Shown: piece after piece, positions 1 to 53,431 of the stretch | Layout: each line of letters begins with the position of its first letter | How positions within the stretch are numbered: position 1 is the stretch's first letter | DNA from: an uncultured Bacilli bacterium | GTDB lineage: Bacteria; Bacillota_I; Bacilli_A; RF39; UBA660 | Assembly: GCA_947626115.1 (NCBI GenBank) | Contig: CANQQX010000005.1 | Coordinates: 1 to 53,431 of the forward strand | Length of the DNA: 53,431 bases | Reading direction: 5' to 3' | The notes under the pieces: model-generated | Databases searched by the model: none | Told to the model about the DNA's origin: nothing | Seen by the model: the letters and a program-made list of their open reading frames with translations, nothing else | Position numbers and translations under genes: made by a program

Positions 1-16
1 TATTGTTATTTTTTAA

Positions 17-67
17 TAGGACATTTTAACTTGTAAATATAAAATTAAAATTAGGACATTTTAACTT
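17..67. repeat. 16-bp perfect direct repeat TAGGACATTTTAACTT (17-32 and 52-67)
   Basis: Two identical copies read directly from the sequence, 35 bp apart. Confidence 0.8.
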
Positions 68-94
68 AAAAGTCACAAAATTGTTATTTTTTTA

Positions 95-123
95 TTGATT
101 ATTACGTTATTTATTGATATCAT
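95..123 (+). promoter_or_regulatory. sigma-A-type promoter
   Basis: TTGATT (95-100), 17-bp spacer, extended -10 TGa-TATCAT (115-123). Confidence 0.55.
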
Positions 124-129
124 ATTACC

Positions 130-220
130 GTCCTTTGGCTGTTTGGATTGATTGAACATTTTAGGAACAAATAGCCTTAGTGGTTTGGAATTAATTTTTA
201 CCGGATTAATTCCTTTTTTT
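130..220 (+). ncRNA. Candidate ~90-nt small RNA
   Basis: Follows the promoter at 95-123. Internal stem GGCTGTTTG/CAAATAGCC. Ends in terminator GGAATTAAT..ATTAATTCC plus T-run. No ORF. Confidence 0.4.
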
Positions 221-385
221 ATACCACTTAAAAACTAGAGAATTACTCTAGCTAAAATTATTTTTAAAAATTTTTTCTTTTTATTTTAATCTGTTTTTTC
301 TTTTTAGTAAATTTATTTTTTTAATTTTCTTTTATTTTTGGTTATATTAATCTATAAATTAACAATAAAGGAGTATGAAGAAAGA

Positions 386-640
386 GTGTTAACATTAACA
401 AAAGATGGGGTAGTATTAAATCATTTAAGTTATGAAGAAGAGCAAGAGAAATTAAGAAGATCAGAAATATCTGAAGCAAGAGATGAAGGAATAACAGAAG
501 GCATAACAAAAGGTATAGCAGAAGAAAAAGACAATATTGCTATTAATTTATTAAAAATGAATATGCCTATTAATACAATTGAAAAAGCAACCGGTCTTAG
601 TGAAAAAGAACTAAAAAAATTAAGTGAAAAGCTAAAGTAG
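386..640 (+). CDS. Small protein resembling the C-terminal domain of Rpn/PD-(D/E)XK transposase-like proteins
   Basis: EGITEGITKG repeats followed by IAINLLKMNMPINTIEKATGLS, typical of an Rpn C-terminus. Start moved to GTG 386, which has AAGGAG at the same spacing as the paralog at 661. Confidence 0.7.
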   Translation: MLTLTKDGVVLNHLSYEEEQEKLRRSEISEARDEGITEGITKGIAEEKDNIAINLLKMNMPINTIEKATGLSEKELKKLSEKLK

Positions 641-660
641 TAAAGGAGTTTGAAGAAAGA

Positions 661-903
661 ATGCTAACATTAACAGATGATGGAGTAGTAATATTTCACT
701 TAAGTTATGAAGAAGATCAAGAAAGGATAAGAAGATCAGAAATATCTGAAGCAAGGAATGAAGGAATAACAGAAGGTATAGCAGAAAGAAACAATGAAAT
801 TGCTATTAATATGTTAAAAGATAATATGCCAATAGATGTAATAATAAAATATACATCATTAACTAAAAAAGAAATAAAACAATTAAAAAAAACTAATAGA
901 TAA
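661..903 (+). CDS. Tandem paralog, Rpn C-terminal-like small protein
   Basis: Closely similar to 386-640 in DNA and protein (HLSYEE.QE..RRSEISEAR.EGITEG). RBS AAGGAG at 643-648. Confidence 0.7.
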   Translation: MLTLTDDGVVIFHLSYEEDQERIRRSEISEARNEGITEGIAERNNEIAINMLKDNMPIDVIIKYTSLTKKEIKQLKKTNR

Positions 904-925
904 ATTGACAAATCTATTAGTTTTT
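888..925. terminator. Bidirectional intrinsic terminator
   Basis: AAAAACTAATAGAT / ATCTATTAGTTTTT inverted repeat between convergent genes. Confidence 0.65.
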
Positions 926-1475
926 AAATTTCTCGCATTTTATCTTTATTTTTAAATGGATCTTTTTTATCTATTTTATCTACAAATAAAATACCATTTA
1001 AATGATCCATTTCATGTTGGAAAGCAACAGATATATCTTCTCTAACTCTAATTTCTTGTTTTTTGCCATCCATATCTTGGTAAGAAATAGTCATTCTTGC
1101 ATATCTTGGCACAATACCTTCAACTTCGCGATTAACACTTAGACAACCTTCACCTTCACCAACATAAATTAATTCTTCACTATGGCTAACCATTTTAGGA
1201 TTAATTATTACATAGTTTTTGAATTTTTCTTCATCTATTTCTTCCACTATAACAAAGATGTTTTTGGGAATACCTAATTGAATAAAAGCCATTCCCATCC
1301 CTGGTCGCAAATCATATTTCGTATAATATTTTTCAATTTGACTCATAGTAAGGTAAGTAATAATATCTTGAATAATTTTTTTATCATCATTAGATAAAGG
1401 AAATTCAACTTCTTTACTAGTAGTTCTAAGTATTTTATGTTTTTCATCTAATATTTTTATATCAGGTAATTTCAT
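924..1475 (-). CDS. def: Peptide deformylase
   Basis: Motifs PGMGMAFIQLG, EGCLS and HEMDH. Confidence 0.96.
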   Translation of the reverse strand: MKLPDIKILDEKHKILRTTSKEVEFPLSNDDKKIIQDIITYLTMSQIEKYYTKYDLRPGMGMAFIQLGIPKNIFVIVEEIDEEKFKNYVIINPKMVSHSEELIYVGEGEGCLSVNREVEGIVPRYARMTISYQDMDGKKQEIRVREDISVAFQHEMDHLNGILFVDKIDKKDPFKNKDKMREI

Positions 1476-2242
1476 TTACGACCACCTCGATAAAAATTAG
1501 TTAAGAAATTTAGTTCATTTTCTAAATCATTTATTTTATCAGTATATATTTCAGTTTGTTCTATAGTAAGATCACTATTATCTAACAATTGTTGATAGTG
1601 TTTTATTTCCATTTCAATCATTTCCATTTCACTAGGTGATTTAATTAATTCACTAGGTCTTTTGCGATAAAGAGACGTGAACATTACTAGTTTGTGCATA
1701 TTTAAGAAATTAATTACATATTTGCCATCAGGTCTTTTTTTAGTAGAATACATTCTGATAAAGTTTTCCATTGCAGAAACTGCTTCAGTAACTACAATAC
1801 CTTCATTTTTATATGTTTCAACGCTATCTCTAATACATTTTAAATCTTCTCTATAAATTGGTACATCTTTAAGGGGATTATAAAATTCGGAAATAAAATG
1901 ATACATAAAATCTAAATTACGAAAATGAGTAGCAAAATGAAATTTTAAATAATTAATGTCATAGAATTTTTTATCACATGCATAAGGAATACCATAGGGA
2001 AGAATTGACACATTTTTTCCTTTAAATAGAGCAATATTAAAATAACCTTTTTGCATGTTTTCTGGTATTAAATTAGTATCTTTTAAGAAATTGAATAATT
2101 CATTATTGTTTTCAAATGAAGTTGTAAATCTGATAATATCAGTTAAAGCATTTTCATCTAAATCATTAAAACCTGGTACTTTAGAATAACCAGCAATTTC
2201 TTTATATGCTCCAGGCATACAAATCATTAATCCATAATGCAT
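1472..2242 (-). CDS. Hypothetical protein with C-terminal coiled coil
   Basis: Long ORF with ATGA overlap into def. Likely start ATG 2242 after AAGGGG. Confidence 0.75.
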   Translation of the reverse strand: MHYGLMICMPGAYKEIAGYSKVPGFNDLDENALTDIIRFTTSFENNNELFNFLKDTNLIPENMQKGYFNIALFKGKNVSILPYGIPYACDKKFYDINYLKFHFATHFRNLDFMYHFISEFYNPLKDVPIYREDLKCIRDSVETYKNEGIVVTEAVSAMENFIRMYSTKKRPDGKYVINFLNMHKLVMFTSLYRKRPSELIKSPSEMEMIEMEIKHYQQLLDNSDLTIEQTEIYTDKINDLENELNFLTNFYRGGRK

Positions 2243-2373
2243 AATTATTTCCCCTTTAACTGAAGAAATTATACCATATTTTTCTAGTTTTGTCAAAAAG
2301 ATGTAAATTTATTTGACATTATTATTACTAGGAAAAATAAATATTTTGTGTTATGATAACTATGGTGTTTTAA

Positions 2374-4179
2374 ATGAACGGAGAAAATATTCGTAACTTT
2401 TCAATTATTGCCCATATTGATCATGGTAAAAGTACTTTAGCTGATCGTATTTTAGAGCTTACTCATGCTGTATCTAAAAGAGAGATGAAAGATCAACTTT
2501 TAGATAGTATGGATATTGAAAGAGAACGGGGTATAACAATTAAACTTAATACAGTTAAACTTAAATATTCTTACCAAAATAAAGAATATATTTTAAATTT
2601 AATTGATACTCCCGGTCATGTCGATTTTTCTTATGAAGTATCAAGAAGTTTAGCGGCTTGTGAAGGAGCAATTTTAGTTGTGGATGCTGCCCAAGGTATT
2701 GAAGCTCAAACGCTTGCTAATTTATATTTAGCGATGGAAAATGATTTAACGATAATTCCCGTTATTAATAAAATAGATTTACCTAATGCGGATATTCCGA
2801 AGGTTAAAAAAGAATTAATGAGTGTTTTAGGATTTAAAGATGATGAAATAATTTTATGTAGTGGTAAAACTGGTGAAGGCGTCGATAAATTACTAGATGC
2901 TGTTGTAGAGAGAATACCTGCCCCTAAAGTAGATGTTAATAAACCAACACGTGCTTTAATCTATGATTCTTATTTTGATAGTTATAAAGGAGTAGTTCTT
3001 TTAATCAAAGTAGTTGATGGCATAATTAATGTTAAAGATAGAATTAAAATGCTTGCTACTAATAAAGTTTTTGAAGTAACGGAACTTGGAGTAAAGACTC
3101 CTAAAGAAGAATTAATGAATACTTTAAAAAGTGGAGAAGTTGGTTTTTTAGCGGGCTCTATTAAAGATATATCAAGTGTTCATGTTGGTGATACGATAAC
3201 TGTTATCGGAAGAGAAGCTGACATTCCACTTGAAGGTTATAAAAAAATGAAACCAATGGTTTATTCTGGTATTTATCCCATTGAAGCCAACAAATATGAA
3301 ATGCTAAAAGATGCTTTAGAAAAATTAAAATTAAATGATGCATCACTTACTTTTGAGCCAGTTACGAGTGAAGCTTTAGGGTTTGGCTTTCATGTTGGTT
3401 TTCTAGGATTACTACACTCCGAAATTATTACAACTAGACTAGAGCGAGAATTTAATTTAGATATCATTGTTACTAGTCCAACAGTTGTTTATGAATGCTA
3501 CTTAACTGATAATACTAAATTAATTATAGATAATCCTGCTGCTATGCCAACTCGTGAAAAAATAAGTATGATCAAAGAGCCTTATATTTACACCAATATC
3601 ATTGCTCCATCTACCTATATTGGTAGCATTATGGAATTATGTCAAAATAAAAGGGGTATTTATAAATCGATGGATTATATAAATGAAACTAGAGTTAATA
3701 TCCATTACGAAATTCCACTTGGGGAAATAGTCTATGATTTTTATGATAAGCTTAAAAGTAGAACAAATGGTTATGCTTCTTTTGATTATGATTTAATTGG
3801 CTATAAAGAAAGTAATTTAGTTAAAATGGATATTTTACTTAATGGTGATAAAGTAGATGCCTTATCTTGTATTATTCATAAAGATTTTGCTTATGAAAAA
3901 GGCAGAAGTATTACCAAGAAACTTAGAGAAGTTATTCCAAGACAAATGTTTCAAGTTAGTATTCAAGCCAGTATTGGTTCTAAAGTTATTGCGAGAGAAA
4001 ATGTTAGTGCCATGAAGAAAAACGTCTTAGCCAAATGTTATGGTGGTGATATAACTAGAAAAAGAAAATTATTGGAAGCGCAAAAAGAAGGTAAGAAACG
4101 AATGAAAATGGTTGGTAAAGTTGAAGTACCAAGTGAAGCTTTCTTAAGCATTTTAGGAAGTGATGATAATGCTAAGTAA
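2374..4179 (+). CDS. lepA: Elongation factor 4
   Basis: [29 protein letters not shown] and [14 protein letters not shown]. Confidence 0.98.
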
Positions 4180-4987
4180 ATACGAAAATAGAGTACATAT
4201 TAGATTAGTAGAAGATGCTAATATAATCTTAAAATATTTTTTGACATATAAATTTACCCCTTTTGAAATAGCAGAATTTACAGGCATAGCTAAAGAAACT
4301 GTAATAAATATTTTGAATGATAAAAAACTTATTAAAGAAATATATCCTAATAATCCAGATATTCTAACTAATATTGTAGAAATATTAGCCTATCAAAATC
4401 GAATTGTTAAACTTTGTTTTTTACCTATGGTTTTAGATCTTTTTAAGGAAGAAGAAAAATGGCATTTTTTAGCGATGCTTATTCTTACTTTTCGTCTGCA
4501 TTTAAATGAAGTGGCTGAAGATCTAAAAATGGATGCCGAAGAATTATATGAAACATTAGAAAAATATAATCCTAATTTAAAAAGTTCATTTAATTATTTA
4601 TTTAATGGTGATAAATACCCACAAGATATAGCAAATATTAGACTTATAAGTTTTATTTCTGAATATTATACTGCTTACCAAAATAAAGATAAAAAAAGAA
4701 TGCAAGAATTAGCAAAATATATTTATGATGGAGAATATAATGAATTATTAAGTAATTATCATCAAGAACAACTTACTAATGAACAATTAATAATTTTAAT
4801 AAATCGGCAAATTAAATATGGCTTACGTGTAAGTGATATAGTATCACCATTAAACATTTCTAAAACTAAATATTTAGATCCAGTTAAATTTTTTACTACT
4901 GATAAAAAGAATTTACAAGAACAATTAGCTAATTTATCTTATTATAACAAAAATTTAGCAAGAATTAATCGAGGTAAACATGAATAA
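4160..4987 (+). CDS. Hypothetical protein with several HTH-like segments
   Basis: Overlaps lepA and hemW. Segments [18 protein letters not shown] and [18 protein letters not shown]. Likely start at 4169. Confidence 0.7.
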
Positions 4988-6065
4988 ATCAGTCTATATT
5001 CATATTCCTTTTTGTAAATCTATTTGTTCTTATTGTGATTTTTGCAAAGTTTTATATAATGAAGAATGGGCTAATTTATATTTACAAAAACTAAGTGATG
5101 AAATTAAAGATAAATACATGGGAGAGAAAATTAAAACTATCTATATTGGAGGAGGTACTCCTAGTTCTATGTCTTTAAGACAAATAGAATATTTACTTAA
5201 TTTAACTAATATATTCAATAAAGATTATTTAGAAGAATTTACTTTTGAATGTAATATAGAAGATATTAATGATAGATTATTAAGTTTACTTAAAAGATAT
5301 AAAGTAAATCGTTTAAGTATAGGTATAGAGTCTTTTAATGAAGAGAATCTTTTATTTATGAAAAGACGTCATAAATATACAGAAGTAGAAGAGAAAATTA
5401 AATTAATAAGAGATAAAGGTTTTAATAATATTAATTTAGATTTAATATATGCTATTCCGAGTGAATCTTTAAATGTTTTAAAAAACGATTTAAAATTACT
5501 TCTTAAACTTAATCCTGAACATATTAGTACTTATAGTTTAATGATTGAAGATAATACCTATCTTGCTTATAAAAAAATAAAAAGTATACCGGAAGATTTA
5601 GATTATGAAATGTATGAATATATTTGTAAATATTTAAAAAAGAATAATTATAACCATTATGAAATTAGTAATTTTGCTAAGCCAGGTTATGAATCAAAAC
5701 ATAATTTAGTTTATTGGCATAATGGAGAATATTATGGTTTTGGTTGTGGTGCATCAGGTTATATTTCCGGGGTAAGATATGATAATACCAGAAGTTTATC
5801 TAATTATTTAAAAGGAGATACTAAACTTTCAGAAGCAATTCTTTCTAAAGAAGACATTATGACTTATGAAATAATTTTAGGTTTTAGATTACTTAAAGGC
5901 ATTAATATTAAAGAATTCTATCAAAAGTATCAAGTAAATATCCAAGATCGTTTTCCAATTCTTCCTTTAATAAAAAATAAAGATTTAATTTATGAAGATG
6001 GTTATATTAGAATTAATCCTAATAAATTATATATTATGAATGAAATATTAGTTAAATTAGTATAA
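4980..6065 (+). CDS. hemW: Radical SAM heme chaperone HemW (HemN-like)
   Basis: YIHIPFCxxxCxYCDF, YIGGGTPS, YEISNF and HNLVYW. Located downstream of lepA. Confidence 0.93.
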   Translation: MNKSVYIHIPFCKSICSYCDFCKVLYNEEWANLYLQKLSDEIKDKYMGEKIKTIYIGGGTPSSMSLRQIEYLLNLTNIFNKDYLEEFTFECNIEDINDRLLSLLKRYKVNRLSIGIESFNEENLLFMKRRHKYTEVEEKIKLIRDKGFNNINLDLIYAIPSESLNVLKNDLKLLLKLNPEHISTYSLMIEDNTYLAYKKIKSIPEDLDYEMYEYICKYLKKNNYNHYEISNFAKPGYESKHNLVYWHNGEYYGFGCGASGYISGVRYDNTRSLSNYLKGDTKLSEAILSKEDIMTYEIILGFRLLKGINIKEFYQKYQVNIQDRFPILPLIKNKDLIYEDGYIRINPNKLYIMNEILVKLV

Positions 6066-6095
6066 ATATTTTAAATTCTTTTAAACTAATAAATA

Positions 6096-6509
6096 GTGAT
6101 GTTTATGTTAAAAGATTTAAAAATATTAAATGGTAATTTAGAGCTAAAATATAATGAATATACTTATGAATATACAGTTACAGTAGATAGTAATGTAAAT
6201 AGTTTAGAGTTTGATTATACTTTAGATGATGATTGTTATATAGATATTAAAGATAATATTTTAGATGATAAAGAAAACATAGTTACTCTAGATGTATATA
6301 ATTTAGATGAATCAATTACTTATACTTTCTATGTTTATAAAGAAAGTGAAGAAGAAGTAAATGGTATCGATAATTATATGAAAAGTTTAGAAGTAGCAAA
6401 TACTAATCATATAGAACTATATAAAGTCCAAATATTATCAGTATCTATATTTTTAACTTTAATAATTATTTTTTCTATTTTATTTCATCGTAAAAAAGTT
6501 TCTAAGTAA
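6096..6509 (+). CDS. Cadherin-like beta-sandwich protein with C-terminal TM anchor
   Basis: LKDLKI..F/YNE..YEYTVTV pattern, hydrophobic C-terminus and basic tail. Confidence 0.65.
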   Translation: MMFMLKDLKILNGNLELKYNEYTYEYTVTVDSNVNSLEFDYTLDDDCYIDIKDNILDDKENIVTLDVYNLDESITYTFYVYKESEEEVNGIDNYMKSLEVANTNHIELYKVQILSVSIFLTLIIIFSILFHRKKVSK

Positions 6510-6526
6510 AATTAGAAATTTTTTAT

Positions 6527-6546
6527 TTATGTAGAATTCTACATAA
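6527..6546. promoter_or_regulatory. Perfect 20-bp palindrome TTATGTAGAATTCTACATAA (candidate operator)
   Basis: Read directly, upstream of the 6625 gene. Confidence 0.5.
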
Positions 6547-6624
6547 TTATTTGCAAAAAATTAATTTATGTTGAAATATATATAAATAATTAATATAATG
6601 TAGATAATTAATAAGGAGAAACTA

Positions 6625-8727
6625 ATGAAAAAAGAAGTAAAAGATGACAAGAAAAATACTAAGAAAAGTACAAATAAGATAATTATTATTTTTGCATTAA
6701 TAACTATACTTATTGTAGGTTGTATACTATTTTATTTTATAACTAGAAAAGAAGATAAGTTTGTAATTGGTGAAACTTTAAAGGTTAATAATACCAGTGA
6801 TTATTTAGTTCAATATGATGATAATGATTATTATTTAATGAAAGCTAATCCTGATATTAAATTTAATGTTACAAGTAAAGAAAAAGAAATAAAATACAAG
6901 ATAGTAGATGAAAATGATAAAGAAGTAGCTACTAATATTAGTAAAGATAAAAATAATTTTATAATAGCATCTAATAAAAATTATGATGCAGGTAAAACTT
7001 ATAAAATTACTTTAGAAAATGCTTCATTTACTGATGAAAAATTAAAAGATATAAAAACATTATATTTTACAATAACTAGACCAAACTCTAATACCCAAGT
7101 ATTAAATGATAATGTTATTAAAGTAACTAAAGATAATATTAAAGAAATAGAAAAAAATGAAAATTATTATACTATCTACTCTAATAAAGAATTTAAGAAA
7201 GATGATATTTTATATTATCAAAATAATAATGAAGTAATTGCACTCAAAATAAATGAAGTAAAGAAAGAAAATAATAATTATGTAATGACTACTAGTGCCC
7301 CAACTTTAGAAGAATTATTTAAAGAATTAGATATTTATGGGGAATTTAATTTAAAACTAAATGATTTTATTAAAAATGAAGAATTAAAAGATTATATTAA
7401 AGTTGCTATAGTAGAAGATGGACTTCTAGATAATATTGTTCCTAAAGTACAAGCAAAAGATATAATAGATATCGATATTAATTATCAAAGAGATGGTAGT
7501 GCTAAAGTTTTAGTTAGTCTTAATTTAGAACATGGTAATAAAGGAATATTTAAAAGTGCTTTAGATAATCATGATATGAAGTTAGATATTGAACTTATTA
7601 TAAGATTAAAAGCCCATGCTGATATAACTTTATTTAAACATGATATTGGTGCTTCTTTAGATATTGATATAAATACAGATTTTAATATTAATCCAGTAGA
7701 AACTAAAGAATTTAAATTTAATTATGATAAAGATGTTAATGATAATTTAAATGTTAGTGTTGGTTTATTTAAAGACTTATTAAATAAAACGCCAAATGAT
7801 AGTTCTAAAGATGATATAACTATTGGTAAAATGATTATTCCAACGCCAATATTAGGGTTAAGTGTTGATCTAGAAGTTGATTTAGTAAAAGAATTAGAAT
7901 TATTATTAAAAGCTGATGTAAATGTCAAAAATAATTTTACTATTCTTTTTGGTCATAATAATAAAGGCTTTTATAAGAATTTTGATTTTAAAGTAAAAGA
8001 TAGTAGTTATGATATTTTAGGTAAAGCCGAAGCTAAAATAGGTTTAAATCCTAAAGTTAATATTAATTTCTGTCGGATTATGGAAGTAGGTATTGAAGCA
8101 CCTTTAGGAGTATATGCTAAAGGCCAAGTAAATTATATGGATTCTAGTGCTAAAGAGTTTGATGGTAATATGGAAATTGGGGCTTTTGTTAATGCTGGTG
8201 TTTATGCTGAAACTCACTTCTTAATTGCTAAAGTGGAAGCTAAATATGAAAAAGAATTCCCAATTATCAAAATTGATGCCAAAATAAAAGATAAATGTGA
8301 AGAACAAATATTAAATGGTGATTATTCTTGTTTTGTCGGAACTTATAAATCAATTAATAATGAGACTAAAGAAATTTTGAAAGATGGTATTAATGTTCCA
8401 TATAATCGCATGAGTGATGGTAAAGAAGAAGGAAGAGCTAAATTAAAGAGTATTAATGTAAAAGATAGCAGATATATTTTAATTTATGATATAGGTTATT
8501 TTCATGGTCAAGCAGCTGATACATATATCATTGTCCCAGTAGGTATCGATTATGAAACAGTAAATGATTGGTGTCCTAAATGTGATAGCAATGATAAAAC
8601 CTGTCGTTATGAAAAAGGCGAATATGAATATGAATTAGGTAAATGTTATTATACTACTGATAATACAAGGGTTAGATTAATTGAAACTAATCGTCTAGGT
8701 GGACCAATTATTTACTATAAATATTAG
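6625..8727 (+). CDS. Membrane-anchored surface protein (N-terminal TM, Ig-like and beta-rich domains, Cys-rich C-terminus)
   Basis: Basic N-terminus plus TM (IIIIFALITILIVGCILFYFI). RBS AAGGAG. ILNGDYSCFVGTY resembles DUF6287-type starts. Confidence 0.8.
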   Translation: MKKEVKDDKKNTKKSTNKIIIIFALITILIVGCILFYFITRKEDKFVIGETLKVNNTSDYLVQYDDNDYYLMKANPDIKFNVTSKEKEIKYKIVDENDKEVATNISKDKNNFIIASNKNYDAGKTYKITLENASFTDEKLKDIKTLYFTITRPNSNTQVLNDNVIKVTKDNIKEIEKNENYYTIYSNKEFKKDDILYYQNNNEVIALKINEVKKENNNYVMTTSAPTLEELFKELDIYGEFNLKLNDFIKNEELKDYIKVAIVEDGLLDNIVPKVQAKDIIDIDINYQRDGSAKVLVSLNLEHGNKGIFKSALDNHDMKLDIELIIRLKAHADITLFKHDIGASLDIDINTDFNINPVETKEFKFNYDKDVNDNLNVSVGLFKDLLNKTPNDSSKDDITIGKMIIPTPILGLSVDLEVDLVKELELLLKADVNVKNNFTILFGHNNKGFYKNFDFKVKDSSYDILGKAEAKIGLNPKVNINFCRIMEVGIEAPLGVYAKGQVNYMDSSAKEFDGNMEIGAFVNAGVYAETHFLIAKVEAKYEKEFPIIKIDAKIKDKCEEQILNGDYSCFVGTYKSINNETKEILKDGINVPYNRMSDGKEEGRAKLKSINVKDSRYILIYDIGYFHGQAADTYIIVPVGIDYETVNDWCPKCDSNDKTCRYEKGEYEYELGKCYYTTDNTRVRLIETNRLGGPIIYYKY

Positions 8728-8737
8728 TTCAAAATAA

Positions 8738-8773
8738 AAAAAGGATTTCACAAGGGAGCGTGAAATCCTTTTT
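8738..8773 (+). terminator. Intrinsic terminator
   Basis: AAAAAGGATTTCAC-loop-GTGAAATCCTTTTT. Confidence 0.8.
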
Positions 8774-8860
8774 GTGTGAACTAAAACAAAATATTGTTTA
8801 TTAAGTAATAAATAAATACTATAACAAAAACAATATTTATATTTTTTTAAAAATTCATGC

Positions 8861-8888
8861 TTGATTCTCGGGGGGGGTATATTATAAT
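8861..8888 (+). promoter_or_regulatory. Poly-G spacer promoter, copy 1 (G8 at 8870-8877)
   Basis: TTGATT-CTC-GGGGGGGG-TATAT-TATAAT, 16-bp spacer. Confidence 0.85.
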
Positions 8889-8915
8889 AATCTTATAGTA
8901 ATAGGAGAGTCAGGT

Positions 8916-10427
8916 ATGAAAAGAATAAGTAAAAAAGATATAATGTTAATTATAGTGTTATTAATAAGCTTAACATTAATATATAAATTACCTAAGTTAC
9001 TAATAAATAAAAATAATCAAGAAATACCCGAAGTAAAATTAAAAGAAATTAAAGATCGTAAATCTTTTGCCATAATGGTACCTAATGAAAATGGAGATGC
9101 TTATGTAGAATATACTGAAGATACATGGCCAAGTGAAGGATATAAATATAAAGAAGCAAAATGTATAAATAATAATGGCGAGATAGTAGAGAATGCTATT
9201 ACTTTTGATAGTGAAACAAAAACAGTAATATTAGAAACTGATAAAACAGTAGCATGTACTCTATATTTTGATGCATTACCAAAAGAAATCTATATTAATT
9301 TAAGTTCTAAACCAGAAAATTTTGAAACTGAATATCGTGATAAGATAAAACAGATTGAATTTGTAAATTATATTGAAACAGATGATGCAACAGCAAGTTG
9401 GGATTTTTCTGATACTCAGAATGGTACAAAATCTGGTTCTGTAATGGGATGGGTAAAACCTATGGTGGATGATAATGAACATTATATTCTTTATATTGGT
9501 TGCACAAAAGAAAAAATAAAAGCCAAAATACTTGATAATGGTTTTTATGGAATGGCTGTTTTAGAAAGTATCAATTTTAATGATATGTTAGATACTAGTG
9601 AGACGACTTCAATGCAAAATTTGTTTAACTCATGTAAAAATCTTAAGAATGTGAATTCGATTACCAATTGGGATGTTTCTAATGTTGCTATAGGTAGCCT
9701 TTTTACTGACTGCGGGGTAGCTGGTATGTTTTCAGGTAGTGGCATCGAATCTGTTGATTTAAGTGGTTGGAATAAATATTTTCCATTGGATGTAATGTTT
9801 AGGAGCACGAATCTGAAGGAAATTAACTTAAGCAATTGGGATATTTATATAAATCGTGTAACTAGTAAAGTTGCTTTTTATGATGAAAGTGTTTTTAATA
9901 ATTTTTCACTACCTGTTGAGAAACTTATTTTAAATAATACTCATTTTGTGGTTGCGAAAACGAGCACTTCATATTCTTTTAATTATGTTGGGGCATTAAG
10001 TGGCTTAAAAGATTTAAAAGAAATATATTTAAATGGAGCTAAATTTGATCAGGCTGGTGATTTCGGTTTATTTCAACAATGTCCTAGTTTAGTAAAAGTG
10101 GAAATAAAAAATGCTAATATTGGGAATATGTCATCGTTAAATAAGATGTTTTATGCAAGTACTAAACTAGAAGAGATAGATTTAACCGGAAACGATACAT
10201 CGTATGTTAGCAATTTTGGATATATGTTTGGTAATTGTACTAGTATTAAAACTATTCATTTTGATAATTTCGCACATTCTAAAGCAACAAGCTCATCATC
10301 TTATCAATATATGTTTTATAATATACCAAAGACTGCGACAATATATGTTCCTACTAATGAAGTAAGTTGGATAAAATCTAGATTGTCTGAAAGCAGTAGA
10401 TCTAGTGTTACAGTAATTGGAGTCTAA
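8916..10427 (+). CDS. BspA/DUF285-type leucine-rich-repeat surface protein
   Basis: N-terminal TM. Repeats DTSETTSMQNLFNSC, NWDVSNV and DTSYVSNFGYMFGNC. Confidence 0.85.
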   Translation: MKRISKKDIMLIIVLLISLTLIYKLPKLLINKNNQEIPEVKLKEIKDRKSFAIMVPNENGDAYVEYTEDTWPSEGYKYKEAKCINNNGEIVENAITFDSETKTVILETDKTVACTLYFDALPKEIYINLSSKPENFETEYRDKIKQIEFVNYIETDDATASWDFSDTQNGTKSGSVMGWVKPMVDDNEHYILYIGCTKEKIKAKILDNGFYGMAVLESINFNDMLDTSETTSMQNLFNSCKNLKNVNSITNWDVSNVAIGSLFTDCGVAGMFSGSGIESVDLSGWNKYFPLDVMFRSTNLKEINLSNWDIYINRVTSKVAFYDESVFNNFSLPVEKLILNNTHFVVAKTSTSYSFNYVGALSGLKDLKEIYLNGAKFDQAGDFGLFQQCPSLVKVEIKNANIGNMSSLNKMFYASTKLEEIDLTGNDTSYVSNFGYMFGNCTSIKTIHFDNFAHSKATSSSSYQYMFYNIPKTATIYVPTNEVSWIKSRLSESSRSSVTVIGV

Positions 10428-10538
10428 TTTTTTTAAATAATTTTATATTTTGAATGATAATTCTTACTATAAAGATTAGTTAAAAAATATTTTTCTTGTA
10501 AATTTAATTATAATCATATATAATAATCAATACGGAAA

Positions 10539-11261
10539 GTGATGGTTATAATGAATACAAGACAAAGAGTAAATTTAATATCAAGATTAAGACAAAATAA
10601 AGTATCACAAGATAAAATTGATAAGTTATTTACTTTAACTGAGAAAGAATTAGATAAATTATATGCAATAAGTAATAATGATTTATTTATAAGTGAAGTA
10701 GCAAAGATATTAAATGCTAATAATGAAAAAAATAGTTTTTATCTAGAAAGTTTAGCAAAATATAAAAATAGATTTAGTAAAGAAGATTATGGGAAAGCTA
10801 TTAATATTATTAAAAGTTGTAAACAACAATATAATGCCAGATGTGCTTTTATCGCTTTAAAAAGTGAATTATTACAAGAACATAGTTTAAATATTAGTGG
10901 TGCTAGTATTATAAGTAGAGCAGATAAAGAAGTAAATGCTGAATATGCTTTAAGAATACTTAATATTCCAAGATTAATTGAATTAGGTCTTGCTATTCCA
11001 ATGGCTAGTTTAATTGTAGGGACTAAAAATAAAACAACATGTTTAAATATTATTAGAAATGTTTTAAAAAATGTTGAATTATATGAAGAAGTAAAAAATA
11101 TTATAGATAATATAACTATTTATTTAAGAAGAACTTTAATAACTGTCCCAGGTCATGAAGAAGAAGTAACTGATTTACTTAATGTATTTAATGAAATATT
11201 AGATAAACCTTTAATTGTTGCACATGTAAAAGAAGAGAAAAAGAAAATAAGAAAAAAATAA
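10539..11261 (+). CDS. Hypothetical helical protein
   Basis: 240-aa ORF with host-like codon usage. Probable start at ATG 10551. Confidence 0.7.
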   Translation: MMVIMNTRQRVNLISRLRQNKVSQDKIDKLFTLTEKELDKLYAISNNDLFISEVAKILNANNEKNSFYLESLAKYKNRFSKEDYGKAINIIKSCKQQYNARCAFIALKSELLQEHSLNISGASIISRADKEVNAEYALRILNIPRLIELGLAIPMASLIVGTKNKTTCLNIIRNVLKNVELYEEVKNIIDNITIYLRRTLITVPGHEEEVTDLLNVFNEILDKPLIVAHVKEEKKKIRKK

Positions 11262-11297
11262 TAATTAAAATAAAAATCACTTAATATTATTTATTAG

Positions 11298-11897
11298 GTG
11301 ATTTTTTTGATTAAATTAATTAAACATCGGGGTAAAAGTAATAAAAATATTAAAGAAAATACTTATGAAGCTATTAAGTTAGCTTTAGAAGATAATAAAT
11401 ATCTAGGAGTAGAATTTGATATAAGAGAAACTAAAGATCATGAATTTGTTATCTATCATAATTCCTTATTAAATAATAAATTAATTAGTAATTATTTATA
11501 TAGAGAACTACCTAAATTTATCCCTAGATTAAAAGATATCTTAAATATAGGTAGTTCTAAGATATTTTTAATTGAAATTAAAAATATCACTAGTATTGAT
11601 AAATTTATTAATTTACTAAAGAAATATCAAGATAAAAATATTTATGTGATGAGTTTTTCTAATAGTATTATAAATAAAATAAATAAGAGTAATAAAACTT
11701 ATAAAGTAGGAGTATTAAATTATGTTTTAAATACTAATAATGATATTAAAAAGTTGGATTTTTTAGTTATTTTAAATAGTATATTAGATGAAAATATTAT
11801 GAGTAGATTAAAAGGTTTAGAAATATTTTCTTATGGTATTTTAGAAAGTATCGAAGAATATAAATATAATAATGTTTATTATATTGTAGATGATTAA
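11298..11897 (+). CDS. Glycerophosphodiester phosphodiesterase family protein
   Basis: HRG, ENT, GVEFDIRETKD..VIYH and IEIK motifs. Confidence 0.88.
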   Translation: MIFLIKLIKHRGKSNKNIKENTYEAIKLALEDNKYLGVEFDIRETKDHEFVIYHNSLLNNKLISNYLYRELPKFIPRLKDILNIGSSKIFLIEIKNITSIDKFINLLKKYQDKNIYVMSFSNSIINKINKSNKTYKVGVLNYVLNTNNDIKKLDFLVILNSILDENIMSRLKGLEIFSYGILESIEEYKYNNVYYIVDD

Positions 11898-13030
11898 CGA
11901 TATCTAACTAAACTTCTAATTTTATTTTTATCATATTGCATACAAGATGGATTAAATTCAAGTATTTCATTTGGAATATTATCAAACATATATTTATTAG
12001 TGGTTTTAACTACTTTTAAAATATCTTTACTAATTAATGGATCAATCATAGTTTCATATATTTCTTTACATCTTTTAGTATCATGAAATCTATTATACAT
12101 AGTTGCATAATCTTTAACAGTAACTAAACCATTCATAGATAGTAAATATAGAAGAGTTTGATAATCTTCAGCAGTTAGTTTTCTATTTACAGATTTAGCG
12201 ATACATTCCATAATGTATTCTTTTTCTAATTCAGTTTGCACAGTTTTAAGCATATAGTAAATAAAATAAGATATATTTCGATTTTTAATTGTATCTTCAA
12301 TGGCATTATCATAATCTCTACCTTTAAAAGTAATACCACGATTAAAGATAATATAAGGGTAAGCTTTCTTATTTAAAAGATACCACATAGCAACTGTTCT
12401 AGAAGTTCTGCCATTAACATCAAAATATGGATGAATATATACAAAATAGAAATGTAATATTTGACTTTTAATATATTCATCTGTCATATTATCATTAAAT
12501 TCATTATTATTTAAAAATTCAAAATAGGCTTCCATAAATTCATCTATTCTACTCTCAGGTATTCCTTTATCTAGTTCATCAACATTTTTAGATATAATAC
12601 CACCCTTAACTATGTATACTGGAGCTGTACGATAATATGTACCCATTCTTGAAGCATCTTTCTCTTCTAGTAAATCTTTAGAAAGTATATCATATAATTC
12701 TTTTAAAGATTCTTCATTAATACTAGGATTATTTAAAATATAATTATAGCCATAATAAAGATTCATAATTCTTTTGACTTTTTTCTCGTCTTTACCATGA
12801 TATTTTTTGGCAATAACTTCTTCAATTAAATTGACATCGTCAGAGTAGCCTTCAATTTGGTTATTGGCTTTTAATTCATGGGAAAACATCACATCTCTTG
12901 CAAATAAAGATGAACATAAATGTGGTTCACTTTCGACGAAAGTTTCTAATTCTTCCCGTTTTTGAGCATAATATTTTTCATCGATTTTAAGTGGTATACC
13001 ATTTAAAAATTTTAAAGATAAATTAGTCAT
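11894..13030 (-). CDS. Fic-domain protein
   Basis: HPYFDVNGRTSR motif. N-terminal NNQIEG resembles the inhibitory-helix motif. Confidence 0.9.
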   Translation of the reverse strand: MTNLSLKFLNGIPLKIDEKYYAQKREELETFVESEPHLCSSLFARDVMFSHELKANNQIEGYSDDVNLIEEVIAKKYHGKDEKKVKRIMNLYYGYNYILNNPSINEESLKELYDILSKDLLEEKDASRMGTYYRTAPVYIVKGGIISKNVDELDKGIPESRIDEFMEAYFEFLNNNEFNDNMTDEYIKSQILHFYFVYIHPYFDVNGRTSRTVAMWYLLNKKAYPYIIFNRGITFKGRDYDNAIEDTIKNRNISYFIYYMLKTVQTELEKEYIMECIAKSVNRKLTAEDYQTLLYLLSMNGLVTVKDYATMYNRFHDTKRCKEIYETMIDPLISKDILKVVKTTNKYMFDNIPNEILEFNPSCMQYDKNKIRSLVRYR

Positions 13031-13167
13031 AAATTAATCCCCCTTTAAAAGTTAGTTGCTATTATAGCAGAAAAGTTTTTAAAAATAAATACTTAGTTGA
13101 CACTTTATTTTTTTAAAGTCCTACTAATTTAAATACTTTTATTGTATAATTTAAGTAGGTGATACAT

Positions 13168-14253
13168 ATGCGAGTTATTATTTCGGCTGGTGGTACAGGT
13201 GGTCATATTTATCCAGCACTTTCTATAATTAAAAAATTACAAGAAAAAGAAGCTTATTTAGAAGTATTATATATTGGTACTCATAATAGAATGGAAAAAG
13301 ATATTATACCTAATAATAATATTCCTTATGAAAGTATTGAAATATATGGTTTTAGTAAAAATATTTTAAAAGATTTTAAGAATGTTTATTTACTTTATAA
13401 AGCTTATAATAAATGTTTAAAGATAATGAAAGATTTTAAACCAGATATTGTAATTGGGGTTGGTGGTTATGTTACGATGCCCGTTATAATGGCTGCTAGA
13501 AAATTAAACATTAAAAGTGTAATTCATGAACAAAATATTATTCCAGGTAAAACTAATAAATATTTAAGTAGAGGTGTTGATGCAGTATTTACTTCATTTA
13601 AAGAAAGTGAAAAGTATTTTGATAAAGGTGTAAATTGTATTTATACAGGTCATCCATCTGGTGATAATGTTTTAACTTTAAAACCAATAAGAAAAGATGA
13701 ATTAGGTTTATCTAAAAATAAAAAATTAGTTTTAATTACATCTGGATCTTTAGGTAGTAGTGCGATGAATGAAAAGTTAGTAGAATTTCTAAACCTAAGT
13801 GGTAAAGAAGATTATGAAGTATTATTTATTACTGGTAAAGGAAATTATGAAGAATTTAATAAGAATAAATTTAACAGTAATATTAAAGTAATGCCTTATT
13901 TAGATAATTTAAGTGCTTTGCTCAAAAGTTGTAACTTAGTAATAGGTAGAGCAGGGGCAGGTACTATTAGTGAGTTACTGGTTGCTAGAGTTCCTAGTAT
14001 TTTAATACCTAGTCCAAATGTTGCTAATAACCATCAATATTATAATGCGAAAGCGATGCAAGATAAAAATTTGGCTATCATGATTGAAGAAAAAGATTTA
14101 GATAGTAAAGTATTATATGAAAGAGTTAAAGGACTTTTAAGTAATAATGAAGAATATCGCAATCTAAAAAATAATTTATATGAAAATATTATGCCATCTA
14201 GTAGTGAGAAAATATATGAGAAAATAAAGGAGATTATGAAAAATGCTAAATAA
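13168..14253 (+). CDS. murG: Undecaprenyl-PP-MurNAc-pentapeptide GlcNAc transferase
   Basis: GGTGGHIYP, GGYV, HEQN, GSLG, RAGAGT and HQYYNA. Confidence 0.97.
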   Translation: MRVIISAGGTGGHIYPALSIIKKLQEKEAYLEVLYIGTHNRMEKDIIPNNNIPYESIEIYGFSKNILKDFKNVYLLYKAYNKCLKIMKDFKPDIVIGVGGYVTMPVIMAARKLNIKSVIHEQNIIPGKTNKYLSRGVDAVFTSFKESEKYFDKGVNCIYTGHPSGDNVLTLKPIRKDELGLSKNKKLVLITSGSLGSSAMNEKLVEFLNLSGKEDYEVLFITGKGNYEEFNKNKFNSNIKVMPYLDNLSALLKSCNLVIGRAGAGTISELLVARVPSILIPSPNVANNHQYYNAKAMQDKNLAIMIEEKDLDSKVLYERVKGLLSNNEEYRNLKNNLYENIMPSSSEKIYEKIKEIMKNAK

Positions 14254-15118
14254 ATTTGGAGAAGTAATAGAAAATGCTTCATTAGAAGCTTATAATACTT
14301 ATGGTATTAAGACTAGTTGTAAGTATTTAGTTAAGCCAAAAGATGAAGAACAATTATATTTTTTAGTTGATTATTTACGTAAAAATAAAATTAAATATTA
14401 TGTTTTAGGTAAAGGCTCTAATGTTATTTTACCTGATAAACCTTTTGATGGGGTAATTATTAGTTTAGAATATTTTAATAAAATCAAAATTAATGGTCGT
14501 AATGTTAAAGCTGAAGCTGGTGTCGTTTTAGGCACTTTAGTTAAGGAATGCGTTAATAATAATTTAAAAGGATTTGAGTATCTAGCGGGTATTCCTGGTT
14601 CTTTAGGTGGTGCCCTATATGGTAATGCGGGGGTTAAAGATCATACTATTTATGATTATTTAAATGAAATAGTTGTTCTTAGAAATAATGAAATTGATAC
14701 TCTTGGTAAAGGTGATTTTGAAGTATCTTATCGTCATACCGAATTTAAAGATAATAATGATATTATTTTAAGAGCGTGTTTTTATCTTGATGAAGGAAAC
14801 AAAGAAGAATTAGAGAGTATTATCAAAGAAAATAGATTAAAAAGACAAAATAGTCAACCATTAGAATATAAAAATGCTGGTAGTGTTTTTAAAAATCCAG
14901 AAGGAATGTTTGCAGGTAAATTAATTGAAGATGCCGGTCTTAAAGGCTATTGTATAGGTGATGCCCAAATTTCCGAAAAGCATGCTAATTTTATTATTAA
15001 TAAAGGAAATGCAACAAGTGAAGATATTAAAAAGTTAATAAAAAAAATTCAAGAAGAAGTAAAAAATAAATTTAATGTAGAATTAGAATTAGAACAAGTT
15101 GTAGTAGAGTGGGATTAG
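14243..15118 (+). CDS. murB: UDP-N-acetylenolpyruvoylglucosamine reductase
   Basis: GKGSNV, GIPGSLGGALYGNAG, AGSVFKNP and HANFIIN. Confidence 0.97.
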   Translation: MLNKFGEVIENASLEAYNTYGIKTSCKYLVKPKDEEQLYFLVDYLRKNKIKYYVLGKGSNVILPDKPFDGVIISLEYFNKIKINGRNVKAEAGVVLGTLVKECVNNNLKGFEYLAGIPGSLGGALYGNAGVKDHTIYDYLNEIVVLRNNEIDTLGKGDFEVSYRHTEFKDNNDIILRACFYLDEGNKEELESIIKENRLKRQNSQPLEYKNAGSVFKNPEGMFAGKLIEDAGLKGYCIGDAQISEKHANFIINKGNATSEDIKKLIKKIQEEVKNKFNVELELEQVVVEWD

Positions 15119-15119
15119 A

Positions 15120-15893
15120 ATGGATAAAAAAAAGAAAAAAAGAAAACTTAATACGAAAAGATTTTTTACCTTTTTATTTATTATAGTTTTATTAGGTATA
15201 GCTATCTATTATTTTAGTAATGTTCCAATAAAAAATATTAAAGTTGAAGGAAATTTCTATTTAAAAGATAACTATATTGCTAATTATCTAGATTTAAAAG
15301 ATGCTAAAATACTTACAGTAAGCAAGAGTAAAATTAAAAAGAAATTACTTGAAATAGATTTAATTAGTGATGTAAAAATATCGAAAAATTATTTTGGAAC
15401 ATTAAAATTAAAAATAACGGAAGATAAAATATTATTTTATAATTGGAATAATAAAAAAATAGTTTTATCTAGTGGAAGAGAAATTCCATATAATAAAGAA
15501 TATTTGGGAGTACCTACTCTTATTAATTATGTTCCAGATGATATATATAAAGAATTTATAGAGAAATTAAATAAAATAGATAAAGAAGTATTAAGTTTAG
15601 TTAGTGAAATAGAATATAGTAGATCAATGATTAATGATAAAGTTATTGATGATAAAAGATTCTTATTTCGGATGAATGATGGAAATCAAGTATATATTAA
15701 TACGATTAATATTGAAAAATTTAATGATTATTTAGAAATATATGATGCCATTGAAAATAAAAATGGTGATACTAAAGGATGTTTATATTTAGATAGTAAT
15801 AGTGAAAATAATCATTTTAATAATTGTGAAGAAGATAAAATAGTAAATCCTGAAGATACAGATGAAGAAAAGGATGAAAACAATGAAGATTAA
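15120..15893 (+). CDS. ftsQ: Cell division protein FtsQ/DivIB
   Basis: Basic tail, single TM, POTRA-like region (IKVEGN) and MNDGN. Follows murB. Confidence 0.85.
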   Translation: MDKKKKKRKLNTKRFFTFLFIIVLLGIAIYYFSNVPIKNIKVEGNFYLKDNYIANYLDLKDAKILTVSKSKIKKKLLEIDLISDVKISKNYFGTLKLKITEDKILFYNWNNKKIVLSSGREIPYNKEYLGVPTLINYVPDDIYKEFIEKLNKIDKEVLSLVSEIEYSRSMINDKVIDDKRFLFRMNDGNQVYINTINIEKFNDYLEIYDAIENKNGDTKGCLYLDSNSENNHFNNCEEDKIVNPEDTDEEKDENNED

Positions 15894-16491
15894 TTATGAT
15901 AAAAAATTAGAAGAATTACTTCAAAACTTAGATTATAAGCCAAAATTATTACTTCATAGTTGTTGTGGTCCATGTTCATCTTATGTAATTACTTATTTAA
16001 AAGATTATTTTGATATAACTATTCTTTATTATAATCCTAATATTGAACCTAAAAGTGAATATGAAAAAAGAAAGAGTGAACAAATAAGATTAATTAAAGA
16101 ATTAAATTTACCTAATGTAAGAATTTTAGATATTGATTATGATAATGATACTTATAGGGAATATATTAAAGGTCATGAAGAAGATAGAGAAGGTGGTGAA
16201 AGATGCCATCTATGTTATCGGTTAAGACTAGAGAAAACTGCTAAAGTTGCTAAAGAAAATAATTATGAGTATTTTGGAACTACTCTTACAGTAAGCCCTT
16301 ATAAGAATGCCGAAGTTTTAAATAAAATTGGCGAAGAGTTGTCTAATATTTATAATATAAAATGGTTATATAGTGATTTTAAGAAAAAAGATGGCTATAA
16401 GAAATCAATTGAACTATCACATAAATATAATTTATATCGGCAAGATTATTGTGGCTGTGATTTTAGTAATTATCATAATATTGAAGAATAA
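15883..16491 (+). CDS. queH: Epoxyqueuosine reductase QueH (DUF208)
   Basis: LLLHSCCGPCS, YNPNI, RCHLCY and YRQDYCGC. Confidence 0.93.
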   Translation: MKINYDKKLEELLQNLDYKPKLLLHSCCGPCSSYVITYLKDYFDITILYYNPNIEPKSEYEKRKSEQIRLIKELNLPNVRILDIDYDNDTYREYIKGHEEDREGGERCHLCYRLRLEKTAKVAKENNYEYFGTTLTVSPYKNAEVLNKIGEELSNIYNIKWLYSDFKKKDGYKKSIELSHKYNLYRQDYCGCDFSNYHNIEE

Positions 16492-16508
16492 AATTTATTT
16501 AATACTAT

Positions 16509-16560
16509 AAAAAACCAGCGGTATATCGGATGTTTCACCGAATAGTCCTACTGGTTTTCT
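16509..16560 (-). ncRNA. Candidate ~52-nt hairpin RNA (also usable as the queH terminator)
   Basis: Bulged hairpin AAAACCAG...CTGGTTTT directly downstream of a minus-strand TTGACA-18-TGaTATATT promoter (16596-16567). Confidence 0.4.
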
Positions 16561-16640
16561 TTTTAAAATATATCATAGATAAAATAAAATTGTCAATAAT
16601 TAGATTTTTTATTTAGAAATTAAATATAAGTGTTTTTTGC

Positions 16641-16669
16641 TTGTATTCAAGCATATAATTTGTTACAAT
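16641..16669 (+). promoter_or_regulatory. rpsB promoter
   Basis: TTGTAT-17-TACAAT with extended TG. Confidence 0.7.
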
Positions 16670-16697
16670 ATGTATGGCTTTAAAAGTCAAATAGACA

Positions 16698-16759
16698 TTA
16701 ATTTTTAGCCCACGCCGAGTGCTTAAATATATTTAAGTGGTAAGGGTATTAAAAATTAA
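16698..16759 (+). promoter_or_regulatory. Structured rpsB 5' leader (probable S2 autoregulatory element)
   Basis: Outer stem TTAATTTTTA-GCCC / GGGT-TAAAAATTAA and inner stem CTTAAAT/ATTTAAG. rpsB leaders are known to be structured. Confidence 0.55.
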
Positions 16760-16789
16760 GAAGAAAAACGAAAGGAAGAGTGATATTTT

Positions 16790-17848
16790 ATGGCCGTAGT
16801 TTCTATGAGTTATTTATTAGAAGCTGGAGTTCATTTTGGCCATCAAACTAAAAGATGGAATCCCAAAATGAAAGAATATATCTTTACAGCAAGAGAAGAT
16901 ATATATATTATTGACTTGCAAAAAACCCAAGAATTGTTAGAGGTTTCATACAATGAAATCAAAACAATTGCGGAAAATGGTGGAAAGTTCTTATTTGTGG
17001 GAACTAAAAAACAAGCACAAGAAGTTTGTGTTGAAGAAGCTCTACGTAGTAAATCTTTCTATGTAACTGAAAGATGGTTAGGTGGAACTCTTACTAACTT
17101 TAGAACTATTCGTCGTCGTGTTAAGAGACTTGAAGAAATCGAAAACATGGAGAAAGATGGTAAATTTGAAGTTTTACCTAAAAAAGAAGTTATCGGTTTA
17201 AAGAAAGAATATGATAAATTAAATCGTATTCTATGTGGTATTAGAGAAATGGATAAATTACCACAAGCATTAATCGTTGTTGATCCTAAGAAAGAATACA
17301 ACGCAGTTAAAGAAGCAAGAAAACTAAATATTCCGGTATTTGGTATTGTTGATACTAATGGGGATCCTGATGATGTCGACTTTGTTATTCCAGGTAATGA
17401 TGATGCTGTTAGAAGTATTAAAGTTATGCTTGGGGTATTAAATAATGCTATTTGTGAAGCTAATGGCTTAGAAATGGTTGATTACATTAGTGAGGAAGAT
17501 AAAAAAGGTACTTCTAAAGAAGAAACTAATATGGAAGAATTGATTAAATCAGAAAAATTTGATCAAGCTAAAAAAGATGATTCTGTTGAAGAAAAAGAAG
17601 TTAAAGAAGTAAAGAAAGCTCCTAAAAAAGAAGCAAAAGTTAAAGAAGAAAAAATAGAAGAAGTAAAAGAAGTAGTTGAAGAGAAAAAGGAAGAAAAACC
17701 TAAAAAGACTACTAAAAAAGAAACAAAAGAAGAAAAAGAAGATTTATCTAAAAAAACTTTAGTTGAGCTAAAAGCTATGGCTAAAGATGCTGGTATTAAA
17801 GGTTATAGTACCATGAAAAAAGATGAATTAATTAATAGTTTAAAATAA
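16790..17848 (+). CDS. rpsB: 30S ribosomal protein S2 with long C-terminal extension
   Basis: [20 protein letters not shown] and [10 protein letters not shown]. Glu/Lys-rich tail ends in a Rho-N-like helical domain. Confidence 0.98.
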
Positions 17849-17867
17849 AAAGGGAGGATGAAATTTT

Positions 17868-18746
17868 ATGGAAATTACTGCTAGTATGGTTAAAGAATTG
17901 CGTGAAACTTCAGGCGCAGGTATGATGGATTGCAAAAAAGCTTTATCTGAATGCAATGGTAATATGGATGAAGCAATGAATTATTTAAGAGAAAAAGGTA
18001 TTGCTAAATCTGCTAAAAAAGAATCTCGTATAGCAGCTGAAGGACTAGCTAATATCTTTGTTGATGGTAATAAAGCAGTTATTTTAGAAGTTAATTCTGA
18101 AACTGACTTTGTATCAAAAAATGAAGAATTCATTAATATGATTAATGTTATTGGTCGTGCACTTTTAAAAAGTGATGCTAAAACATTAGAAGAAGCCAAC
18201 GAAGTTGAAACTGAAAATGGTAAAGTTAAAGATTATATCGTTGCCATGGTTGCTAAAATTGGTGAAAAACTATCTTTAAGAAGATTTGAAATTGTTACTT
18301 TAAATGAAGGTGAAGTATTTGGTACTTACCTACATATGGGTGGCAAAATAGCTGCATTAACTGTTCTTAAAGGTGCAAATACAGATGTTGCTAAGGATGT
18401 AGCAATGCAAGCTGCTGCAATGAAACCATTATATTTAAATATTGAAGAAGTACCAGCAGATGTTGTTGAAAATGAAAGAAAAGTTCAAAAAGAACTTGCT
18501 ATGAATGAAGGAAAACCTGCTGATATTGCTGAAAAAATGGTTGAAGGTCGTATTAAAAAATTCTTTAAAGAAATTTGTTTAGTTGAACAACCATTTATTA
18601 AAGATGGTGATTTATCTGTAGCTAAATATGTTGCTAATAATAATGGTGAGGTAATTAAAATGGTTCGTTATGAAGTTGGTGAAGGCATGGAAAAAAGAAA
18701 TGATAACTTTGCTGAAGAAGTAATGAATCAAGTTAAAGGTGAATAA
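17868..18746 (+). CDS. tsf: Elongation factor Ts
   Basis: VKELRETSGAGMMDCKKAL and EVNSETDFV. Confidence 0.98.
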   Translation: MEITASMVKELRETSGAGMMDCKKALSECNGNMDEAMNYLREKGIAKSAKKESRIAAEGLANIFVDGNKAVILEVNSETDFVSKNEEFINMINVIGRALLKSDAKTLEEANEVETENGKVKDYIVAMVAKIGEKLSLRRFEIVTLNEGEVFGTYLHMGGKIAALTVLKGANTDVAKDVAMQAAAMKPLYLNIEEVPADVVENERKVQKELAMNEGKPADIAEKMVEGRIKKFFKEICLVEQPFIKDGDLSVAKYVANNNGEVIKMVRYEVGEGMEKRNDNFAEEVMNQVKGE

Positions 18747-18761
18747 TTAATATATATTAAG

Positions 18762-18783
18762 AAGCACAAAATTGTGCTTTTTT
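18762..18783 (+). terminator. Intrinsic terminator after tsf
   Basis: AAGCACA-AAAT-TGTGCTT plus T-run. Confidence 0.75.
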
Positions 18784-18929
18784 AATGGCTAAATTTTTCA
18801 AAAAGATAAAAAACGTCTTGATTCTCGGGGGGGGTATACTATAATAATCTTATAATAGATAATGGTTCTGTATACATAAATACGATATTTGTGATATAAT
18901 AAGAAAGATAATAGAGAAGGTTATTATAA
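18781..18929 (+). repeat. ~150-bp upstream cassette shared with 36606-36756
   Basis: Near-identical sequence from TTTAAT.GCTAAATTTTTCAAAAAG to the start codon. Confidence 0.9.
18818..18845 (+). promoter_or_regulatory. Poly-G spacer promoter, copy 2 (G8 at 18827-18834)
   Basis: TTGATT-CTC-GGGGGGGG-TATAC-TATAAT, 16-bp spacer. Confidence 0.85.
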
Positions 18930-20393
18930 ATGAAAAGAATAATAATAAATAACTATAAATTTATTTTTGGTTTAATACTTGGCTTAGTAATATCTTTAAC
19001 AACAGTATATGCAATTGATGCCTATATTGAAAGTAATAAAGTAGCCTATAATAATCATAATAAAACCAATGTCGAAGAAGCCATAGATGAATTGTACGAA
19101 AAAAGTGGCATGCATAAAAATAAATGGGTAGATCCAATACTTAATGGAGCAGATCCTGTATTAAAGAGTCCATTAATACCAGTTGAAATAAAAGACAATG
19201 GTGAAGTTTATTATGCTAACGAAAATAGTGAATGGTATAATTATAAGAAAAAAAGATGGGCTAACGCAGTTATCTTAATTGATGAACCTAGTAATGCAAA
19301 TTACCAAGTTGGAGATCACATAATAGAAGATGATATCGAAAGTTACTTTGTCTGGATACCAAGATATCAATATAAAGTATGGGATTTAGGAAAATATTCA
19401 AATGCGATAGCAGTTTCAAACATGAAAGATGTTCAAGATCAAAATGATACATCTTACTATAAATTGTTTGTTAACTATAGAACAATAGATATAAGATTTG
19501 GTACATATGATAAATATCCAAAGATGGCAGAACCAACATCAACAGGAGTATATTACACTCATCCAGCCTTTACTTTAGGAAATAAAGATTTAAATGGTAT
19601 CTGGATAGGGAAATTTGAAACAGGTGGAACAAATGCAGCAGATATTATTATTAAACCAAATGTAACGTCATGGCGAAATGAAACAGTAAGGACCTTTTTT
19701 GATGCTGCAAAACAATATAAAAGAGATTTAGATAGTCATATGATAAAGAATACAGAATGGGGAGCAGTAGCTTATTTATCACATTCTGCTTATGGTATTA
19801 ATACAGCAGTAAATATAAATAATGCTAAAGATAATATAACAGGTTATGCTGCTGCTCCAGGTACTAATCAAACTAAAATTCCGGGAGAAAATGGATCAAT
19901 TACTGACCCACAAGTAACTCAACCTTATAATACTGAAGCAGGTTATTTAGCCAGTACAACAGGCAATATTACCGGAGTATATGATATGAGTGGTGGAGCA
20001 CATGAATATGTAGCTAGTTGTTTAGAAAATACCTGGAATATAAGTGCAAGTGATTTTACTCTTGATTTACTAAATACTGAAATAGCTGCCGGATATATAG
20101 ATAAATATGCTAGTGATACTACTAATTATGCATATGATAAGCGTATTTTAGGTGATGCCATTGGAGAAATAGGCCCATATTATAATTTTATTGATAGCGA
20201 TGGTTATCCAAGAGCACATAATAGTTGGTATTATGATTATTCAATTTTTTTTGATCCTGGTCAGCCTTGGCTAACTCGTGGTATGGATTCTGGCTCTGGC
20301 ACATTAGCTAGTCAATTTGCTTTTGGCCCTAGTTCAGGCATAAAATTAAATAATGCAACTACTCGTCTTATTTTAGCACCCATAAATAATTAA
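18930..20393 (+). CDS. Surface protein with C-terminal FGE-sulfatase/CLec-like domain, paralog 1
   Basis: N-terminal signal or TM segment. FVWIPRY, WIGKFE, KNTEWGAVAYL, GVYDMSGGAHEYV, PWLTRG and terminal RLIL. Confidence 0.8.
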   Translation: MKRIIINNYKFIFGLILGLVISLTTVYAIDAYIESNKVAYNNHNKTNVEEAIDELYEKSGMHKNKWVDPILNGADPVLKSPLIPVEIKDNGEVYYANENSEWYNYKKKRWANAVILIDEPSNANYQVGDHIIEDDIESYFVWIPRYQYKVWDLGKYSNAIAVSNMKDVQDQNDTSYYKLFVNYRTIDIRFGTYDKYPKMAEPTSTGVYYTHPAFTLGNKDLNGIWIGKFETGGTNAADIIIKPNVTSWRNETVRTFFDAAKQYKRDLDSHMIKNTEWGAVAYLSHSAYGINTAVNINNAKDNITGYAAAPGTNQTKIPGENGSITDPQVTQPYNTEAGYLASTTGNITGVYDMSGGAHEYVASCLENTWNISASDFTLDLLNTEIAAGYIDKYASDTTNYAYDKRILGDAIGEIGPYYNFIDSDGYPRAHNSWYYDYSIFFDPGQPWLTRGMDSGSGTLASQFAFGPSSGIKLNNATTRLILAPINN

Positions 20394-20416
20394 AGATAAT
20401 AAGGAGATTATTATAA

Positions 20417-21901
20417 ATGAAGAGAATAAATAATAAATGTATATTTATACTTGGTATATTAATAGGCGTTGTATTATCAGTAACAACAGTATATGCAGTA
20501 GATGCTTATATCGAAAGTAATAAAGTTGCCTATAATAATCATAATAAAAATAATGTTGAAGAAGCAATAGATGAATTATACGAAAAAAGTGGTATGCATA
20601 AAGATAAATGGGTAGATCCAATACTTAATGGAGCGGATCCTGTATTAAAAGATCCATTAATACCAGTTGAAATAAAACCTAATGGAGATGTATATTATGC
20701 TAACTTAAATAGTGAATGGTATAACTATAGTGAAAAAAGATGGGCCAATGCAATTATATTAGTAGATAGTCCCAGTAATACAAATTATAAAGTTGGAGAT
20801 CATATTCTAGAGAGTGATATTGAAAGTTATTTTGTGTGGATTCCAAGATATCAATATAAAGTATGGGATTTAGGAAAATATATCAGTGCTCCAGATGGAA
20901 GTACATTAGTAAATGGAAGTTATGCAACATCAACAACCCAAGCAATGAATAAATCAAGAATAATCGATATCCAATTTGGAACACCAAATAATATACCCAA
21001 AATGACAGAGCCAAGTACAACAGGAGTATATTATACTCATCCAGCCTTTACTTTAGGAAATAAAGATTTAAATGGTATCTGGGTAGGCAAATTTGAAACC
21101 GGATATAAAGGAGCAGATAGCACTACTAGTGCACAAGTAAATAGAGAAGATTCTACAAATGTAATAGTAAAACCAAATGTTCATTCGTGGCGATATAATT
21201 CTATTAAAAATATGTTCATGACATCATTTAATTATGAAAGAAATTTAGATAGTCATATGATGAAGAATACGGAATGGGGAGCGGTAGCATATTTATCTCA
21301 TTCACAATATGGTCTTGGCAATGAAGTAGAAATAAACAATACTAGTGATTATATGACTGGTTATGTAGCAGCCCCAAATACAAATCAAAGTACTCGTTTA
21401 GGTACTTATGTAGAAAGCAATGATAAAACCCAAACTCAACCATGGAATACACCAACTGGTCATTTAGGAAGTACAACCGGCAATATTAGTGGAGTATATG
21501 ATATGAGTGGTGGATCATGGGAATTAGTAGCGGGATGTATGGAAGGCCTAGTAGGTGATAGTGGCTTTGACACTTCAACTTTAGCAACTGAAATGGCTAA
21601 TGGCTATATTGATAAGTATCCCAATGTTAGTACTGAAACATCTTATAATAATAGAATTCTAGGGGATGCCACTGGAGAATTAGGCCCCTTTTATAGTTTT
21701 TATATTGGTGTAGGAACTAATTCTCATCATAATAGTTGGTATGGTGATGGAAATTACTTTGTTGAACCAAATAGACCTTGGTTTTCTCGTGGTAATGGCT
21801 TTAATGATGGTGCAGAAGCTGGGCAATTTGCAGCTTTTATTGGTAATGGTGGATTAAGTTATTCTACTTCTTTTCGCCTAGTTCTTACTCCAATTAAATA
21901 A
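20417..21901 (+). CDS. Surface protein with C-terminal FGE-sulfatase/CLec-like domain, paralog 2
   Basis: Same motifs (GVYDMSGGSWE, PWFSRG, SFRLVL). RBS AAGGAG. Confidence 0.8.
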   Translation: MKRINNKCIFILGILIGVVLSVTTVYAVDAYIESNKVAYNNHNKNNVEEAIDELYEKSGMHKDKWVDPILNGADPVLKDPLIPVEIKPNGDVYYANLNSEWYNYSEKRWANAIILVDSPSNTNYKVGDHILESDIESYFVWIPRYQYKVWDLGKYISAPDGSTLVNGSYATSTTQAMNKSRIIDIQFGTPNNIPKMTEPSTTGVYYTHPAFTLGNKDLNGIWVGKFETGYKGADSTTSAQVNREDSTNVIVKPNVHSWRYNSIKNMFMTSFNYERNLDSHMMKNTEWGAVAYLSHSQYGLGNEVEINNTSDYMTGYVAAPNTNQSTRLGTYVESNDKTQTQPWNTPTGHLGSTTGNISGVYDMSGGSWELVAGCMEGLVGDSGFDTSTLATEMANGYIDKYPNVSTETSYNNRILGDATGELGPFYSFYIGVGTNSHHNSWYGDGNYFVEPNRPWFSRGNGFNDGAEAGQFAAFIGNGGLSYSTSFRLVLTPIK

Positions 21902-21902
21902 T

Positions 21903-21931
21903 TTGACATAATGTAATACGTATGCTATAAT
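21903..21931 (+). promoter_or_regulatory. Consensus sigma-A promoter
   Basis: TTGACA-17-TATAAT with extended TG. Confidence 0.85.
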
Positions 21932-21961
21932 AAATCTCCTTTAAGAAAAGGGGATTTTATT

Positions 21962-22609
21962 ATGAAAAATGAAAAAATTAATTATTATTTAGTATTAGAA
22001 AAACGTTTGGGTGATTATAATATTATTGATATTAATAGACTTGATATTGCTGATCATGAAATACCTAGCGATATTCTTAGTATTGATTTTTTTACATGTG
22101 AATTTACCGAAGGAGAAATAAGAGAATCAATTATAAGAAGTAATATGGCTCGTCCTGAATATTTAGATGGAAGACTTAGAATTATTAGTGATGCTCGACA
22201 TAAACATAATTTAACAGTTTTAACTAAAGAAATACACCAAAATATTATGGAATTTCAAATTAGTGAAGAAGAAATAGATCAAAATTTTAAAAACAAATTA
22301 TTTGGAGCTTATAAAAAGATAGTAGAAAGTAGTTTTAATGATCCTGACTTTATTAAAAGAATGCTTGAAAGATTTAAAAGTGCTTTAAAAAATGGCTTTA
22401 AAAAGGATATATTTAAATTAATTGAAGAACTTCCTTATTCAAAGAGTAGAAATATTTATATTAGTATCTATAAAATGCTTAATAAAGAGCAAATAATTGA
22501 TGAAACAAAAGAAGATAAAGAAAAAGATTTTATTAATCATAGTACTTATAGAGCTAATTATAATAATCAAAATAAAAGAATATTAGAAAAATTAAATGAT
22601 GTTGCATAG
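21962..22609 (+). CDS. Hypothetical protein
   Basis: 215-aa ORF with consensus promoter and RBS. Confidence 0.8.
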   Translation: MKNEKINYYLVLEKRLGDYNIIDINRLDIADHEIPSDILSIDFFTCEFTEGEIRESIIRSNMARPEYLDGRLRIISDARHKHNLTVLTKEIHQNIMEFQISEEEIDQNFKNKLFGAYKKIVESSFNDPDFIKRMLERFKSALKNGFKKDIFKLIEELPYSKSRNIYISIYKMLNKEQIIDETKEDKEKDFINHSTYRANYNNQNKRILEKLNDVA

Positions 22610-22641
22610 TCATTTAATTTTTTTTGTAGTATAATTTAGTT

Positions 22642-23538
22642 ATGAAGATAGAAGAAGCTAAACAAAAATTTTTAGAATATATTGAAAAAGAATTAAATTA
22701 TACTAAAATGACTATAATTGATTATCAAGAAGATTTAGAGTTATTTACTAAATATATAAATAATAATAATTTAAATTATTTAAATTTAACTAAAAATGAT
22801 ATAATTGATTATTTAAAATATTTAGATGAAAAAAAATATAGCAATAAATCTATATCAAGATTTTTAAGTAGTTTGAGACATTTTTATACTTATTTAGTAG
22901 AAATTAAATTAATTGAAGAAAATATTTTTAAAAGAATTAGAAATCCCAAAATTGAAAAGAAATTACCAAATTATTTAAATATTGTAGAAGTAGAAAATCT
23001 TTTGAATATTTTAAAAGAAGATACGAAAGAAGATATTAGAAATAAATGTCTAATAGAGCTTTTATATTCAACAGGAATAAGAGTTAGTGAAGCAAGTAAT
23101 ATTAAAATAGATGATATTGATATGCATAATATGTCTATAAGAGTATTTGGAAAAGGAAGAAAAGAGAGAATTGCTTATTTTGGTGAGTCTTTAAAAGAAA
23201 TTTTAGAAAAATATTTAAAAGTAAGGAAAGATTTTTTAAAAAATGGGGAAATTGATTATTTATTTATTAATAGTATTGGTGGTAAGTTATCAAGAAATAG
23301 TATGGAAAATATTTTTATTAAAATATCCCAAATGAAAGAAATAGAACATAAATTATCTCCCCATACTTTAAGACACACTTATGCCACTCATTTACTTAAT
23401 AATGGGGCTGATTTAAGAAGTGTGCAAGAATTACTAGGTCATGAAAATTTAAATACAACCGAAATATATACCCATGTTAGTAATGAAAGATTAAGACAAG
23501 AATATTTAAAATATCATCCCGATAAAAATCGTCAATAA
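22642..23538 (+). CDS. xerC: Tyrosine recombinase XerC/XerD family
   Basis: SAM-like N-domain, TGIRVSE, GKGRKER, HTLRHTYATH, VQELLGH and TEIYTH. Confidence 0.88.
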   Translation: MKIEEAKQKFLEYIEKELNYTKMTIIDYQEDLELFTKYINNNNLNYLNLTKNDIIDYLKYLDEKKYSNKSISRFLSSLRHFYTYLVEIKLIEENIFKRIRNPKIEKKLPNYLNIVEVENLLNILKEDTKEDIRNKCLIELLYSTGIRVSEASNIKIDDIDMHNMSIRVFGKGRKERIAYFGESLKEILEKYLKVRKDFLKNGEIDYLFINSIGGKLSRNSMENIFIKISQMKEIEHKLSPHTLRHTYATHLLNNGADLRSVQELLGHENLNTTEIYTHVSNERLRQEYLKYHPDKNRQ

Positions 23539-23613
23539 AGAGTCTAAAAAAGATAAGTTTTTGCAAATAAACTTATTTTTTTATGTTAAAATAAAAATTA
23601 GGAGGATTTTATT

Positions 23614-26253
23614 ATGGCAAAAAAATATGTCTATATGTTTAAAGAAGGTAATAAAGACATGCGTGAAATCCTTGGTGGTAAAGGGGCTAATTTAGCCGAA
23701 ATGACTAATTTAGGTATGCCTATTCCGCAAGGTTTTACCGTATCTACAGAAGCATGTGTTGATTATTATCAAAATAACAAAGTAATTCGAGATGAAATTA
23801 TTAAAGAAATTGAAGAATCGCTAAAAAAATTAGAAGAATTAGCAGGAAAGAAGTTTGGCGATAAAGAACGCCCTTTACTTGTATCAGTAAGAAGTGGTGC
23901 TAGAGCTTCTATGCCTGGTATGATGGATACTATCCTTAATTTAGGTTTAAATGATGAATCAGTCGAAGGCTTTGCTAAATCTAGTAATAATCCTAGATTT
24001 GCTTATGATTCTTACAGAAGATTTATTCAAATGTATTCTGATGTAGTAATGGAAGTACCTAAATCATACTTTGAAAAAATTATTGATGAGGTAAAAAGTG
24101 AAAAAGGCATTACTTATGATAATGAACTTACTACAGAAGATTTACAAGAATTAGTTAAGAGATTTAAAAAAGTTTATAGTGAAAATATGCATGGTGAAGA
24201 GTTCCCACAAGATGTTCATACGCAATTAATCGGGGCAGTTGAAGCAGTATTCCGTTCGTGGGATAATCCAAGAGCTATCGTTTATCGTAGAATGAATGAT
24301 ATTCCAGGTGATTGGGGAACTGCGGTTAATATTCAAGCCATGGTATTTGGTAATATGGGTGATACTTCAGGTACTGGTGTTGCATTTACGAGAAATCCAG
24401 CAACTGGGGAAAAAGGTATTTATGGTGAATATTTAATTAATGCTCAAGGTGAAGATGTTGTAGCTGGTGTTAGAACGCCAGAGCCTATTACAAAACTTCA
24501 AGAAGATTTACCAGAATGCTATAAAGAGTTTATGGACCTTGCTCAAAAACTAGAAGATCATTATCGTGATATGCAAGATATGGAATTTACAATTGAAAAT
24601 GGTAAATTATATTTCTTACAAACCAGAAATGGTAAAAGAACAGCGCATGCCGCTATTAAAATTGCTTGTGATTTAGTTGATGAAGGAATGATTAAAGAAG
24701 AAGAAGCGGTTTTAAGAATTGAAGCTAAAAGTTTAGATCAATTATTACATCCAACATTTGTAAAAGAAGCTTTAGATAAGGCCGAAGCAATTGGTGAAGG
24801 TTTACCGGCATCTCCGGGTGCTGCTTCTGGTAAAGTAGTATTTACGGCGGAAGATGCTAAAAGACTTGGTAAAGGTGGAAAGGGCGAAAGAGTTGTTTTA
24901 GTTCGTCTTGAAACTACACCGGAAGATATTGAAGGAATGGTCGCAAGTCAAGGTATCTTAACTGTTCGTGGAGGTAGAACTAGTCATGCGGCCGTTGTTG
25001 CTCGTGGTATGGGTACTTGTTGTGTCGCTGGATGCGGCGCTATTAAAATTGATGAAGAAGAGAAACATTTTGAACTTGGTGGCGTTACTTTCCATGAAGG
25101 TGATTATATTTCTCTAGATGGTAATACTGGTAAAATCTATAAGGGTGATATTGAAACCAAAGAAGCCGAAGTTGCTGGTGATTTTGGTCGTATTATGGCT
25201 TGGGCTGATAAATATCGTAAGCTTGGTGTTAGAACTAATGCTGATAATCCAAGAGATACTAAAAGAGCCATTGAACTTGGTGCTGAAGGTATTGGTTTAT
25301 GTCGGACAGAGCATATGTTCTTTGAAGCCGACCGTATTCCTAAAATTAGAAAAATGATTTTAGCTAATACGGTAGAAGAAAGAGAAAAAGCTTTAAATGA
25401 ACTTATTCCATTCCAAAAAGGTGATTTCAAGGCAATGTATAAGGAACTTAAAGAGCTTCCTATGACAGTTCGCTATCTTGATCCACCTTTACATGAATTC
25501 TTACCAAATACCGAAGAAGAAATTAAAGATTTAGCGAAAGATATGGGTGTATCTGTTGAAGATATCAAAAATAAATGTGCTGAACTTCATGAATTTAACC
25601 CAATGATGGGCCATCGTGGTTGTCGTCTAGCGGTCACTTATCCAGAAATAGCGAGAATGCAAACTAGAGCTTTAATGGAAGCTGCTATTGAAGTAAAAGC
25701 GGAAGATGGCTATGATATTGTTCCAGAAATAATGATTCCTTTAGTTGGCGAAGTTAAAGAATTAAAATTTGTTAAAGATATTATCGTCGAAACTACTGAA
25801 AAAGTTAAGAAAGAAAAAAATAGTGATATTAAATATCATATTGGTACCATGATTGAAATTCCAAGAGCAGCCCTTACTGCTGATAAAATTGCGGAAGAAG
25901 CAGAATTCTTCTCATTTGGTACTAATGACTTAACGCAAATGACATTTGGGTTCTCAAGAGATGATGCTGGTAAATTCTTAGATAGTTATTATCAAAATAA
26001 AATCTATGAAATTGATCCATTTGCTAAACTTGATCAAACTGGTGTTGGGATGCTTGTTCAAATGGCAGCAGAAAAAGGTAGATGCACAAGACCTGATTTA
26101 AAACTTGGTATTTGTGGCGAACATGGTGGTGAACCATCTAGTGTGGAATTCTGTCATAAAGTAGGTCTTAATTATGTGTCTTGCTCACCTTATCGTGTAC
26201 CTATTGCTAGACTTGCCGCAGCACAAGCTGCTATTAAAGAAAAAAGTAATTAA
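23614..26253 (+). CDS. ppdK: Pyruvate, phosphate dikinase
   Basis: LGGKGANLAEM, SVRSGA, GGRTSHAAVVARG and FFSFGTNDLTQ. Confidence 0.98.
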   Translation: MAKKYVYMFKEGNKDMREILGGKGANLAEMTNLGMPIPQGFTVSTEACVDYYQNNKVIRDEIIKEIEESLKKLEELAGKKFGDKERPLLVSVRSGARASMPGMMDTILNLGLNDESVEGFAKSSNNPRFAYDSYRRFIQMYSDVVMEVPKSYFEKIIDEVKSEKGITYDNELTTEDLQELVKRFKKVYSENMHGEEFPQDVHTQLIGAVEAVFRSWDNPRAIVYRRMNDIPGDWGTAVNIQAMVFGNMGDTSGTGVAFTRNPATGEKGIYGEYLINAQGEDVVAGVRTPEPITKLQEDLPECYKEFMDLAQKLEDHYRDMQDMEFTIENGKLYFLQTRNGKRTAHAAIKIACDLVDEGMIKEEEAVLRIEAKSLDQLLHPTFVKEALDKAEAIGEGLPASPGAASGKVVFTAEDAKRLGKGGKGERVVLVRLETTPEDIEGMVASQGILTVRGGRTSHAAVVARGMGTCCVAGCGAIKIDEEEKHFELGGVTFHEGDYISLDGNTGKIYKGDIETKEAEVAGDFGRIMAWADKYRKLGVRTNADNPRDTKRAIELGAEGIGLCRTEHMFFEADRIPKIRKMILANTVEEREKALNELIPFQKGDFKAMYKELKELPMTVRYLDPPLHEFLPNTEEEIKDLAKDMGVSVEDIKNKCAELHEFNPMMGHRGCRLAVTYPEIARMQTRALMEAAIEVKAEDGYDIVPEIMIPLVGEVKELKFVKDIIVETTEKVKKEKNSDIKYHIGTMIEIPRAALTADKIAEEAEFFSFGTNDLTQMTFGFSRDDAGKFLDSYYQNKIYEIDPFAKLDQTGVGMLVQMAAEKGRCTRPDLKLGICGEHGGEPSSVEFCHKVGLNYVSCSPYRVPIARLAAAQAAIKEKSN

Positions 26254-26265
26254 TTTTTATAAAAC

Positions 26266-26295
26266 AACTTCATCGTATGATGGAGTTTTCTTTTT
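26266..26295 (+). terminator. Intrinsic terminator after ppdK
   Basis: AACTTCATC-GTAT-GATGGAGTT plus T-rich tail. Confidence 0.75.
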
Positions 26296-26342
26296 AATTA
26301 TGTTATATTAAGTTAATAAATATTTTAAATGGGGTAATTACT

Positions 26343-26912
26343 ATGAAAATAAAAAGAAATTATAATTACTATTTTGATGAATATAATTCATTTAATGAAT
26401 TTCTTAAAGAGTTTTTGCGTATTATAAAGGATAAAAAAATAAAAGCATTTATTCCTACGGGTGCTTTATGGATGTTTGACAACAATAAATTTACAGATAA
26501 AATATACACTACTGATGAACCTAATTATTTAGTATTTGATGATGATACAGTATTAATTTTTAATTATAATTGGTTTAATATGATTGATATAAAAGTATCT
26601 AATTTAAGAGATTTGAGTATTTCAGAAATAAAAAATAAAAATAATTTTGAGTTTGATTGTTATGATGCAAGTATTGTTGATTATGAATTAAATAAATTTA
26701 CTGATGAATATATTATAAATCCTGCTACTGATGAAACTAGATCAGCTGGTGGAAGTTATTTTAAAGAAATAATATTTCATTTAAGTAATGAGAAAAAGCT
26801 ATGTATTTGTGCTGAAAATGCTGAAGAAGATGGATATTGTGATATATGGATGGAAAATAATAATTTAAAAGGAATATTTAATGGAGAATCGTATGAAGTA
26901 TGGTGGAAGTAA
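26343..26912 (+). CDS. Hypothetical protein
   Basis: 189-aa ORF with GGGG RBS. No recognisable motif. Confidence 0.75.
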   Translation: MKIKRNYNYYFDEYNSFNEFLKEFLRIIKDKKIKAFIPTGALWMFDNNKFTDKIYTTDEPNYLVFDDDTVLIFNYNWFNMIDIKVSNLRDLSISEIKNKNNFEFDCYDASIVDYELNKFTDEYIINPATDETRSAGGSYFKEIIFHLSNEKKLCICAENAEEDGYCDIWMENNNLKGIFNGESYEVWWK

Positions 26913-26978
26913 AGAAAATAAAAATCAAATTTTTCCTAAACTATTGCAAAATGTAAAAAATAATGTTATAGTAGAATT

Positions 26979-27211
26979 ACTTAATAATATAATAGCGATT
27001 AATAATAGTTAATCTACATTAGTTTATTAATTATTATTTCTTATCATATTTTGTTATATGAAGATGCTTTAAGAATACCTTTATAGGTCTTGTTAGTTAT
27101 TAGGTATATGATCATATGAAGAAAGAAAACTTCGAACAAGTAACTTTAAGCTAAGACTAAGCTTAGGTTAATTCCAAACTAGAAATAACGACTTGTCATC
27201 GTTATTTTTTT
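26979..27211 (+). ncRNA. Candidate ~230-nt small RNA or small-peptide transcript
   Basis: Promoter TTGCAA(26944)-17-TGtTATAGT(26972). Terminator AAATAACGA..TCGTTATTT plus T-run (27183-27211). No long ORF. Confidence 0.45.
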
Positions 27212-27326
27212 GATAAATAAAAAATAAAAAATTATAAGAGAAAATAGGAATTTATTATTGCATTGTTTAATTTTATAGAATAAAATGATTATGTGATATT
27301 TAATATTATTTTAGGAGTGATTATTT

Positions 27327-30300
27327 ATGAAAGAAAAATTTAAATACTTATTAGTATTTTTAATAACTATAATTTTATTACCAATAAGTGTTTTGGCAAA
27401 AGAATCAGTAGAGTTAAAAATTGATAAAACTGATTTAAAAGTTGGTGATGAAGTAAAAGTAACTGCGAGTGTACCAAATAAAATGGAAGCATATGCTATT
27501 ATGGCAACATTAAAGTATGACAAAAATGTTTTTCAAATAGTTAATGATAGTAATTTTACTATTAAAAATGATGAAAGTATTAAATATAGTAAAGAAACAA
27601 ATAAATTTGGTATTATTAATAAAACAGGCAAAATATCTCTAAATGACGGAGATACACTTTTTACGGTTAATTTAAAAGTTAAAGATGATGCTAATGTTGG
27701 AAATACTAATATAGCTCTAACTAATATTACTTATACTGATGGCGATAAGGTGCAAAATTTAGATACAACATCTCTTAAAATATTAGTTACAAAAGATGCC
27801 AAAGATGGCGAAATAGTACCAGCAAATAAAGAAAATGAAATAGTTGAAGATGAAGAAAATATTATTAAAACATATAATAATATTCCCCTTATAATATTTT
27901 TGGGTATATTAGATGTCATTGGGTTAATTACTATTTTAATTATTAATAATAAAAATAAAGAGAATAATGATGATAAGAAAAAGAAAACAATTTTTGCTTT
28001 AATAGCATTAGAAATTGTTTTAGCACTAATAACTATAATTCTACTTTGGTTAAATTTTAATAAAACTGATGTCAATAATGATGGTAAAAAAGATTATCAT
28101 GATGCTGAAGAAATAATTGATTATTTAATTAATATTGAAGGAACAAAAGAAAAAAATAAAACAAATACTAATAAATATGATGTCAATAATGATGGCAAAG
28201 TAGATATTGAAGATATAGGTAATACTACGGAACAAATTGAAGATAATACTAAAGTAACTTTAAAAGAATTAAAAGAAGATAATGAATATTATGTTGAAAA
28301 GGGTAAAATAACGCTTAAATTTACGGCTGAAATTACACCAAAAGAAGCTAAAATAACTAAAGTTAAAATAGATAATAAATATTACAATGTAGAATTAGTA
28401 AGTGGAGTATATATAGCTATCGTAGATAATAAAGAAGCTGGTGTACATAATTTTGTAATTGAAGAAGTTGAACTTTCTAATGGAGTGAAAAGAAAAACTA
28501 ATTTAAAAATTACTAAAGAAGTATTAAAAGATCGTCCGGTAGTAGATGATTTAAGTCATGACATTAGAACTAGTGAATTATCTTTTACTGTAAAAGATAA
28601 AGATAAAGCTTTGCAAAGTGCTAGGATAACTGTTTTTGAAGGTAATATAACCGAAGAAGATATTAAAAATAGCGCTATTCAAACAAATCCTGATGATTTT
28701 GATAATTTTAAAGTAGTTTTTGAAGAAGAATTAGATCTTACTAAAAATTCATTTACTTTTAAACCAAAATTAGATATTGGTGGAGTTTATACTATTGTTA
28801 TTACGGGTAAATATGATTTAGACAGTAAAATTGGTGATAACAATAATTATGAAGAACAATTTCTTAATAATGGTTTAAATGTTATTACTGTGGGTAAAAT
28901 TACTATTACACCAAAAAGTACCGATGAAATATTTTTAACTAAAAAAACAAATCATGATTATTTATTTGATGTTGATTTTGAACCACAAATTATTGCTCAA
29001 GATGTTAAACAAGTTTTAATTGGGGAACAATATGTTGATGTAACTTATGAAGATGGTCATCTTAAATTAGTTCTTGATGATAATAAAATTGCTGGTGCTA
29101 AAAATATTATTATTAGTGCAGTTAAATTAGAAGATGGAACTGATGTTTTGTGTCATTATGAAATTAGTTATGATGTTTTAAAAGATGAACCAACAATAGA
29201 AAACTTTGTTTATCATAAAAAAACAAATAAAATTACTTTTGCTTTAAAAGATAATGATAATGCAATTAAAGATGCCAATATCAAAATAACTAATAAAGAT
29301 AATAAAGAAGTTTTTGCGGAAAATTTAAGTTTAGATACGAAAGATTATGCTTATAATAATATCAATTTAAAAGAAGGAGATACTTATAATATCAATATAG
29401 TTGGTAATTATGATTTAGATAGTAATGTCAATAATGATGCTAATGATGGCACGGCCAAATATGAACATAATCTTACTATTTATAATGTTGAATTACAAAA
29501 TGCTAATGAAGAAGAAGTTTATTATACTGAAAAAGGGGAAGAAATAACTTTAAAATTTAAAGCAATAATAAATCCAACTAATGAAGATGCTAAAATTAGT
29601 CAAGTTACCATTGGTGATGGCGTATATGAACCACAAAAAGATGAAAATGGTATCTATAGTGTTACTATTACTGCCCCAAATAAAGCCGAAGAAAAAAAAT
29701 ATACAATTAGAAATGTAATAATGGATGATGAAGATATAGATGAAAGCTTGTCTTTAAAAGTAGATGTTTTAAAAGACGTTCCTACAATAGAAGATTTATT
29801 AATTGATGAATCAAAAAATATTCCGGTTATAAGCTTTACTATAAAAGATCCGGATAATGCTTTAGATAAAAATGCTATTGGTAATTTAGTTATAGCTAAA
29901 GATGGTGGTAAAACCGAAACAATTGCCATAGATAAAGATTTCAAGGAAATTGCCTTAGATGCATTTGCAGATGAACTTGCTGGTAGTACTTTTGATTTAG
30001 ATATTAAAGCGAATTATAGTCGTCATAACTGTGAAAATGCTAGTAAATATAAGGAAGTGGATAAAAAATTAATTGATACTAAACAATTTAAAATATATAC
30101 AGCTACTTTAACGCCAGAAAGTAATAAAAACTTTGTACCTAAAAATGAAATAGTAGAATTTAAATTAAAATCAGATATTAAACCTAATGATGGTTCTACG
30201 ATAAAATCATTTGTGCTTGAAAATAATAAAGTTGTTGATGCTAGTAAAATAAATGATGGATCATATGCAATCAATTTAGAAACATTAAATGTAGCTGGTG

Positions 30301-33300
30301 ATAAAACTTATAAAATAGAAAAAATAATTTTAGAAAATGATATTGAAATAAAAGCTACTGCTAATATTTCTGTATATGTATTAAAAGATATTCCATATGT
30401 TAACAAATTGAATTTAAATGAAGATAATGAATCGATAAGCTATGAATTACATGATCCAGATAATGCACTTACTAGTGGAACAATCACAATTACTGGAAAA
30501 GATGATCAAAATCTTACAGAAAATGTTCAAAAAAGTGGTAAAGCTACTATAAATTATAATTTTCAAGATGGTGAAAGTTATGTAGTTAAAGTTATTGGTA
30601 GTTATGATTTAGATTCTAATAAAGAAAATAAACAAAATAGTGTTGATAATAAGGAGATGTCTTTAGAATCTTTCATAGTAGGTGGCGAATATAATTTTAC
30701 TCTTACTAATGCTAGTATTACAGATGCTCTTAAACCTAATGAATATCCAATATTAACATTTAAAAGTACTAATACTAGAAGTACATTTATAAATAGAGCA
30801 GAATTAACCATTGATGGTGAAAGTAGTCAATATGAAGTTACTAAAATTGATAAAGATACATATCAAATAGAATTATCTAATGTAGATATTAATCCAGGCA
30901 AACATACAGTTACTTTAGATAAAGTTAGTATGAATAATGGGGCTAAAACATTTGAAAATACAAAAGATTATAAAGTAAACGAATTAACTTATACTGTTTT
31001 AAAAGAAGCTCCTAAAGCGGATGGATTAACACTAAGTGTAAATAAAGCTAATAAAAGTGTTGTAGCTAATTTTAGTATAATTGATTCAAATAATGCTCTT
31101 AAAAAATTAAATGTGGCTTTAGTTGATTCAACTGGTAAAATAGTTTCTACTAAAGTTCTTAATTATGCTGAATTTGCTAGTAAAGATACAATAAAAGTTG
31201 AACTTTCTTATAATGGCAATACTGATGGCAGATATACCGTAAAAGTTTTAGCAGATTATGAACTTGCTCAAAAATATTTCTATGCTAATGAATGTATTGG
31301 CGAAAATACAGTTTTAGTTTATAGTAATGATGAAATTAGAATTGATAGAATGTATGTAGTTAACGATAGAAATGTTGAACAAGTTGATGGTTTATTCCCA
31401 ACCAAGATGCAAAAGAATTATCAAATTGCGGTGGAAGTAACAATCGCTGATTCTGTTAAAGCCCGTGGTTATGGTAGAGTATCTGGAGTAACTATCAATG
31501 GCGTTAATTATCCAGCTAACCAAATAAGTGGTTATAAATCTAAAGTTTATATTAATGTTCCTGCCACTGCGGGTGTAATTGAATTAACTGCTAATCGGGT
31601 TCAACTAGCTAATGATGGTTATTATAAAATATATAATGATTATTATTCTGTACCAGAAACGACTTTAAAATTAGATGTTTTAAAAGATAAACCAAAAATA
31701 GAAAATCTAGAAATTGAAGAAGATTATGAGAAAAAAGAAGTTACCTTTAATTTTGATGTAGTATTAGATGAAACTGCTAAAAGTGATGAATTTACGGATG
31801 GAACTATTACTTTAAATGGTGTAGATAAAGATATCAAAGTAGGACCAAATAATATTACCTTTACTAATGTAGATCAAAATAAAACTTATGATTTAATATT
31901 TAAGGGAACATATGATTTAGATACTAATACCTTTGATGACATAAGTAATGAGAAAAATAAAACTGTTAAAGGTGAATTTTATCGAGTAAAATATGGTTTA
32001 TATAATGATAATACATATGAAACAATAAATATTACTGATGCCAAGCTTGTTAGTGAAAAAGGTAATAAATATTTTGAAAAAAATGAAAAAGTTAAATTAC
32101 AATTTAAAGTTTCTGGTCTTAATGAAAATTTAGGTGTATTACCTAGCAAAGTAGTTATTAAAGATGAAGAATATAATTTAACAAAATTAGATGATAATTA
32201 TTATGAATTAATAATAGATGGTTATTCTAGTTTTGGCGAAAAAGCAATAACTATTACCGATATAATTTTAGATAATAGTAAAAAAGTTACTTTAACTGAG
32301 CCATTTACCTTTAATCCTGAAGTATTAAAAGACGCTATTAAAATAAATGATTATAAGTATAAAGTTGATGATGATAATATTACAATTAATATCGATTTAG
32401 ATGATGCCGATGGTGCAATAGTAGGATTTGCTAATGTAACAGTAACTGATGAAAAAGGAAAAGAACTATATAATAATAATTATCAAAATGAAATTGTAAT
32501 TAATCGTGCAGATAAGAGTATTTTAAGATATTATGTCAAACTTACTTTAGATTATGACCGAGATATTGATAAAGGTGATGATACTGCTAACCATTATAGT
32601 GATGTTTTACTTCTTGATGAATTAATATCATTAGAGAAAAATAATATTGAATTAAAAGATATTATTGATATTAACTTATATAAATATGCTAATGATAATA
32701 ATGAAGAAAGTATCAAGAAAATTGATGAAATTTCAATTACGGAATTAAAAGATAAATTAGATTCATATTTTGTTGAAGTTGTAATGGAAAATCTGCCAGC
32801 TATTCGAACTAAAATAGTTGATGTAAAAACTGTTCAAAATCATTTGATTTTAGTTTTAGATTATGATTATGTAACTAAAGAAGGTGGAGCGAAAAACAAT
32901 TTAGAAATTGATTTTGGTGAAATAAAAGAAAATAATAAAGCTAAAAATGAATTCCACCCAGAAACTGCAATTGAATCATTAATTGCAAAATTAGAAGCAA
33001 ATGAACCAGTTACCTTAAATCAAAATTATGATTTTTCTAAAATTAAATTAGATCGTAATGTATATATTGAAAATTATTCTAGTGTATTAGATGGTAATGG
33101 TTATACTTTTAAAAACTTAAGTAAACCATTATTTGGTACTCTTACTGGTGAAGTTAAAAATTTAAATATCAATGATGTTACCTTTGATGGCAATGGCCAT
33201 GGTGCTTTAGCTAATAATACGAATGGGGCTATAATTGAATATGTTTTAGTCGATCGCGTAACAAGAACATCTACTGCTAATAATCCTAATGGTGGTTTAA

Positions 33301-36300
33301 TTGGGGTAGCAGATAATACCAAAATAAAAACTAGTCGTGTTACCAATGTACTTATAAATGCTGGTTATTATGAACAACAAAATGGTTTATTAATTGGTAA
33401 TTCAAATAATAATACTGTTGTTGAAAATTGTTATGCTGAAGGAACTATTTCTGGTGGTTATAACTATACAAGTGGATTTATAGGTAACGCTAAATCTACT
33501 ACAATGCGAAATAATTATGCTAAAGTAACTACTAGAGGTCAATCTGGTTCTGTATTTGGTTTTGCAAGTGCTTATGGTAATAACGCATCTATTTATGAAA
33601 ATAATGTAAGTATCGCAAGTAATACAAGTACAACTATGATAAGTAGTGCTAGAACTATAAATAATAACTATTTCTTCATTAATAAAGAAGCAACTAATTC
33701 AAATGGTATAACTATTATTAAAGAAGATGAAATTAATGATGATTTATTCGCAAATAGAGTTAAACTTAGTGAAGATATTTGGTATATTAAAGATGTTAAT
33801 ATAAATAATTTACCAATCTTTCAAATAGAAAAGAAATCAGTAATTAATGATAAAACAATTGAAGATTATCAAGAAAAACATGAAACATTATATAAAAATT
33901 TAATGAAATTAATGCCTTTCTTTGATGATAAAAAAATAGTAGAAACTAGTAAGAATATTCCCGAAGATAGTAATTTAGTAACTAAAACTATTAAACATAT
34001 TGTACCAGTTGATGAAAATGGTAATTTAGTTACTTATTTAACTACTGATAATCCAAAGAAAATAAAGAATATAAAAATTATATTTACTGATGGCTCTAAA
34101 GAAGAATACAAAGTTAATTATGATAAAACCTATGATATGGTAGCGTCATATAAAATTAGTGAGTTAAATATCGATTATAATTATGAGCATTATGTTATTA
34201 ATAATGATTCGCAAGTAGTAGTTAATTTAACAAATTACTTAAAAGGATTAGATTATACTAATAATTTAGATATACTAACTACTAATGCTGATTCTAGATT
34301 ATATCGTGATTTCTATAATGAAAATACTAAATATGATTTAGAAGAATTTGTCTTAAAATATTTATCTAATAGTGAATATACTAATACTTCATCAAATAGC
34401 GCAATTAATAATTATATTGAAAGTGAAGTTAAAAAAGAGCAAAAATTAGAAAAGGCTTTATATGTCTATAATTATTTAAAGAGATTCTATGATTTAGATA
34501 TTGGTGGTATGAAGTTATATGACTTTATAATGTTTAATATGAAAGGCTTTGATGAAAGTTTAACTACCGATAAAATTGTTGAATTATATTTAGGTAATGG
34601 TAGTGGGGATAATTTTAATACTAATCAAACTAATACAAGATATAATGAAGTATTAGGTAAATATACTAATTTAAATACCATACCTAAATTAGTTGAATAT
34701 TTAGTAAAAGGGTTAACTAATGCTGATTTATCAGCATGGACTCGTAGTCAAGTTAAAAGTATTTTAGTGGAAATTCCAATTGATGGACATCCAAATGTAA
34801 AATATACTTTATGGGATCATTTTATCAGTGAATCAAATGATGAGATATTAAATCAATTCTTACCAATGCTTACTTTACCAGAAGGAGCAGCTTATATAAT
34901 GTCAATGCCAGTTCAATATATAATTGGAGCGCAAAGAACATATATAGTTGATCCATCTAATCCAAGTGATGTAGAGAATTTAAAAGCGAGAATGAAAACT
35001 TATGAAACAAGAATGAAAAGATATTTTGATACTGCTTATTCAATATTAGAAGATGAAAAATTATTTAATGATATTTTAATTTATAGTGTTGATAAGAGAC
35101 TTACTAAAACAGAAACTGGTTCTGTTAGTAATACTGCTTATACAACAACTGAACCATTCCATAAAAACTTTGTCGAAGCAACTGGTTTGTGGGCGGCTGC
35201 AGCTGGAGTAAATGCTGCTGCCTGGGGTCCTCGTCTTGAATGGCAAGTAGCAGGTATTTTAGATAGTACGCTTGCTGAAGAAGGTTATAATGATACATCT
35301 CATGTTACCTTTAGAACTTGGTCACATGAATCAGCTCACCTTATTGATGCTAGATTATTCTTAAGAAATAATGGACGTCGTTTTGATGCAGGTGGCGAAG
35401 ATTATGCTGATAACTTCTTAATGCAATCATTTGATAGAAATAGTATTACAATGAATTTATCAATGATGATGGATAAAACAGCAAAAAGTGTCGAAGAAGC
35501 AACTAAAGCTAATGATGCAAAATTAGGCCCAGTAGCATCTAACCTAACACCAGAGAGAATCAATAGTCCAGAAAAGATTCATGATTTCTATCGTAAATTA
35601 TTTGAAACAGTTTATGTAATTGATTATATTGAAGCACAAGCATTCTTAAAACTTCCGGCTGATACACAAAAAGATTTAGCTATTCAAGTATCTTATCCAA
35701 ATGAAACAAAACAATTTACTAGAGTAGTTGATGAAAATGGTAAAGATACTGATCAATTTGAAGGTCCATTCTATAAAGATGATGAATTCGCTAAATATCG
35801 AGCTAGAGAAACAACTAAATATACGAGATTAAATGAATTAACTGATTTTAATACACCATTAAGAACAATGAATGATTTAATTAATAATAGAATTATGTTA
35901 TATCCTGGTGTTTATCGTTATTCATCTCGTGGTAATAATTCATATGGTGGAGAAGGAATTAATACCGTTCACTGGTATCAACCATGGAATCCAGATGGTA
36001 GACCTGATTCTTATGCTTTAAAATGGATAAGTTATGAAATGCTTGGTTGGAAGGGATATAATAATGGTTTTGTTGAATATGCAAGTAATGTTCATTATCA
36101 ACCAAATAAAATCTATTCAGATTTATCTCATCCAAAAAAAGGTACATCGACCGTAAATTATAAATCAGATAGCATGGCTTTAGCTCAAATTTCTAATAAT
36201 CGTTTCACCAACTTTAGTGATTACAAAAAATATCGCTTTAATGATATTAAAGATAAATTAGATCGCCTTGATAGTATAATTAATGTTGATGATTATATTG

Positions 36301-36554
36301 ATGCTTTTGTAGAATCGTTGCAAAAAGACGCCATTGATATTACCGAAGGAGTTCAAAGTGAACTTGATAGAGTTCCAACTTGCCCAACTGATTATTATTG
36401 TTCTCGTGGTAAATTTGCTACTTATTTATCTTATCAATATAGTACAGCATTAAGACAAGAAATATACTACAAGTTAAAAACTGAAACTAACGATTTTAGA
36501 GATGAAATTTTTAAAGATTCTACGCAACAAACTATTACTAAGTTAGCCGAATAA
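27327..36554 (+). CDS. Giant surface zinc metalloprotease (ZmpA/B/C, peptidase M26-like) with cohesin-like and dockerin-like domains
   Basis: Signal peptide, cohesin-like beta domain, two TMs, two DVNNDG Ca-binding loops, about 7 large repeats, GLUG-like motifs, and HESAH with Glu 20 residues downstream. Confidence 0.85.
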   Translation: MKEKFKYLLVFLITIILLPISVLAKESVELKIDKTDLKVGDEVKVTASVPNKMEAYAIMATLKYDKNVFQIVNDSNFTIKNDESIKYSKETNKFGIINKTGKISLNDGDTLFTVNLKVKDDANVGNTNIALTNITYTDGDKVQNLDTTSLKILVTKDAKDGEIVPANKENEIVEDEENIIKTYNNIPLIIFLGILDVIGLITILIINNKNKENNDDKKKKTIFALIALEIVLALITIILLWLNFNKTDVNNDGKKDYHDAEEIIDYLINIEGTKEKNKTNTNKYDVNNDGKVDIEDIGNTTEQIEDNTKVTLKELKEDNEYYVEKGKITLKFTAEITPKEAKITKVKIDNKYYNVELVSGVYIAIVDNKEAGVHNFVIEEVELSNGVKRKTNLKITKEVLKDRPVVDDLSHDIRTSELSFTVKDKDKALQSARITVFEGNITEEDIKNSAIQTNPDDFDNFKVVFEEELDLTKNSFTFKPKLDIGGVYTIVITGKYDLDSKIGDNNNYEEQFLNNGLNVITVGKITITPKSTDEIFLTKKTNHDYLFDVDFEPQIIAQDVKQVLIGEQYVDVTYEDGHLKLVLDDNKIAGAKNIIISAVKLEDGTDVLCHYEISYDVLKDEPTIENFVYHKKTNKITFALKDNDNAIKDANIKITNKDNKEVFAENLSLDTKDYAYNNINLKEGDTYNINIVGNYDLDSNVNNDANDGTAKYEHNLTIYNVELQNANEEEVYYTEKGEEITLKFKAIINPTNEDAKISQVTIGDGVYEPQKDENGIYSVTITAPNKAEEKKYTIRNVIMDDEDIDESLSLKVDVLKDVPTIEDLLIDESKNIPVISFTIKDPDNALDKNAIGNLVIAKDGGKTETIAIDKDFKEIALDAFADELAGSTFDLDIKANYSRHNCENASKYKEVDKKLIDTKQFKIYTATLTPESNKNFVPKNEIVEFKLKSDIKPNDGSTIKSFVLENNKVVDASKINDGSYAINLETLNVAGDKTYKIEKIILENDIEIKATANISVYVLKDIPYVNKLNLNEDNESISYELHDPDNALTSGTITITGKDDQNLTENVQKSGKATINYNFQDGESYVVKVIGSYDLDSNKENKQNSVDNKEMSLESFIVGGEYNFTLTNASITDALKPNEYPILTFKSTNTRSTFINRAELTIDGESSQYEVTKIDKDTYQIELSNVDINPGKHTVTLDKVSMNNGAKTFENTKDYKVNELTYTVLKEAPKADGLTLSVNKANKSVVANFSIIDSNNALKKLNVALVDSTGKIVSTKVLNYAEFASKDTIKVELSYNGNTDGRYTVKVLADYELAQKYFYANECIGENTVLVYSNDEIRIDRMYVVNDRNVEQVDGLFPTKMQKNYQIAVEVTIADSVKARGYGRVSGVTINGVNYPANQISGYKSKVYINVPATAGVIELTANRVQLANDGYYKIYNDYYSVPETTLKLDVLKDKPKIENLEIEEDYEKKEVTFNFDVVLDETAKSDEFTDGTITLNGVDKDIKVGPNNITFTNVDQNKTYDLIFKGTYDLDTNTFDDISNEKNKTVKGEFYRVKYGLYNDNTYETINITDAKLVSEKGNKYFEKNEKVKLQFKVSGLNENLGVLPSKVVIKDEEYNLTKLDDNYYELIIDGYSSFGEKAITITDIILDNSKKVTLTEPFTFNPEVLKDAIKINDYKYKVDDDNITINIDLDDADGAIVGFANVTVTDEKGKELYNNNYQNEIVINRADKSILRYYVKLTLDYDRDIDKGDDTANHYSDVLLLDELISLEKNNIELKDIIDINLYKYANDNNEESIKKIDEISITELKDKLDSYFVEVVMENLPAIRTKIVDVKTVQNHLILVLDYDYVTKEGGAKNNLEIDFGEIKENNKAKNEFHPETAIESLIAKLEANEPVTLNQNYDFSKIKLDRNVYIENYSSVLDGNGYTFKNLSKPLFGTLTGEVKNLNINDVTFDGNGHGALANNTNGAIIEYVLVDRVTRTSTANNPNGGLIGVADNTKIKTSRVTNVLINAGYYEQQNGLLIGNSNNNTVVENCYAEGTISGGYNYTSGFIGNAKSTTMRNNYAKVTTRGQSGSVFGFASAYGNNASIYENNVSIASNTSTTMISSARTINNNYFFINKEATNSNGITIIKEDEINDDLFANRVKLSEDIWYIKDVNINNLPIFQIEKKSVINDKTIEDYQEKHETLYKNLMKLMPFFDDKKIVETSKNIPEDSNLVTKTIKHIVPVDENGNLVTYLTTDNPKKIKNIKIIFTDGSKEEYKVNYDKTYDMVASYKISELNIDYNYEHYVINNDSQVVVNLTNYLKGLDYTNNLDILTTNADSRLYRDFYNENTKYDLEEFVLKYLSNSEYTNTSSNSAINNYIESEVKKEQKLEKALYVYNYLKRFYDLDIGGMKLYDFIMFNMKGFDESLTTDKIVELYLGNGSGDNFNTNQTNTRYNEVLGKYTNLNTIPKLVEYLVKGLTNADLSAWTRSQVKSILVEIPIDGHPNVKYTLWDHFISESNDEILNQFLPMLTLPEGAAYIMSMPVQYIIGAQRTYIVDPSNPSDVENLKARMKTYETRMKRYFDTAYSILEDEKLFNDILIYSVDKRLTKTETGSVSNTAYTTTEPFHKNFVEATGLWAAAAGVNAAAWGPRLEWQVAGILDSTLAEEGYNDTSHVTFRTWSHESAHLIDARLFLRNNGRRFDAGGEDYADNFLMQSFDRNSITMNLSMMMDKTAKSVEEATKANDAKLGPVASNLTPERINSPEKIHDFYRKLFETVYVIDYIEAQAFLKLPADTQKDLAIQVSYPNETKQFTRVVDENGKDTDQFEGPFYKDDEFAKYRARETTKYTRLNELTDFNTPLRTMNDLINNRIMLYPGVYRYSSRGNNSYGGEGINTVHWYQPWNPDGRPDSYALKWISYEMLGWKGYNNGFVEYASNVHYQPNKIYSDLSHPKKGTSTVNYKSDSMALAQISNNRFTNFSDYKKYRFNDIKDKLDRLDSIINVDDYIDAFVESLQKDAIDITEGVQSELDRVPTCPTDYYCSRGKFATYLSYQYSTALRQEIYYKLKTETNDFRDEIFKDSTQQTITKLAE

Positions 36555-36557
36555 AGC

Positions 36558-36595
36558 AAAACAGGATAATTAAAAAAATAAATTATCCTGTTTTT
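36558..36595 (+). terminator. Intrinsic terminator
   Basis: AAAACAGGATAATT / AATTATCCTGTTTT. Confidence 0.8.
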
Positions 36596-36642
36596 ATTTT
36601 CTTTTTTTAATAGCTAAATTTTTCAAAAAGATAAAAAATGTC

Positions 36643-36670
36643 TTGATTCTCGGGGGGGGTATATTATAAT
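36643..36670 (+). promoter_or_regulatory. Poly-G spacer promoter, copy 3 (G8 at 36652-36659)
   Basis: TTGATT-CTC-GGGGGGGG-TATAT-TATAAT, 16-bp spacer. Confidence 0.85.
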
Positions 36671-36756
36671 TATCTTATAATAGATAATGGTTTTATATAC
36701 ATAAATACGATATTTATGGTATAATAAAAAAGATAATAAAGAGAAAGTTATTATAG

Positions 36757-38246
36757 ATGAAGAGAGTAATAAATAATAATAATAAAATAATAATTGGTTT
36801 TATCATAGGATTACTATTTTCTATAACAACAGTATATGCAGTAGATGCCTATATTGAAAGTAATAAAGTAGCTTATACTAATCACAATAAAAATAATGTC
36901 GAAGAAGCCATAGATGAATTGTATGAAAAAAGTGGTATGCATAAAGATAAATGGGTAGATCCAATACTTAATGGAGCAGATCCTGTATTTGATAATGAAG
37001 GAAAGTTAATTCCAGTAGAAATAAAACCGAATGGTGATGTATATTATGCAAGTTTAAATAGTGAATGGTATAATTATAGTGAGAAAAGATGGGCCAATGC
37101 TGTAATATTAGTAGATAATCCAAGTAATACAAATTATCAAGTTGGAGATCACATAATAGAAGATGATATTGAAAGTTACTTTGTCTGGATACCAAGATAT
37201 CAATATAAAGTATGGGATTTAGGAAAATATAATAGTGCTCCAGATGGAAACACTTTAACAGATAAAGACTATAATTCATCAACAGCTCAAGCATTAAATA
37301 AATCAATACTAATAGATATAAAATTTGGTAACATTGACAAAGCCCTTAAAATGGTAGAGCCAAGTATAACAGGAGTATATTATACCCATCCAGCATTTAC
37401 CTTAGGAGATAAAGATTTAAATGGTTTATGGATAGGTAAATTTGAAACAGGATATAAAGGGGCAACAAGTAAAGAAACAGCTGAAGTAAATAGAGAAGAA
37501 ACTACAAGTGTCATAATAAAGCCAGATGTTTATTTGTGCGTAATATATCAGTGAAAAATATATTTATGACTTCATATAATTATGATAGAAACTTAGATAG
37601 TCATATGATAAAGAATACAGAATGGGGAGCTGCAGCTTATCTTTCCCACTCACAATATGGAATAGGAAATGAAATAAGACTTAATAACACAAGCGATTAT
37701 AAAACTGGTTATTCAGCTGCTGCCAATACTAATCAAAGTACTCGTTTAGGTACTTATGCCGAAAGTACTGATAAAACTATAACGCAACCATGGAATACGG
37801 CAACGGGCTATTTAGCGAGTACTACCGGAAATATAAGTGGTATATATGATATGTCAGGTGGTGGTTGGGAATACGTTGCTGGTTGTCTAAATGAAACAAT
37901 TGGTGCTAGTGAATTTACTATAGACGAATTAAAATACTATACTCAACTTGATTATTTAGATATATATGATAAAAATAGTTTAATTTCATCATATAATAAT
38001 AGAATATTAGGTGATGCAACAGGAGAAACGGGGCCATTTTTTAAATATAATGATGGAGATAATGGTGTAAGAACTCATAATAGTTGGTATAGTGATTGGG
38101 CCTGGTTTATTTTTGGCATCTATCCTTGGTTTGTTCGAGGTGGCGGTTACGATTCCGGTGGACTTTCTGGTGCTTTTAATTTTAGTCGTTTTGGTGGAGA
38201 AGCTTCAGAATATTTTTCATATAGAATTACTCTTGCACCAATATAA
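36757..38246 (+). pseudogene. FGE-sulfatase/CLec-like surface protein paralog 3, split by a 1-bp frameshift (or a sequencing error)
   Basis: ORFs 36757-37554 and 37536-38246 together align with paralogs 1 and 2. The conserved Trp-Arg codons TGG CGN appear as TG CGT at 37537-37541. Confidence 0.8.
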
Positions 38247-38250
38247 TTAT

Positions 38251-38589
38251 TTATATTTTGTTATTTTTTACTATACAAAAAGCAATAGCGTAATCATTAT
38301 CATAAGATAAAGATAAATTTATTGCATATTCTTCGTGATTAATGATAGAAGGAATAGGCTCCCCTAAAGAACCTTTTAATATTTCAATTTCATTAAAATC
38401 AAACTTACTATTAGTAGCTTTAATAATGGCTTCTTTAGCTGCAAATCTGGTGGCTAAAAAGTTAATTGGTTCCTTTATAGTACTCGCAATATCTAGCTCT
38501 TTTTTGGTATATACTTTTTTAATAAATGATGGATTATTATCTATCATTTTTTTAAGTCTTGGAATAAATACTATATCAGTTCCAATCAT
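38251..38589 (-). CDS. acpS: Holo-ACP synthase (phosphopantetheinyl transferase)
   Basis: IGTDIV..R, FLATRFAAKEAIIKA, G.P and LSLSY. Confidence 0.92.
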   Translation of the reverse strand: MIGTDIVFIPRLKKMIDNNPSFIKKVYTKKELDIASTIKEPINFLATRFAAKEAIIKATNSKFDFNEIEILKGSLGEPIPSIINHEEYAINLSLSYDNDYAIAFCIVKNNKI

Positions 38590-38695
38590 TTTATATCGCC
38601 TTCTTATAATTAGTATAACATTTTTTTACATAATTTTAATATTTATATTTTTAATATCTTGTAATTTGTGGTAAAATGAATAATAGGAGGATAGT

Positions 38696-38938
38696 ATGAA
38701 AGACGAAATTGAACAAAAATTAATTGAAAAGACTGCTAAAGTATTAGGAGTAGATCCATCTACATTATCTGGTAGTACTAATATTAGAACAGATATTGAT
38801 TTAAAAAGCTTAGAAATGGTAGGAATTATTTCTGAATTTGAAGAAGAATATGACTGTTATATTAAGTATACTGAATTAATGCATGCTAATACTATTAGTG
38901 AATCTGCTGAAATTATTGCAAAACAAATTGAAGGCTAA
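38696..38938 (+). CDS. Acyl carrier protein (atypical KSL motif)
   Basis: 80-aa acidic protein with DIDLKSLEMVGIISEFEEEY. Strong RBS AGGAGG. Divergent from acpS. Confidence 0.85.
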   Translation: MKDEIEQKLIEKTAKVLGVDPSTLSGSTNIRTDIDLKSLEMVGIISEFEEEYDCYIKYTELMHANTISESAEIIAKQIEG

Positions 38939-38968
38939 CTTTTAAAAGAATAGAAAGAGGGAATAAAA

Positions 38969-40780
38969 TTGAAAGAAGAAAAAAAGCCGATTGAAAACGA
39001 ATTGTCCTTACCAAAGGAAATGCCAAAAAGGGATGAAAAAATAGTTAATGTTAAATATCCTGATGGCACAAGTTGTGATGTTATTTTTACCAAAATGACT
39101 CAACCTATACCAAAAGAGGAATTTGCGAAAGTTCCAAGAGAAGAAGCAATGAATTATTGCATTGAGGTACCTGTTAATACAACAGAGTATTATGTTGATG
39201 ATGAGAAAAGAGTAATATGTCTTCAAGATAGACCAGTTAAAATGCGTGATGGTGTAACTATTTACGCTGATATTTATATTCCAACTAGTGCCTTAAAAAC
39301 ACCAGTTCCACTTATTATTAGTTGGTCATTCTTTGGTAAACAACCTTGGCATCAACCAGTCCAAATTTTTAGACCGATGGGTGTACCTACAGGTGCTGTT
39401 TCAAATGTTTGTAAATTTGAATCATCTGATCCACTATTCTGGTGTTATCAAGGATATGCTGTTGCCAATGTAGATCCAAGAGGTATTGGTAATAGTGAAG
39501 GAGACCAACAACAATTTGGTACTCAAGAAGGAAGAGATGGCTATGACTTTATTGAATGGGCTGCTAAAGAAAAATGGTGTAATGGTAAAATAGCACTATT
39601 TGGTAACTCAGGTGTTGCCATGAGTCAATGGCGTATTGCCGCTGAATGTCCACCTCACCTAGTTTGTATTGCTCCATGGGAAGCAACAGGTGATCAATAT
39701 CGTGAAAGTATTATGGAAGGTGGTATTCCTGGATTCTTTGGTGGTTCAATAGTTATTGCTGCTCAAGGAAGAGGTTATATCGATAATACAGTTGCGATGG
39801 CCAAAAAAGAACCATATGTTACTAGTCCTTATTGGCAAGATAAAATACCTCATTATGAAAAAATTAATATCCCAGTTTATACTACTTGTAACTGGAACCA
39901 TTTCCATTTAAGAGGAAGCTGGGAAGGATTTAAAAATATTAAAACTAAGAAAAAATGGATGCGTTGCCATCAAGTATTTGAATGGCCAGATACCTATAAT
40001 TCAAAATGGCTACAAGATTTAAAATTATTCTTTGATCGTTATTTAAAAGGTATCTATAACGGTTGGGAATTAACACCAAGAATTAGAATGGAAGTTATGG
40101 ATGCATTTGAATATCCATATCAAACTAATCGTCCAGAAAATGAATGGCCACTTGCAAGAACTGTTTATAAGAAATTATATTTAAATGCCAATACTCATAA
40201 ATTAGGTGATGCGCCAGTTAAAAATGCTAGTAGTGTTAGTTATGATGGGGCAACAGGTTTAACAACATTTGAATATACATTTAGAAAAGATACTGAACTT
40301 ACAGGTTATATGAAGCTTAGAATGTATGTTGAAGCTAAAGGTCATGATGATATGGATTTATTTATAACTATTAAGAAGCTATCTACTAAAGGTGAAGAAT
40401 TACCAGTAACTATCTTTGGTTCTGAACGCCATCCAGGTGCTTGGGGTAAACTTAGAGTTTCAGCAAGACACTTAGACGAAGAAAAATCTACGGAATATCA
40501 ACCAGTTCATACTCATGATAGAACTGAAAAATTAAAACCTGGTGAAATTGTTCCAGTAGATATTGAAATTTGGCCTATCTCAAGAATTTGGCATAAAGGT
40601 CAAAAATTACAACTTCAAATTGCTGGTAGATATATTCGTGATGAATGGTTTGAACCACTTGTTTGGTTCCCTGATAATAAAGGTGAACATGTTATTCATA
40701 CAGGTGGCAAATATGAATCATACTTATTAGTTCCAGTTATTCCACCTCGTTATGAAGATGGCGACTATATTTATAGATAG
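38969..40780 (+). CDS. CocE/NonD family serine hydrolase/acyltransferase
   Basis: MRDGVTIYADIYIP, DPRGIGNSEG, W.NGKIALFGNS nucleophile elbow and PepX_C-like C-domain. No signal peptide. Confidence 0.92.
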   Translation: MKEEKKPIENELSLPKEMPKRDEKIVNVKYPDGTSCDVIFTKMTQPIPKEEFAKVPREEAMNYCIEVPVNTTEYYVDDEKRVICLQDRPVKMRDGVTIYADIYIPTSALKTPVPLIISWSFFGKQPWHQPVQIFRPMGVPTGAVSNVCKFESSDPLFWCYQGYAVANVDPRGIGNSEGDQQQFGTQEGRDGYDFIEWAAKEKWCNGKIALFGNSGVAMSQWRIAAECPPHLVCIAPWEATGDQYRESIMEGGIPGFFGGSIVIAAQGRGYIDNTVAMAKKEPYVTSPYWQDKIPHYEKINIPVYTTCNWNHFHLRGSWEGFKNIKTKKKWMRCHQVFEWPDTYNSKWLQDLKLFFDRYLKGIYNGWELTPRIRMEVMDAFEYPYQTNRPENEWPLARTVYKKLYLNANTHKLGDAPVKNASSVSYDGATGLTTFEYTFRKDTELTGYMKLRMYVEAKGHDDMDLFITIKKLSTKGEELPVTIFGSERHPGAWGKLRVSARHLDEEKSTEYQPVHTHDRTEKLKPGEIVPVDIEIWPISRIWHKGQKLQLQIAGRYIRDEWFEPLVWFPDNKGEHVIHTGGKYESYLLVPVIPPRYEDGDYIYR

Positions 40781-40788
40781 GAGTAATT

Positions 40789-41835
40789 ATGGACTTAATA
40801 GAAACTGTTAAAGCTAAGGCAAAGGCTAACCCAGGAAGGGTAGCCTTTCCTGAAGCTAATGATGCGAAAATGGTTCTAGCGATAGATGAAGTTTCTAGAG
40901 AAAAATACTGTGATGTTGTAATTGTCGGTCATATTGATGAAGTAAAATCATTATGTAAAGAAAATAAAATAGATGATTCTACTTGGGAATATATTGATAC
41001 GAGTGATGAAGACTATAAAGAAAAAGTATTACAAAAATATTTACAATTACCTAATTTAGTCTATGGCGAAAAATCACTAAGAAGAAGAATGAATGAACCA
41101 TTATATTTAGCATTTATGATGGAAGCTATTGATGAAGTAGATGTCACATTTGCTGGTATTACCAGTGCAACAGGTGATATTATTTTAGCGGCTCAAACTA
41201 TCGTTGGCTTAAATAATGAACTTGAAGTAGCATCTTCTGTAGGTATAGCAGAACTTCCTAATTATACATTCCCTGATGGTGGCCATTTAATTGCCGTTGG
41301 TGATTGTGCCGTATGTACTAATCCTAGTGCATCGGAACTTGCTAGTATTGCGATAAATACTTGTGATACAATTCATGCAGTAACCGGTTGGGAACCAAGA
41401 TGTGCTTTACTTTCATATTCAACTGATGGATCTGGCAGTGGTGAGCTTGTTGAAAAAGTAAAAACTGCTGTTAAACTTGCAAAAGAGCGAAGACCAGATT
41501 TAAAAATAGATGGTGAATTTCAATTAGATGCCGCGATTGTTCCTGAAATAGCGCAAAAAAAGGTTAAAAGAGAAAGTGAAGTAGCAGGGAAGGCTAATAT
41601 ATTAATTTTTCCAGATTTAAATGCTGGTAATATAGGAGTTAAATTAATTCAACAATTTGGTGGGGCTGATGCTTATGGACCATTATTACAAGGATTTAGA
41701 AAGATTTGTAGTGATTGCTCTAGAAGTGCTCCAGTATCTGAACTTGTTGGTAATATTTTATTTTCTATTGTGCGATCAGGCGATTTAAAAACAAAAGACT
41801 TAAAATTAGGAGATTTAAAAAATGGAAAAAAATAA
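40789..41835 (+). CDS. Phosphate acyltransferase (Pta/EutD-like, divergent)
   Basis: VAFPE, DCAV..NP, LSYST.GS, DGEFQLDAA, FPDLNAGNI and GPLLQG..SDCSR. Confidence 0.9.
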   Translation: MDLIETVKAKAKANPGRVAFPEANDAKMVLAIDEVSREKYCDVVIVGHIDEVKSLCKENKIDDSTWEYIDTSDEDYKEKVLQKYLQLPNLVYGEKSLRRRMNEPLYLAFMMEAIDEVDVTFAGITSATGDIILAAQTIVGLNNELEVASSVGIAELPNYTFPDGGHLIAVGDCAVCTNPSASELASIAINTCDTIHAVTGWEPRCALLSYSTDGSGSGELVEKVKTAVKLAKERRPDLKIDGEFQLDAAIVPEIAQKKVKRESEVAGKANILIFPDLNAGNIGVKLIQQFGGADAYGPLLQGFRKICSDCSRSAPVSELVGNILFSIVRSGDLKTKDLKLGDLKNGKK

Positions 41836-42934
41836 GTTTAGAATTTTATCAATAAATCCTGGATCAACTAGTACAAAGATTGGTTTATTTGATAATGATG
41901 AATGCGTTTTTAGAGTTAATATAGAACATGAACAAGATATTTTAAAAGTTTTTAAAGAAATATCTGATCAAAGAGAATTTCGTCTTAATACTGTCTTAGA
42001 TACTTTAAAAGAAAATAATATCCCGATTGAATCTATTGATGCATTCTCAGGTCGTGGAGGTTCACTTGAATGTTGTGAAGGTGGAACTTACGAAATAAAT
42101 GAACTTATGTATAATGATGCTAAATCAATGCGAATAGTTAAACATCCTTCAGCCCTTGGTATTGTTTTAGCTTACGAACTTGCTCATAAATATAATAAAA
42201 GATGTTTCTGTGTTAATCCACCTGATGTTGATGAATTTAATATCGAAGCCAGAATTACTGGTATTCCCGGTATTTTTAGAGAAAGTAGAATCCATGCTTT
42301 AAATCAAAAAGAAATTGCTATTCGTTATTCAGAAAAAGTTAACTGTAAGTATGAAGATTTAAATTTAATCATTTGTCATGCTGGTGGTGGTATATCTATC
42401 GCTGCCCATAATCATGGTAAAATGATTGATTGTAATGATATTGTTAATGGTGATGGTCCCATGGCTCCAACTAGAAGCGGTTTTATTCCTGCTAAGCCTT
42501 TAGTTAATATGTGTTTTAGTGGAAAATATAGTGAAGCTGATATAAAAGCCTTAATTAACAAAAATGGTGGTATTTTAGCCCATTTAGGTACAGCTGATAT
42601 TAAAGAGGTTGTACAAATGATTAATGATGGCAATAAAAAAGCGCAAATTATCTATGATGCGATGATTTATCAAATTGCTAAACAAATTGGAGCAATGTAT
42701 GTAGCTTTAAAATGTAATTGTAGTGCGATAATTCTAACTGGTGGTATTGCTAATGATTCTTATTATGTCAAGAAACTAAATAAATATATTAAGAATTTAT
42801 GTAAAGTAGAAGTAATGCCAGGCGAATTTGAATTAGAAGCACTAGCTGCTGGTGCTCTAAGAGTTCTAACAAATAAAGAAAAAGTTAAAGAATATATTGG
42901 TAAACCTGTATTTAATGGTGTGATAGGAGAATAA
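41822..42934 (+). CDS. buk: Butyrate kinase
   Basis: INPGSTSTKIG, GRGG, HALNQK, H.GGGIS, GP..P.RSG, LTGG and PGE.E. Confidence 0.93.
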   Translation: MEKNKFRILSINPGSTSTKIGLFDNDECVFRVNIEHEQDILKVFKEISDQREFRLNTVLDTLKENNIPIESIDAFSGRGGSLECCEGGTYEINELMYNDAKSMRIVKHPSALGIVLAYELAHKYNKRCFCVNPPDVDEFNIEARITGIPGIFRESRIHALNQKEIAIRYSEKVNCKYEDLNLIICHAGGGISIAAHNHGKMIDCNDIVNGDGPMAPTRSGFIPAKPLVNMCFSGKYSEADIKALINKNGGILAHLGTADIKEVVQMINDGNKKAQIIYDAMIYQIAKQIGAMYVALKCNCSAIILTGGIANDSYYVKKLNKYIKNLCKVEVMPGEFELEALAAGALRVLTNKEKVKEYIGKPVFNGVIGE

Positions 42935-43380
42935 TGATGAAAAGTAAAGATATAGTTAAACAATTATTACCCGGAGTGGTAGTTGGATTTATCTTAGGTA
43001 TCATTTTAGTGTCTCTCGTTGGGGTTGATAAAGAACAATCAATTCCTAATTATATAGGTGGAGTAATGTGCTGTTTAGTACCAACTTTCCTTAACTGTTT
43101 AATAGTATTATTTGGTACTGCTAAAACTTTAAAAAGAAAAATTTCTTTTAAAGATGTCTTACTTAGAATTCTTCCTTATATCTTTTTAGCAGGACTCATT
43201 GGCTTATTTGTCGTTGCAGTAGTAGTGGAAAGATTAATTGGTATTGATCCAAGAACTATTTCCTTAATGATGACTGCTATCTATGAAGCTTTATTAGGAG
43301 TTGTAGTATCTACCATTTTTGCTTATATTGCTTTAAAAAAATATGCTAAAGATGTTAAATATACAAAAAGAAATAAATAA
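42934..43380 (+). CDS. Four-TM membrane protein
   Basis: Four hydrophobic stretches. Translationally coupled to buk (TAATG). Confidence 0.8.
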   Translation: MMKSKDIVKQLLPGVVVGFILGIILVSLVGVDKEQSIPNYIGGVMCCLVPTFLNCLIVLFGTAKTLKRKISFKDVLLRILPYIFLAGLIGLFVVAVVVERLIGIDPRTISLMMTAIYEALLGVVVSTIFAYIALKKYAKDVKYTKRNK

Positions 43381-43388
43381 AAGATAAT

Positions 43389-43430
43389 AAAAAATAAAAT
43401 GTGTAGTAAGATATACATTTTATTTTTTTT
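43389..43430 (+). terminator. Terminator closing the ACP-buk operon
   Basis: AAAAAATAAAATGTGT / ATACATTTTATTTTTT plus T-run. Confidence 0.65.
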
Positions 43431-43491
43431 ATGTACTTATATTCGACAAATTTTACTTATAATTTATGATAATCTGTTAATGGTGATGAAA

Positions 43492-43683
43492 ATGAATAAA
43501 AAAACAAGTGAATTTTTAGAAGAAATAACTGATAATTTTAGTACTCTTTTTGTGGAGACATTTTATCTTCGTTATTTAGATCAATTTGGCGAAGAAAATA
43601 TTTTAAAAGATATCAATTATACTAAAGATATGCTTTTAAAAAAGATTGATGAAAAAATTCAACAAAAATTAGAAAGCAAATAA
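43492..43683 (+). CDS. Small hypothetical protein
   Basis: 3' part of ORF 43399-43683. Start chosen after GGTGA, because the longer start overlaps a terminator. Confidence 0.55.
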   Translation: MNKKTSEFLEEITDNFSTLFVETFYLRYLDQFGEENILKDINYTKDMLLKKIDEKIQQKLESK

Positions 43684-43701
43684 AAAAAGGAGTTAAACTC
43701 C

Positions 43702-43896
43702 TTAGTTATTAAAGTTATTATTATTACCAGTAAACCAACCAGCACCTATTATAATAACTAATAAAATAAATAGAACAATCCAAATGGCTGCACCTATACC
43801 ATAGCCACTTGTGTAACCAGCATAGCCAGCGCCACCATAACAAGGAGTACTAGCATAGTTACCACCATAGTAACCATTATTTCCGTAATAATACAT
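43702..43896 (-). CDS. YjcZ/SscA-family small Gly/Tyr-rich membrane protein
   Basis: GY-rich N-terminus followed by IVLFILLVIIIGA. RBS AAGGAGG. Confidence 0.8.
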   Translation of the reverse strand: MYYYGNNGYYGGNYASTPCYGGAGYAGYTSGYGIGAAIWIVLFILLVIIIGAGWFTGNNNNFNN

Positions 43897-44017
43897 ATTA
43901 TACCTCCTTTATGTATCTATTATATTTTATTAATCTTAGTCACATTTTGACATTAAAAAATTAATATTTATTTTGTATAATTTCATTTTGTGATATGATT
44001 ATTATAGGATTGGTATT

Positions 44018-45184
44018 ATGAAGAATAAATTTGCCAAAATGGATAAACCTTTATTAATTTTAACCATACTTCTTTGTAGTATGGGTCTTATTATGGTTTT
44101 TTCTTCCTCTATGGCTGCAGCTATTCTTCGTTATAATAAAGAACCAACTTACTTTTTTATAAGACAACTTATCTTTTTAGGATTAGCTTTTGGTGGGGGA
44201 ATTATAGTCTTACAAATACCAACTAAATATTATAAAACCTTATCATATTTTTTCGTAATAGGTATTATAGTAGTTTTAACTTTGCTACTTTTTTATGGTA
44301 AACTTACCAATCATGCCCAGAGTTGGTTTTATATACCGGGAACAGGATTTGCCATTCAACCATCAGAATTTGCCAAATCAGCTATTATTATTTTTATGGC
44401 CGTATTTTATAATATATTAATTAAAAGAAAAGTTTCCAATGTTTATTTATATTTAATTCCTTTATTTATTGTAGGAATAATTGCTTTACTTATTTTAATG
44501 CAACCAGACTTTGGTAGTGCTGCTATACTAGTAGCCATAGCATTTTGTATATTTATAAGTGTGCCAATTGCAAAAAGTAATTTACCTAAGATTATGTTAA
44601 TACTGGGTATTGGCGCTATCATTTTAGGAGTTGCCCTTTTATATAGTGGAGCCGAGATATTAAATAGTGAACAAATGAAAAGATTTAATTTCCAAAACCC
44701 TTGTCAAAGATATAAAGAAGATACGGGATACCAAGTATGTAATGGCTATATTGCTATTAATAATGGTGGTCTTACTGGCGTAGGTATGGGTAATAGTACC
44801 CAAAAATTCTTATATTTACCCGAAAGTCATACTGATTTTATCTTTGCAGTTTTAGTTGAAGAATTAGGCCTTCTTACTGGTATTGGTGTTTTACTCGTTT
44901 ATGCTTTACTTTTGTATCGGATTTTAAAAATAGCAAAAAATGCTTATAACTTACGAAATTCTATTTTAGCTTATGGTACATTTTGGTTAATTGCGTTTCA
45001 TATCATTATTAATTTGTGTGGTATGCTATCTATTTTACCTTTAACGGGTGTACCACTTCCATTCTTAAGCTATGGTGGATCATCAACTATTAACTTCGTG
45101 GCCATGATTTTTGTAACAGAACGAGTAGCCATTGAAAATAATGATACAAAATATCGCTTAGAAATGAAAAAATTAGCAAAATAA
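44018..45184 (+). CDS. FtsW/RodA/SpoVE family SEDS protein
   Basis: QPSEFAK, QPDFG, LPESHTDFIF..EELG and TGVPLPFLSYGGSS. Confidence 0.95.
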   Translation: MKNKFAKMDKPLLILTILLCSMGLIMVFSSSMAAAILRYNKEPTYFFIRQLIFLGLAFGGGIIVLQIPTKYYKTLSYFFVIGIIVVLTLLLFYGKLTNHAQSWFYIPGTGFAIQPSEFAKSAIIIFMAVFYNILIKRKVSNVYLYLIPLFIVGIIALLILMQPDFGSAAILVAIAFCIFISVPIAKSNLPKIMLILGIGAIILGVALLYSGAEILNSEQMKRFNFQNPCQRYKEDTGYQVCNGYIAINNGGLTGVGMGNSTQKFLYLPESHTDFIFAVLVEELGLLTGIGVLLVYALLLYRILKIAKNAYNLRNSILAYGTFWLIAFHIIINLCGMLSILPLTGVPLPFLSYGGSSTINFVAMIFVTERVAIENNDTKYRLEMKKLAK

Positions 45185-45224
45185 GCTAGTTTTTTTATTT
45201 TTTTGTGAAAATTTTCTTTAAAAA

Positions 45225-45253
45225 AAAGGAAATCGGCCTCTGAGTGACAAATA
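45225..45253 (+). promoter_or_regulatory. Sigma-H-like promoter upstream of comEA
   Basis: AAAGGAAAT-12 bp-GACAAATA, one mismatch from the B. subtilis SigH consensus RnAGGAwWW / RnnGAAT. Confidence 0.45.
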
Positions 45254-45275
45254 ATATAAGTGAAAGGAGGTTTTT

Positions 45276-46037
45276 ATGGATTTTTTTGATTTTGTCAAAA
45301 CTAATAAATTTATCATTCTATTTATTAGTATTATAGCAAACATTATTTTACTCGGGTTATCAGGATATTTATTATATGAAAATCTAAATTATACTTGTGA
45401 TTGTCCGATAAATAATGATATTTCTAAAACAGAAGAAAAAGATGATTCTAAGACAAATATGTTTGTGGAAGTAAAAGGTGCAGTTTCTAAACCAGGTGTC
45501 TTTGCAGTTAAAAGTGATAATATCATTAATGATGTCATCAAACTTGCGGGTGGATTTACGAAAGATGCTTATACTAATAATATTAATTTAAGTCGTAAAG
45601 TATCTGATGAACTAGTTGTCTATGTTTATACCAATGCTGATATGAAAAAGAAAACTCAAGTAAGTGAAACAGTATGTAACTGTAGTAGTTATGATATCAG
45701 TAATTGCACTGAAAACAAGCAAAGTGAAATAGTTGCAAGTACTACCGATAGTAATGTTTCAATAAGTTCTAGTTCTAGTAGTAGTTCATCAAGTTCTTCT
45801 AGTACAACCAATAATACTAATAAAAATAGTACATCTAATCAAAAAAAGATAATTAATATTAATACGGCATCAAAATCAGAATTAACTTCTCTTAGTGGTA
45901 TTGGGGAAGCTAAAGCCGAAGATATTATTAATTATCGTACACAAAATGGTAATTTTAAAAGTATTGACGATATAAAAAATGTCAAAGGTATCGGTGATGC
46001 AATTTTTGCCAAAATTAAAGACTATATTACAGTCTAA
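45276..46037 (+). CDS. comEA: Competence DNA receptor ComEA
   Basis: TM, SLBB domain (VEVKGAVSKPGV), poly-Ser linker and HhH (ININTAS..L..LSGIGEAKA..II.YR). Confidence 0.93.
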   Translation: MDFFDFVKTNKFIILFISIIANIILLGLSGYLLYENLNYTCDCPINNDISKTEEKDDSKTNMFVEVKGAVSKPGVFAVKSDNIINDVIKLAGGFTKDAYTNNINLSRKVSDELVVYVYTNADMKKKTQVSETVCNCSSYDISNCTENKQSEIVASTTDSNVSISSSSSSSSSSSSSTTNNTNKNSTSNQKKIININTASKSELTSLSGIGEAKAEDIINYRTQNGNFKSIDDIKNVKGIGDAIFAKIKDYITV

Positions 46038-48015
46038 ATTGTTTTATATTTTTCTTTTTGTTCTACTTACTATCTATATTTTATTTACTACCGTAATTAT
46101 TAAATATAATTCTAAATTAGATAATCCAACTGAAATAGAAGGTTATGTAATAGATTTAACTAAAAAAGACGAATATATTAGTTTTATCATAAAAGGAGTA
46201 GAAAAAGTACAATGCAAATATTATTTAAATGGTAATAATATTGATACTAATATTTTAGGAAAGTATGTCAAATTAACTGGTAAAGTAAAAGAATTAAGTC
46301 ATAATACCATACCAAATACATTTGATTATAAAGATTATCTCTATCAAAATAAAATATATTTATCTTTTACCGCCAGTAATATAAAAATAATAAAAGATGA
46401 AAATATATTTTATAAAATTAAGAATAAAATAATTAAACATATTGATAGTTATGATAAAAATATTAAAACATATCTTAATTTATTTATTCTTGGAGATAAA
46501 TCATACTTAGATAGTAATACATCCAATGCTTATAAAACTAATGGGATATGGCATTTATTTGCTATTTCCGGAATGCATATCAGTTTTATAATTCTAGTAC
46601 TTGATAAAATACTTAAAAATATTAGATTTAAAAAAACTATTATATCTAGTATTCTATTTTATTTTATGTTTATTACTAGTTTTGCTGCTTCAGTTATGCG
46701 TTCAGTTATCTTTTATTTCTTAAAAAACATCTTAAATTATTTAGATATTCCCTTAGATAATAAAAGAGTACTTTTTCTCACCTGTTTTATTATTCTTATA
46801 ATAAATCCTTTTATGTTTTATAACACCGGATTTCAATATTCATTTTTAATTACCTTATCAATTATGCTTATGAGTAATAAAATTACCGGTAGTTATTTAA
46901 AACAAATATTTAAAATAAGTTTAATTTCCTTTATAGTTAGTATGCCAATTACGATAAATATGAATTATGAAATAAATATACTCAGTATATTTTTAAATAT
47001 CTTTTATGTACCACTTATTTCTGTGGTAATATTTCCTTTAAGTATTTTAGTGTTTATATTACCTTTCTTAAGTTTTCTCTTAAATATTTTTATTAATTTA
47101 TTAGAGATATCTACTAATATATTTTATAATTTAAAATTAAGTGTAATTATACCTAAGATGTCTACTATCTTAATAATGTTATATTATTTATTTTTATATT
47201 TATATTATAAGTATAAAAATTCTAAATTATTTTATTTAGTAATATTAATATTTAGTTTAAATTATCTTTATCCTAAATTAGATGGTAATTATTATGTCTA
47301 TTATTTAGATGTGGGACAGGGAGATTCAGCCCTTTTAGTAAGTCCCCACAAAGATGAAATAATAATGATTGATACGGGTGGAGTTGCAAATAGCGATTAT
47401 CATGTCTCAAATAATGTCATAACTTTTTTAAAAAGTTTAGGTATTTCTAAAATAAATTTGTTTATTGTAAGTCATGGGGATGCTGATCATGCGAAAGAAG
47501 CATTAAATTACTTAGAAAATTATCATGTCGATAATATTATTTTAAATAAAAATGCTTATAATAATTTAGAAAAAGAAATAAGTAAAAAAGGGCATATTGT
47601 AAGTAATTATCAAAGTAAATATTTTAATTTCCAAAATATTAATGATTATTTAAGTGATGATGAAAACTATAGTAGTATAATTACTTATTTAAATATTTAT
47701 AATTATAAATTTCTATTTATGGGTGATGCGCCGAAAGAAATAGAAGAGAAATTAATAGAAGATTATAATATCAAGGTTAACTTTTTAAAAATAGGTCATC
47801 ATGGTAGTGATACATCAACTAGTCCTAATTTTATTAATGTAGTGAGTCCTGATATTTCGGTAATTTCGGTTGGTAAAAATAATCGTTATGGTCATCCGAA
47901 AGAAAGTGTATTAGATACTTTAGCGGGTTACCAAGTATATAGAACAGATGAAAGTGGAACAATTGAAGTAAAAATAAAACAAAATAGGTATACAATTAAA
48001 ACATATATGCCTTAA
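45979..48015 (+). CDS. comEC: DNA uptake channel ComEC/Rec2
   Basis: HLFAISGMH, GFQYSF, DVGQGD, SHGDADH, GHHGS and YGHP. Confidence 0.95.
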   Translation: MSKVSVMQFLPKLKTILQSKLFYIFLFVLLTIYILFTTVIIKYNSKLDNPTEIEGYVIDLTKKDEYISFIIKGVEKVQCKYYLNGNNIDTNILGKYVKLTGKVKELSHNTIPNTFDYKDYLYQNKIYLSFTASNIKIIKDENIFYKIKNKIIKHIDSYDKNIKTYLNLFILGDKSYLDSNTSNAYKTNGIWHLFAISGMHISFIILVLDKILKNIRFKKTIISSILFYFMFITSFAASVMRSVIFYFLKNILNYLDIPLDNKRVLFLTCFIILIINPFMFYNTGFQYSFLITLSIMLMSNKITGSYLKQIFKISLISFIVSMPITINMNYEINILSIFLNIFYVPLISVVIFPLSILVFILPFLSFLLNIFINLLEISTNIFYNLKLSVIIPKMSTILIMLYYLFLYLYYKYKNSKLFYLVILIFSLNYLYPKLDGNYYVYYLDVGQGDSALLVSPHKDEIIMIDTGGVANSDYHVSNNVITFLKSLGISKINLFIVSHGDADHAKEALNYLENYHVDNIILNKNAYNNLEKEISKKGHIVSNYQSKYFNFQNINDYLSDDENYSSIITYLNIYNYKFLFMGDAPKEIEEKLIEDYNIKVNFLKIGHHGSDTSTSPNFINVVSPDISVISVGKNNRYGHPKESVLDTLAGYQVYRTDESGTIEVKIKQNRYTIKTYMP

Positions 48016-48017
48016 AT

Positions 48018-48079
48018 AAAAACAGATTGACTACGATGGGGACAATAAAGTCTTACCACCTTACAGTCAATCTGTTTTT
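48018..48079 (-). ncRNA. Candidate ~60-nt hairpin RNA (also usable as the comEC terminator)
   Basis: 15-bp perfect outer stem AAAAACAGATTGACT/AGTCAATCTGTTTTT with inner stems. Minus-strand TTGACT-18-TGaTAATAT promoter at 48112-48083. Confidence 0.4.
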
Positions 48080-48193
48080 TAGATATTATCATATTTCAAT
48101 TACAAAAGTCAATTCTTGTTTTAAGAAAATTCTACATATAATAGAGAAAAATAAAATTATCTTGTGATACAATATAGTTGTAGGAGGAAAAAT

Positions 48194-48922
48194 ATGAATA
48201 GTCTTGGTGAAAAAATAAAAAACTTAAGATTAGAAAATAATTTAACACAAGAAATGCTTGCGGACCAGTTATTTGTATCTAATAAAACTATTTCCAGTTG
48301 GGAATGTGATAGAACAATTCCGGATATCAATATGTTATTTAAATTATCTAGTATATTTCATTGCAATTTGTATTCTTTATTAGATCAAAATTATTATAAT
48401 AATATTCCATTAGAAATAGAGATTAAGTTAAAAGTTCATAATAATGAATATAAAAGGTTATTGAATATATTAAAAGATAAAAGTAATAATATAAAAGAAG
48501 TAACAGAAAAAGATATTTATTTTAACATTCCAACTAAAAAAGAATACAAAGAAGTATTAAGAATTAGAAAAGAAAATGATTTATATATATTAAGTTATAA
48601 AAAAGAAAATAGTGATAAAACACGTGATGAATTTGAAACTATTATTGATAATTATGATAATTTAGAAAAAATACTTTTAAATTTAGGATTAGAAAAGAAA
48701 GGTATTATAGAGAAAAAGAGAACTAAAATATTATATAAAAATAAATATGAATTTGCATTTGATGAAGTAAAAGATATCGGTAAATTTATTGAAATTGAAG
48801 TAAAAAATATTGAGTTTAGTCATATAGAAGAAATAAATGGATTAATGGATATTATAAATGAATTTAAAATTGATATAAATTTAATTACTGATAAAAAATA
48901 TAATGAATATTTGGAGGTTTAA
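48194..48922 (+). CDS. XRE-family HTH fused to a CYTH (class IV adenylyl cyclase/triphosphatase-like) domain
   Basis: LTQEMLADQLFVSNKTISSWE followed by EIEIK, LRIRK, K.R and IEIE. RBS AGGAGG. Confidence 0.85.
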   Translation: MNSLGEKIKNLRLENNLTQEMLADQLFVSNKTISSWECDRTIPDINMLFKLSSIFHCNLYSLLDQNYYNNIPLEIEIKLKVHNNEYKRLLNILKDKSNNIKEVTEKDIYFNIPTKKEYKEVLRIRKENDLYILSYKKENSDKTRDEFETIIDNYDNLEKILLNLGLEKKGIIEKKRTKILYKNKYEFAFDEVKDIGKFIEIEVKNIEFSHIEEINGLMDIINEFKIDINLITDKKYNEYLEV

Positions 48923-49449
48923 TGAAAAGAGAAGAATTATTATATATTAAAAAAAGATTACAAGAATTAAAGAAGGAAAGAGATAAATCAACAAATTTTA
49001 ATTCAGAAGAAGAACTTCAACAATCTAATCAAAGTGATTATAATTTGCTATTACGAATATTAAATAATTTTAAACTTTCAGAAACAAACGGAATTTATGT
49101 TTGTACAGATGCTTATTATTTTAGTCAATGGATAGGCCTTTTAGATTCTGAAACTTATAGTGTTCAAACTGCTATTGATTTTAAAGGAATAGATGGAAGG
49201 TTTTATTGTGATGTTGAGGATAATAAATTTATTGTAGGAACTATGGATAAAGAAGAAGCATTAAGATGGAAAGGTGATAGATATTATATTCCAGATTTTG
49301 AAAAAGAACATATTATATTAAATCCTTATAATACACCTGAAAATTTAAATGGCTATTTTGAAGTAAAAAAAGATTTTTGGGAGAATGCTGTAAAATATGG
49401 CCAAGAAAAAGCAAAGAAATTAATATTAAATAAATATCCAAGATTATAG
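48922..49449 (+). CDS. Hypothetical protein
   Basis: Coupled to the upstream gene (TAATG). RBS GGAGG. Confidence 0.8.
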   Translation: MKREELLYIKKRLQELKKERDKSTNFNSEEELQQSNQSDYNLLLRILNNFKLSETNGIYVCTDAYYFSQWIGLLDSETYSVQTAIDFKGIDGRFYCDVEDNKFIVGTMDKEEALRWKGDRYYIPDFEKEHIILNPYNTPENLNGYFEVKKDFWENAVKYGQEKAKKLILNKYPRL

Positions 49450-49520
49450 GAAAAAATAACTATACAAAGAATAATTATTACCATAAAATATAATACATTA
49501 TATAATGTTTAAATAGAATA

Positions 49521-49544
49521 GTGAGCGTACGCTCATTTTCTTTT
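49521..49544 (+). terminator. Intrinsic terminator
   Basis: GTGAGC-GTAC-GCTCAT plus T-run. Confidence 0.7.
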
Positions 49545-49608
49545 GTCTAAAACTTTTCAATTTAACATTTTTGGTATATAATATATTTTGCTTAAAAAGA
49601 GGGATAAT

Positions 49609-50310
49609 ATGGCTTATATTGAATTTAAGAATGTTTGTAAAACTTATCAAATGGGAGAAGTAAAAATAAATGCTTTAAATAATACTTCATTTAATATTGA
49701 AAAAGGCGAACTTGTGGTTATTTTAGGTCCATCTGGGGCAGGGAAAACAACTTGTTTAAATATTTTAGGAGGAATGGATAATGCCACAAGTGGGGAAGTA
49801 ATCATTGATGGTGAAGATATAACTAAACTTTCTCGTAAAAAGTTAATCGATTTTCGCAGACATGATATTGGTTTTGTTTTTCAATTTTATAATTTAGTTC
49901 AAAATTTAACTGCTAAAGAAAATGTTGAACTAGCAGTGCAATTATGCAAAGACCATTTAAGTCCCAATAAAATACTTGATAAAGTTGGCTTAAAGGAAAG
50001 AAAAAATAATTTTCCATCTCAACTTTCTGGTGGTGAACAACAAAGAGTAGCTATTGCGAGAGCCATTGCTAAAAATCCTAAACTTTTATTATGTGATGAA
50101 CCAACTGGAGCTCTTGACTATAAAACTGGTAAACAAATTTTAAAATTATTGGAAGATACATCTAAATTAGGTAAAATGACAATCGTTATAGTTACTCATA
50201 ATAGTGCTATTGCTGATATGGCAGATAAAGTTATTAAATTTAAAAATGGCGGAGTAGAAGACATCATTATTAATAAAAATCCTAAAGATGTTGCGGATTT
50301 AGAGTGGTAA
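49609..50310 (+). CDS. ABC transporter ATP-binding protein (LolD/MacB-like)
   Basis: [22 protein letters not shown] and DEPTGALD. Confidence 0.95.
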
Positions 50311-50312
50311 AA

Positions 50313-53306
50313 ATGAAAAATAGAATAATTACTAATAGTTTGCGTTCGATAAAGAACTCATTTTCAAGATTTATTCCACTCTTAATAATGAGTTTTCTTG
50401 GTGTATTTGTCTATGCCGGCTTAAACGCTACTAAACCCGATATGATAAATGCTTTAGATAATTTTCTTGATAGTCATAATGTTTATGATTTGAAAATAAT
50501 TTCTACTTTAGGTTTAACAAAAGATGATAGAGATGCCCTAAATAAAATTAAAGGAGTTAAAAATGCAGAATATTCTTATAGTAAAGATGTTTTAATAAAT
50601 GATAATGATGAAGAATTAGTTATAAATATTGCATCACTTCCTAATAATATAAATACACTTAAATTAGTTAAAGGAAGATTACCTAATGCTAAAAATGAAA
50701 TAGTATTAGAGAATAATTTTATTACTAAAACAAGTTATAAAATTGGTGATACTTTAGTAGTTAAAGATAATGATGTTAATGAAGAAAACTTTATCATAGT
50801 GGGAACAGTTGAAAGTGGTCTTTATTTTAATAATGTTAGACTTAATCAAGATCGAGGGACAACTACGATTGGTTCAGGGACAATTAATTATTATGCTTAT
50901 GTTTTAGAAGACAATTTTAAAATGGATTATTATAATGCTATATATGTTACAGTTGCTAACGCTAAAGAAATGATAACTAATGATAAAGAATATCAAGATT
51001 TAATTAATAAATATGAAGAAAAAATTGAGAATATTAAAAGTAAACAAGAAGATAATCGTTATCAATCTTTATATAATGAATTAAATGATGAAATAGAAAA
51101 AAATGAAAAAGAAGCAAATAATAATTTTACTCAAGCTAAAAAAGAACTAGATAAAGCGCAAAGTAAACTAACTAAAACGAAAAAAGAATTGGATACGGCT
51201 AAAACTAATTTAAATGATTATAAAAATAAGTTAGATAAAGCGAAAATTGAAATAACTAATAATGAAAATGCTTTAAATAAAGTATTTCAAGATAATAATA
51301 TAACAAAAGAAACTTTAAATGATACGATTAAATTATTAGATGAACAAATAAAAAATTTAGAATTAGTTATAAAAGAATTAGATCAAAATTCCAAAACATA
51401 TCAAGAATATAATTTAAAATTAACTAATTTAAAAAATAATTATAATACATTAAATGAATTAAAAATAAAAAATGATGCAATAAACACTGCTAAAGATGAA
51501 TATCAAACTAATTTAGCGAGTTATAATACTTTAAATAATCAATATGAAAAAGGATTAAAAGAGTATAATAGTGGTTTAAAAGAATATAATGATAGTTTAT
51601 CTAAATATAAAAAAGAAAAACAAAATGCTGAAGAGAAAATAAAAGATGCCAAAGATGAATTAAATAATTTAGAAAAACCAACTTGGTATATAAATACTAG
51701 ACTAGATTATCAAACTTATGGTGATTATATTGATGATGTTTTAAGTATTGCAAATTTATCGAAAATATTTCCTTTAGTATTTTTTGCGGTTGCTATATTA
51801 GTTAGTTTAATTTCAATGAATAGATTAGTAGAAGATGATCGTATTGAAATTGGTACTTTAAAATCTCTTGGTTTTAAAAATAAAGAAATAATTATTAAAT
51901 ATATTTTATTTGCTAGTCTAGCCGTAATTATTGGTGGTATTATCGGTGGTATTCTTGGTGTAATTATTATTCCAAGCATTATATCAAGTATTTATAATAT
52001 GCTCTTTAATGTTCCAAATTTCAAAATATATTATAATTTTAAAATTATTCTTTTAAGTATGCTTATTGCTATTATCTGTATTGGTGGTAGTACAATTTAT
52101 ACAGTTTTAAAAGTAATAAAAGAAAAACCTGCTGATTTAATGCGACCTAAAGCCCCTAAAAATGGTAAAAGAGTATTATTAGAAAAAATATCATTTATTT
52201 GGAATCATTTAAGTTTTTCCAATAAAATTACGGTGAGAAATTTAATGCGTTATAAAAAAAGGGGTATAGTTACCATTATTGGTATTGCCGGTTGTAGTGC
52301 TCTTTTATTATGTGGCTTTGGTATTAGAGATGCTATTATAGATATAGGTAATATGCAATATCAAGAAACATTTAAATTTAATGCTATGGTCTATTTAAAT
52401 GGTGATATTAAAAAAGATACTTTTTCTAATTCTAATATTACGGCAATAGTACCATCAGAAAATATTAAAGTAAAACAAAATAAAATAAGTGCTAATTTAT
52501 TTGTAGTAAATAAAGATGAAATAGAAAAAATAGTTAACTTAAAAGATAAAAATAAGCAAAAATTAAAGTTAGAAAAAGATAAAGTAATAATAACTGATAA
52601 ATTTGCTGATTTAAATAATTTACATATTGGTGATAAAGTAAATTTACTTGATGATAATAATAATGTCTATAGTTATGAAATAAGTGGTATTACTAAAAAT
52701 TATTTAATGCATTATATTTATCTAGATGAAGATACTTTTAGTAAAAAATATGAATATAAACCTAATGTAGTATATTTAAATACGAAAGATATATCATCTT
52801 CTAAAAGAGAAAATCTAGCTACTGAAATTAGAAATAATGATGAAGTATTAAGTATTACATTTATGGAGGATTTAGTTAAATCAGCTGATAATATGTTAAA
52901 GTCATTAAATAAAGTAGTCTTAATTATTTTAGTTTTAGCAGCCTCTCTTTCCTTTGTCGTTTTATATAATTTATCATCTATTAATATTAATGAACGAAAA
53001 AGAGAAATATCTACTTTAAAAGTTTTAGGATTTCATGACCATGAAGTAGATCACTATATAACTAAAGAAAATATTATTTTTACTATTTTTGGTATTATAA
53101 TTGGTTTAATTTTAGGTTATTTCCTAACTAATTTTGTTATTGTAACTGTGGAAATAGAAAAAGCTAGATTTATTCATCATATAAGTATTTATAGTTATTT
53201 ATATACTATTATTATAACTTTTATATTTACTTTCTTAGTTAATTTTGTAACCCATTTTAATTTAAAGAAAATAGATATGATAGCGTCTTTAAAGAGTGTT
53301 GATTAA
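50313..53306 (+). CDS. FtsX-like ABC permease with long extracellular coiled coil
   Basis: Two FtsX-like halves (EIGTLKSLG, EISTLKVLG) and a central coiled coil. Confidence 0.92.
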   Translation: MKNRIITNSLRSIKNSFSRFIPLLIMSFLGVFVYAGLNATKPDMINALDNFLDSHNVYDLKIISTLGLTKDDRDALNKIKGVKNAEYSYSKDVLINDNDEELVINIASLPNNINTLKLVKGRLPNAKNEIVLENNFITKTSYKIGDTLVVKDNDVNEENFIIVGTVESGLYFNNVRLNQDRGTTTIGSGTINYYAYVLEDNFKMDYYNAIYVTVANAKEMITNDKEYQDLINKYEEKIENIKSKQEDNRYQSLYNELNDEIEKNEKEANNNFTQAKKELDKAQSKLTKTKKELDTAKTNLNDYKNKLDKAKIEITNNENALNKVFQDNNITKETLNDTIKLLDEQIKNLELVIKELDQNSKTYQEYNLKLTNLKNNYNTLNELKIKNDAINTAKDEYQTNLASYNTLNNQYEKGLKEYNSGLKEYNDSLSKYKKEKQNAEEKIKDAKDELNNLEKPTWYINTRLDYQTYGDYIDDVLSIANLSKIFPLVFFAVAILVSLISMNRLVEDDRIEIGTLKSLGFKNKEIIIKYILFASLAVIIGGIIGGILGVIIIPSIISSIYNMLFNVPNFKIYYNFKIILLSMLIAIICIGGSTIYTVLKVIKEKPADLMRPKAPKNGKRVLLEKISFIWNHLSFSNKITVRNLMRYKKRGIVTIIGIAGCSALLLCGFGIRDAIIDIGNMQYQETFKFNAMVYLNGDIKKDTFSNSNITAIVPSENIKVKQNKISANLFVVNKDEIEKIVNLKDKNKQKLKLEKDKVIITDKFADLNNLHIGDKVNLLDDNNNVYSYEISGITKNYLMHYIYLDEDTFSKKYEYKPNVVYLNTKDISSSKRENLATEIRNNDEVLSITFMEDLVKSADNMLKSLNKVVLIILVLAASLSFVVLYNLSSININERKREISTLKVLGFHDHEVDHYITKENIIFTIFGIIIGLILGYFLTNFVIVTVEIEKARFIHHISIYSYLYTIIITFIFTFLVNFVTHFNLKKIDMIASLKSVD

Positions 53307-53309
53307 TTA

Positions 53310-53345
53310 AAAAATACATTAGATATTATAACTAGTGTATTTTTT
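53310..53345 (+). terminator. Intrinsic terminator
   Basis: AAAAATACATTAG / CTAGTGTATTTTT. Confidence 0.7.
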
Positions 53346-53393
53346 ATTGTTTAACTTATTTACTATTTTTTTTATTAATGAGATAATAATTAT

Positions 53394-53431
53394 ATGAATA
53401 CATATTTATTAGTTAGTGAAACAAATTATTT
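53394..53431 (+). CDS. 5' end of a gene truncated by the window edge (possibly holA)
   Basis: ATG 53394 reads MNTYLLVSETNY and is open to the edge. holA commonly follows comEC. Confidence 0.3.
   Translation, partial: MNTYLLVSETNY

Follow-up and report, generated by a model that had tools for sequence, protein, structure and literature searches.

Three putative promoters in a 53,431-nucleotide stretch of DNA from an uncultured Bacilli bacterium (the whole stretch analysed, hereafter the window) carry a run of eight G between their -35 and -10 boxes, and we asked whether such runs could switch the expression of the surface-protein genes that follow them. The motif CTTGATTCTCGGGGGGGGTATA was recovered in three exact copies on the + strand of the whole window (starts 8860, 18817 and 36642), against an expectation of 0 copies in dinucleotide-preserving shuffles. 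As presented in Table 1, the three segments delimited in a preliminary description of this DNA corresponded exactly to TTGATT through TATAAT, and the 16-bp spacer that it had attributed to G8 was found in all three modules, as the sum of CTC, G8 and TATAT or TATAC. These boxes were assigned from sequence alone; a consensus promoter scan also returned TTGATT-16-TATAAT for module 1. The modules had further been said to hold the sole long G runs of the window, and we observed no other G/C run of at least 6, with three runs of 5 elsewhere. Since a terminator-like hairpin ends the gene upstream of module 1, promoter 1 belongs to a separate transcription unit. Modules 2 and 3 are likewise preceded by terminator-like hairpins, read from the sequence by eye near 18760-18785 and 36555-36600. 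The G runs lie 38-97 nt 5' of the ATG, so that an intragenic frameshift does not apply at the three loci.

Table 1. Features of the three poly-G promoter loci, in positions of the window.
Feature	Position	Strand	Description
Terminator-like hairpin of the upstream gene (6625-8727)	8738-8773	+	Scan: 15-pair stem and T run
Promoter module 1	8861-8888	+	-35 TTGATT 8861-8866; CTC-G8-TATAT, G8 8870-8877; -10 TATAAT 8883-8888; 16-bp spacer
Surface-protein gene (fam3)	8916-10427	+	503 aa; N-terminal membrane anchor; DUF285 / PARCEL-repeat (BspA-like LRR)
Promoter module 2	18818-18845	+	TTGATT-CTC-G8 (18827-18834)-TATAC-TATAAT; 16-bp spacer
Putative second, tract-independent extended -10 box	18892-18900	+	TGATATAAT, from sequence; inside the ~55-nt leader insertion
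Two tandem CLec-fold secreted genes (fam1)	18930-21901	+	487 and 494 aa; 23 nt between
Promoter module 3	36643-36670	+	TTGATT-CTC-G8 (36652-36659)-TATAT-TATAAT; 16-bp spacer
Putative second extended -10 box	36717-36725	+	TGGTATAAT, from sequence; inside the leader insertion shared with module 2
Split fam1 gene	36757-38246	+	265-aa and 236-aa frames; frameshift near 37530

Surface-protein genes of two unrelated families had been announced downstream of the modules. Both families, LRR and CLec-like, were recovered, with the reservation that the third CLec-type gene is split by a frameshift into two frames (36757-37554 and 37536-38246), the break being devoid of a long homopolymer. The gene behind module 1 matched DUF285 (E 3.1e-13, above the cut-off) and the PARCEL repeat. 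The tandem genes behind module 2 (18930-20393 and 20417-21901, the second without a promoter of its own) gave weak profile matches to FGE-sulfatase, and an AlphaFold model of their family (pLDDT 88.7) had its best structural matches in TaqVP and Mtd, variable proteins with a C-type-lectin fold. Despite this likeness of fold, no template-like repeat matching these genes was found around the RT hits, and DGR control of the family was rejected.

A leader insertion of about 55 nt, which bears the second extended -10 box of loci 2 and 3, is absent from most paralogues, and precedes one paralogue, on contig C9, without the tract module. The contigs that skip positions 18859-18915 are probably paralogues. 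An Rfam search of the window matched no family, and the insertion is therefore not a known RNA. At these two loci, the downstream extended -10 promoter would turn the tract into a dimmer rather than a full on/off switch. Among the orthologous loci of other species, compared 3' of the conserved gene 17868-18746, the tract promoter was present in only 2 of 29 (G011 and G023, both with G8). The cassette is thus accessory, and a length change at the orthologous site is not measurable there.

The preliminary description had predicted a genome-wide system, and a search of the genome (1.27 Mb and 26% GC, a metagenome bin of 56 contigs) bore out the genome-wide spread of the motif. The spectrum of G/C homopolymers was bimodal, with 163 runs of 5, 14 of 6, 8 of 7, 45 of 8 and 4 of 9. 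Runs of at least 7 numbered 57, of which 49 are located in promoter-like modules 5' of genes for secreted or surface proteins: 42 in type I modules (TTGAnn-N3-Gn-N5-TAnAnT), where, as in the three window modules, the homopolymer separates the -35 and -10 boxes, and 7 in type II modules, where it directly adjoins the -10 box. On the sense strand every run reads as G; 45 of the 57 are exactly G8, with C before the run in 54 and TA after it in 54. An ATG open reading frame of at least 40 aa begins within 400 nt 3' of the run in 54 of 57 cases, and the listed products have a hydrophobic N-terminus. The portability claimed for the module was also apparent: it was found before unrelated families of secreted proteins (DUF285/PARCEL, CLec-fold, Flg_new/Big_2 and DUF6591), which carry N-terminal signal or anchor segments, as would suit proteins of the surface or of host interaction. 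The downstream genes belong to multigene families that encode secreted or surface proteins, the type of gene that contingency loci usually control. Both MutS and MutL are encoded in the genome, so that slippage is not elevated through a loss of mismatch repair, a point against switching. A scan of Metagenome_contigs with TTGAYTCTCGGGGG...TATAYTATAAT gave 0 matches.

Site-specific inversion was considered as the switch and rejected: the recombinase encoded at 22642-23538 scored as XerC/XerD-type, and the half-promoters found on contigs C12, C15, C16 and C37 are IS insertions, not inversion products. Separately, we observed an IS1182-like element that inserts specifically into the G runs. Its insertion parts the -35 from the -10 box, and the element carries a putative outward-facing G8 promoter. 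Its transposase reached E 4.9e-61 and 207 bits against the IS1182 model NF033551, below the curated cut-off of 270, and contained a DUF772 transposase domain above its cut-off.

An invariable G8 tract had been named as an outcome that would speak against switching, and it was not what we observed. Otherwise identical modules ranged from G7 to G9 in this genome and from G8 to G10 in sister species. In G004, the module TTGACTCC-Gn-TATTATATAAT was present with G8 and with G9, about equally; four tandem paralogues of the same species had G10, G9, G9 and G8, and its runs genome-wide included 14 of G8 and 16 of G9. The modal length also differed between species, being G8 in G011 (38 runs) and G018 (34), G9 in G020 (18) and G053 (12), and G10 in G043 (19) and G042 (16). 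G8 stands at the short end of the tracts known to switch, also a point against switching. A search for sequencing runs that contain this DNA listed ten DNA runs and no RNA run. In the source sample, from rabbit gut, Logan contigs (4 runs compared with window positions 8000-20500) stopped at 8889 and 18845, immediately 3' of the repeated promoters. No tract indel was found among the matches listed, and contigs that break at a repeated promoter carry no information on the heterogeneity of run length.

We then compared the spacers of promoters with and without a tract. Pairs of TTGAC[AT] and TATAAT without a tract peaked in this genome at 17 bp (20 pairs), followed by 18 bp (12) and 16 bp (8). 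Among 14 tract-less members of the same gene families, nine had recognisable promoters, seven of them spaced by 17 bp and two by 18 bp; a 16-bp spacer did not occur. By comparison, of the 42 type I tract promoters, 35 had a 16-bp spacer, four a 15-bp spacer and three a 17-bp spacer. G8 thus falls one base short of the 17-bp peak of tract-less promoters, as had been proposed, and for this reason we read it as the low state. Some modules would yield 15 bp or 18-20 bp at common run lengths, which fits promoters that are mostly off, yet shows that the spacing rule is not tight.

In sister species, run length could also be read against an open frame. In five of them (G042, G043, G051, G053 and G054), the run is not in the promoter but in the 5' part of the coding sequence, the G9 and G10 tracts of these surface-protein genes falling within the first 10-30 codons. 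In G043, whose tract genes are homologous to the DUF285 gene of the window (E 1e-12, one pair compared), the frame ran on for over 200 aa in five of the six copies with G9, and met a stop after 26-29 aa in all 4 complete copies with G10. In G042, all four G10 copies were out of frame, and the single G9 copy (1/1) had an open frame of over 225 aa; in G051, G053 and G054, G9 was out of frame in 12 of 12 copies. As judged from the reading frames, the gain or loss of one G opens or closes the gene in these species, and most copies are closed and few open (21 closed complete copies versus 6 open). A coding-region tract whose length sets the frame is hard to account for except as a contingency switch.

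Taken together, these results make it likely that about 50 poly-G-spacer promoters form a slipped-strand contingency set for surface-protein genes, with the modal G8 as a low-expression state. Genome-wide, about 50 sigma-A-type promoters would carry a poly-G run in the spacer between the -35 and -10 boxes. Slipped-strand mispairing during replication would add or remove one G in the run, and the altered spacer length would change promoter strength independently for each surface-protein gene. The predicted outcome is a combinatorially variable cell surface, in which G8 (16 bp) would be the low modal state and G9 the high one. The sequences show the architecture, its spread through the genome and the lineage, the unequal run lengths of identical modules, the 17-bp preference of the other promoters and the effect of the tract on the frame in sister species; switching within the population, its rate and any consequence for transcription at the three loci are what we infer.

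The direction of the switch is the part of this reading that meets the strongest competitor. The tracts may slip while G8, with its 16-bp spacer, is fully active, so that most of the approximately 45 genes would be on by default and slippage would lower single genes. Spacers of 16 bp usually still function in sigma-70-type promoters, and a 16-bp total is modal in several species despite differing numbers of G: G047 and G008 reach it by G9 + 2 nt, against G8 + 3 nt in this genome. This conservation across species means that 16 bp could be the working optimum, and leaves the direction of the switch uncertain. However, all nine recognisable tract-less promoters of the same families had a spacer of either 17 or 18 bp, none of them 16 bp, and the states that can be read directly, those of the intragenic tracts of sister species, were mostly off. 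We therefore regard a fully active G8 as rather unlikely, if still a serious competitor.

Less probable again is a fixed cis element: the G run would be, for instance, the binding site of a regulator of surface-protein genes or part of the spacer's structure, its length would be under selection, and the few G7 and G9 copies would be neutral or damaging mutations. The predominance of exact G8 runs is compatible with stabilising selection, and the conserved C-Gn-TA flanks, the 16-bp total kept elsewhere by a different split and the constant orientation of the runs, with G on the sense strand where a mere length device could use either strand, point the same way. Against this, the position of the run is not constant across modules and species (mid-spacer, beside the -10 box, in the leader or in the coding region), run length alone determines the open frame of the coding-region copies, G8 and G9 were about equally represented in one module of G004, and no regulator was found, which together make a fixed element improbable. 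Errors of sequencing or assembly might be suspected, as the genome is a metagenome bin (56 contigs) and many contigs of relatives end beside these repeats. They can practically be dismissed as the origin of the runs: of 41 other species assemblies in the genus, at least 27 contain the same modules, which also occur in named assemblies that independent studies produced, the window was present in four source-sample runs at 0.98-0.99 of sampled words, and G9 and G10 forms of one module occurred together in single assemblies.

A contingency set of slipping promoter spacers has close parallels. In Mycoplasma hyorhinis, every member of the vlp surface-lipoprotein family, up to about seven loci, has a poly-A tract in its promoter spacer. 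As in vlp, each paralogue here has its own promoter-spacer homopolymer in a small AT-rich genome, and conservation covers the promoter, leader and signal peptide but not the mature part (the window paralogues were 68% identical in the N-terminal half and 49% in the C-terminal half). Unlike vlp, the tract is poly-G, the loci number in the tens and mismatch-repair genes are present. The contingency genes of Campylobacter jejuni vary in phase through intragenic poly-G. The same is reported for pilus genes of Bifidobacterium breve (PMC9187656). The G9/G10 tracts near the start codon of sister species resemble this intragenic type, one G setting the frame, whereas in this genome the runs lie 5' of the start codon and the frameshift mechanism is inapplicable to the three loci. 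Closest to the window modules are porA of Neisseria meningitidis and tp0126 of T. pallidum, in which poly-G lies between the -10 and -35 boxes, run length fixes the distance between them with an optimum of 17 nt, and tp0126 transcription is best at that length (PMC7864442). The shared features are a G homopolymer in the sigma-70-type spacer of a surface-protein gene and its presence in several genes of a family. The differences from porA and tp0126/tpr are the number of loci (about 50 in 1.27 Mb, compared with a handful in those pathogens), the use of one module by unrelated gene families, knowledge that comes from sequence, and the host, an uncultured gut commensal lineage of Bacilli. Our literature searches on poly-G promoter-spacer phase variation found nothing for this lineage. 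The mechanism is already known from porA, tp0126 and vlp, and the lineage and the scale are new as far as the literature searched goes.

A broader picture is possible but tentative. The whole family of reduced-genome gut Bacilli may keep tens of surface-protein genes as a library that is largely silent, each gene one G away from the active state, in which the switch would have moved during evolution between the promoter spacer and the first codons, that is, between transcription and translation. An IS1182-like element specialised on the poly-G run, which parts the -35 from the -10 box and brings its own outward-facing G8 promoter, would then parasitise and perhaps rewire the contingency regulon.

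Consensus sequences need care in such organisms, as the single consensus of a metagenome bin masks the state of these genes, and it would be a mistake to call surface-protein genes pseudogenes because they look 'frameshifted' in related bins. The lineage also offers a natural comparison between promoter-placed and coding-placed switches on surface-protein families, whose homology was tested for one pair. If the tracts switch, about 4% of the genes in this small genome would be under stochastic, independently heritable control, and surface types would be mixed as a mosaic in each population of this uncultured gut lineage, with a bearing on its persistence against host immunity and phages.

The window contains three copies of the motif CTTGATTCTCGGGGGGGGTATA, on the + strand at 8860, 18817 and 36642, and no copy is expected in dinucleotide-preserving shuffles of the window. 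Each copy belongs to a module with the architecture TTGATT / CTC-G8-TATA(T/C) / TATAAT, which gives a 16-bp spacer. Reading the sequence confirmed that the coordinates assigned to the three modules in the preliminary description delimit exactly the TTGATT-to-TATAAT span. Its statement that the window (26% GC) holds no further long G runs was also borne out, as all G or C runs outside the modules were shorter than 6 nt. Scanning located a terminator-like hairpin of the preceding gene 5' of module 1, and modules 2 and 3 likewise lie 3' of such a hairpin, as judged by eye.

Downstream of module 1, we observed a gene whose 503-aa product has an N-terminal anchor, a DUF285 match (E 3.1e-13) and a PARCEL repeat match. 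Module 2 is followed by a tandem gene pair (487 and 494 aa) and module 3 by a paralogue of this pair; FGE-sulfatase matches of these proteins were sub-threshold only. A structure model of this second family, with 27 relatives as input (pLDDT 88.7), was closest to TaqVP (E 1.3e-8) and Mtd, both variable proteins with a C-type-lectin fold. The earlier label of the downstream families, LRR and CLec-like, therefore stands, together with the DUF285 and PARCEL matches. The CLec-fold gene of module 3 is frameshifted and, because no long homopolymer was present at the break, a second switch there is unlikely; the split probably marks a pseudogene or arose in assembly. Modules 2 and 3 carry a leader insertion of ~55 nt, located 3' of the poly-G promoter and 5' of the ribosome-binding site. 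This insertion had no Rfam match and contains an extended -10 box. Near the start of contig C9, a paralogue is preceded by the same leader without the poly-G module. The module 2 and module 3 genes thus probably have a second, tract-independent promoter, as predicted from these leaders. The window also encodes a giant surface protein without a poly-G promoter.

Features of the window and of related sequences (C, contigs of the source genome G000; L, extracted loci; other G-numbers, other species of the genus)
Feature	Location	Description
Poly-G modules 1, 2, 3	window 8861-8888, 18818-18845, 36643-36670 (+)	
Leader regions with insertion	window 18846-18929, 36671-36756	after modules 2, 3
Extended -10 box TGnTATAAT	window 18892-18900, 36717-36725	in leader insertion, modules 2, 3
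Frameshifted CLec-fold gene	window 36757-38246	module 3; 265-aa + 236-aa frames, break near 37530
Giant surface protein	window 27327-36554	3075-aa ORF; dockerin type I match (E 7.2e-07), weak GLUG motif
TACAnCnCCnGTGTAAAATT box	e.g. C2:65538-65577, C6, C11, C27, C48; absent from window	~15 promoters of 540-590-aa family
540-590-aa family member	L022:326-2044	
Promoter fork	C6 end (C6:51756 region), C41:1-60	
Inverted repeats	C21:1875-1961, 5192-5278	perfect, 87 bp
IS1182-like element	C12:753-2786 (L111)	2034 bp; 587-aa transposase
Partial element copies	C16:1-256; C37:1-185; C15:29145-29188	
Further element copies	G016 (L176), G044 (L178)	
Leader-run loci	G042 L112, L114, L117-L119, L180	G9/G10

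In the source assembly (1.27 Mb, 56 contigs, 93% complete, the window being contig C5), the G/C homopolymer spectrum was bimodal, with 163, 14, 8, 45 and 4 runs of 5, 6, 7, 8 and 9 nt, respectively. The 57 runs of at least 7 were grouped into type I (TTGAnn-N3-Gn-N5-TAnAnT; 42 runs, with 15-bp spacers for four G7, 16 bp for 35 G8 and 17 bp for three G9), type II (seven runs adjoining the -10 box, spacers of 15-19 bp) and eight others, four of them part of an insertion element. C precedes and TA follows the run in 54/57 each, and downstream of 54/57 an ORF of 40 aa or longer starts at an ATG within 400 nt; the N-termini of the listed products are hydrophobic. Gene clustering gave two large families, the DUF285-type superfamily and the CLec-fold family, with a G run of at least 6 within 160 nt upstream of 31/47 and 13/18 ORFs, respectively. 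Smaller gene sets carry Flg_new, Flg_new_2, Big_2 or DUF6591 domains. Wherever the downstream gene was assignable, among the 57 runs and the sister-species loci, the sense strand carried the G's, whether the run lay in a promoter, a leader or a coding region; this bias could come from a strong excess of G over C on coding strands or from functional constraint.

One promoter subtype carries a conserved, partly palindromic box, TACAnCnCCnGTGTAAAATT (TACA...TGTA), directly 5' of the -35, which could be an operator or a repeat-unit end. The N-termini of the corresponding 540-590-aa family (KKKQKVAILIGLVTLLIAVLGATYAYFQIS) presumably resemble SipW/TasA-type signal peptides; NCBIfam and Pfam gave no match in support. 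Contigs C6 (at its end) and C41 (at its start) have a unique upstream flank and the promoter in common and differ in their downstream genes. This fork may reflect either branching of the assembly graph at the promoter repeat or a real gene-cassette exchange at the module; in relatives, many contigs start or stop 10-130 nt from a G run. On contig C21, inverted repeats surround a 3.2-kb segment that encodes a tyrosine recombinase and lies between the N-terminal and C-terminal halves of a reverse-transcriptase gene; the segment may have been inserted or may be invertible.

The preliminary description had named an invariable G8 as the result that would speak against a switch. Since tract lengths differ among paralogues and species (G7-G10), this is not what we observed. 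Near-identical modules of the source genome range from G7 to G9. In exact-length scans of 41 other species genomes of the genus, at least 27 had 8 or more runs of G8-G10, and the modal length differed by species (G8/G9/G10: G011, 38/0/0; G018, 34/4/1; G004, 14/16/2; G020, 1/18/1; G053, 0/12/0; G043, 0/6/19; G042, 0/2/16). In G004, the module TTGACTCC-Gn-TATTATATAAT was found as both G8 and G9, and four tandem paralogues carry G10, G9, G9 and G8. The sequencing runs listed as matching the window were all of DNA, and their assembled contigs stop at the repeated promoter. Because MutS and MutL are present in the source genome, slippage would not be aided by mismatch-repair loss.

We infer the direction of the run-length effect from the spacing of tract-less promoters. 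Tract-less TTGAC[AT]-N-TATAAT pairs peaked at 17 bp (n = 20; 18 bp, n = 12; 16 bp, n = 8). Among 14 tract-less members of the two families, each with its own upstream region, a promoter was recognisable in nine, with spacers of 17 bp (seven), 18 bp (two) and 16 bp (none). The modal G8 is therefore one base below the spacing of other promoters; G9 gives 17 bp, and the type I arithmetic agrees with the spacers first proposed. Two other species of the genus, G047 and G008, also total 16 bp, but built as G9 + 2 nt; counter to this simple reading, 16 bp could be a selected state.

The strongest support for a length-dependent switch, as judged from assembled copies, is the frame effect in five sister species (G042, G043, G051, G053 and G054), where the run lies within the 5' part of the coding sequence in surface-protein genes and its length sets an open or closed frame. 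In G043, the run falls in the first ten codons (ATG...TTCC-Gn-TTGTG...). G9 left the frame open for >200 aa in 5/6 copies, the sixth lacking one C and stopping at codon 10, and G10 led to a stop after 26-29 aa in all four complete copies, three more being cut by contig ends. In G042, G10 was out of frame in 4/4 copies and the single G9 copy open for >225 aa; G9 was out of frame in all 12 copies of G051, G053 and G054. In the one species compared, G043, the genes are homologous to the window DUF285 gene (33% identity, 135 aa aligned, E 1e-12). Most intragenic copies are closed and a few are open, which is, at the level of sequence, what contingency loci would be expected to show. The run could alternatively be read as a fixed protein-binding site; since it may lie in the middle of the spacer, directly beside the -10 box, in a leader 5' of a terminator (G042) or within coding sequence, this is disfavoured. 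In the G042 leader loci, a -10-like TATAAA box and an intrinsic terminator flank the run, whose leader looks transcribed, and the downstream genes encode a KKQLIVVAF-type N-terminus.

G runs also adjoin an IS1182-like element with subterminal inverted GTCCGACAA repeats. The C12 copy interrupts the G run in the promoter of a DUF285 gene (ATTGACTCTC-G6-[element]-G8-TATATTATAAT), and such insertion parts the -35 from the -10 of surface-protein promoters. All 7 visible element ends (five in G000, one each in G016 and G044; ends in G006 were not located) adjoin a G run (G5-G8) beside a promoter half. The element interior itself carries an outward-facing TTGACTC-G8-...TATAAT.

In an order sample of 151 genomes (149 from the family of G000, not counting G000 itself), G runs of 8 or more occurred at least once in 100 and ten times or more in 34, counted regardless of context. 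The CLec-fold protein led to named relatives, which were uncultured Bacilli or bins labelled 'Tenericutes' from the gut of rabbit, mouse and human; 14/80 of their loci had G8-G11 on the same strand as the gene. A scan of metagenome contigs for the tract-promoter pattern gave no matches. A literature search of main article texts found no reports for this lineage.

The vlp genes of M. hyorhinis have the same design. porA and tp0126 share it, with a G run in the promoter of a surface-protein gene (PMC7864442). Overall, the kind of mechanism is already known; what stands out in this putative system is its scale, ~50 loci or ~4% of genes, and the placement of the run in promoter or coding sequence among sister species.

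Follow-up and report, generated by a model that had tools for sequence, protein, structure and literature searches.

Lectin-fold protein tips in an uncultured Bacilli genome as probable former targets of a DGR

Three genes in the window, by which we mean the whole 53,431-nt stretch of DNA analysed, from an uncultured gut bacterium, encode proteins whose C-terminal tips keep a common scaffold and differ elsewhere, raising the question of whether these tips were written by a diversity-generating retroelement (DGR) and, if so, whether one still rewrites them. A preliminary description of the sequence had proposed remote or former targets of a DGR carried in another part of the genome. We consider it probable (roughly 0.7) that the tips were DGR-written long ago, that their template and reverse transcriptase (RT) are missing from the assembly, and that they are now frozen variants. 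The three genes, here called A, B and C, comprise the following features (VR, variable region; TR, template repeat).

18818..18845, + strand: promoter-like site ahead of gene A; a -35 and a -10 box flank a 16-nt spacer with a G8 run (18827-18834)
18930..20393, + strand: gene A; 487-aa product with an FGE-type CLec head, a signal-like N-terminus and the NVxxAIDELY motif (19068-19097)
20229..20375, + strand: VR-equivalent tip of gene A; its 49 codons align collinearly with TRs of sister species; GC3 0.14
20417..21901, + strand: gene B, 494 aa; in tandem with gene A, without a poly-G promoter of its own
21740..21886, + strand: VR-equivalent tip of gene B; GC3 0.10
36643..36670, + strand: promoter-like site of gene C; spacer holds a G8 run (36652-36659)
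36757..38246, + strand: gene C, with a frameshift near 37536 (ORFs 36757-37554 and 37536-38246)
38088..38234, + strand: VR-equivalent tip of gene C; GC3 0.18

Gene C is a probable pseudogene, and its truncated 265-aa product is present on 4 contigs of the protein collection. Together the three genes make up 3 of the 17 paralogs of one family in their own genome.

Composition and variability of the tips

As first described, the three end blocks (168 nt or 56 codons each, from 20217, 21728 and 38076) are in frame and align without indels. The scaffold proposed for them is also found, with 18 of 56 residues invariant across all three and 22-23 of 56 identical between pairs, as is the YDMSG motif, present as YDMSGG at 19980, 21497 and 37845. 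Third codon positions differ too, as had been remarked, their identity among the three tips being just 55-57%. The tip is not the sole variable part of these proteins: two body segments have identities of 0.33 and 0.37, compared with 0.45 and 0.38 for the tip.

Adenine makes up 25.0, 23.8 and 20.2% of the three blocks, which reproduces the earlier hand count; the accompanying figure of about 45% for 5' sequence was too high, gene bodies being 38-42% A. The adenine depletion proposed on this basis holds in part: the tips are A-poor, but the drop is mostly compositional, since residue composition and genome codon usage already give 29, 27 and 23% A. A synonymous A deficit beyond composition is left at four-fold sites, where the A:T counts are 16:45 for the three tips, 171:121 for the bodies of the same genes and 35167:47667 over the genome (across all 17 genes, 90:249 in tips versus 1150:722 in bodies), with the A-rich bodies responsible for part of the contrast between tip and body. 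All 17 family ends lie among the 32 lowest in A when the 790 ORFs with 200 aa or more are ranked, a list that contains some antisense ORFs. By themselves, A-poor lectin-fold tips do not demonstrate DGR activity.

Fold and predicted function

The preliminary description assigned these ends to the FGE-type C-type-lectin fold, and structure prediction bears this out. For the gene B model (pLDDT 89), the top Foldseek match is the Thermus aquaticus DGR variable protein TaqVP (5vf4; E 8.6e-10), with Z 21.2, rmsd 3.4, 253 aligned residues and 20% identity; in a structural re-scoring that covered Foldseek's own matches, TvpA came next (Z 12.6), and Mtd and FGE also follow. TaqVP likewise combines an FGE-subtype CLec fold with a C-terminal VR, but is a 381-aa monomer described as prophage-encoded (PMC6328139), whereas the window proteins are chromosomal and multi-copy and carry a signal-like N-terminus plus an additional helical motif that set them apart from TaqVP. 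The Pfam FGE-sulfatase model scores 16-22 bits, below its cut-off of 23.3, and NCBIfam and PHROGs searches of the window proteins returned no family. We rejected a formylglycine-generating enzyme, a feature of which is conserved catalytic cysteines in the C-terminal segment (PMC6328139), as the 17-way alignment has no conserved Cys in that segment. The family is predicted to consist of secreted binding proteins, and from the modelled fold and the signal-like N-terminus we infer that the heads may serve as cell-surface adhesins.

DGR cassettes for the same family in sister genomes

Two genomes of the same genus, G018 (contig C18) and G011 (contig C3), carry target, TR, MutS_I, bAvd and RVT_1 genes together. 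In both cassettes MutS_I, bAvd and RVT_1 exceed Pfam cut-offs, and the NCBIfam Avd scores are 70.5 and 75.9 bits, respectively, under the cut-off of 80. The combination of MSL, Avd and RT is that of the MSL-containing DGRs (Wu et al. 2018, PMC5758913). A-specific TR-VR pairs occur in six cassettes (G018, G011, G047, L127, L134 and L157). Mismatches between TR and adjacent VR fall at 11/34 A and 1/113 non-A positions in G018, 13/38 and 3/109 in G047, 17/38 and 3/109 in L127, 15/34 and 2/113 in L134, and 15/34 and 1/113 in L157, and for one sister TR all mismatches to remote copies are at adenines (12/27 A, 0/78 non-A). Within G018, 13 of the 14 scored VRs show an A bias at p<0.05, 12 of these being among the 13 remote ones, and 7 remote VRs have at most 5/78 non-A mismatches. 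G011 carries four TR units; DGRs with more than one TR are already in print (PMC6642488). Judged from these sequence comparisons, the window family is a true DGR target in same-genus genomes.

Not every copy in these genomes looks recently written. In G011 freshness is confined to the cassette-adjacent VR (GC3 0.57); GC3 is 0.06-0.41 in the six remote copies that were scored. The VRs of G013 also look fresh (GC3 0.53-0.57 for the 3 copies retrieved), but its assembly has no RT. A GC-rich hairpin stands only beside cassette-adjacent targets; there is none after the G018 remote copies that match their TR, and none downstream of genes A, B and C.

Search for a template and RT in the window's own genome

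The preliminary description found no RT in the window, and a Pfam scan of 40 of its 53 listed ORFs agrees. Its suggestion that a DGR elsewhere in the genome now acts on the tips from a distance fares less well. In the assembly, a MAG of 56 contigs that is 93% complete, no TR or cognate RT for the window family was found: blastn with the three tips, the sister TR units and a degenerate pattern gave 0 TR matches, and the best non-self candidate of an A-tolerant scan with all 17 tips had 27% non-A mismatch. The absence of a matching template from the assembly makes it likely that the copies are frozen leftovers.

One contig of this genome, C21, does hold its only DGR remnant, a TR fragment together with MutS_I-like, Avd-like and RT genes, which would be the parts needed if the window genes were active remote targets of that element. 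This is very improbable: the C21 TR, whose 5' end is cut, matches a GVRP-ending family and not the window family, the C21 RT is split by a three-integrase insertion, and a second RT, on C10, is group II intron-like. Given the family its TR serves, we rejected the C21 DGR as the source of the window tips.

Decay and remaining signal in the tips

The VR-equivalent regions of all 17 own-genome copies have GC3 of 0.10-0.35, and the window tips no longer show the GC-rich codons seen in fresh targets. Among the G018 VRs, GC3 falls from 0.57-0.65 down to 0.18 with rising non-A mismatches (rho -0.65, p 0.012, n=14), and C>T or G>A accounts for 46 of the 86 non-A changes. Decay of GC-rich third positions by these two changes would lead to tips that are T-rich and A-poor.

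A trace of the template's site pattern is nonetheless visible. Sister-TR codons of the form AAY mark the sites of highest variability among the 17 copies (entropy 2.98, n=12, versus 1.11, n=26; p 1.5e-6). Pooled, the three window tips differ from the G018 TR at 62/96 A and 70/198 non-A sites of codon positions 1-2; singly, their A bias is weak (p 0.02, 0.07 and 0.2), and each differs from that TR at 55-60 of 113 non-A positions (about 50%). TR adenines coincide with surface loops, so the same site pattern could arise from ordinary selection acting on a binding face.

The tips are probably static now, judged from contigs, the form of every sequencing run listed. Across 8 allelic variants of 6 paralogs there are 63 differences, of which 1 lies within the last 55 residues; genes A and B have no allelic variant, with 1 member on 3 contigs each, and the other assemblies are possibly non-independent. 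Run contigs recruited at 80% similarity came mostly from paralogs and relatives and are uninformative on tip variation; over the end of gene A, two contig pieces from run X1, possibly the source sample, show 0 differences. A tip in common with G016 differs between the two genomes by 10 synonymous and 3 non-synonymous codon changes, in proteins 79% identical overall, and for another such pair across species the counts are 9 synonymous and 8 non-synonymous. With no TR or cognate RT, decayed tip codons and paralog alleles unchanged at the tip, present remote targeting is not supported; the lectin fold, the sister cassettes and the decayed codons favour the other half of the original proposal, that these are former targets.

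Alternative explanations

An absent cassette could instead be an unassembled one that rewrites a single adjacent copy, the window genes being old, unmatched remote copies as in G011. We regard this as improbable, although 93% completeness in 56 contigs leaves room for it and in G013, too, VRs are fresh while the assembly lacks an RT. The G011 pattern also agrees with it: only the adjacent VR is fresh there, so G011 without its cassette contig would look like the window's genome. Speaking against such a cassette, all 17 copies are full length and none is partial at a contig end, the site after spoVAE, where the G011 cassette sits, runs on into an unrelated gene here, and the assembly yielded no fragment of the TR, Avd or MutS-like gene of the sister cassette. 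Even if it existed, the window genes would still not be current targets.

That the window genes were never rewritten, being ordinary lectin-fold paralogs diverged by point mutation, recombination and diversifying selection at the binding face, with a low A content of compositional origin, seems more improbable still. Four-fold sites in the tips of the 17 genes stay A-poor and T-rich, the tips are in indel-free register with the TR, the series from fresh to decayed VRs is continuous within G018 and within G011, and on a quick tree the own-genome copies interleave with those of G011, including its cassette target. These observations stand against several that ordinary divergence would also produce, namely that composition accounts for most of the A loss, that body segments vary as much as the tip, that third positions differ and that single-gene tests of A bias are weak.

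Relation to known systems

Orphan DGR targets are already known from Treponema denticola, in which isolates without RT and TR keep leftover DGR "target genes" (PMC4891356), and the three window genes alone add little to this. The T. denticola DGR (TvpA) is likewise chromosomal, with dispersed surface-protein targets, an FGE-type CLec and orphans after core loss. Most differences of its orphan VRs from a known TR fall at adenines, unlike in the window tips with their non-A mismatch of about 50%, and its example has 6 copies against 17 here (PMC4891356). The window family differs further in its Gram-positive host, signal-peptide-like N-terminus and poly-G promoters. Cyanobacterial DGRs similarly have dispersed CLec paralogs with graded TR similarity, some under the target threshold, but their targets are mostly cytosolic and fused to kinase or peptidase domains (PMC7517822). 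Remote targets characterise non-phage DGRs, with a survey maximum of seven non-adjacent targets (Wu et al. 2018, PMC5758913), compared with which G018 has 7 near-perfect remote copies and an A bias in 12 of 13. By title and abstract opening, the papers listed for DGRs in RF39, UBA660 or Tenericutes hold nothing on the window system, whose elements survey supplements may list, and neither do the matches listed for multi-template DGRs and for DGRs with phase variation.

The value of the locus lies in the comparative series to which it belongs, in which one genus has copies of a single target family that are fresh, decaying or orphaned, and in a codon clock, running from GC3 0.6 to 0.1, by which the end of targeting is dated. 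Series and clock together make testable the fate of DGR products after element loss and the need of remote targets for a GC-rich hairpin.

Proposed history, expression and exchange

Under our preferred reading of long-ago writing followed by freezing, an MSL-type chromosomal DGR would have acted in trans, writing mutagenised TR cDNA into many copies dispersed over the genome; the cassette would then have been lost or have ceased to match, the GC-rich third positions of the tips decaying, and distinct tips would have been retained by selection as a repertoire. On the cell surface the heads would bind ligands, and they may dock there on a small partner anchored in the membrane and bearing the same NVxxAIDELY motif, with a 172-aa C8 protein as the candidate; this putative docking is the weakest step, and an atlas search with the putative adaptor gave no usable match. 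A fuller life cycle in small-genome gut Bacilli is a tentative and rather doubtful extension. In it, a mobile MSL-type DGR seeds at least a dozen dispersed lectin-fold heads in trans and is lost, leaving tips as an antigen archive that is held under purifying selection, switched by poly-G, shuffled by gene conversion and mounted on one shared NVxxAIDELY adaptor; the window's genome would represent the final stage of three families, and G018 (young, active) and G011 (four templates) earlier ones.

Gene conversion appears still to shuffle bodies among copies: gene B and the paralog C6-39116 have a 167-nt identical tract in common, and a 1157-nt identical body, possibly an assembly artefact, occurs with different tips. 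Phase variation of family genes from poly-G tracts in the promoter spacer is plausible, and slippage of G8, lengthening the spacer from 16 to 17 nt, would turn single copies on. The same G8-spacer promoter element precedes 13 of the 17 family genes; across loci the tract is G8 in 37 cases, G7 in 4 and G9 in 4, which is variation between loci and not at a single locus. Gene A has a second promoter-like site downstream of its G tract.

Probable former targets of a retroelement

Genes A, B and C belong to a family with 17 full-length copies in this genome (1.27 Mb in 56 contigs, 93% complete, the window being contig C5), whose four best-matching sequencing runs come from one rabbit gut sample. 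Their positions in the window are:

18930-20393: gene A, just after tsf
20417-21901: gene B, just after tsf, with gene A
36757-38246: gene C, frameshifted near 37536

The preliminary description took their C-terminal tips, equivalent to the variable region (VR) of a diversity-generating retroelement (DGR), for remote or former targets of a DGR encoded elsewhere. We keep the latter reading: the three genes are probably former targets (probability about 0.7), and not current ones, as no template repeat (TR) was found in the assembly and the genes do not qualify as active targets. They nevertheless belong to a DGR variable-protein family and work like its members. The structure model of mature B (pLDDT 89, 87 sequences) has TaqVP as its best structural match (E 8.6e-10; Z 21.2, rmsd 3.4, 253 aligned), a predicted likeness to a protein described in PMC6328139 and treated as a class in bioRxiv 10.1101/2024.11.15.621889, followed by TvpA, PvdO, Mtd and FGE; the N-terminus, judged by eye, is signal-peptide-like. 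A protein search with the family returned 7580 matches out of 7999 candidates scored. Within the genus the family occurs in 11 of 42 genomes, this one counted (E 1e-30), and in a quick tree of the 53 of 67 genes that were long enough, the 11 full-length copies of the relative G018 form a single clade (SH-aLRT 100) while our copies are scattered among those of G011 and G016. The tsf slot holds a family member in G011 and none in G016. Between genes B and C, a 3075-aa ORF (27327-36554) has a dockerin match and a weak ZmpA/ZmpC zinc-metalloprotease likeness, far below cut-off.

Published work describes T. denticola isolates lacking RT and TR that retain target genes, read as leftovers (PMC4891356), non-adjacent targets and MutS-like (MSL) genes (PMC5758913), remote targets with paralogs in cyanobacteria (PMC7517822), action in trans (PMC10907252) and DGRs with several TRs (PMC6642488). 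Genes A, B and C add to an already known kind of DGR-derived target family, orphan targets being known from T. denticola. Our literature search, with survey supplements outside its scope, found no paper on DGRs in the host lineage.

Composition of the tips

The 56-codon tips align without indels, as described previously, with 18 residues invariant. Their A content is 25.0, 23.8 and 20.2%, against 38-42% in the bodies; 29, 27 and 23% are already expected from amino-acid composition alone, so most of the drop, previously read as a DGR signature, is compositional, leaving a synonymous remainder at four-fold sites (A:T of 16:45 in the three tips, 171:121 in their bodies and 35167:47667 genome-wide). 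The A-poor tip is a real feature. Two body windows equal the tip in variability.

Cassettes in related genomes

In relatives the family is a DGR target family. The G018 cassette (contig C18) runs target, GC-rich hairpin, TR, MutS_I gene, Avd and RT, and that of G011 (C3) keeps this order with four tandem TR units; four of the 42 genus genomes (G018, G011, G012 and G047) carry an RT at least 61% identical to that of G018. TR and adjacent VR differ mainly at adenines.

Mismatches between TR and adjacent VR (A positions; non-A positions)
G018: 11/34; 1/113
G047: 13/38; 3/109
Locus L127: 17/38; 3/109
Locus L134: 15/34; 2/113
Locus L157: 15/34; 1/113
G011, TR unit 4: 5/19; 1/86

Among the 14 of 16 G018 family genes scored (the search pattern failed to pick up two fetched copies), 13 VRs have a significant A bias (p<0.05), and in seven remote copies mismatches affect no more than 5/78 non-A positions. 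Among the G018 remote copies (L048-L060), VRs that match the TR are not followed by the GC-rich hairpin found beside targets next to a cassette; in most, an inverted repeat rich in AT lies 40-70 nt downstream, and two upstream members of tandem pairs have no such repeat. The G011 TR units (L006:5454-7400; ~460-560 bp) have conserved flanks and differing cores, with 33 of 147 columns variable, and at 22 of those one or more copies have A; the 5' part of the adjacent VR corresponds to unit 4 and its 3' part to unit 1. In G012 (C13; L062:7320-7800) the target VR runs directly into the TR 3' flank without a separate TR, followed by MSL, Avd and RT. A deletion that fused VR and TR, or a collapse in the assembly, would account for this; such fusion is a possible route to cassette decay.

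Decayed tips and a cassette missing from the assembly

Third-position GC (GC3) is 0.57-0.65 in fresh G018 VRs and declines to 0.18 with increasing non-A mismatch (rho -0.65, p 0.012), 46 of 86 non-A changes being C>T or G>A. All 17 tips of our genome lie at 0.10-0.35, those of A, B and C (0.14, 0.10 and 0.18) resembling their bodies; as an internal control, a second target family in the same genome still has GC-rich tips (0.50-0.72 in 9 of 10 listed). AAY positions of the sister TRs are the most variable across the 17 copies, and at codon positions 1-2 the three window tips, taken together, depart from the G018 TR at 65% of A and 35% of non-A positions, with weak single-tip tests (p 0.02, 0.07 and 0.2). 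This A-site signal is confounded by structure, as the adenines of the TR fall on exposed positions.

Tips also appear frozen: among eight allelic variants, which represent six paralogs, one of 63 differences falls within the last 55 residues (ten proteins looked up, with no variant for A or B). One tip is common to G016, where it occupies the gene C locus, with 10 synonymous and 3 non-synonymous codon changes; in another pair between species the counts are 9 and 8. Two copies with different tips share 1157 identical bases, possibly an assembly error, and B shares an identical 167-nt tract with another copy. On sequence identity, such tracts are consistent with gene conversion.

Searched with the TR units of sister species, with a pattern and by an A-tolerant scan using each of the 17 tips, the 93%-complete assembly yielded no family TR. 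The family cassette might instead be present in the organism and unassembled, given the incomplete assembly and that in G011 the adjacent VR alone is fresh; the locus of the G011 cassette continues here into an unrelated gene. There are three RT matches: one is the group II intron-like gene of C10, and the other two, on C21, form the halves of a DGR RT. The C21 DGR was rejected as source of the window tips, its TR fragment matching a GVRP-ending family instead. Former-target status remains our preferred reading.

Other retroelements of the genome

The C21 DGR (L004:1-6062, with C49) comprises a 5'-truncated TR, MutS_I-like and Avd-like genes and an RT split by a three-integrase, RIT-like insertion with inverted ends; its hairpin-bearing target lies apart on C49, ahead of ruvA. 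The RT is ~90% identical to one on G011:C43, and its 90% cluster includes an uninterrupted 377-aa RT. The break looks recent because VRs of the GVRP-ending family are still GC-rich. A third target family (C14, C11, C13, C42, C9, C32; L075), with a DUF6273 match in its G011 homolog and a cassette on G011:C28, has no separate RT in our assembly. The C10 RT (L005:7198-9243; C10:29197-31242; 681 aa) bears an extra C-terminal DUF7662 domain, between exonuclease III-like and HTH genes.

Poly-G promoters and a candidate adaptor

A G7-G8 run lies in the promoter spacer of 13 of the 17 copies, A and C among them. Genome-wide, 54 C-G7+ sites stand nearly all ahead of proteins with signal-like N-termini, and 57 G/C runs of at least 7 are almost all promoter-like in context, including the window's third G8 promoter (8870-8877) ahead of a 503-aa DUF285 protein. 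A G8 run gives a spacer of 16 nt, which would make G9 the optimal length; gene A could bypass its tract through another promoter-like site that lies downstream of it.

The motif NVxxAIDELY occurs in 18 ORFs, at the N-termini of the 17 heads (the family proteins, with their predicted lectin fold) and at the C-terminus of a 172-aa C8 protein, homologs of which immediately precede heads in G018, G013, G044 and the G011 cassette. We hypothesise that this protein is an adaptor docking the heads. It is single-copy (L179:1050-1565), with a hydrophobic N-terminus, C-terminal NVQCALDELY and a cysteine-containing domain common to 1243 protein clusters.

Follow-up and report, generated by a model that had tools for sequence, protein, structure and literature searches.

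Cohesin-dockerin pairs normally join separate proteins, which raises the question of what the two modules do when, as in one gene of the 53,431-nucleotide stretch of DNA analysed here (the window), they stand on either side of two predicted membrane segments in a single M26 protease. The gene sits on contig C5 of a genome of 1.27 Mb (26% GC, 93% complete) from the order RF39, which we take to be gut-dwelling. An initial annotation had suggested a self-assembling surface lattice, an intramolecular clasp or the recruitment of other dockerin enzymes. On balance, we favour an uncut chain in which the cohesin grips the dockerin of the same molecule at the membrane.

An M26 protease behind a predicted membrane hairpin

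The gene (27327..36554, + strand, as are its parts given below) encodes a 3075-aa Zmp-like M26 metalloprotease precursor, as judged from the open reading frame, Pfam and a structure match to IgA1 proteases. It opens with a predicted Sec signal peptide (aa 1-24, 27327..27398; sequence, hydropathy and conservation) that ends V-L-A, conservation in the aligned relatives being at least 90% at both P19 and A24. The cohesin domain (aa 25-156, 27399..27794; Pfam, AF2, Foldseek and VIA) is matched by PF00963 at aa 28-149 (45.5-48.5 bits, cut-off 24.1) in a scan by segments, the Pfam scan of the whole protein having missed it, and all four cohesin fragments quoted in the initial annotation were found in the translated ORF. 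A short, fixed-length linker (aa 157-186, 27795..27884; type-B length statistics, pLDDT 80-88 in the AF2 model) leads to a predicted TM1 (aa 188-206, 27888..27944; hydropathy and sequence) with no LPXTG before it, a Lys-rich loop (27945..27989; NNKNKENNDDKKKKT, six Lys) and a predicted TM2 (aa 222-240, 27990..28046; hydropathy and motif rule) whose end lacks a signal-peptidase-like motif. These two segments and the signal peptide (5-23, 188-206 and 222-240) are the only three hydrophobic segments found by a hydropathy scan of the whole 3075-aa chain. The asymmetric dockerin that follows (aa 247-307, 28065..28247; Pfam, conservation and AF2 helices) is matched by PF00404 Dockerin_1 at aa 247-297 (33-37 bits, cut-off 22.9). 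Its Ca loop 1 (28068-28103) begins with DVNNDGKKDYHD and runs into helix 1, while Ca loop 2 (28179-28214) begins with DVNNDGKVDIED and is followed by a degenerate helix 3. The degeneracy of the second dockerin helix, D-I-G-N-T-T instead of D-L-x-L-L-I, had been overlooked in the initial annotation.

Behind the dockerin stands a stalk (28254..32426; repeat inspection) of about seven repeats of roughly 200-230 aa with the marker VLK[DE], which are likely beta-sandwich pairs; no Pfam or NCBIfam family was found above cut-off for the stalk, and at the N-terminus NCBIfam was likewise uninformative. The M26 N-terminal and GLUG-like region (32640..33821; Pfam and structure match), in which M26_N falls marginally below its cut-off (27.5 vs 27.7), precedes Peptidase_M26_C (34140..36512; PF07580, 121 bits against a cut-off of 22). 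The zinc-type motif is intact, with HESAH at 2667-2671 (35325-35339) and the downstream E2691 (35397-35399), and H2667, E2668, H2671 and E2691 are invariant in 64/64 aligned relatives. IgA1 protease structures 7uvl/7uvk were matched at E 5e-26 in an alignment over 1,200 residues, and the NCBIfam Zmp models gave 72-150 bits against cut-offs of 3000. Membership of the M26 family does not imply IgA as the substrate; according to Redzic et al. (PMC9637739), ZmpB, ZmpC and ZmpD do not cleave IgA1. Pfam, hydropathy and coordinates agree on the order signal peptide, cohesin, TM, Lys-rich loop, TM, two Ca loops, stalk and protease that had been read from the sequence, and the HMM check suggested for both modules placed each above its cut-off.

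An AF2 model of aa 1-309 built on a 29-sequence alignment (pLDDT 85.5, pTM 0.75) predicts an ordered linker and three dockerin helices (257-270, 281-284 and 294-308; pLDDT 77-90), whereas the model of aa 25-310 made without an alignment reached pTM 0.46 and left the linker and dockerin unresolved. Foldseek placed the predicted cohesin nearest to the glycoside-hydrolase cohesins of Clostridium perfringens (E 7e-9) and VIA matched it to 2w1n (Z 14.7, rmsd 2.1 over 126 aa), with the next C. perfringens cohesin at Z 14.6. The Foldseek and VIA matches listed were cohesins and helical hairpins, with no dockerin among them because other parts of the model filled the lists.

Elsewhere in the window, 18930-20393, 20417-21901 and 36757-38246 encode three paralogous secreted proteins; the 18930-20393 protein, the one paralog of the three that was tested, has a weak FGE-sulfatase-like match, and that at 36757-38246 is broken into two overlapping frames near 37536-37554. 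Rfam gave no match in 26000-38500, and the 8 promoter-like sites upstream of the gene are close to the 5.3 +/- 1.9 expected by chance.

Two module types and the question of cleavage

The relatives were compared in a set of 177 distinct modules, drawn from full-length matches to the N-terminal region, the best 150 of 158 clusters from a profile search (E up to 1e-30) and fetched loci, and filtered for one N-terminal cohesin match and two parseable Ca loops, which left out fragments and multi-cohesin proteins. Type A (n=70) has a canonical dockerin with helix 3 D-L-x-x-L/I. Type B (n=107, including both proteins of the window's genome and P0164, which was mislabelled and is counted here) has an asymmetric dockerin; with a degenerate helix 3 and variable spacing, type B and the window dockerin alike depart from the symmetric duplication of helices 1 and 3 that is canonical in type A. 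A Gly precedes Ca loop 1 in 70/70 type-A vs 8/107 type-B modules, and the Ca loops are 32-36 residues apart in 69/70 vs 16/107, type-B spacing running from 33 to at least 163 residues with long low-complexity inserts. The loop between TM1 and TM2 carries at least three K/R in 98/107 type-B and 69/70 type-A modules. By the positive-inside rule the Lys-rich loop of the window protein is predicted to be cytoplasmic, and cohesin and dockerin would therefore both lie outside the membrane, on the same side, as the initial annotation had it.

The types also differ where a chain might be processed. By a post hoc motif rule, set after the sequences had been inspected, a signal-peptidase-like motif stands at the end of TM2 in 53/70 type-A vs 5/107 type-B modules; a looser rule with cruder grouping gave 62/87 vs 22/90. 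Scoring with a matrix derived from the first signal peptides of the family itself gave a poor separation of the types (medians 5.9 for type A vs 3.7 for type B; scores above 5 in 40/70 vs 40/107), and it is this poorly discriminating matrix that gives the second site of the window protein a score of -0.6. An LPXTG-type motif precedes TM1 in 20/70 type-A modules and was found neither in the window protein nor in any of the 107 type-B modules. The cohesin-to-TM1 linker has an interquartile range of 25-27 residues in type B vs 37-86 in type A, and TM2 is more hydrophobic in type B (mean 2.75 vs 2.14). Given their signal-peptidase and LPXTG motifs, type-A modules are therefore likely to be cut and re-docked. 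The absence of such processing signals in type B, together with the short fixed linker, was counted in favour of an uncut clasp.

The same chain might still be cut after TM2 at a hidden, non-standard site, the freed dockerin-stalk-protease being held by the membrane cohesin. This would give the conserved pair an obvious purpose, would follow the likely route of the type-A relatives and the route proposed for streptococcal Zmps (Bek-Thomsen et al., PMC3518915), and draws on the poor separation of the types in the matrix test. We nevertheless regard a hidden cut as fairly unlikely in the window protein, where no small-x-Ala was found near the end of TM2, only about 7 residues lie between TM2 and Ca loop 1, and TM2 is of the more hydrophobic type-B kind.

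A FastTree tree was built from 69 of the 123 distinct catalytic domains, with type B thinned to 36, and rooted on four cohesin-free M26 proteins from a single family. In this tree 32/36 type-B domains form one clade among type A (support 1.0, short stem of 0.07), and four sequences labelled type B fall outside it, one of them at the base. This fits, but does not prove, a derivation of type B from type A. The uncut design we favour would then derive from a cut-and-redock precursor that persists in the relatives, in which TM2 would have acted as an internal signal peptide and the freed dockerin-protease would have docked on the cohesin half.

Predicted contact between cohesin and dockerin

Conservation was measured in 20 type-B proteins (18 from the M26 search and the two of this genome). 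The mean frequency of the top residue is 0.59 in the cohesin, 0.75 in loop 1 with helix 1, 0.78 in loop 2 and 0.46 in dockerin helix 3, compared with 0.65 in M26_C and 0.54 in the first stalk domain, and both modules are better conserved than the stalk. In 64 proteins chosen by their N-terminus, and so a biased sample, the modules are conserved at least as well as the catalytic domain. The Ca-loop residues D248, N250, D252, D259, N287, D289 and D296 are present in 20/20 type-B proteins, as are several residues outside the calcium sites: Y257, I263 and Y266 in the dockerin, Y56 and A57 in the cohesin. By cohesin numbering, A57 would lie on the dockerin-binding face. Positions resembling an interface appear to switch in step between the types, a pattern confounded by kinship: cohesin Lys at 59, 130 and 132 is paired with dockerin Glu17/His19 in type A, and small or apolar residues at the same cohesin positions with Ile17/Tyr19 in type B.

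A two-chain prediction for aa 25-160 with aa 245-310 scored 0.60, against 0.01 for the best of three controls, with runs agreeing on at least 96% of contacts and a partner pLDDT of at least 60, and was rated weak. The mark is reached by 116/157 solved pairs and 2/215 mismatched pairs, although at scores up to 0.60 it is reached by only 18 of the solved pairs and by both mismatched ones, and the score may owe something to likeness to solved cohesin-dockerin complexes. Binding between the two modules is thus weakly predicted. The rise in pTM from 0.46 to 0.75 in the single-chain models suggests that cohesin, linker, dockerin and hairpin form a compact unit, the contact between the modules being read from pTM in a model that contains no membrane. 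Of the options in the initial annotation, the intramolecular clasp is thus the one supported by the fixed linker and the compact model, while the binding on which it depends is no more than weakly predicted.

That the modules have ceased to bind, the dockerin serving as a Ca-stabilised spacer at the stalk base and the cohesin having a separate adhesive or structural role, would account for the weak complex score, the degenerate helix 3, the low-complexity inserts and the loss of the Gly before loop 1. It would leave unexplained why none of the 32 M26 genes of the order that could be read (of 36) has lost either module and why Y257, I263, Y266 and A57, which are not calcium ligands, are invariant, and we consider it distinctly unlikely. 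The poorly conserved helix 3 and the variable Ca-loop spacing do count against the uncut clasp as well, as does the question, which the results here leave unexplained, of why a covalently tethered protease should keep a clasp at all.

The two-chain prediction fits binding between chains as well as within one, so that neighbours might bind head to tail in swapped dimers, rings or chains that cluster the proteases and perhaps mix the window protein with its paralog on contig C4, which has the same key dockerin residues. A precedent is the Ruminococcus bromii amylase Amy4, whose cohesin binds its own dockerin in assays and for which multimerisation was proposed (Ze et al., PMC4611034). Against such binding stand the linker, fixed in length and ordered in a compact single-chain model, and the valency of one to one, which yields no two-dimensional lattice without a further interface. 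A tethered partner is, moreover, present at high local concentration. Head-to-tail binding is accordingly judged unlikely. The self-assembling lattice of the initial annotation is unlikely too, because one socket and one plug per chain give at most chains or rings, and no sign of the further interface needed for a two-dimensional lattice was seen.

In the uncut chain that we favour, the signal peptide would be removed and the helical hairpin would stay in the membrane, the chain being otherwise intact. The cohesin would fold back onto its own dockerin, and this calcium-dependent clasp, lying close to the membrane on its outer side, would close the hairpin into a rigid foot. The foot would carry the seven-repeat stalk and keep the catalytic head at a distance from the cell, there to cleave an extracellular, possibly host, protein.

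Distribution, known systems and meaning

The N-terminal region has matches, many of them weak, in 45/301 genomes of the order. The M26_C matches in these genomes comprise 36 genes, and cohesin-TM-TM-dockerin was found in 32/32 of those with a readable N-terminus, although the loop of one is frameshifted and N gaps interrupt the stalk of two. The remaining four end at contig edges, two of them retaining dockerin sequence. Every full-length protein found with the N-terminal region (69/69) carries M26_C, which, with the same layout in the C4 paralog, rules out chance and an assembly chimera. That paralog (2471 aa, G000:C4:30769-38184) is 45% identical to the window protein over the C-terminal 2,188 columns. 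By eye, its surroundings (about 24000-49500) include Tad-type-like membrane proteins, a VirB4-like ATPase and a nucleotidyltransferase toxin-antitoxin pair, and a similar neighbourhood in relative L040 suggests a possibly mobile or surface-appendage region.

Several observations concern the relatives at large. In locus L097 (G167:C4) a frameshift in an A-run of the TM1-TM2 loop parts cohesin-TM1 from TM2-dockerin-protease; it was rejected as a natural two-gene split, the break being an A-run frameshift that assembly error or phase variation would produce alike. Locus L146, from another family of the class, also carries the module. An M26 protein of another family, L144 (G434:C5), shows a third version of the hairpin: a signal peptide, a small domain and a TM segment are followed by a KRKKK loop and another hydrophobic stretch, which ends V-R-A; no cohesin or dockerin match and no L/I/V-P-x-T-G motif was found in it. 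The module also fronts cargo other than M26 (P0157, P0161-P0163, P0171, P0187, P0097 and L058:2608-11202), namely GH5, BNR propellers, DUF4874/4832, a galactose-binding-like domain and one 2865-aa protein without HExxH, the GH5, BNR propeller and DUF4874/4832 cargo sitting on type-A modules. Relatives P0104, P0108 and P0094 reach 5,654-6,181 aa, mainly through extra stalk repeats, and some giant relatives add GLUG-like domains after the catalytic domain. Strong M26_C matches occur in small, mycoplasma-like genomes with TGA readthrough (family f22; L119, L120, L128-L135 and L138-L141). Among the profile matches P0090, P0145, P0147 and P0202 are multi-cohesin proteins with three or four cohesins and one eight-dockerin protein, P0090 and P0147 combining multiple cohesins with a dockerin.

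The genome census proposed in the initial annotation returned three dockerins and three cohesins, each single, from the 93%-complete genome. Two of the dockerins are on the C5 and C4 proteases. The third belongs to an adjacent gene pair (G000:C8:39154-42370, - strand; loci L001/L006), whose first gene encodes a secreted SH3-like protein, a putative cell-wall hydrolase, ending in a near-perfectly duplicated, symmetric dockerin, and whose second gene, directly after it, encodes a cohesin-cadherin-like-TM protein. This is likely a separate two-gene anchor pair. GH9, CBM3 and GH48 were not found in the 93%-complete genome (the GH48 search having no positive control), nor were a multi-cohesin scaffoldin or many dockerin cellulases, and by these marks the genome does not encode a cellulosome.

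The C8 dockerin protein is the one candidate on hand if a free cohesin of the protease recruited other dockerin enzymes into a host-protein-degrading complex, as had been suggested. The nearest folds to the window cohesin, those of the C. perfringens glycoside hydrolases, do form multi-enzyme complexes by binding the dockerins of other enzymes. Yet only three dockerins were found in the 93%-complete genome, and the C8 dockerin reads A-L at positions 10/11 and Q-K at 17/18 in dockerin numbering, against Y-H and I-D in the window protein. Recruitment is very unlikely, because this only other dockerin type has its own cohesin next door.

The closest known layout is that of the streptococcal and Gemella proteases (IgA1 protease/ZmpA, ZmpB, ZmpC and ZmpD). 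According to Bek-Thomsen et al. (PMC3518915), all Zmps have a signal peptide, LPXTG, two TM segments, repeats and the protease, and the second TM segment is possibly a second signal peptide; Redzic et al. (PMC9637739) give LPXTG, G5 and M26 as common to metallo-IgA1 proteases. The window protein shares with them the C-terminal M26 with HExxH..E, the signal peptide, the two hydrophobic segments and a variable repeat region, but differs in lacking LPXTG and a recognisable second signal-peptidase site, and in having a cohesin ahead of the hairpin and a dockerin behind it; Pfam gave no G5 match, whether run on the full protein or on its segments. Type A has the streptococcal Zmp layout, to which one cohesin-dockerin pair is added, the cohesin on the N-terminal side of the hairpin and the dockerin on the other. 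The initial annotation had set the LPXTG anchor apart as a contrast, whereas it looks like the same hairpin, 20/70 canonical-dockerin relatives combining a cohesin with an LPXTG-type motif, and the window anchor looks like a rebuilt form of it. A missing sortase as the reason for the anchor is ruled out by five sortase matches in the genome, which also encodes several C-terminal NPxTG-type proteins.

Other systems share single elements. The non-cellulosomal C. perfringens GH33/GH84C cohesins (PDB 2jh2, 2vo8, 2w1n and 2o4e), the closest in fold, are in secreted glycoside hydrolases, whereas the partners in the window protein flank a membrane hairpin in one chain. R. bromii Amy4/Sca1 of the amylosome likewise carries cohesin and dockerin on one enzyme, but it is a secreted amylase with both modules C-terminal and no membrane hairpin between them (PMC4611034), and its genome encodes 26 dockerins and 4 scaffoldins, against three dockerins here. 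In cellulosomes with single-cohesin anchors for type I dockerins, such as the Clostridium thermocellum OlpA/OlpC complexes (PDB 3ul4 and 4dh2; cohesin fold Z about 12), a cell-anchored cohesin holds a dockerin enzyme, anchor and cargo being separate genes and not one chain. In literature lying mostly outside subscription journals and supplements, we found no paper joining cohesin and dockerin to RF39, M26, ZmpB or a second signal peptide, and the layout was absent from the titles and abstract openings of the broader cellulosome, amylosome and protease literature. Neither the parts nor the way of anchoring is new; what is added here is the apparently uncut, short-linker form with an asymmetric dockerin, and the graded series.

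We tentatively propose, as a possibility, that this series ran from a cohesin with LPXTG and an internal signal peptide (cut, wall-linked and re-docked), through the same without LPXTG, to an uncut, calcium-locked clasp. Uncultured Bacilli with small genomes would thereby have a protease on a stalk, directed against a mucosal protein of the host. Retention of the IgA1 protease precursor on streptococcal cells might find its explanation in the series as well, the cohesin-dockerin pair doing openly what another contact does there.

About one-tenth of the order's sampled genomes (31/301, by M26_C matches) carry these M26 proteases of 2,400-4,000 residues. The gain is a new arrangement and not a new principle. 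If the favoured reading is true, very large enzymes could be displayed without sortase, by means of a cohesin-dockerin pair that flanks a membrane hairpin within a single chain, the same module being found on relatives with other cargo, and the pair would link the atypical N-terminal anchor of the streptococcal Zmps to a testable plug-and-socket mechanism.

Follow-up and report, generated by a model that had tools for sequence, protein, structure and literature searches.

The window analysed here is a stretch of 53,431 nucleotides from an uncultured Bacilli bacterium, and six of its genes, acpS, ACP, CocE/NonD, Pta-like, Buk and one for a 148-aa protein, were found as open reading frames at the positions below, in agreement with an earlier note on this DNA.

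38251..38589, minus strand: acpS, holo-ACP synthase, 112 aa (PF01648 58.2 bits, cut-off 25; TIGR00516 64.9, cut-off 59.8)
38590..38695, no strand: divergent intergenic region, 106 nt, which includes the ribosome site for ACP (AGGAGG)
38696..38938, plus strand: dedicated acyl carrier protein, 80 aa (PF00550 30.6, cut-off 20.8)
38969..40780, plus strand: CocE/NonD (S15) serine hydrolase, 603 aa, cytoplasmic (TIGR00976 193.7, cut-off 66.3; PF02129 107.6 bits; PF08530 122.8 bits)
40789..41835, plus strand: Pta-like phosphate acyltransferase, 348 aa (PF01515 284.9 bits)
41822..42934, plus strand: butyrate kinase family acyl-phosphate kinase (Buk), 370 aa (TIGR02707 418.2, cut-off 289.1; NF002834 438, cut-off 222)
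42934..43380, plus strand: 148-aa protein with four hydrophobic segments, without Pfam or NCBIfam family
43384..43432, plus strand: AU-rich terminator-like hairpin at the operon end (-16.1 kcal/mol, z -5.0)

The five plus-strand genes are separated by gaps of 30 and 8 nt and then overlap by 14 nt (Pta-like and Buk) and 1 nt, and the CocE/NonD gene has a TTG start with an AGAGGG ribosome site upstream. When positions 43381-43440 were folded, none of 200 shuffles was as stable as the hairpin at 43384-43432; a consensus terminator scan found nothing after 43380, because it demands G+C pairs and the hairpin is AU-rich. One promoter-like site lies on the minus strand of the divergent intergenic region (38639-38612), where such sites are no commoner than in shuffles. 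The coordinates, family models and hairpin thus bear out the layout proposed in the earlier note, a divergent acpS and five tightly packed genes closed by a terminator, and the four hydrophobic segments agree with its reading of the last gene as a 4-TM protein. It had also reported no fab, PKS, NRPS or adenylation gene nearby, and we found none among the open reading frames of 35000-47000; the genome has no ketoacyl-synthase match, and both of its AMP-binding genes are on other contigs.

The host is a rabbit-gut bacterium with a genome of 1.27 Mb, 93% complete. Its single ACP, single AcpS (the only 4'-phosphopantetheinyl transferase found) and single Pta are all in the module locus, and the module CocE is its only S15 gene. 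Searches of this genome found no FASII, ketoacyl synthase, PlsX (PF02504), PlsY or DegV, the PF02504 search giving matches in 9 of 14 known genomes used as control. Two AckA genes and three PlsC-type acyltransferases are present.

Carrier protein, hydrolase and a separate phosphate acyltransferase

The window AcpS passed both the family and the equivalog-domain models of AcpS-type phosphopantetheinyl transferases, and in larger module-bearing genomes, which have 2-5 AcpS genes, one of these adjoins the module Pta. The ACP belongs to the PP-binding carriers (PF00550), but it stayed below all of the AcpP equivalog cut-offs (TIGR00517, for instance, gave 27.8 vs 70.45) and has neither the Asp-Ser-Leu motif nor the FASII context of AcpP. 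Its attachment motif is Lys37-Ser38 instead of Asp-Ser, and K37 and S38 are invariant in all 18 aligned module ACPs.

The CocE/NonD assignment rests on an alpha/beta-hydrolase with a C-terminal PepX_C domain, a TIGR00976 score above cut-off and Foldseek top matches that are CocE/NonD structures. G212-N-S214 and H313 do not vary among the 24 sequences aligned, and Ser214 and His313 align with those of 3ib3; D272 and D291 are candidates for the triad acid (model pLDDT 74). The closest solved structure is SACOL2612 of Staphylococcus aureus (3ib3/3iii; profile E-value to 3ib3 7e-126), which has no assigned function. It shares the S15 fold and the PepX_C domain with the window protein, as do cocaine esterase CocE and the alpha-amino-acid ester hydrolases, although these last two are only 14-19% identical to it. 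We know of none of the three that works with an ACP. The 148-aa membrane protein, specific to the small-genome clade, gave no Pfam or NCBIfam hits and no useful Atlas neighbour; it may serve substrate import or product export.

The Pta-like protein fell under both pta equivalog cut-offs (TIGR00651, 256.4 vs 311.2; NF007233, 269.9 vs 310) and far under that of the Ptb model (66.5 vs 410.5), so that only the superfamily model PF01515 was reached. Larger genomes carry a high-scoring Pta (about 370-460 bits) together with a module-type Pta (about 285-350 bits), and the tree splits 10 housekeeping from 38 module Ptas with 100/100 support; the Pta-like protein is a separate paralogue class. Catalytic Ser309 and Arg310 (numbering of M. 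thermophila MtPta) correspond to Ser311 and Arg312 of the window protein and are kept in 29/29 module and 10/10 housekeeping Ptas. MtPta Arg133, an arginine in all 10 housekeeping Ptas, is hydrophobic in all 29 module Ptas and Leu in the window protein, although 7 of the 29 have a basic residue one column further on. The ELR(K/Q) motif that includes MtPta Arg87 is found in 10/10 housekeeping and 0/29 module Ptas; in the window protein Arg87 aligns with Pro88, and Asp316 is replaced by Glu.

In the P. gingivalis Pta crystal, acetyl-CoA is bound at the Arg87/Arg133 site, and mutations of these residues chiefly change Km (PMC6461089). According to the same account, neither is essential for catalysis in PgPta (PMC6461089). 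Their loss is no proof of CoA exclusion. Even so, the module enzyme appears from these residue changes to be adapted to a thiol other than CoA, and the loss of Arg133 throughout the 29 module Ptas lends support to the earlier prediction of a non-CoA thiol.

A complex of the window Pta and ACP was predicted with a score of 0.54, against 0.01 for the best of 3 controls, with 100% contact agreement between runs and partner pLDDT of at least 87. Among solved complexes 58 of 80 attain the docking mark, as do 2 of 110 mismatched pairs, but scores of 0.60 or less with the mark reached occur only in 7 of the 80 solved complexes and in both passing mismatches, and the predicted docking is a weak pointer to interaction. 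Buk passed the butyrate kinase equivalog models TIGR02707 and NF002834, but the partner of a butyrate kinase, a Ptb acting on butyryl-CoA, is absent: the genome has no Ptb, and its sole PTA_PTB gene is the module one.

Conservation and genomic surroundings of the module

A search based on CocE gave 311 relatives, from which 80 loci were kept, 34 close and 46 distant. Among the close loci, tblastn found Pta in 33, Buk in 31, ACP in 30, the membrane protein in 29 and AcpS in 23, every miss of the first four (including the 5 of the membrane protein) being at a contig end. Among the distant loci, tblastn found Pta in 28, Buk in 29 and AcpS in 24, ORF clustering found ACP in 27, and at least one module partner stands beside CocE in 37. 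The taxa involved include small-genome Bacilli, Clostridia, Thermodesulfobacteriota (Desulfobacterota-type) and 'delta proteobacteria', Dehalococcoidia and Chloroflexia (Chloroflexi-type), Parolsenella and Erysipelotrichaceae. Small genomes keep the six genes linked in flanks that vary between loci, some genomes hold several copies, and the module is sporadic, with 3 carriers in a sample of 201 genomes from the order.

Since the module recurs across phyla, the arrangement is far beyond chance, and AcpS, ACP, CocE, Pta-like, Buk and the membrane protein form one real, conserved unit. The earlier reading of the genes as a single functional unit is thereby upheld by the neighbourhood search, which finds AcpS, ACP, CocE, Pta-like and Buk together across phyla. 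That the genes are chance neighbours, with ACP and AcpS serving lipid scavenging, Pta working with the two acetate kinases, Buk yielding butyrate and CocE unrelated, is close to refuted. The two AckA genes without a second Pta fit this explanation, as do the three PlsC-type acyltransferases and two AMP-binding enzymes as potential ACP users; against it, several phyla carry the set complete with an AcpS and a Pta paralogue specific to it, and in this paralogue the CoA-site arginine is lost. Furthermore, out of 22 genomes from the same family 18 lack Pta altogether, and among the other 4, module-type Pta is found exactly in the 2 with a CocE gene.

At least one flavonoid or phloroglucinol catabolic gene was found in 35 of the 46 distant loci, the other 11 having no polyphenol gene within about 8 kb. 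The marker genes counted were a flavone reductase homologue, an OYE-type flavanone-cleaving/enoate reductase, C-glycoside deglycosidase alpha and beta, and the phloroglucinol set of PMC10470551, which comprises SDR, 3HCDH, cyclase and BKACE. The flavone reductase homologue matched PDB 7d38 (E 7e-37), a flavone reductase (PMC7862272), and the deglycosidase alpha matched PDB 7bvr and others. Outside the host's phylum the module thus belongs to catabolic gene clusters of an inducible kind, and it is often accompanied by MFS transporters and by regulators of the TetR or PucR type. Two Chloroflexi-type loci have an AMP-forming ligase after CocE, and in 14 distant loci a fumarate/urocanate-reductase-like flavoprotein and an Nfn/Stn-like iron-sulfur pair lie within or adjoin the module. 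No acceptor-making gene stands beside the module in any of the 80 loci.

A sister version was found around further module-type Ptas: in 5 of 9 regions sampled, a thiolase-like protein (428-439 aa) and a DUF35 protein accompany ACP, Pta and Buk in place of CocE, with AcpS in 3 of the 5. PDB relatives of this pair, absent from the window, are acetyl-CoA acetyltransferase, benzoylsuccinyl-CoA thiolase, archaeal thiolase/DUF35 and PhlC/PhlB, the similarity to PhlC being weak (E 4e-13, C-terminal part only). The thiolase/DUF35 family includes enzymes of thiolytic C-C cleavage, in which retro-Claisen cleavage gives a thioester, and by analogy this version would fit cleavage better than ester synthesis.

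Direction and substrate of the proposed relay

We propose, as a reading with about an even chance of being right, that the module is a self-contained carrier-protein route to ATP by substrate-level phosphorylation, from acyl donor through acyl-ACP and acyl-phosphate. An acyl-ACP-dependent, ATP-forming relay is suggested by synteny, by the residue changes in Pta and by the weak docking score; each chemical step, the direction and the substrate we infer. AcpS would convert the apo carrier to holo-ACP, and cytoplasmic CocE would attack an energy-rich acyl donor to give an acyl-serine, the acyl group then passing to the pantetheine thiol of ACP and not to water. Phosphorolysis of acyl-S-ACP by the Pta-like paralogue, with its CoA-site arginine lost, would yield acyl-phosphate and free ACP, and Buk would put the phosphate onto ADP, giving ATP and the free acid, with the small membrane protein putatively transporting substrate or product. 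No published description of the AcpS/ACP/CocE/Pta-like/Buk/membrane set was found by full-text literature search, in line with the earlier statement that no pathway with this gene set was described.

The earlier note had preferred the opposite direction, in which Buk and the Pta-like enzyme load a free acid on ACP and CocE builds an ester or amide. This is not favoured by the catabolic neighbours, the lack of acceptor-making or biosynthetic genes, and the thiolase/DUF35 version. As an explanation in which ATP is spent on a short acid and CocE acylates an alcohol or amine, so that a lipid, a wall polymer or a small molecule would be acylated independently of CoA, it seems unlikely to us. Buk/Ptb do run toward the thioester in Listeria primer supply, the alpha-amino-acid ester hydrolases of the CocE family, fold neighbours of the window protein, are good acyltransferases, acyl groups must be scavenged in a genome without FASII, and elsewhere in the genus, clusters of glycosyltransferase and acyltransferase genes make use of an ACP together with an adenylating enzyme. 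However, an acceptor-making gene is found in 0 of 80 loci, the module keeps company with catabolic enzymes, importers and regulators of the TetR or PucR type, the sister version better suits cleavage, and a distribution of 3 in 201 genomes of the order is unlike that of a housekeeping envelope function. The note's reverse route, from ester to acyl-ACP, acyl-phosphate and ATP, probably fits better in its direction, but 'ester' is probably too narrow and thermodynamically doubtful.

Activation for catabolism, in which a phenolic acid is loaded on ACP at ATP cost, reduced or processed as ACP thioester and released by CocE as thioesterase, we consider quite unlikely. The flavoprotein and Nfn/Stn-like pair of the 14 distant loci speak for it, and in many cases, caffeate respiration among them, an enoate must be a thioester to be reduced; yet solved relatives of the companion reductase use free carboxylates, and small genomes, that of the host included, have none of the companion flavoprotein/iron-sulfur reductases, so that the scheme there would be a futile, ATP-burning cycle.

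For the ATP-forming relay, the donor is most likely a breakdown product of plant polyphenols, and as a first guess we would name an acyl-phloroglucinol, for instance phloretin, which is a dihydrochalcone, or a related intermediate from the fission of flavonoid rings. The substrate link for the host's own CocE rests on its 56-61% identity to CocE proteins of other phyla, and this identity, along with over 200 positions that are invariant, speaks for substrates of a similar class in all of them. By a rough estimate, an ordinary ester would be too low in energy to pay for ATP, and an acyl-phloroglucinol would be a borderline case as long as phloroglucinol is not drawn off, for which no route was found in the host genome. 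The ligase after CocE in the two Chloroflexi-type loci would be odd if the free acid were the end product.

That the relay runs as proposed but in the host on a donor not derived from flavonoids is rather unlikely. Such a donor would be another activated acyl compound that a herbivore gut offers: an aryl ester or depside (tannins), an acyl-glucuronide or 1-O-acyl sugar, an enol-lactone, or an acyl-phloroglucinol with a short chain. Tblastn found no flavonoid or phloroglucinol gene in the host genome, the flanks of the cassette are unrelated from one small genome to the next, the nearest solved folds (CocE, alpha-amino-acid ester hydrolase, feruloyl or acetyl esterases) all act on esters, Buk-family enzymes are known for short aliphatic acids and not for arylpropionates, and multiple copies per genome suggest several substrates. 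Against this stand the CocE identity across phyla and the tie of the CocE class to flavonoid and phloroglucinol genes in 35 of 46 distant loci. The tannin link is without support, since the molybdopterin enzyme beside CocE in two loci, considered as pyrogallol transhydroxylase, is no close relative of it.

The proposed relay resembles Ptb-Buk and Pta-AckA in that a PTA_PTB transacylase adjoins an acetate/butyrate-kinase-family enzyme, with thioester passing to acyl-phosphate and ATP. It differs in its thiol carrier, which is apparently not CoA but a dedicated ACP served by an AcpS of the module, and in its transacylase, which lacks Arg133 and forms a separate clade. The source of the thioester would differ too, being a front end of the hydrolase or thiolase-like type instead of an oxidative or CoA-transferase step. 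To our knowledge PlsX is the one enzyme known to interconvert acyl-ACP and acyl-phosphate, and with the carboxylic-acid kinase FakA/FakB it links ACP, acyl-phosphate and ATP; the likeness is in working and not in family, as PlsX (PF02504) and DegV are absent here, and PlsX is not catabolic and serves long-chain lipid synthesis. In glycine reductase protein C, a protein-bound acyl thioester likewise gives acyl-phosphate and, via a kinase, ATP, but the proteins are unrelated, and a Cys thioester is formed there by reduction where a hydrolase-loaded pantetheine arm is proposed here. PhlACB, an acyl-phloroglucinol acyltransferase and, like BbsAB and the archaeal complexes, a thiolase/DUF35 complex, needs no CoA to transfer acyl groups to phloroglucinol or to take them off again.

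In the flavonoid pathway of FLR, CHI/FCR, enoate reductase and Phy, phloretin hydrolase (Phy), a member of the DAPG-hydrolase family, is the step that frees phloroglucinol and an acid (PMC11572103, PMC10470551). Its genomic neighbours, FLR, an OYE-type reductase and phloroglucinol genes, are like those of the module, but the CocE fold is unrelated, and Phy hydrolysis wastes bond energy that the module would save. If the donor is an acyl-phloroglucinol, the module would be an energy-saving alternative to plain hydrolysis by Phy. PF18089 (Phy) has no match in the host genome and matches at E <= 0.001 in 8 of 34 CocE-carrying genomes, 6 of them strong; 3 genomes (G005, G006, G010) have a strong match together with module genes, so the module is no simple Phy replacement. 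Cleavage of a flavonol-derived hydroxyaurone, for which the enzyme column is blank in a review table (PMC11572103), is a further candidate for the reaction that the module may serve.

Layout and conservation of the module

The earlier note had claimed six clustered genes at 38251-43380, and the ORF list together with Pfam and NCBIfam scans bears this out.

Genes of the module in the window
38251-38589, minus strand: acpS
38696-38938, plus strand: small carrier protein (ACP)
38969-40780, plus strand: CocE/NonD (S15) hydrolase of 603 aa, TTG start with a good upstream ribosome site
40789-41835, plus strand: PTA_PTB-family (Pta-like) enzyme, under both curated pta cut-offs
41822-42934, plus strand: butyrate kinase (Buk), far over the equivalog cut-off
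42934-43380, plus strand: 148-aa transmembrane (TM) protein with four hydrophobic segments, without family

The five plus-strand genes are separated by gaps of 30 and 8 nt and then overlap by 14 and 1 nt, and the terminator that had also been proposed was recovered as an AU-rich hairpin at 43384-43432 immediately 3' of the operon (-16.1 kcal/mol, z -5.0), which a G+C-based terminator scan did not pick up. The G+C content of the module is 0.32, versus mostly 0.20-0.29 in the window, and promoter-like sites show no enrichment (29 observed versus 35.9 expected from shuffles). The TM protein matched no family, its nearest Atlas clusters being unnamed (top score 0.90, with recognition under the useful mark), and it is unlike the 228-aa membrane protein found 3' of Buk in two of the related loci (L054 and L077).

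Several neighboring ORFs were recorded in passing. A 3075-aa ORF at 27327-36554, which takes up a sixth of the window and has a signal-like segment at the N terminus and long stretches of Ig-like repeats, probably encodes a giant surface protein. At 36757-38246, overlapping ORFs of 265 aa and 236 aa in different frames, the latter with a weak, below-cut-off FGE-sulfatase-like match, may be a single frameshifted gene or two genes. Beyond the operon, the listed start of a 94-aa ORF (43399) falls within the terminator hairpin, thus its true start is probably at about 43483, and the minus strand at 43702-43896 codes for a Gly/Tyr-rich peptide of 64 aa that ends in a hydrophobic tail; no family was matched by either ORF (43399-43896), and the 94-aa ORF had no match among 80 related loci.

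A CocE protein search with one genome per species returned 311 relatives, of which the best 80 loci were kept and searched for partner genes by tblastn with the window proteins. In 34 close loci, mainly from uncultured small-genome Bacilli and with CocE identity of 79-99%, the partner found most often was Pta (33 loci), ahead of Buk (31), ACP (30), the TM protein (29) and AcpS (23), and every missing Pta, Buk, ACP or TM gene falls at a contig end. The six genes move as a block in these small genomes and the flanks vary between loci. Among the 46 distant loci (CocE identity 56-61%), tblastn detected Buk in 29, Pta in 28 and AcpS in 24, and ORF clustering placed an ACP in 27; these counts are lower bounds, since longer antisense ORFs mask some of the genes and a number of contigs are short. 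Recurrence of the gene set, which the earlier note had proposed to check by neighborhood search, was thus found, with at least one partner gene in 37 of the 46 distant loci. The module is real and conserved, and chance adjacency of its genes is close to refuted, with hardly any probability left to it.

By record title, carriers include Clostridia, Thermodesulfobacteriota, 'delta proteobacteria', Dehalococcoidia, Chloroflexia, Parolsenella, Erysipelotrichaceae and Defluviitaleaceae, the named Clostridia being Anaerobium acetethylicum, Clostridium caldaquaticum, Anaerobacterium chartisolvens and Mediterraneibacter glycyrrhizinilyticus. In the window's own order the CocE gene occurs in 3 of 201 sampled genomes, all of one genus, and the module is thus an accessory cassette rather than a lineage trait. 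No description of this gene set was found in the full-text literature, subscription journals and supplementary files being outside reach, and the accessible portions of PMC10470551 and PMC7862272 do not mention ACP. The module seems so far undescribed and its wiring new.

A dedicated carrier protein and a divergent Pta-like enzyme

The host genome (1.27 Mb, 93% complete; the window is its contig C5) encodes a single PP-binding protein, a single AcpS and a single PTA_PTB gene, all three in the module locus, and the CocE gene is its sole S15 gene. Whole-genome family searches did not find ketoacyl synthase, PlsX, PlsY or DegV/FakB, thus the module ACP does not serve fatty-acid synthesis. Elsewhere, the genome carries two acetate kinases, three PlsC-type acyltransferases and two AMP-binding enzymes. 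One AMP-binding enzyme lies immediately 5' of a PlsC-type acyltransferase on another contig (C2:53824-55955, loci L008 and L010), and this pair might make membrane lipids from scavenged fatty acids, borrowing the sole ACP. The window stretch or close relatives of it occur in public sequencing runs annotated as rabbit gut metagenome and as gut metagenome. In an RNA-library run (X13), short contigs of relatives cover the ACP-CocE junction, CocE, Pta and Buk; such contigs are no proof of transcription, and the library may contain DNA. The lack of cover over acpS and the TM gene carries no weight.

In module ACPs Lys-Ser is invariant where fatty-acid ACPs have Asp-Ser (18 of 18 aligned, picked from 28). 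The CocE proteins are highly conserved: over 200 alignment columns, including G212-N-S214 and His313, are identical in all 24 sequences selected for their diversity. Among solved structures S. aureus SACOL2612 (3ib3, 3iii), which comes from structural genomics and has no assigned function, is closest, followed by cocaine esterase and alpha-amino-acid ester hydrolases at 14-19% identity to the window CocE; the CocE model is of moderate quality (pLDDT 74.1, pTM 0.62), with the catalytic Asp not placed.

The larger genomes in the set of 34 CocE carriers encode a Pta scoring about 370-460 bits plus at least one copy at about 285-350 bits, the lower-scoring copies being those inside the module, and they carry 2-5 AcpS genes each, one of which adjoins the module Pta. 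A tree of 48 Ptas (29 module and 10 housekeeping sequences from module-bearing genomes and 9 from further loci, with the truncated module ORF of L079 excluded) separates 10 housekeeping from 38 module Ptas with split support of 100/100. Among 22 genomes of the window's own family, any Pta was found in four, of the module type in the two with CocE and canonical in two others; the Pta of the window is thus not the routine partner of its acetate kinases.

Alignment of the window Pta to the M. thermophila enzyme (1qzt), with comparison of the 29 module and 10 housekeeping sequences, showed that Ser309 and Arg310 are conserved in all 39. Arg133, in contrast, is Arg in 10/10 housekeeping Ptas and Leu, Ile, Phe, Met or Tyr in 29/29 module Ptas, and the ELR(K/Q) motif with Arg87 is present in all 10 housekeeping and none of the 29 module Ptas, seven of which have a basic residue one column past the Arg87 position. 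Asp316 is replaced by Glu in every module Pta. According to the accessible part of one study, Ser309 and Arg310 control kcat, Arg87 and Arg133 are non-essential for catalysis and chiefly affect Km, and a P. gingivalis crystal holds acetyl-CoA at this second (Arg87/Arg133) site (PMC6461089). Judged from the residues, the module pattern fits a thiol substrate without the nucleotide moiety found in CoA, for instance the pantetheine arm that an ACP carries. A predicted Pta-ACP complex scored 0.54 versus 0.01 for the best of three controls; among solved complexes 58 of 80 reach the mark, versus 2 of 110 among mismatched pairs, and scores of 0.60 or less include just 7 of the 80 plus both passing mismatches. 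The runs agree in 100% of contacts, with partner pLDDT of at least 87, and the model lends weak support to a Pta-ACP interaction.

Catabolic companions and a thiolase/DUF35 sister module

When the ORFs of the distant loci were clustered and cluster representatives annotated, at least one flavonoid or phloroglucinol family was present in 35 of the 46. A 321-aa FMN protein recurs in 16 loci, its sole solved relative being 7d38 (E 7e-37), and 7D38-7D3B are structures of the flavone reductase FLR (PMC7862272, in part). C-glycoside deglycosidase alpha (12 loci; solved relatives 7bvr, 7exz and DgpC) and beta (PF19906; 11 loci), an OYE plus pyridine-nucleotide-disulphide reductase of the enoate or flavanone-cleaving type (8 loci) and GFO-type oxidoreductases also recur, together with an SDR reductase, a 'cyclase' cyclohydrolase, a 3-hydroxyacyl-CoA-dehydrogenase-like enzyme and a BKACE lyase, the four families of anaerobic phloroglucinol degradation in the accessible part of PMC10470551. 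Further recurrent companions are an Nfn/Stn-like iron-sulfur flavoprotein pair, a fumarate/urocanate-reductase-like flavoprotein, TetR or PucR regulators and MFS transporters. This context points to phloroglucinol-releasing compounds as substrates.

Three side observations concern these loci. A 707-aa protein with NuoG-like iron-sulfur domains fused to a GltD/NfnB-like flavoprotein and a NuoF-like 398-aa partner, found in 14 and 11 polyphenol loci, respectively (examples at L048:11740-13860 and L045:14403-15599), may form an Stn/Nfn-type transhydrogenase supplying NADPH for phloroglucinol reduction. In two Chloroflexi-type loci (L073:9884-10852 and L075:8737-10332), an AMP-forming acyl ligase lies immediately 3' of CocE, which is awkward for a free acid as the end product and may mark further aromatic-acid degradation. 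A link to tannins, considered for an 869-aa molybdopterin enzyme beside CocE (L060, L090) that is pyrogallol transhydroxylase-like in size, was dropped because ArrA and thiosulfate reductase are the solved proteins to which it is most closely related.

Of nine regions fetched because they surround other module-type Pta genes, three proved to be extra CocE-type modules and one has Pta and AcpS adjoining FLR and two of the flavoproteins. The remaining five are without a CocE gene and encode in its place a thiolase-like protein (Thiolase_C_1) of 428-439 aa and a DUF35 protein of 137-148 aa that consists of a zinc ribbon plus an OB fold.

Sister modules (coordinates local to each fetched locus)
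L107:5985-10200
L108:8849-11978
L109:8421-11426
L110:2556-6140
L112:5957-9154

In these Lachnospiraceae and Clostridium genomes, an ACP gene comes immediately after the thiolase/DUF35 pair, and Pta and Buk come next. Three of the five loci also encode AcpS close by, two have FLR in the vicinity, and the five loci's Ptas form one clade within the module Ptas. Solved relatives of the pair are acetyl-CoA acetyltransferase, benzoylsuccinyl-CoA thiolase and the archaeal thiolase/DUF35 complex, and PhlC and PhlB are weak relatives. With two front ends seen, ACP, Pta, Buk and usually AcpS constitute a common back end. Both front-end types putatively work through a covalent acyl-enzyme, and as retro-Claisen cleavage by a thiolase gives a thioester, the sister module points to the direction from cleavage to ATP.

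Proposed relay, substrates and rival readings

The most likely mechanism, which is plausible, is a relay in which the cleaving enzyme would acylate holo-ACP, the Pta-like enzyme would turn acyl-ACP into acyl-phosphate and Buk would form ATP from it. The relay resembles known chemistry: PlsX acts on acyl-ACP plus phosphate, Ptb-Buk provides the kinase step, and glycine reductase performs phosphorolysis of a protein-bound thioester. The fuller reading, in which CocE or thiolase/DUF35 as interchangeable front ends would cut the acyl group from a plant polyphenol intermediate (e.g. an acyl-phloroglucinol) onto a private ACP, and Buk with a Pta paralogue whose CoA site is partly lost would convert it to ATP, as a modular, CoA-free route that stands alone in genome-reduced Bacilli, is tentative, at somewhat below even chances; such gut Bacilli would in part make their living from a single bond in a compound set free by other community members.

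The earlier note had favored the biosynthetic direction, with Buk and Pta loading a free acid onto ACP and CocE passing it to an acceptor. No acceptor genes are in the company and the companions are catabolic, and we consider this direction improbable. Slightly less probable still is a scheme in which an acid is activated and reduced while bound to ACP and CocE serves as thioesterase; in the small genomes this would amount to a futile cycle. The cleavage-to-ATP relay remains preferred.

The obvious candidate step is the one performed by phloretin hydrolase (Phy), whose model PF18089 matched at E <= 0.001 in 8 of the 34 CocE-carrying genomes, six of them strongly. Phy is present in three genomes with module genes; a Phy match taken to lie inside L054 was rejected, G005:C3 being another contig, with a histidine kinase and a solute-binding protein as end ORFs (Pfam). 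A second candidate is cleavage of flavonol-derived hydroxyaurone, for which the enzyme column is blank in the review table seen of PMC11572103.

The host genome itself had no PF18089 match, and tblastn found none of the flavonoid or phloroglucinol families there. On a rough thermodynamic estimate, cleavage of an ordinary ester does not yield enough energy for ATP, acyl-phloroglucinol-type aryl ketones are borderline and beta-diketones would suffice. The thermodynamic weakness is real for the host genome, which cannot remove phloroglucinol, and another activated acyl donor in this organism is unlikely, if the least so among the rival readings.

If true, the relay would be a new kind of substrate-level phosphorylation in which an ACP is catabolic and energy-conserving, with ATP earned at cleavage steps that textbooks call plain hydrolysis. 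It would alter the energy balance assumed when flavonoids and polyphenols are degraded anaerobically in guts, peat and sediments, make the module a candidate for steps still without an enzyme, such as hydroxyaurone cleavage, and assign a function to a widespread CocE/NonD subfamily with SACOL2612 as its solved member. It could also account for energy gain from plant secondary compounds in bacteria whose genomes measure 1.2-1.3 Mb. As the system consists of five soluble proteins, it is directly testable in vitro.

Members of the genus without the CocE gene have an AcpS just 37% identical to that of the window. Two of their loci (L105:871-5769 and L102:622-5587) encode an AMP-binding enzyme, ACP, AcpS, two GT8 glycosyltransferases and an acyltransferase, which probably acylate a surface glycan or lipid; this is a different ACP system and has no bearing on the module locus. 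One of its AcpS copies is read through a TAG.

Follow-up and report, generated by a model that had tools for sequence, protein, structure and literature searches.

The DNA analysed here, which we call the window, is a stretch of 53,431 nt from an uncultured Bacilli bacterium (RF39; UBA660), taken from positions 1-53,431 of the forward strand of contig CANQQX010000005.1 in assembly GCA_947626115.1. The host genome (G000) comprises 1.27 Mb and is 93% complete. The window contains a six-gene cassette in the order acpS (minus strand), acp, cocE, pta, buk and a membrane-protein gene, with the following features:

38251..38589, minus strand: AcpS-type phosphopantetheinyl transferase (PPTase), divergently transcribed (PF01648, E=1e-15; TIGR00516, above cut-off)
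38696..38938, plus strand: acyl carrier protein (ACP), 80 aa, attachment Ser38 in a K-S-L motif, net charge -9 (PF00550, above cut-off)
38969..40780, plus strand: CocE/NonD-family serine hydrolase, 603 aa, with a G-N-S214-G elbow; predicted acyl-loading enzyme (TIGR00976, PF02129 and PF08530)
40789..41835, plus strand: Arg-less Pta-family phosphotransacylase, 348 aa (PF01515, E=1e-84; below all ten NCBIfam cut-offs; model and superposition)
41050..41052, plus strand: Pro88, replacing the CoA 3'-phosphate-binding Arg87 (sequence alignment)
41071..41088, plus strand: K95-S-L-R-R-R100 basic patch, within helix 94-100 of the AlphaFold model; predicted ACP-contact surface
41185..41187, plus strand: Leu133, replacing the CoA pyrophosphate-binding Arg133 (sequence alignment)
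41713..41742, plus strand: catalytic segment D309-C-S311-R312...E318, equivalent to D307, S309, R310 and D316 of M. thermophila (Mt) Pta (sequence alignment)
41822..42934, plus strand: butyrate-kinase-family kinase (Buk), overlapping the pta stop (TIGR02707, 418 bits, cut-off 289; 1x9j/1saz, E=1e-87)
42934..43380, plus strand: hydrophobic protein, 148 aa, candidate transporter (no Pfam or NCBIfam match)

The same cassette order recurs in relatives at differing chromosomal sites, and the GC content of the cassette genes (25-34%) is similar to that of the window's core genes, so that there is no sign of recent transfer. The cassette ACP, the only PF00550 match in the host genome, scores 30.6 bits versus 20.8 for that profile and falls below the AcpP equivalog cut-offs. 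AcpS is the sole PPTase that locus-derived profiles detected in this genome, and it likely primes the cassette ACP. Homologues of the 148-aa protein were found only in the loci of close relatives, together with the cassette, and an Atlas search returned unnamed clusters only. A promoter scan was uninformative (27 sites observed versus 35 expected), and the only terminator-like stem lies on the minus strand (43687-43703). In one RNA run, 0.13 of the words matched, and short contigs over cocE, pta and buk were mostly 90-99% alike; that single run provides no evidence for transcription or co-transcription of the cassette.

Elsewhere in the window, a predicted surface protein of 3075 aa (27327-36554, plus strand) carries, by eye, D-x-N-x-D-G repeats close to the N-terminus and, in addition, long repeats; an H-E-x-x-H motif resembling those of metallopeptidases lies in its C-terminal part. 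Further predicted surface proteins, three paralogues, are encoded at 18930-20393, 20417-21901 and 36757-38246 (plus strand). The third of these adjoins acpS and consists of two overlapping ORFs (265 and 236 aa, with a weak FGE-sulfatase match), which form one 483-aa ORF in locus L013.

The Pta-family protein belongs to PF01515 (284.9 bits versus a cut-off of 24) and has the two-domain Pta fold. It scored 256.4 bits against the 311.2 required for the pta equivalog TIGR00651 and 66.5 bits against the 410.5 required for Ptb (TIGR02706), and the PlsX profile PF02504 gave no match, only PF01515 being matched. We made the structural comparison with M. thermophila Pta that an earlier note on this DNA had proposed: an AlphaFold model (pLDDT 84.9) superimposed on 1qzt_B with Z 40.5 and an rmsd of 2.4 Å over 330 residues, compared with Z 31.4 for Ptb. 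Solved Ptas were the best Foldseek matches of the model, and the PTA domains of MaeB matched it at Z ~37. Because the superposition and Foldseek outputs carry no residue pairs, residue equivalences are based on sequence alignment.

The earlier note had aligned the protein by eye, and both CoA-binding arginines had seemed to be gone while the catalytic Ser-Arg was kept. A phmmer alignment with 1qzt agrees: Arg87 is replaced by Pro88 (Q86-L87-P88 for Mt E85-L86-R87) and Arg133 by Leu133, the latter in a gap-free stretch (T128-G-D-I-I-L133 for Mt S128-S-D-T-L-R133). A third arginine, Mt R28, is K27 here. The loop near 87 is shorter by 1-2 residues than in ordinary Ptas, so the register there is soft; in either register, no Arg or Lys is present at 84-94, which answers, for Arg87, the concern that a proper alignment might show the arginine to be retained. 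The segment D309-C-S311-R312...E318 corresponds to Mt D307-L-S309-R310...D316, and thus the catalytic Asp, Ser and Arg are all present, and Asp316 is changed to Glu318, as had been noticed. Nine of 114 ordinary Ptas, like E. coli 1vmi, also have Glu here, and for that reason we rejected the Asp-to-Glu change as a marker of specificity. Among the query and its best 120 of 6112 homologues, which are 70-98% identical and have intact frames, position 88 is P or S and position 133 is L, Y, F or M in 121/121, and K95, R100, S311, R312 and E318 are likewise invariant (121/121). Judged from these sequences, the residue pattern is neither chance nor a sequencing artefact, and the enzyme looks catalytically intact. 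Its C-terminal tail (41770-41835) contains a short tandem duplication of ~10 extra residues (20 in L003) that is missing from most homologues.

A tree of 240 sequences was built from locus Ptas with at least 280 aligned residues and representatives of 300-365 aa, excluding near-duplicates of the window. The query falls in a 78-member clade (FastTree support 0.76), which persists when the trait columns are removed (33 members on one branch of a 58-row subset, SH-aLRT 91). Arg or Lys at 133 occurs in 2/78 clade members versus 107/114 ordinary Ptas, Arg within columns 86-89 in 7/78 versus 104/114, and Arg28 in 4/78 versus 114/114; by this tree, the arginine-less pattern is a trait of the clade. 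The basic patch KSLRRR, to which attention had been drawn earlier, likewise proved to be a real change relative to ordinary Ptas: position 95, where the patch begins, is Lys in 60/78 clade members and Glu or Asp in 84/114 ordinary enzymes. R99 is found in 67 of the 78, and the catalytic positions are well kept (D309 in 75, S311 in 75, R312 in 76 and E318 in 68). An intermediate group of 48 Ptas retains R/K133 in 8 members and has lost it in 40; the majority of their loci lack ACP. Five such loci (L128, L129, L134, L136 and L149), with Arg133 lost or changed and no ACP, place the Pta beside nagB-like, acetate-kinase-like or unknown genes. Named clade members are Bacilli and Eggerthellaceae. The clade Pta is present in 9/42 genomes of the host genus, 33/42 having no Pta match, and in two further families of the host's class (2/398 other genomes scored). 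In the wider order, 50/201 genomes have a PF01515 gene, mostly of the ordinary type.

Loss of the arginines would permit loss of CoA use and does not prove it. In Listeria Lmo1369, whose structure was presumably solved with CoA, the position of Arg133 is His. We took residue roles from a study of P. gingivalis Pta (PMC6461089), according to which Arg89 and Arg135 (Mt 87 and 133) interact with acetyl-CoA at its 3'- and beta-phosphates. There, replacement of Arg89 or Arg135 lowered activity by 58% and 21%, leaving 42% and 79%; both arginines were assigned to a lower-affinity CoA site 2, and mainly Km was affected. D309A, S311A and R312A abolished activity, and D318A left 11%. The new basic helix sits just past the former 3'-phosphate site and could itself rebind CoA. 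Taken alone, then, the residues are a weak argument for ACP.

The gene context argues for it more strongly. Using profiles built from the loci, we scored the gene context of 58 loci in the clade and 23 outside it; partial Ptas were excluded, as were the window's near-duplicates and 28 loci of ordinary Ptas whose flanks extended no further than 1.5 kb. Where each flank measured at least 1.5 kb, an ACP gene was present in 36/36 clade loci versus 2/14 outside loci, counts that are not independent, since several loci are near-identical and all share ancestry. In these 36 clade loci, Buk was found in 34, PPTase in 23, CocE in 23 and thiolase plus DUF35 in 15, with one or the other upstream enzyme in all 36; in the 14 outside loci, Buk was found in none and CocE or thiolase in one. 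The two outside ACPs are those of L131, an Arg-less sister with a thiolase, and L139, where an ordinary-looking ACP lies 3.5 kb off. When clade loci of all lengths are considered, 44/58 have an ACP, and all 14 misses have a flank below 1.4 kb. The same loci had supplied the seeds of the ACP profile; 21 candidates were therefore checked with Pfam: 20 match PF00550 at E ≤ 0.01, 18 of them over the cut-off, and the fused domain of L107 was missed. Among 37 aligned cluster ACPs the attachment serine is invariant (37/37), and at the acidic end of helix II Glu49 is invariant and Asp53 nearly so. Net charge, which is -9 here, ranges from just -1 to -4 in several loci of the CocE type. Fusions join an ACP-like domain to CocE in four loci (L097, L107, L109 and L110) and ACP to DUF35 in two (L092, L093). 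On the tree, Ptas linked to CocE and Ptas linked to thiolase are intermingled; it is therefore the ACP that stays constant as a partner, and not the enzyme upstream.

The earlier note had proposed that specificity moved from CoA to ACP. This claim now draws its support mainly from context, namely an ACP in 36/36 loci while the upstream enzyme is swapped; its original basis in residues alone is weak, given the P. gingivalis mutants and the 40/48 intermediates without R/K133. We consider a switch to ACP likely and, from gene linkage more than from residues, well supported.

Regarding the upstream enzymes, the CocE-type protein of the cassette has 3ib3 as its closest solved structure (E=5e-90), one of the CocE/NonD hydrolases, among which cocaine esterase also belongs. 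The Ser nucleophile elbow is kept; it reads G-N-S-G here, not G-x-S-Y, with Phe where 3ib3 has the Tyr of the xxYGK motif and linkage or fusion to ACP. Cluster CocE homologues in general have an elbow of the form G-N-S-(G/C/F/W/A/M) and often Phe for the xxYGK Tyr, changes that hint at altered chemistry. The alternative module of thiolase plus DUF35, found in other hosts and not in G000, is related (E 8e-30 to 2e-12) to the complexes of BbsAB benzoylsuccinyl-CoA thiolase (7pxp), archaeal thiolase (7yvy, 6esq) and PhlBC (5m3k). These complexes, we assume, use CoA or no carrier.

In other hosts the neighbours are of catabolic type: flavin reductases, MFS transporters and PucR regulators. PhlG/phloretin-hydrolase-family genes (PF18089) lie directly upstream of an Arg-less Pta in L072 (4481-5887), there between ACP and Pta, and in L132 (7018-7899), and L125 has a weak fragment; flavin reductases occur in several loci. 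L132 is an Arg-less sister whose locus encodes an acetate kinase; its flanks, at least 4 kb each, contain no ACP. No PhlG-family gene or flavin reductase like those of the other loci was found in G000, and a flavonoid link is not established. ACP-CoA transacylase is not a regular member of the cassette loci. Some loci are more elaborate. In L107 (11635-15242), L109 and L110, the ACP-CocE fusion is followed in the same locus by 2-hydroxyacyl-CoA dehydratase and family III CoA-transferase, which are CoA-dependent, and L058, L092 and L093 have both CocE and thiolase and two kinases around one Pta, with two ACP domains in L092 and L093. Many genus members contain a second, unrelated ACP cassette (L150, L152, L157, L160), not found in G000, with an AMP-ligase-like gene, an ACP with a D-S-L-type motif, an Sfp-type PPTase and two glycosyltransferase-like ORFs (named by eye).

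PF01515 and ACP are each represented by a single gene in the host genome, and both genes belong to the cassette. Profile searches of G000 found no PlsX (PF02504), PlsY, DegV/FakB, CoaE, CoaBC, PFL or PDH E1, and no thiolase or DUF35 like those of the other loci. PlsY and CoaE were each found in 0/42 genomes of the genus, 18 of which are at least 90% complete. PFOR is present in 39/42, AckA over cut-off in 39/42 and PduL in 40/42, and G000 itself carries PduL and AckA. Because these two cover acetyl-CoA disposal and the clade Pta occurs in 9/42 genomes, the cassette is accessory. The idea of a housekeeping Pta, suggested by a sole PF01515 gene in a genome with PFOR, was rejected given PduL in G000 and 40/42 and the 33/42 genomes without a Pta match. 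G000 thus has CoA-dependent PFOR and PduL with no CoaE or CoaBC found.

We propose, with a probability of roughly 0.6, that the Pta-family protein acts as acyl-ACP:phosphate transacylase within an ATP-yielding, catabolic module of ACP, Pta and Buk. AcpS, by its family function, would place phosphopantetheine on Ser38 of the ACP, so that CoA would be needed in catalytic amounts only. Ser214 of the CocE-type enzyme, or elsewhere a thiolase Cys with DUF35, would then cleave an activated acyl donor, with the ACP thiol accepting the acyl group instead of water, as adjacency and the gene fusions suggest. Thiols are energetically unfavourable acceptors for the acyl group of an ordinary oxygen ester, and this step therefore requires an activated donor. 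Nothing in G000 names the substrate of the cassette; our leading guess is plant polyphenol-derived C-acyl compounds or aryl esters, the former suggested by the PhlG-family genes of L072 and L132, the flavin reductases and the thiolase matches to BbsB and PhlC. The Arg-less Pta would pass the acyl group from ACP to phosphate; with ACP standing in for the ADP half of CoA, the nucleotide-gripping arginines would no longer be needed. The KSLRRR helix (94-100) would meet the acidic helix II of ACP, as does the charged helix of ACP-using LuxI enzymes. In that family (PMC4234381), the enzymes that use ACP are set apart from the CoA users by a helix of positive charge. Finally, the kinase would yield ATP and the free acid, its family function being run in this direction, and the relay as a whole would make ATP without free coenzyme A.

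Among known systems, the closest is Pta itself (M. thermophila 1qzt; P. gingivalis 6iow/6iox; PF01515, TIGR00651) with AckA or Buk, which shares the fold at 32-33% identity, the catalytic Asp-x-Ser-Arg and an adjoining kinase partner. The present enzyme differs from it in the loss of Arg28, Arg87 and Arg133, the Asp316-to-Glu change, the new basic helix and the linkage to ACP, PPTase, and CocE or thiolase/DUF35. The Ptb-Buk pair (7vg9, Lmo1369, 1yco) is likewise coupled to butyrate kinase, and a wider acyl range is plausible, but Ptb lies further away (Z 25-31 versus 40 for Pta) and uses acyl-CoA without an ACP partner. PlsX (6a1k, 1vi1, 1u7n; PF02504) belongs to the same fold family (Z 22.8-23.9) and carries out the reaction proposed here, although at 15-18% identity it is far more distant than Pta. 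As described in PMC10146087, PlsX exchanges acyl-ACP and acyl-phosphate reversibly, and ACP is predicted to dock on a positive patch. The suggestion that our protein is convergent with PlsX would hold for the chemistry, whereas the shared fold (Z 23.9) would make this a parallel carrier switch within one superfamily. PlsX serves phospholipid synthesis together with PlsY, and with PlsY in 0/42 genus genomes a lipid role is unlikely. PlsX, PlsY and DegV were not found in G000, so no lipid sink for acyl-ACP is evident there, and we rejected replacement of PlsX on this ground. A full-text literature search, covering mainly papers outside subscription, returned no description of an ACP-linked Pta or such a module, and the accessible part of a study on anaerobic phloroglucinol breakdown (PMC10470551) never mentions a carrier protein.

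Other readings of the locus have to be weighed against acyl-ACP use. It is possible, though in our judgement unlikely, that the Pta still works on a small-molecule thiol (CoA, dephospho-CoA or pantetheine) at an altered site and that ACP acts in another step, for example by handing its acyl group to CoA first. Such a hand-over would be at odds with the lack of an ACP-CoA transacylase among the regular members of the loci and with a six-gene cassette that offers no ACP user other than CocE. The activity left in the P. gingivalis mutants (PMC6461089), the His of Lmo1369 and the Arg-less Pta without ACP in L132 all show how such an enzyme might retain a small thiol, and the basic helix could substitute for the lost arginines; against this, the loss of three conserved arginines coincides with charge reversal at 95. 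A 3'-dephospho cofactor would fit the genus-wide failure to find CoaE, but arginine loss is common to the whole clade, beyond the host genus, so an adaptation to missing CoaE is itself unlikely.

With the same ACP specificity, the pathway might instead run in reverse, the kinase activating an acid with ATP, Pta loading ACP (as FakAB plus PlsX do) and CocE or thiolase acylating a small molecule, lipid or surface polymer. Every step can run backwards, such loading is performed by PlsX (PMC10146087), the acyltransferase PhlC is among the thiolase matches, and the uphill ester-to-thioester step would be avoided. Nevertheless, we consider this direction distinctly improbable: PlsY, PlsX, FakB and a synthase context were not found, the neighbours are reductases, importers and PucR regulators, and it is two unrelated bond-cleaving folds that interchange upstream. 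That the Pta domain is non-catalytic or decaying, a sensor or scaffold like the PTA domain of MaeB, is very hard to reconcile with intact frames across the best 120 of 6112 homologues, the near-complete retention of D309, S311 and R312 and the adjacent kinase gene in 34/36 clade loci, even though the protein falls below all NCBIfam equivalog cut-offs, resembles the MaeB domains at Z ~37 and has lost Asp316.

If the acyl-ACP:phosphate transacylase reading is correct, the Pta/PlsX fold would have switched carrier from CoA to ACP a second time, independently, and the cells would have a route to ATP that runs over a protein-bound thioester and is insulated from the CoA pool. Members of a "hydrolase" family would become energy-conserving transacylases, and many genes annotated "phosphate acetyltransferase / butyrate kinase", which are currently taken as a sign of butyrate production, would need a corrected annotation. 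Uncultured Bacilli with reduced genomes, and other anaerobes, would gain an energy source from the module, which, consisting of five small soluble proteins, is directly testable in vitro. At about even odds, we suggest a broader picture, in which anaerobes run a plug-in form of substrate-level phosphorylation without CoA. Its back end would be constant, combining an ACP reserved for the module with a Pta specific for ACP and a kinase of the butyrate type, and its front ends (CocE-type or thiolase plus DUF35) would be interchangeable. The energy of bonds that are simply hydrolysed in known pathways would be saved as ATP, probably during the degradation of plant polyphenols, and the six-gene version would be kept for energy alone by a 1.3-Mb bacterium in which neither CoA synthesis nor phospholipid synthesis is recognisable.
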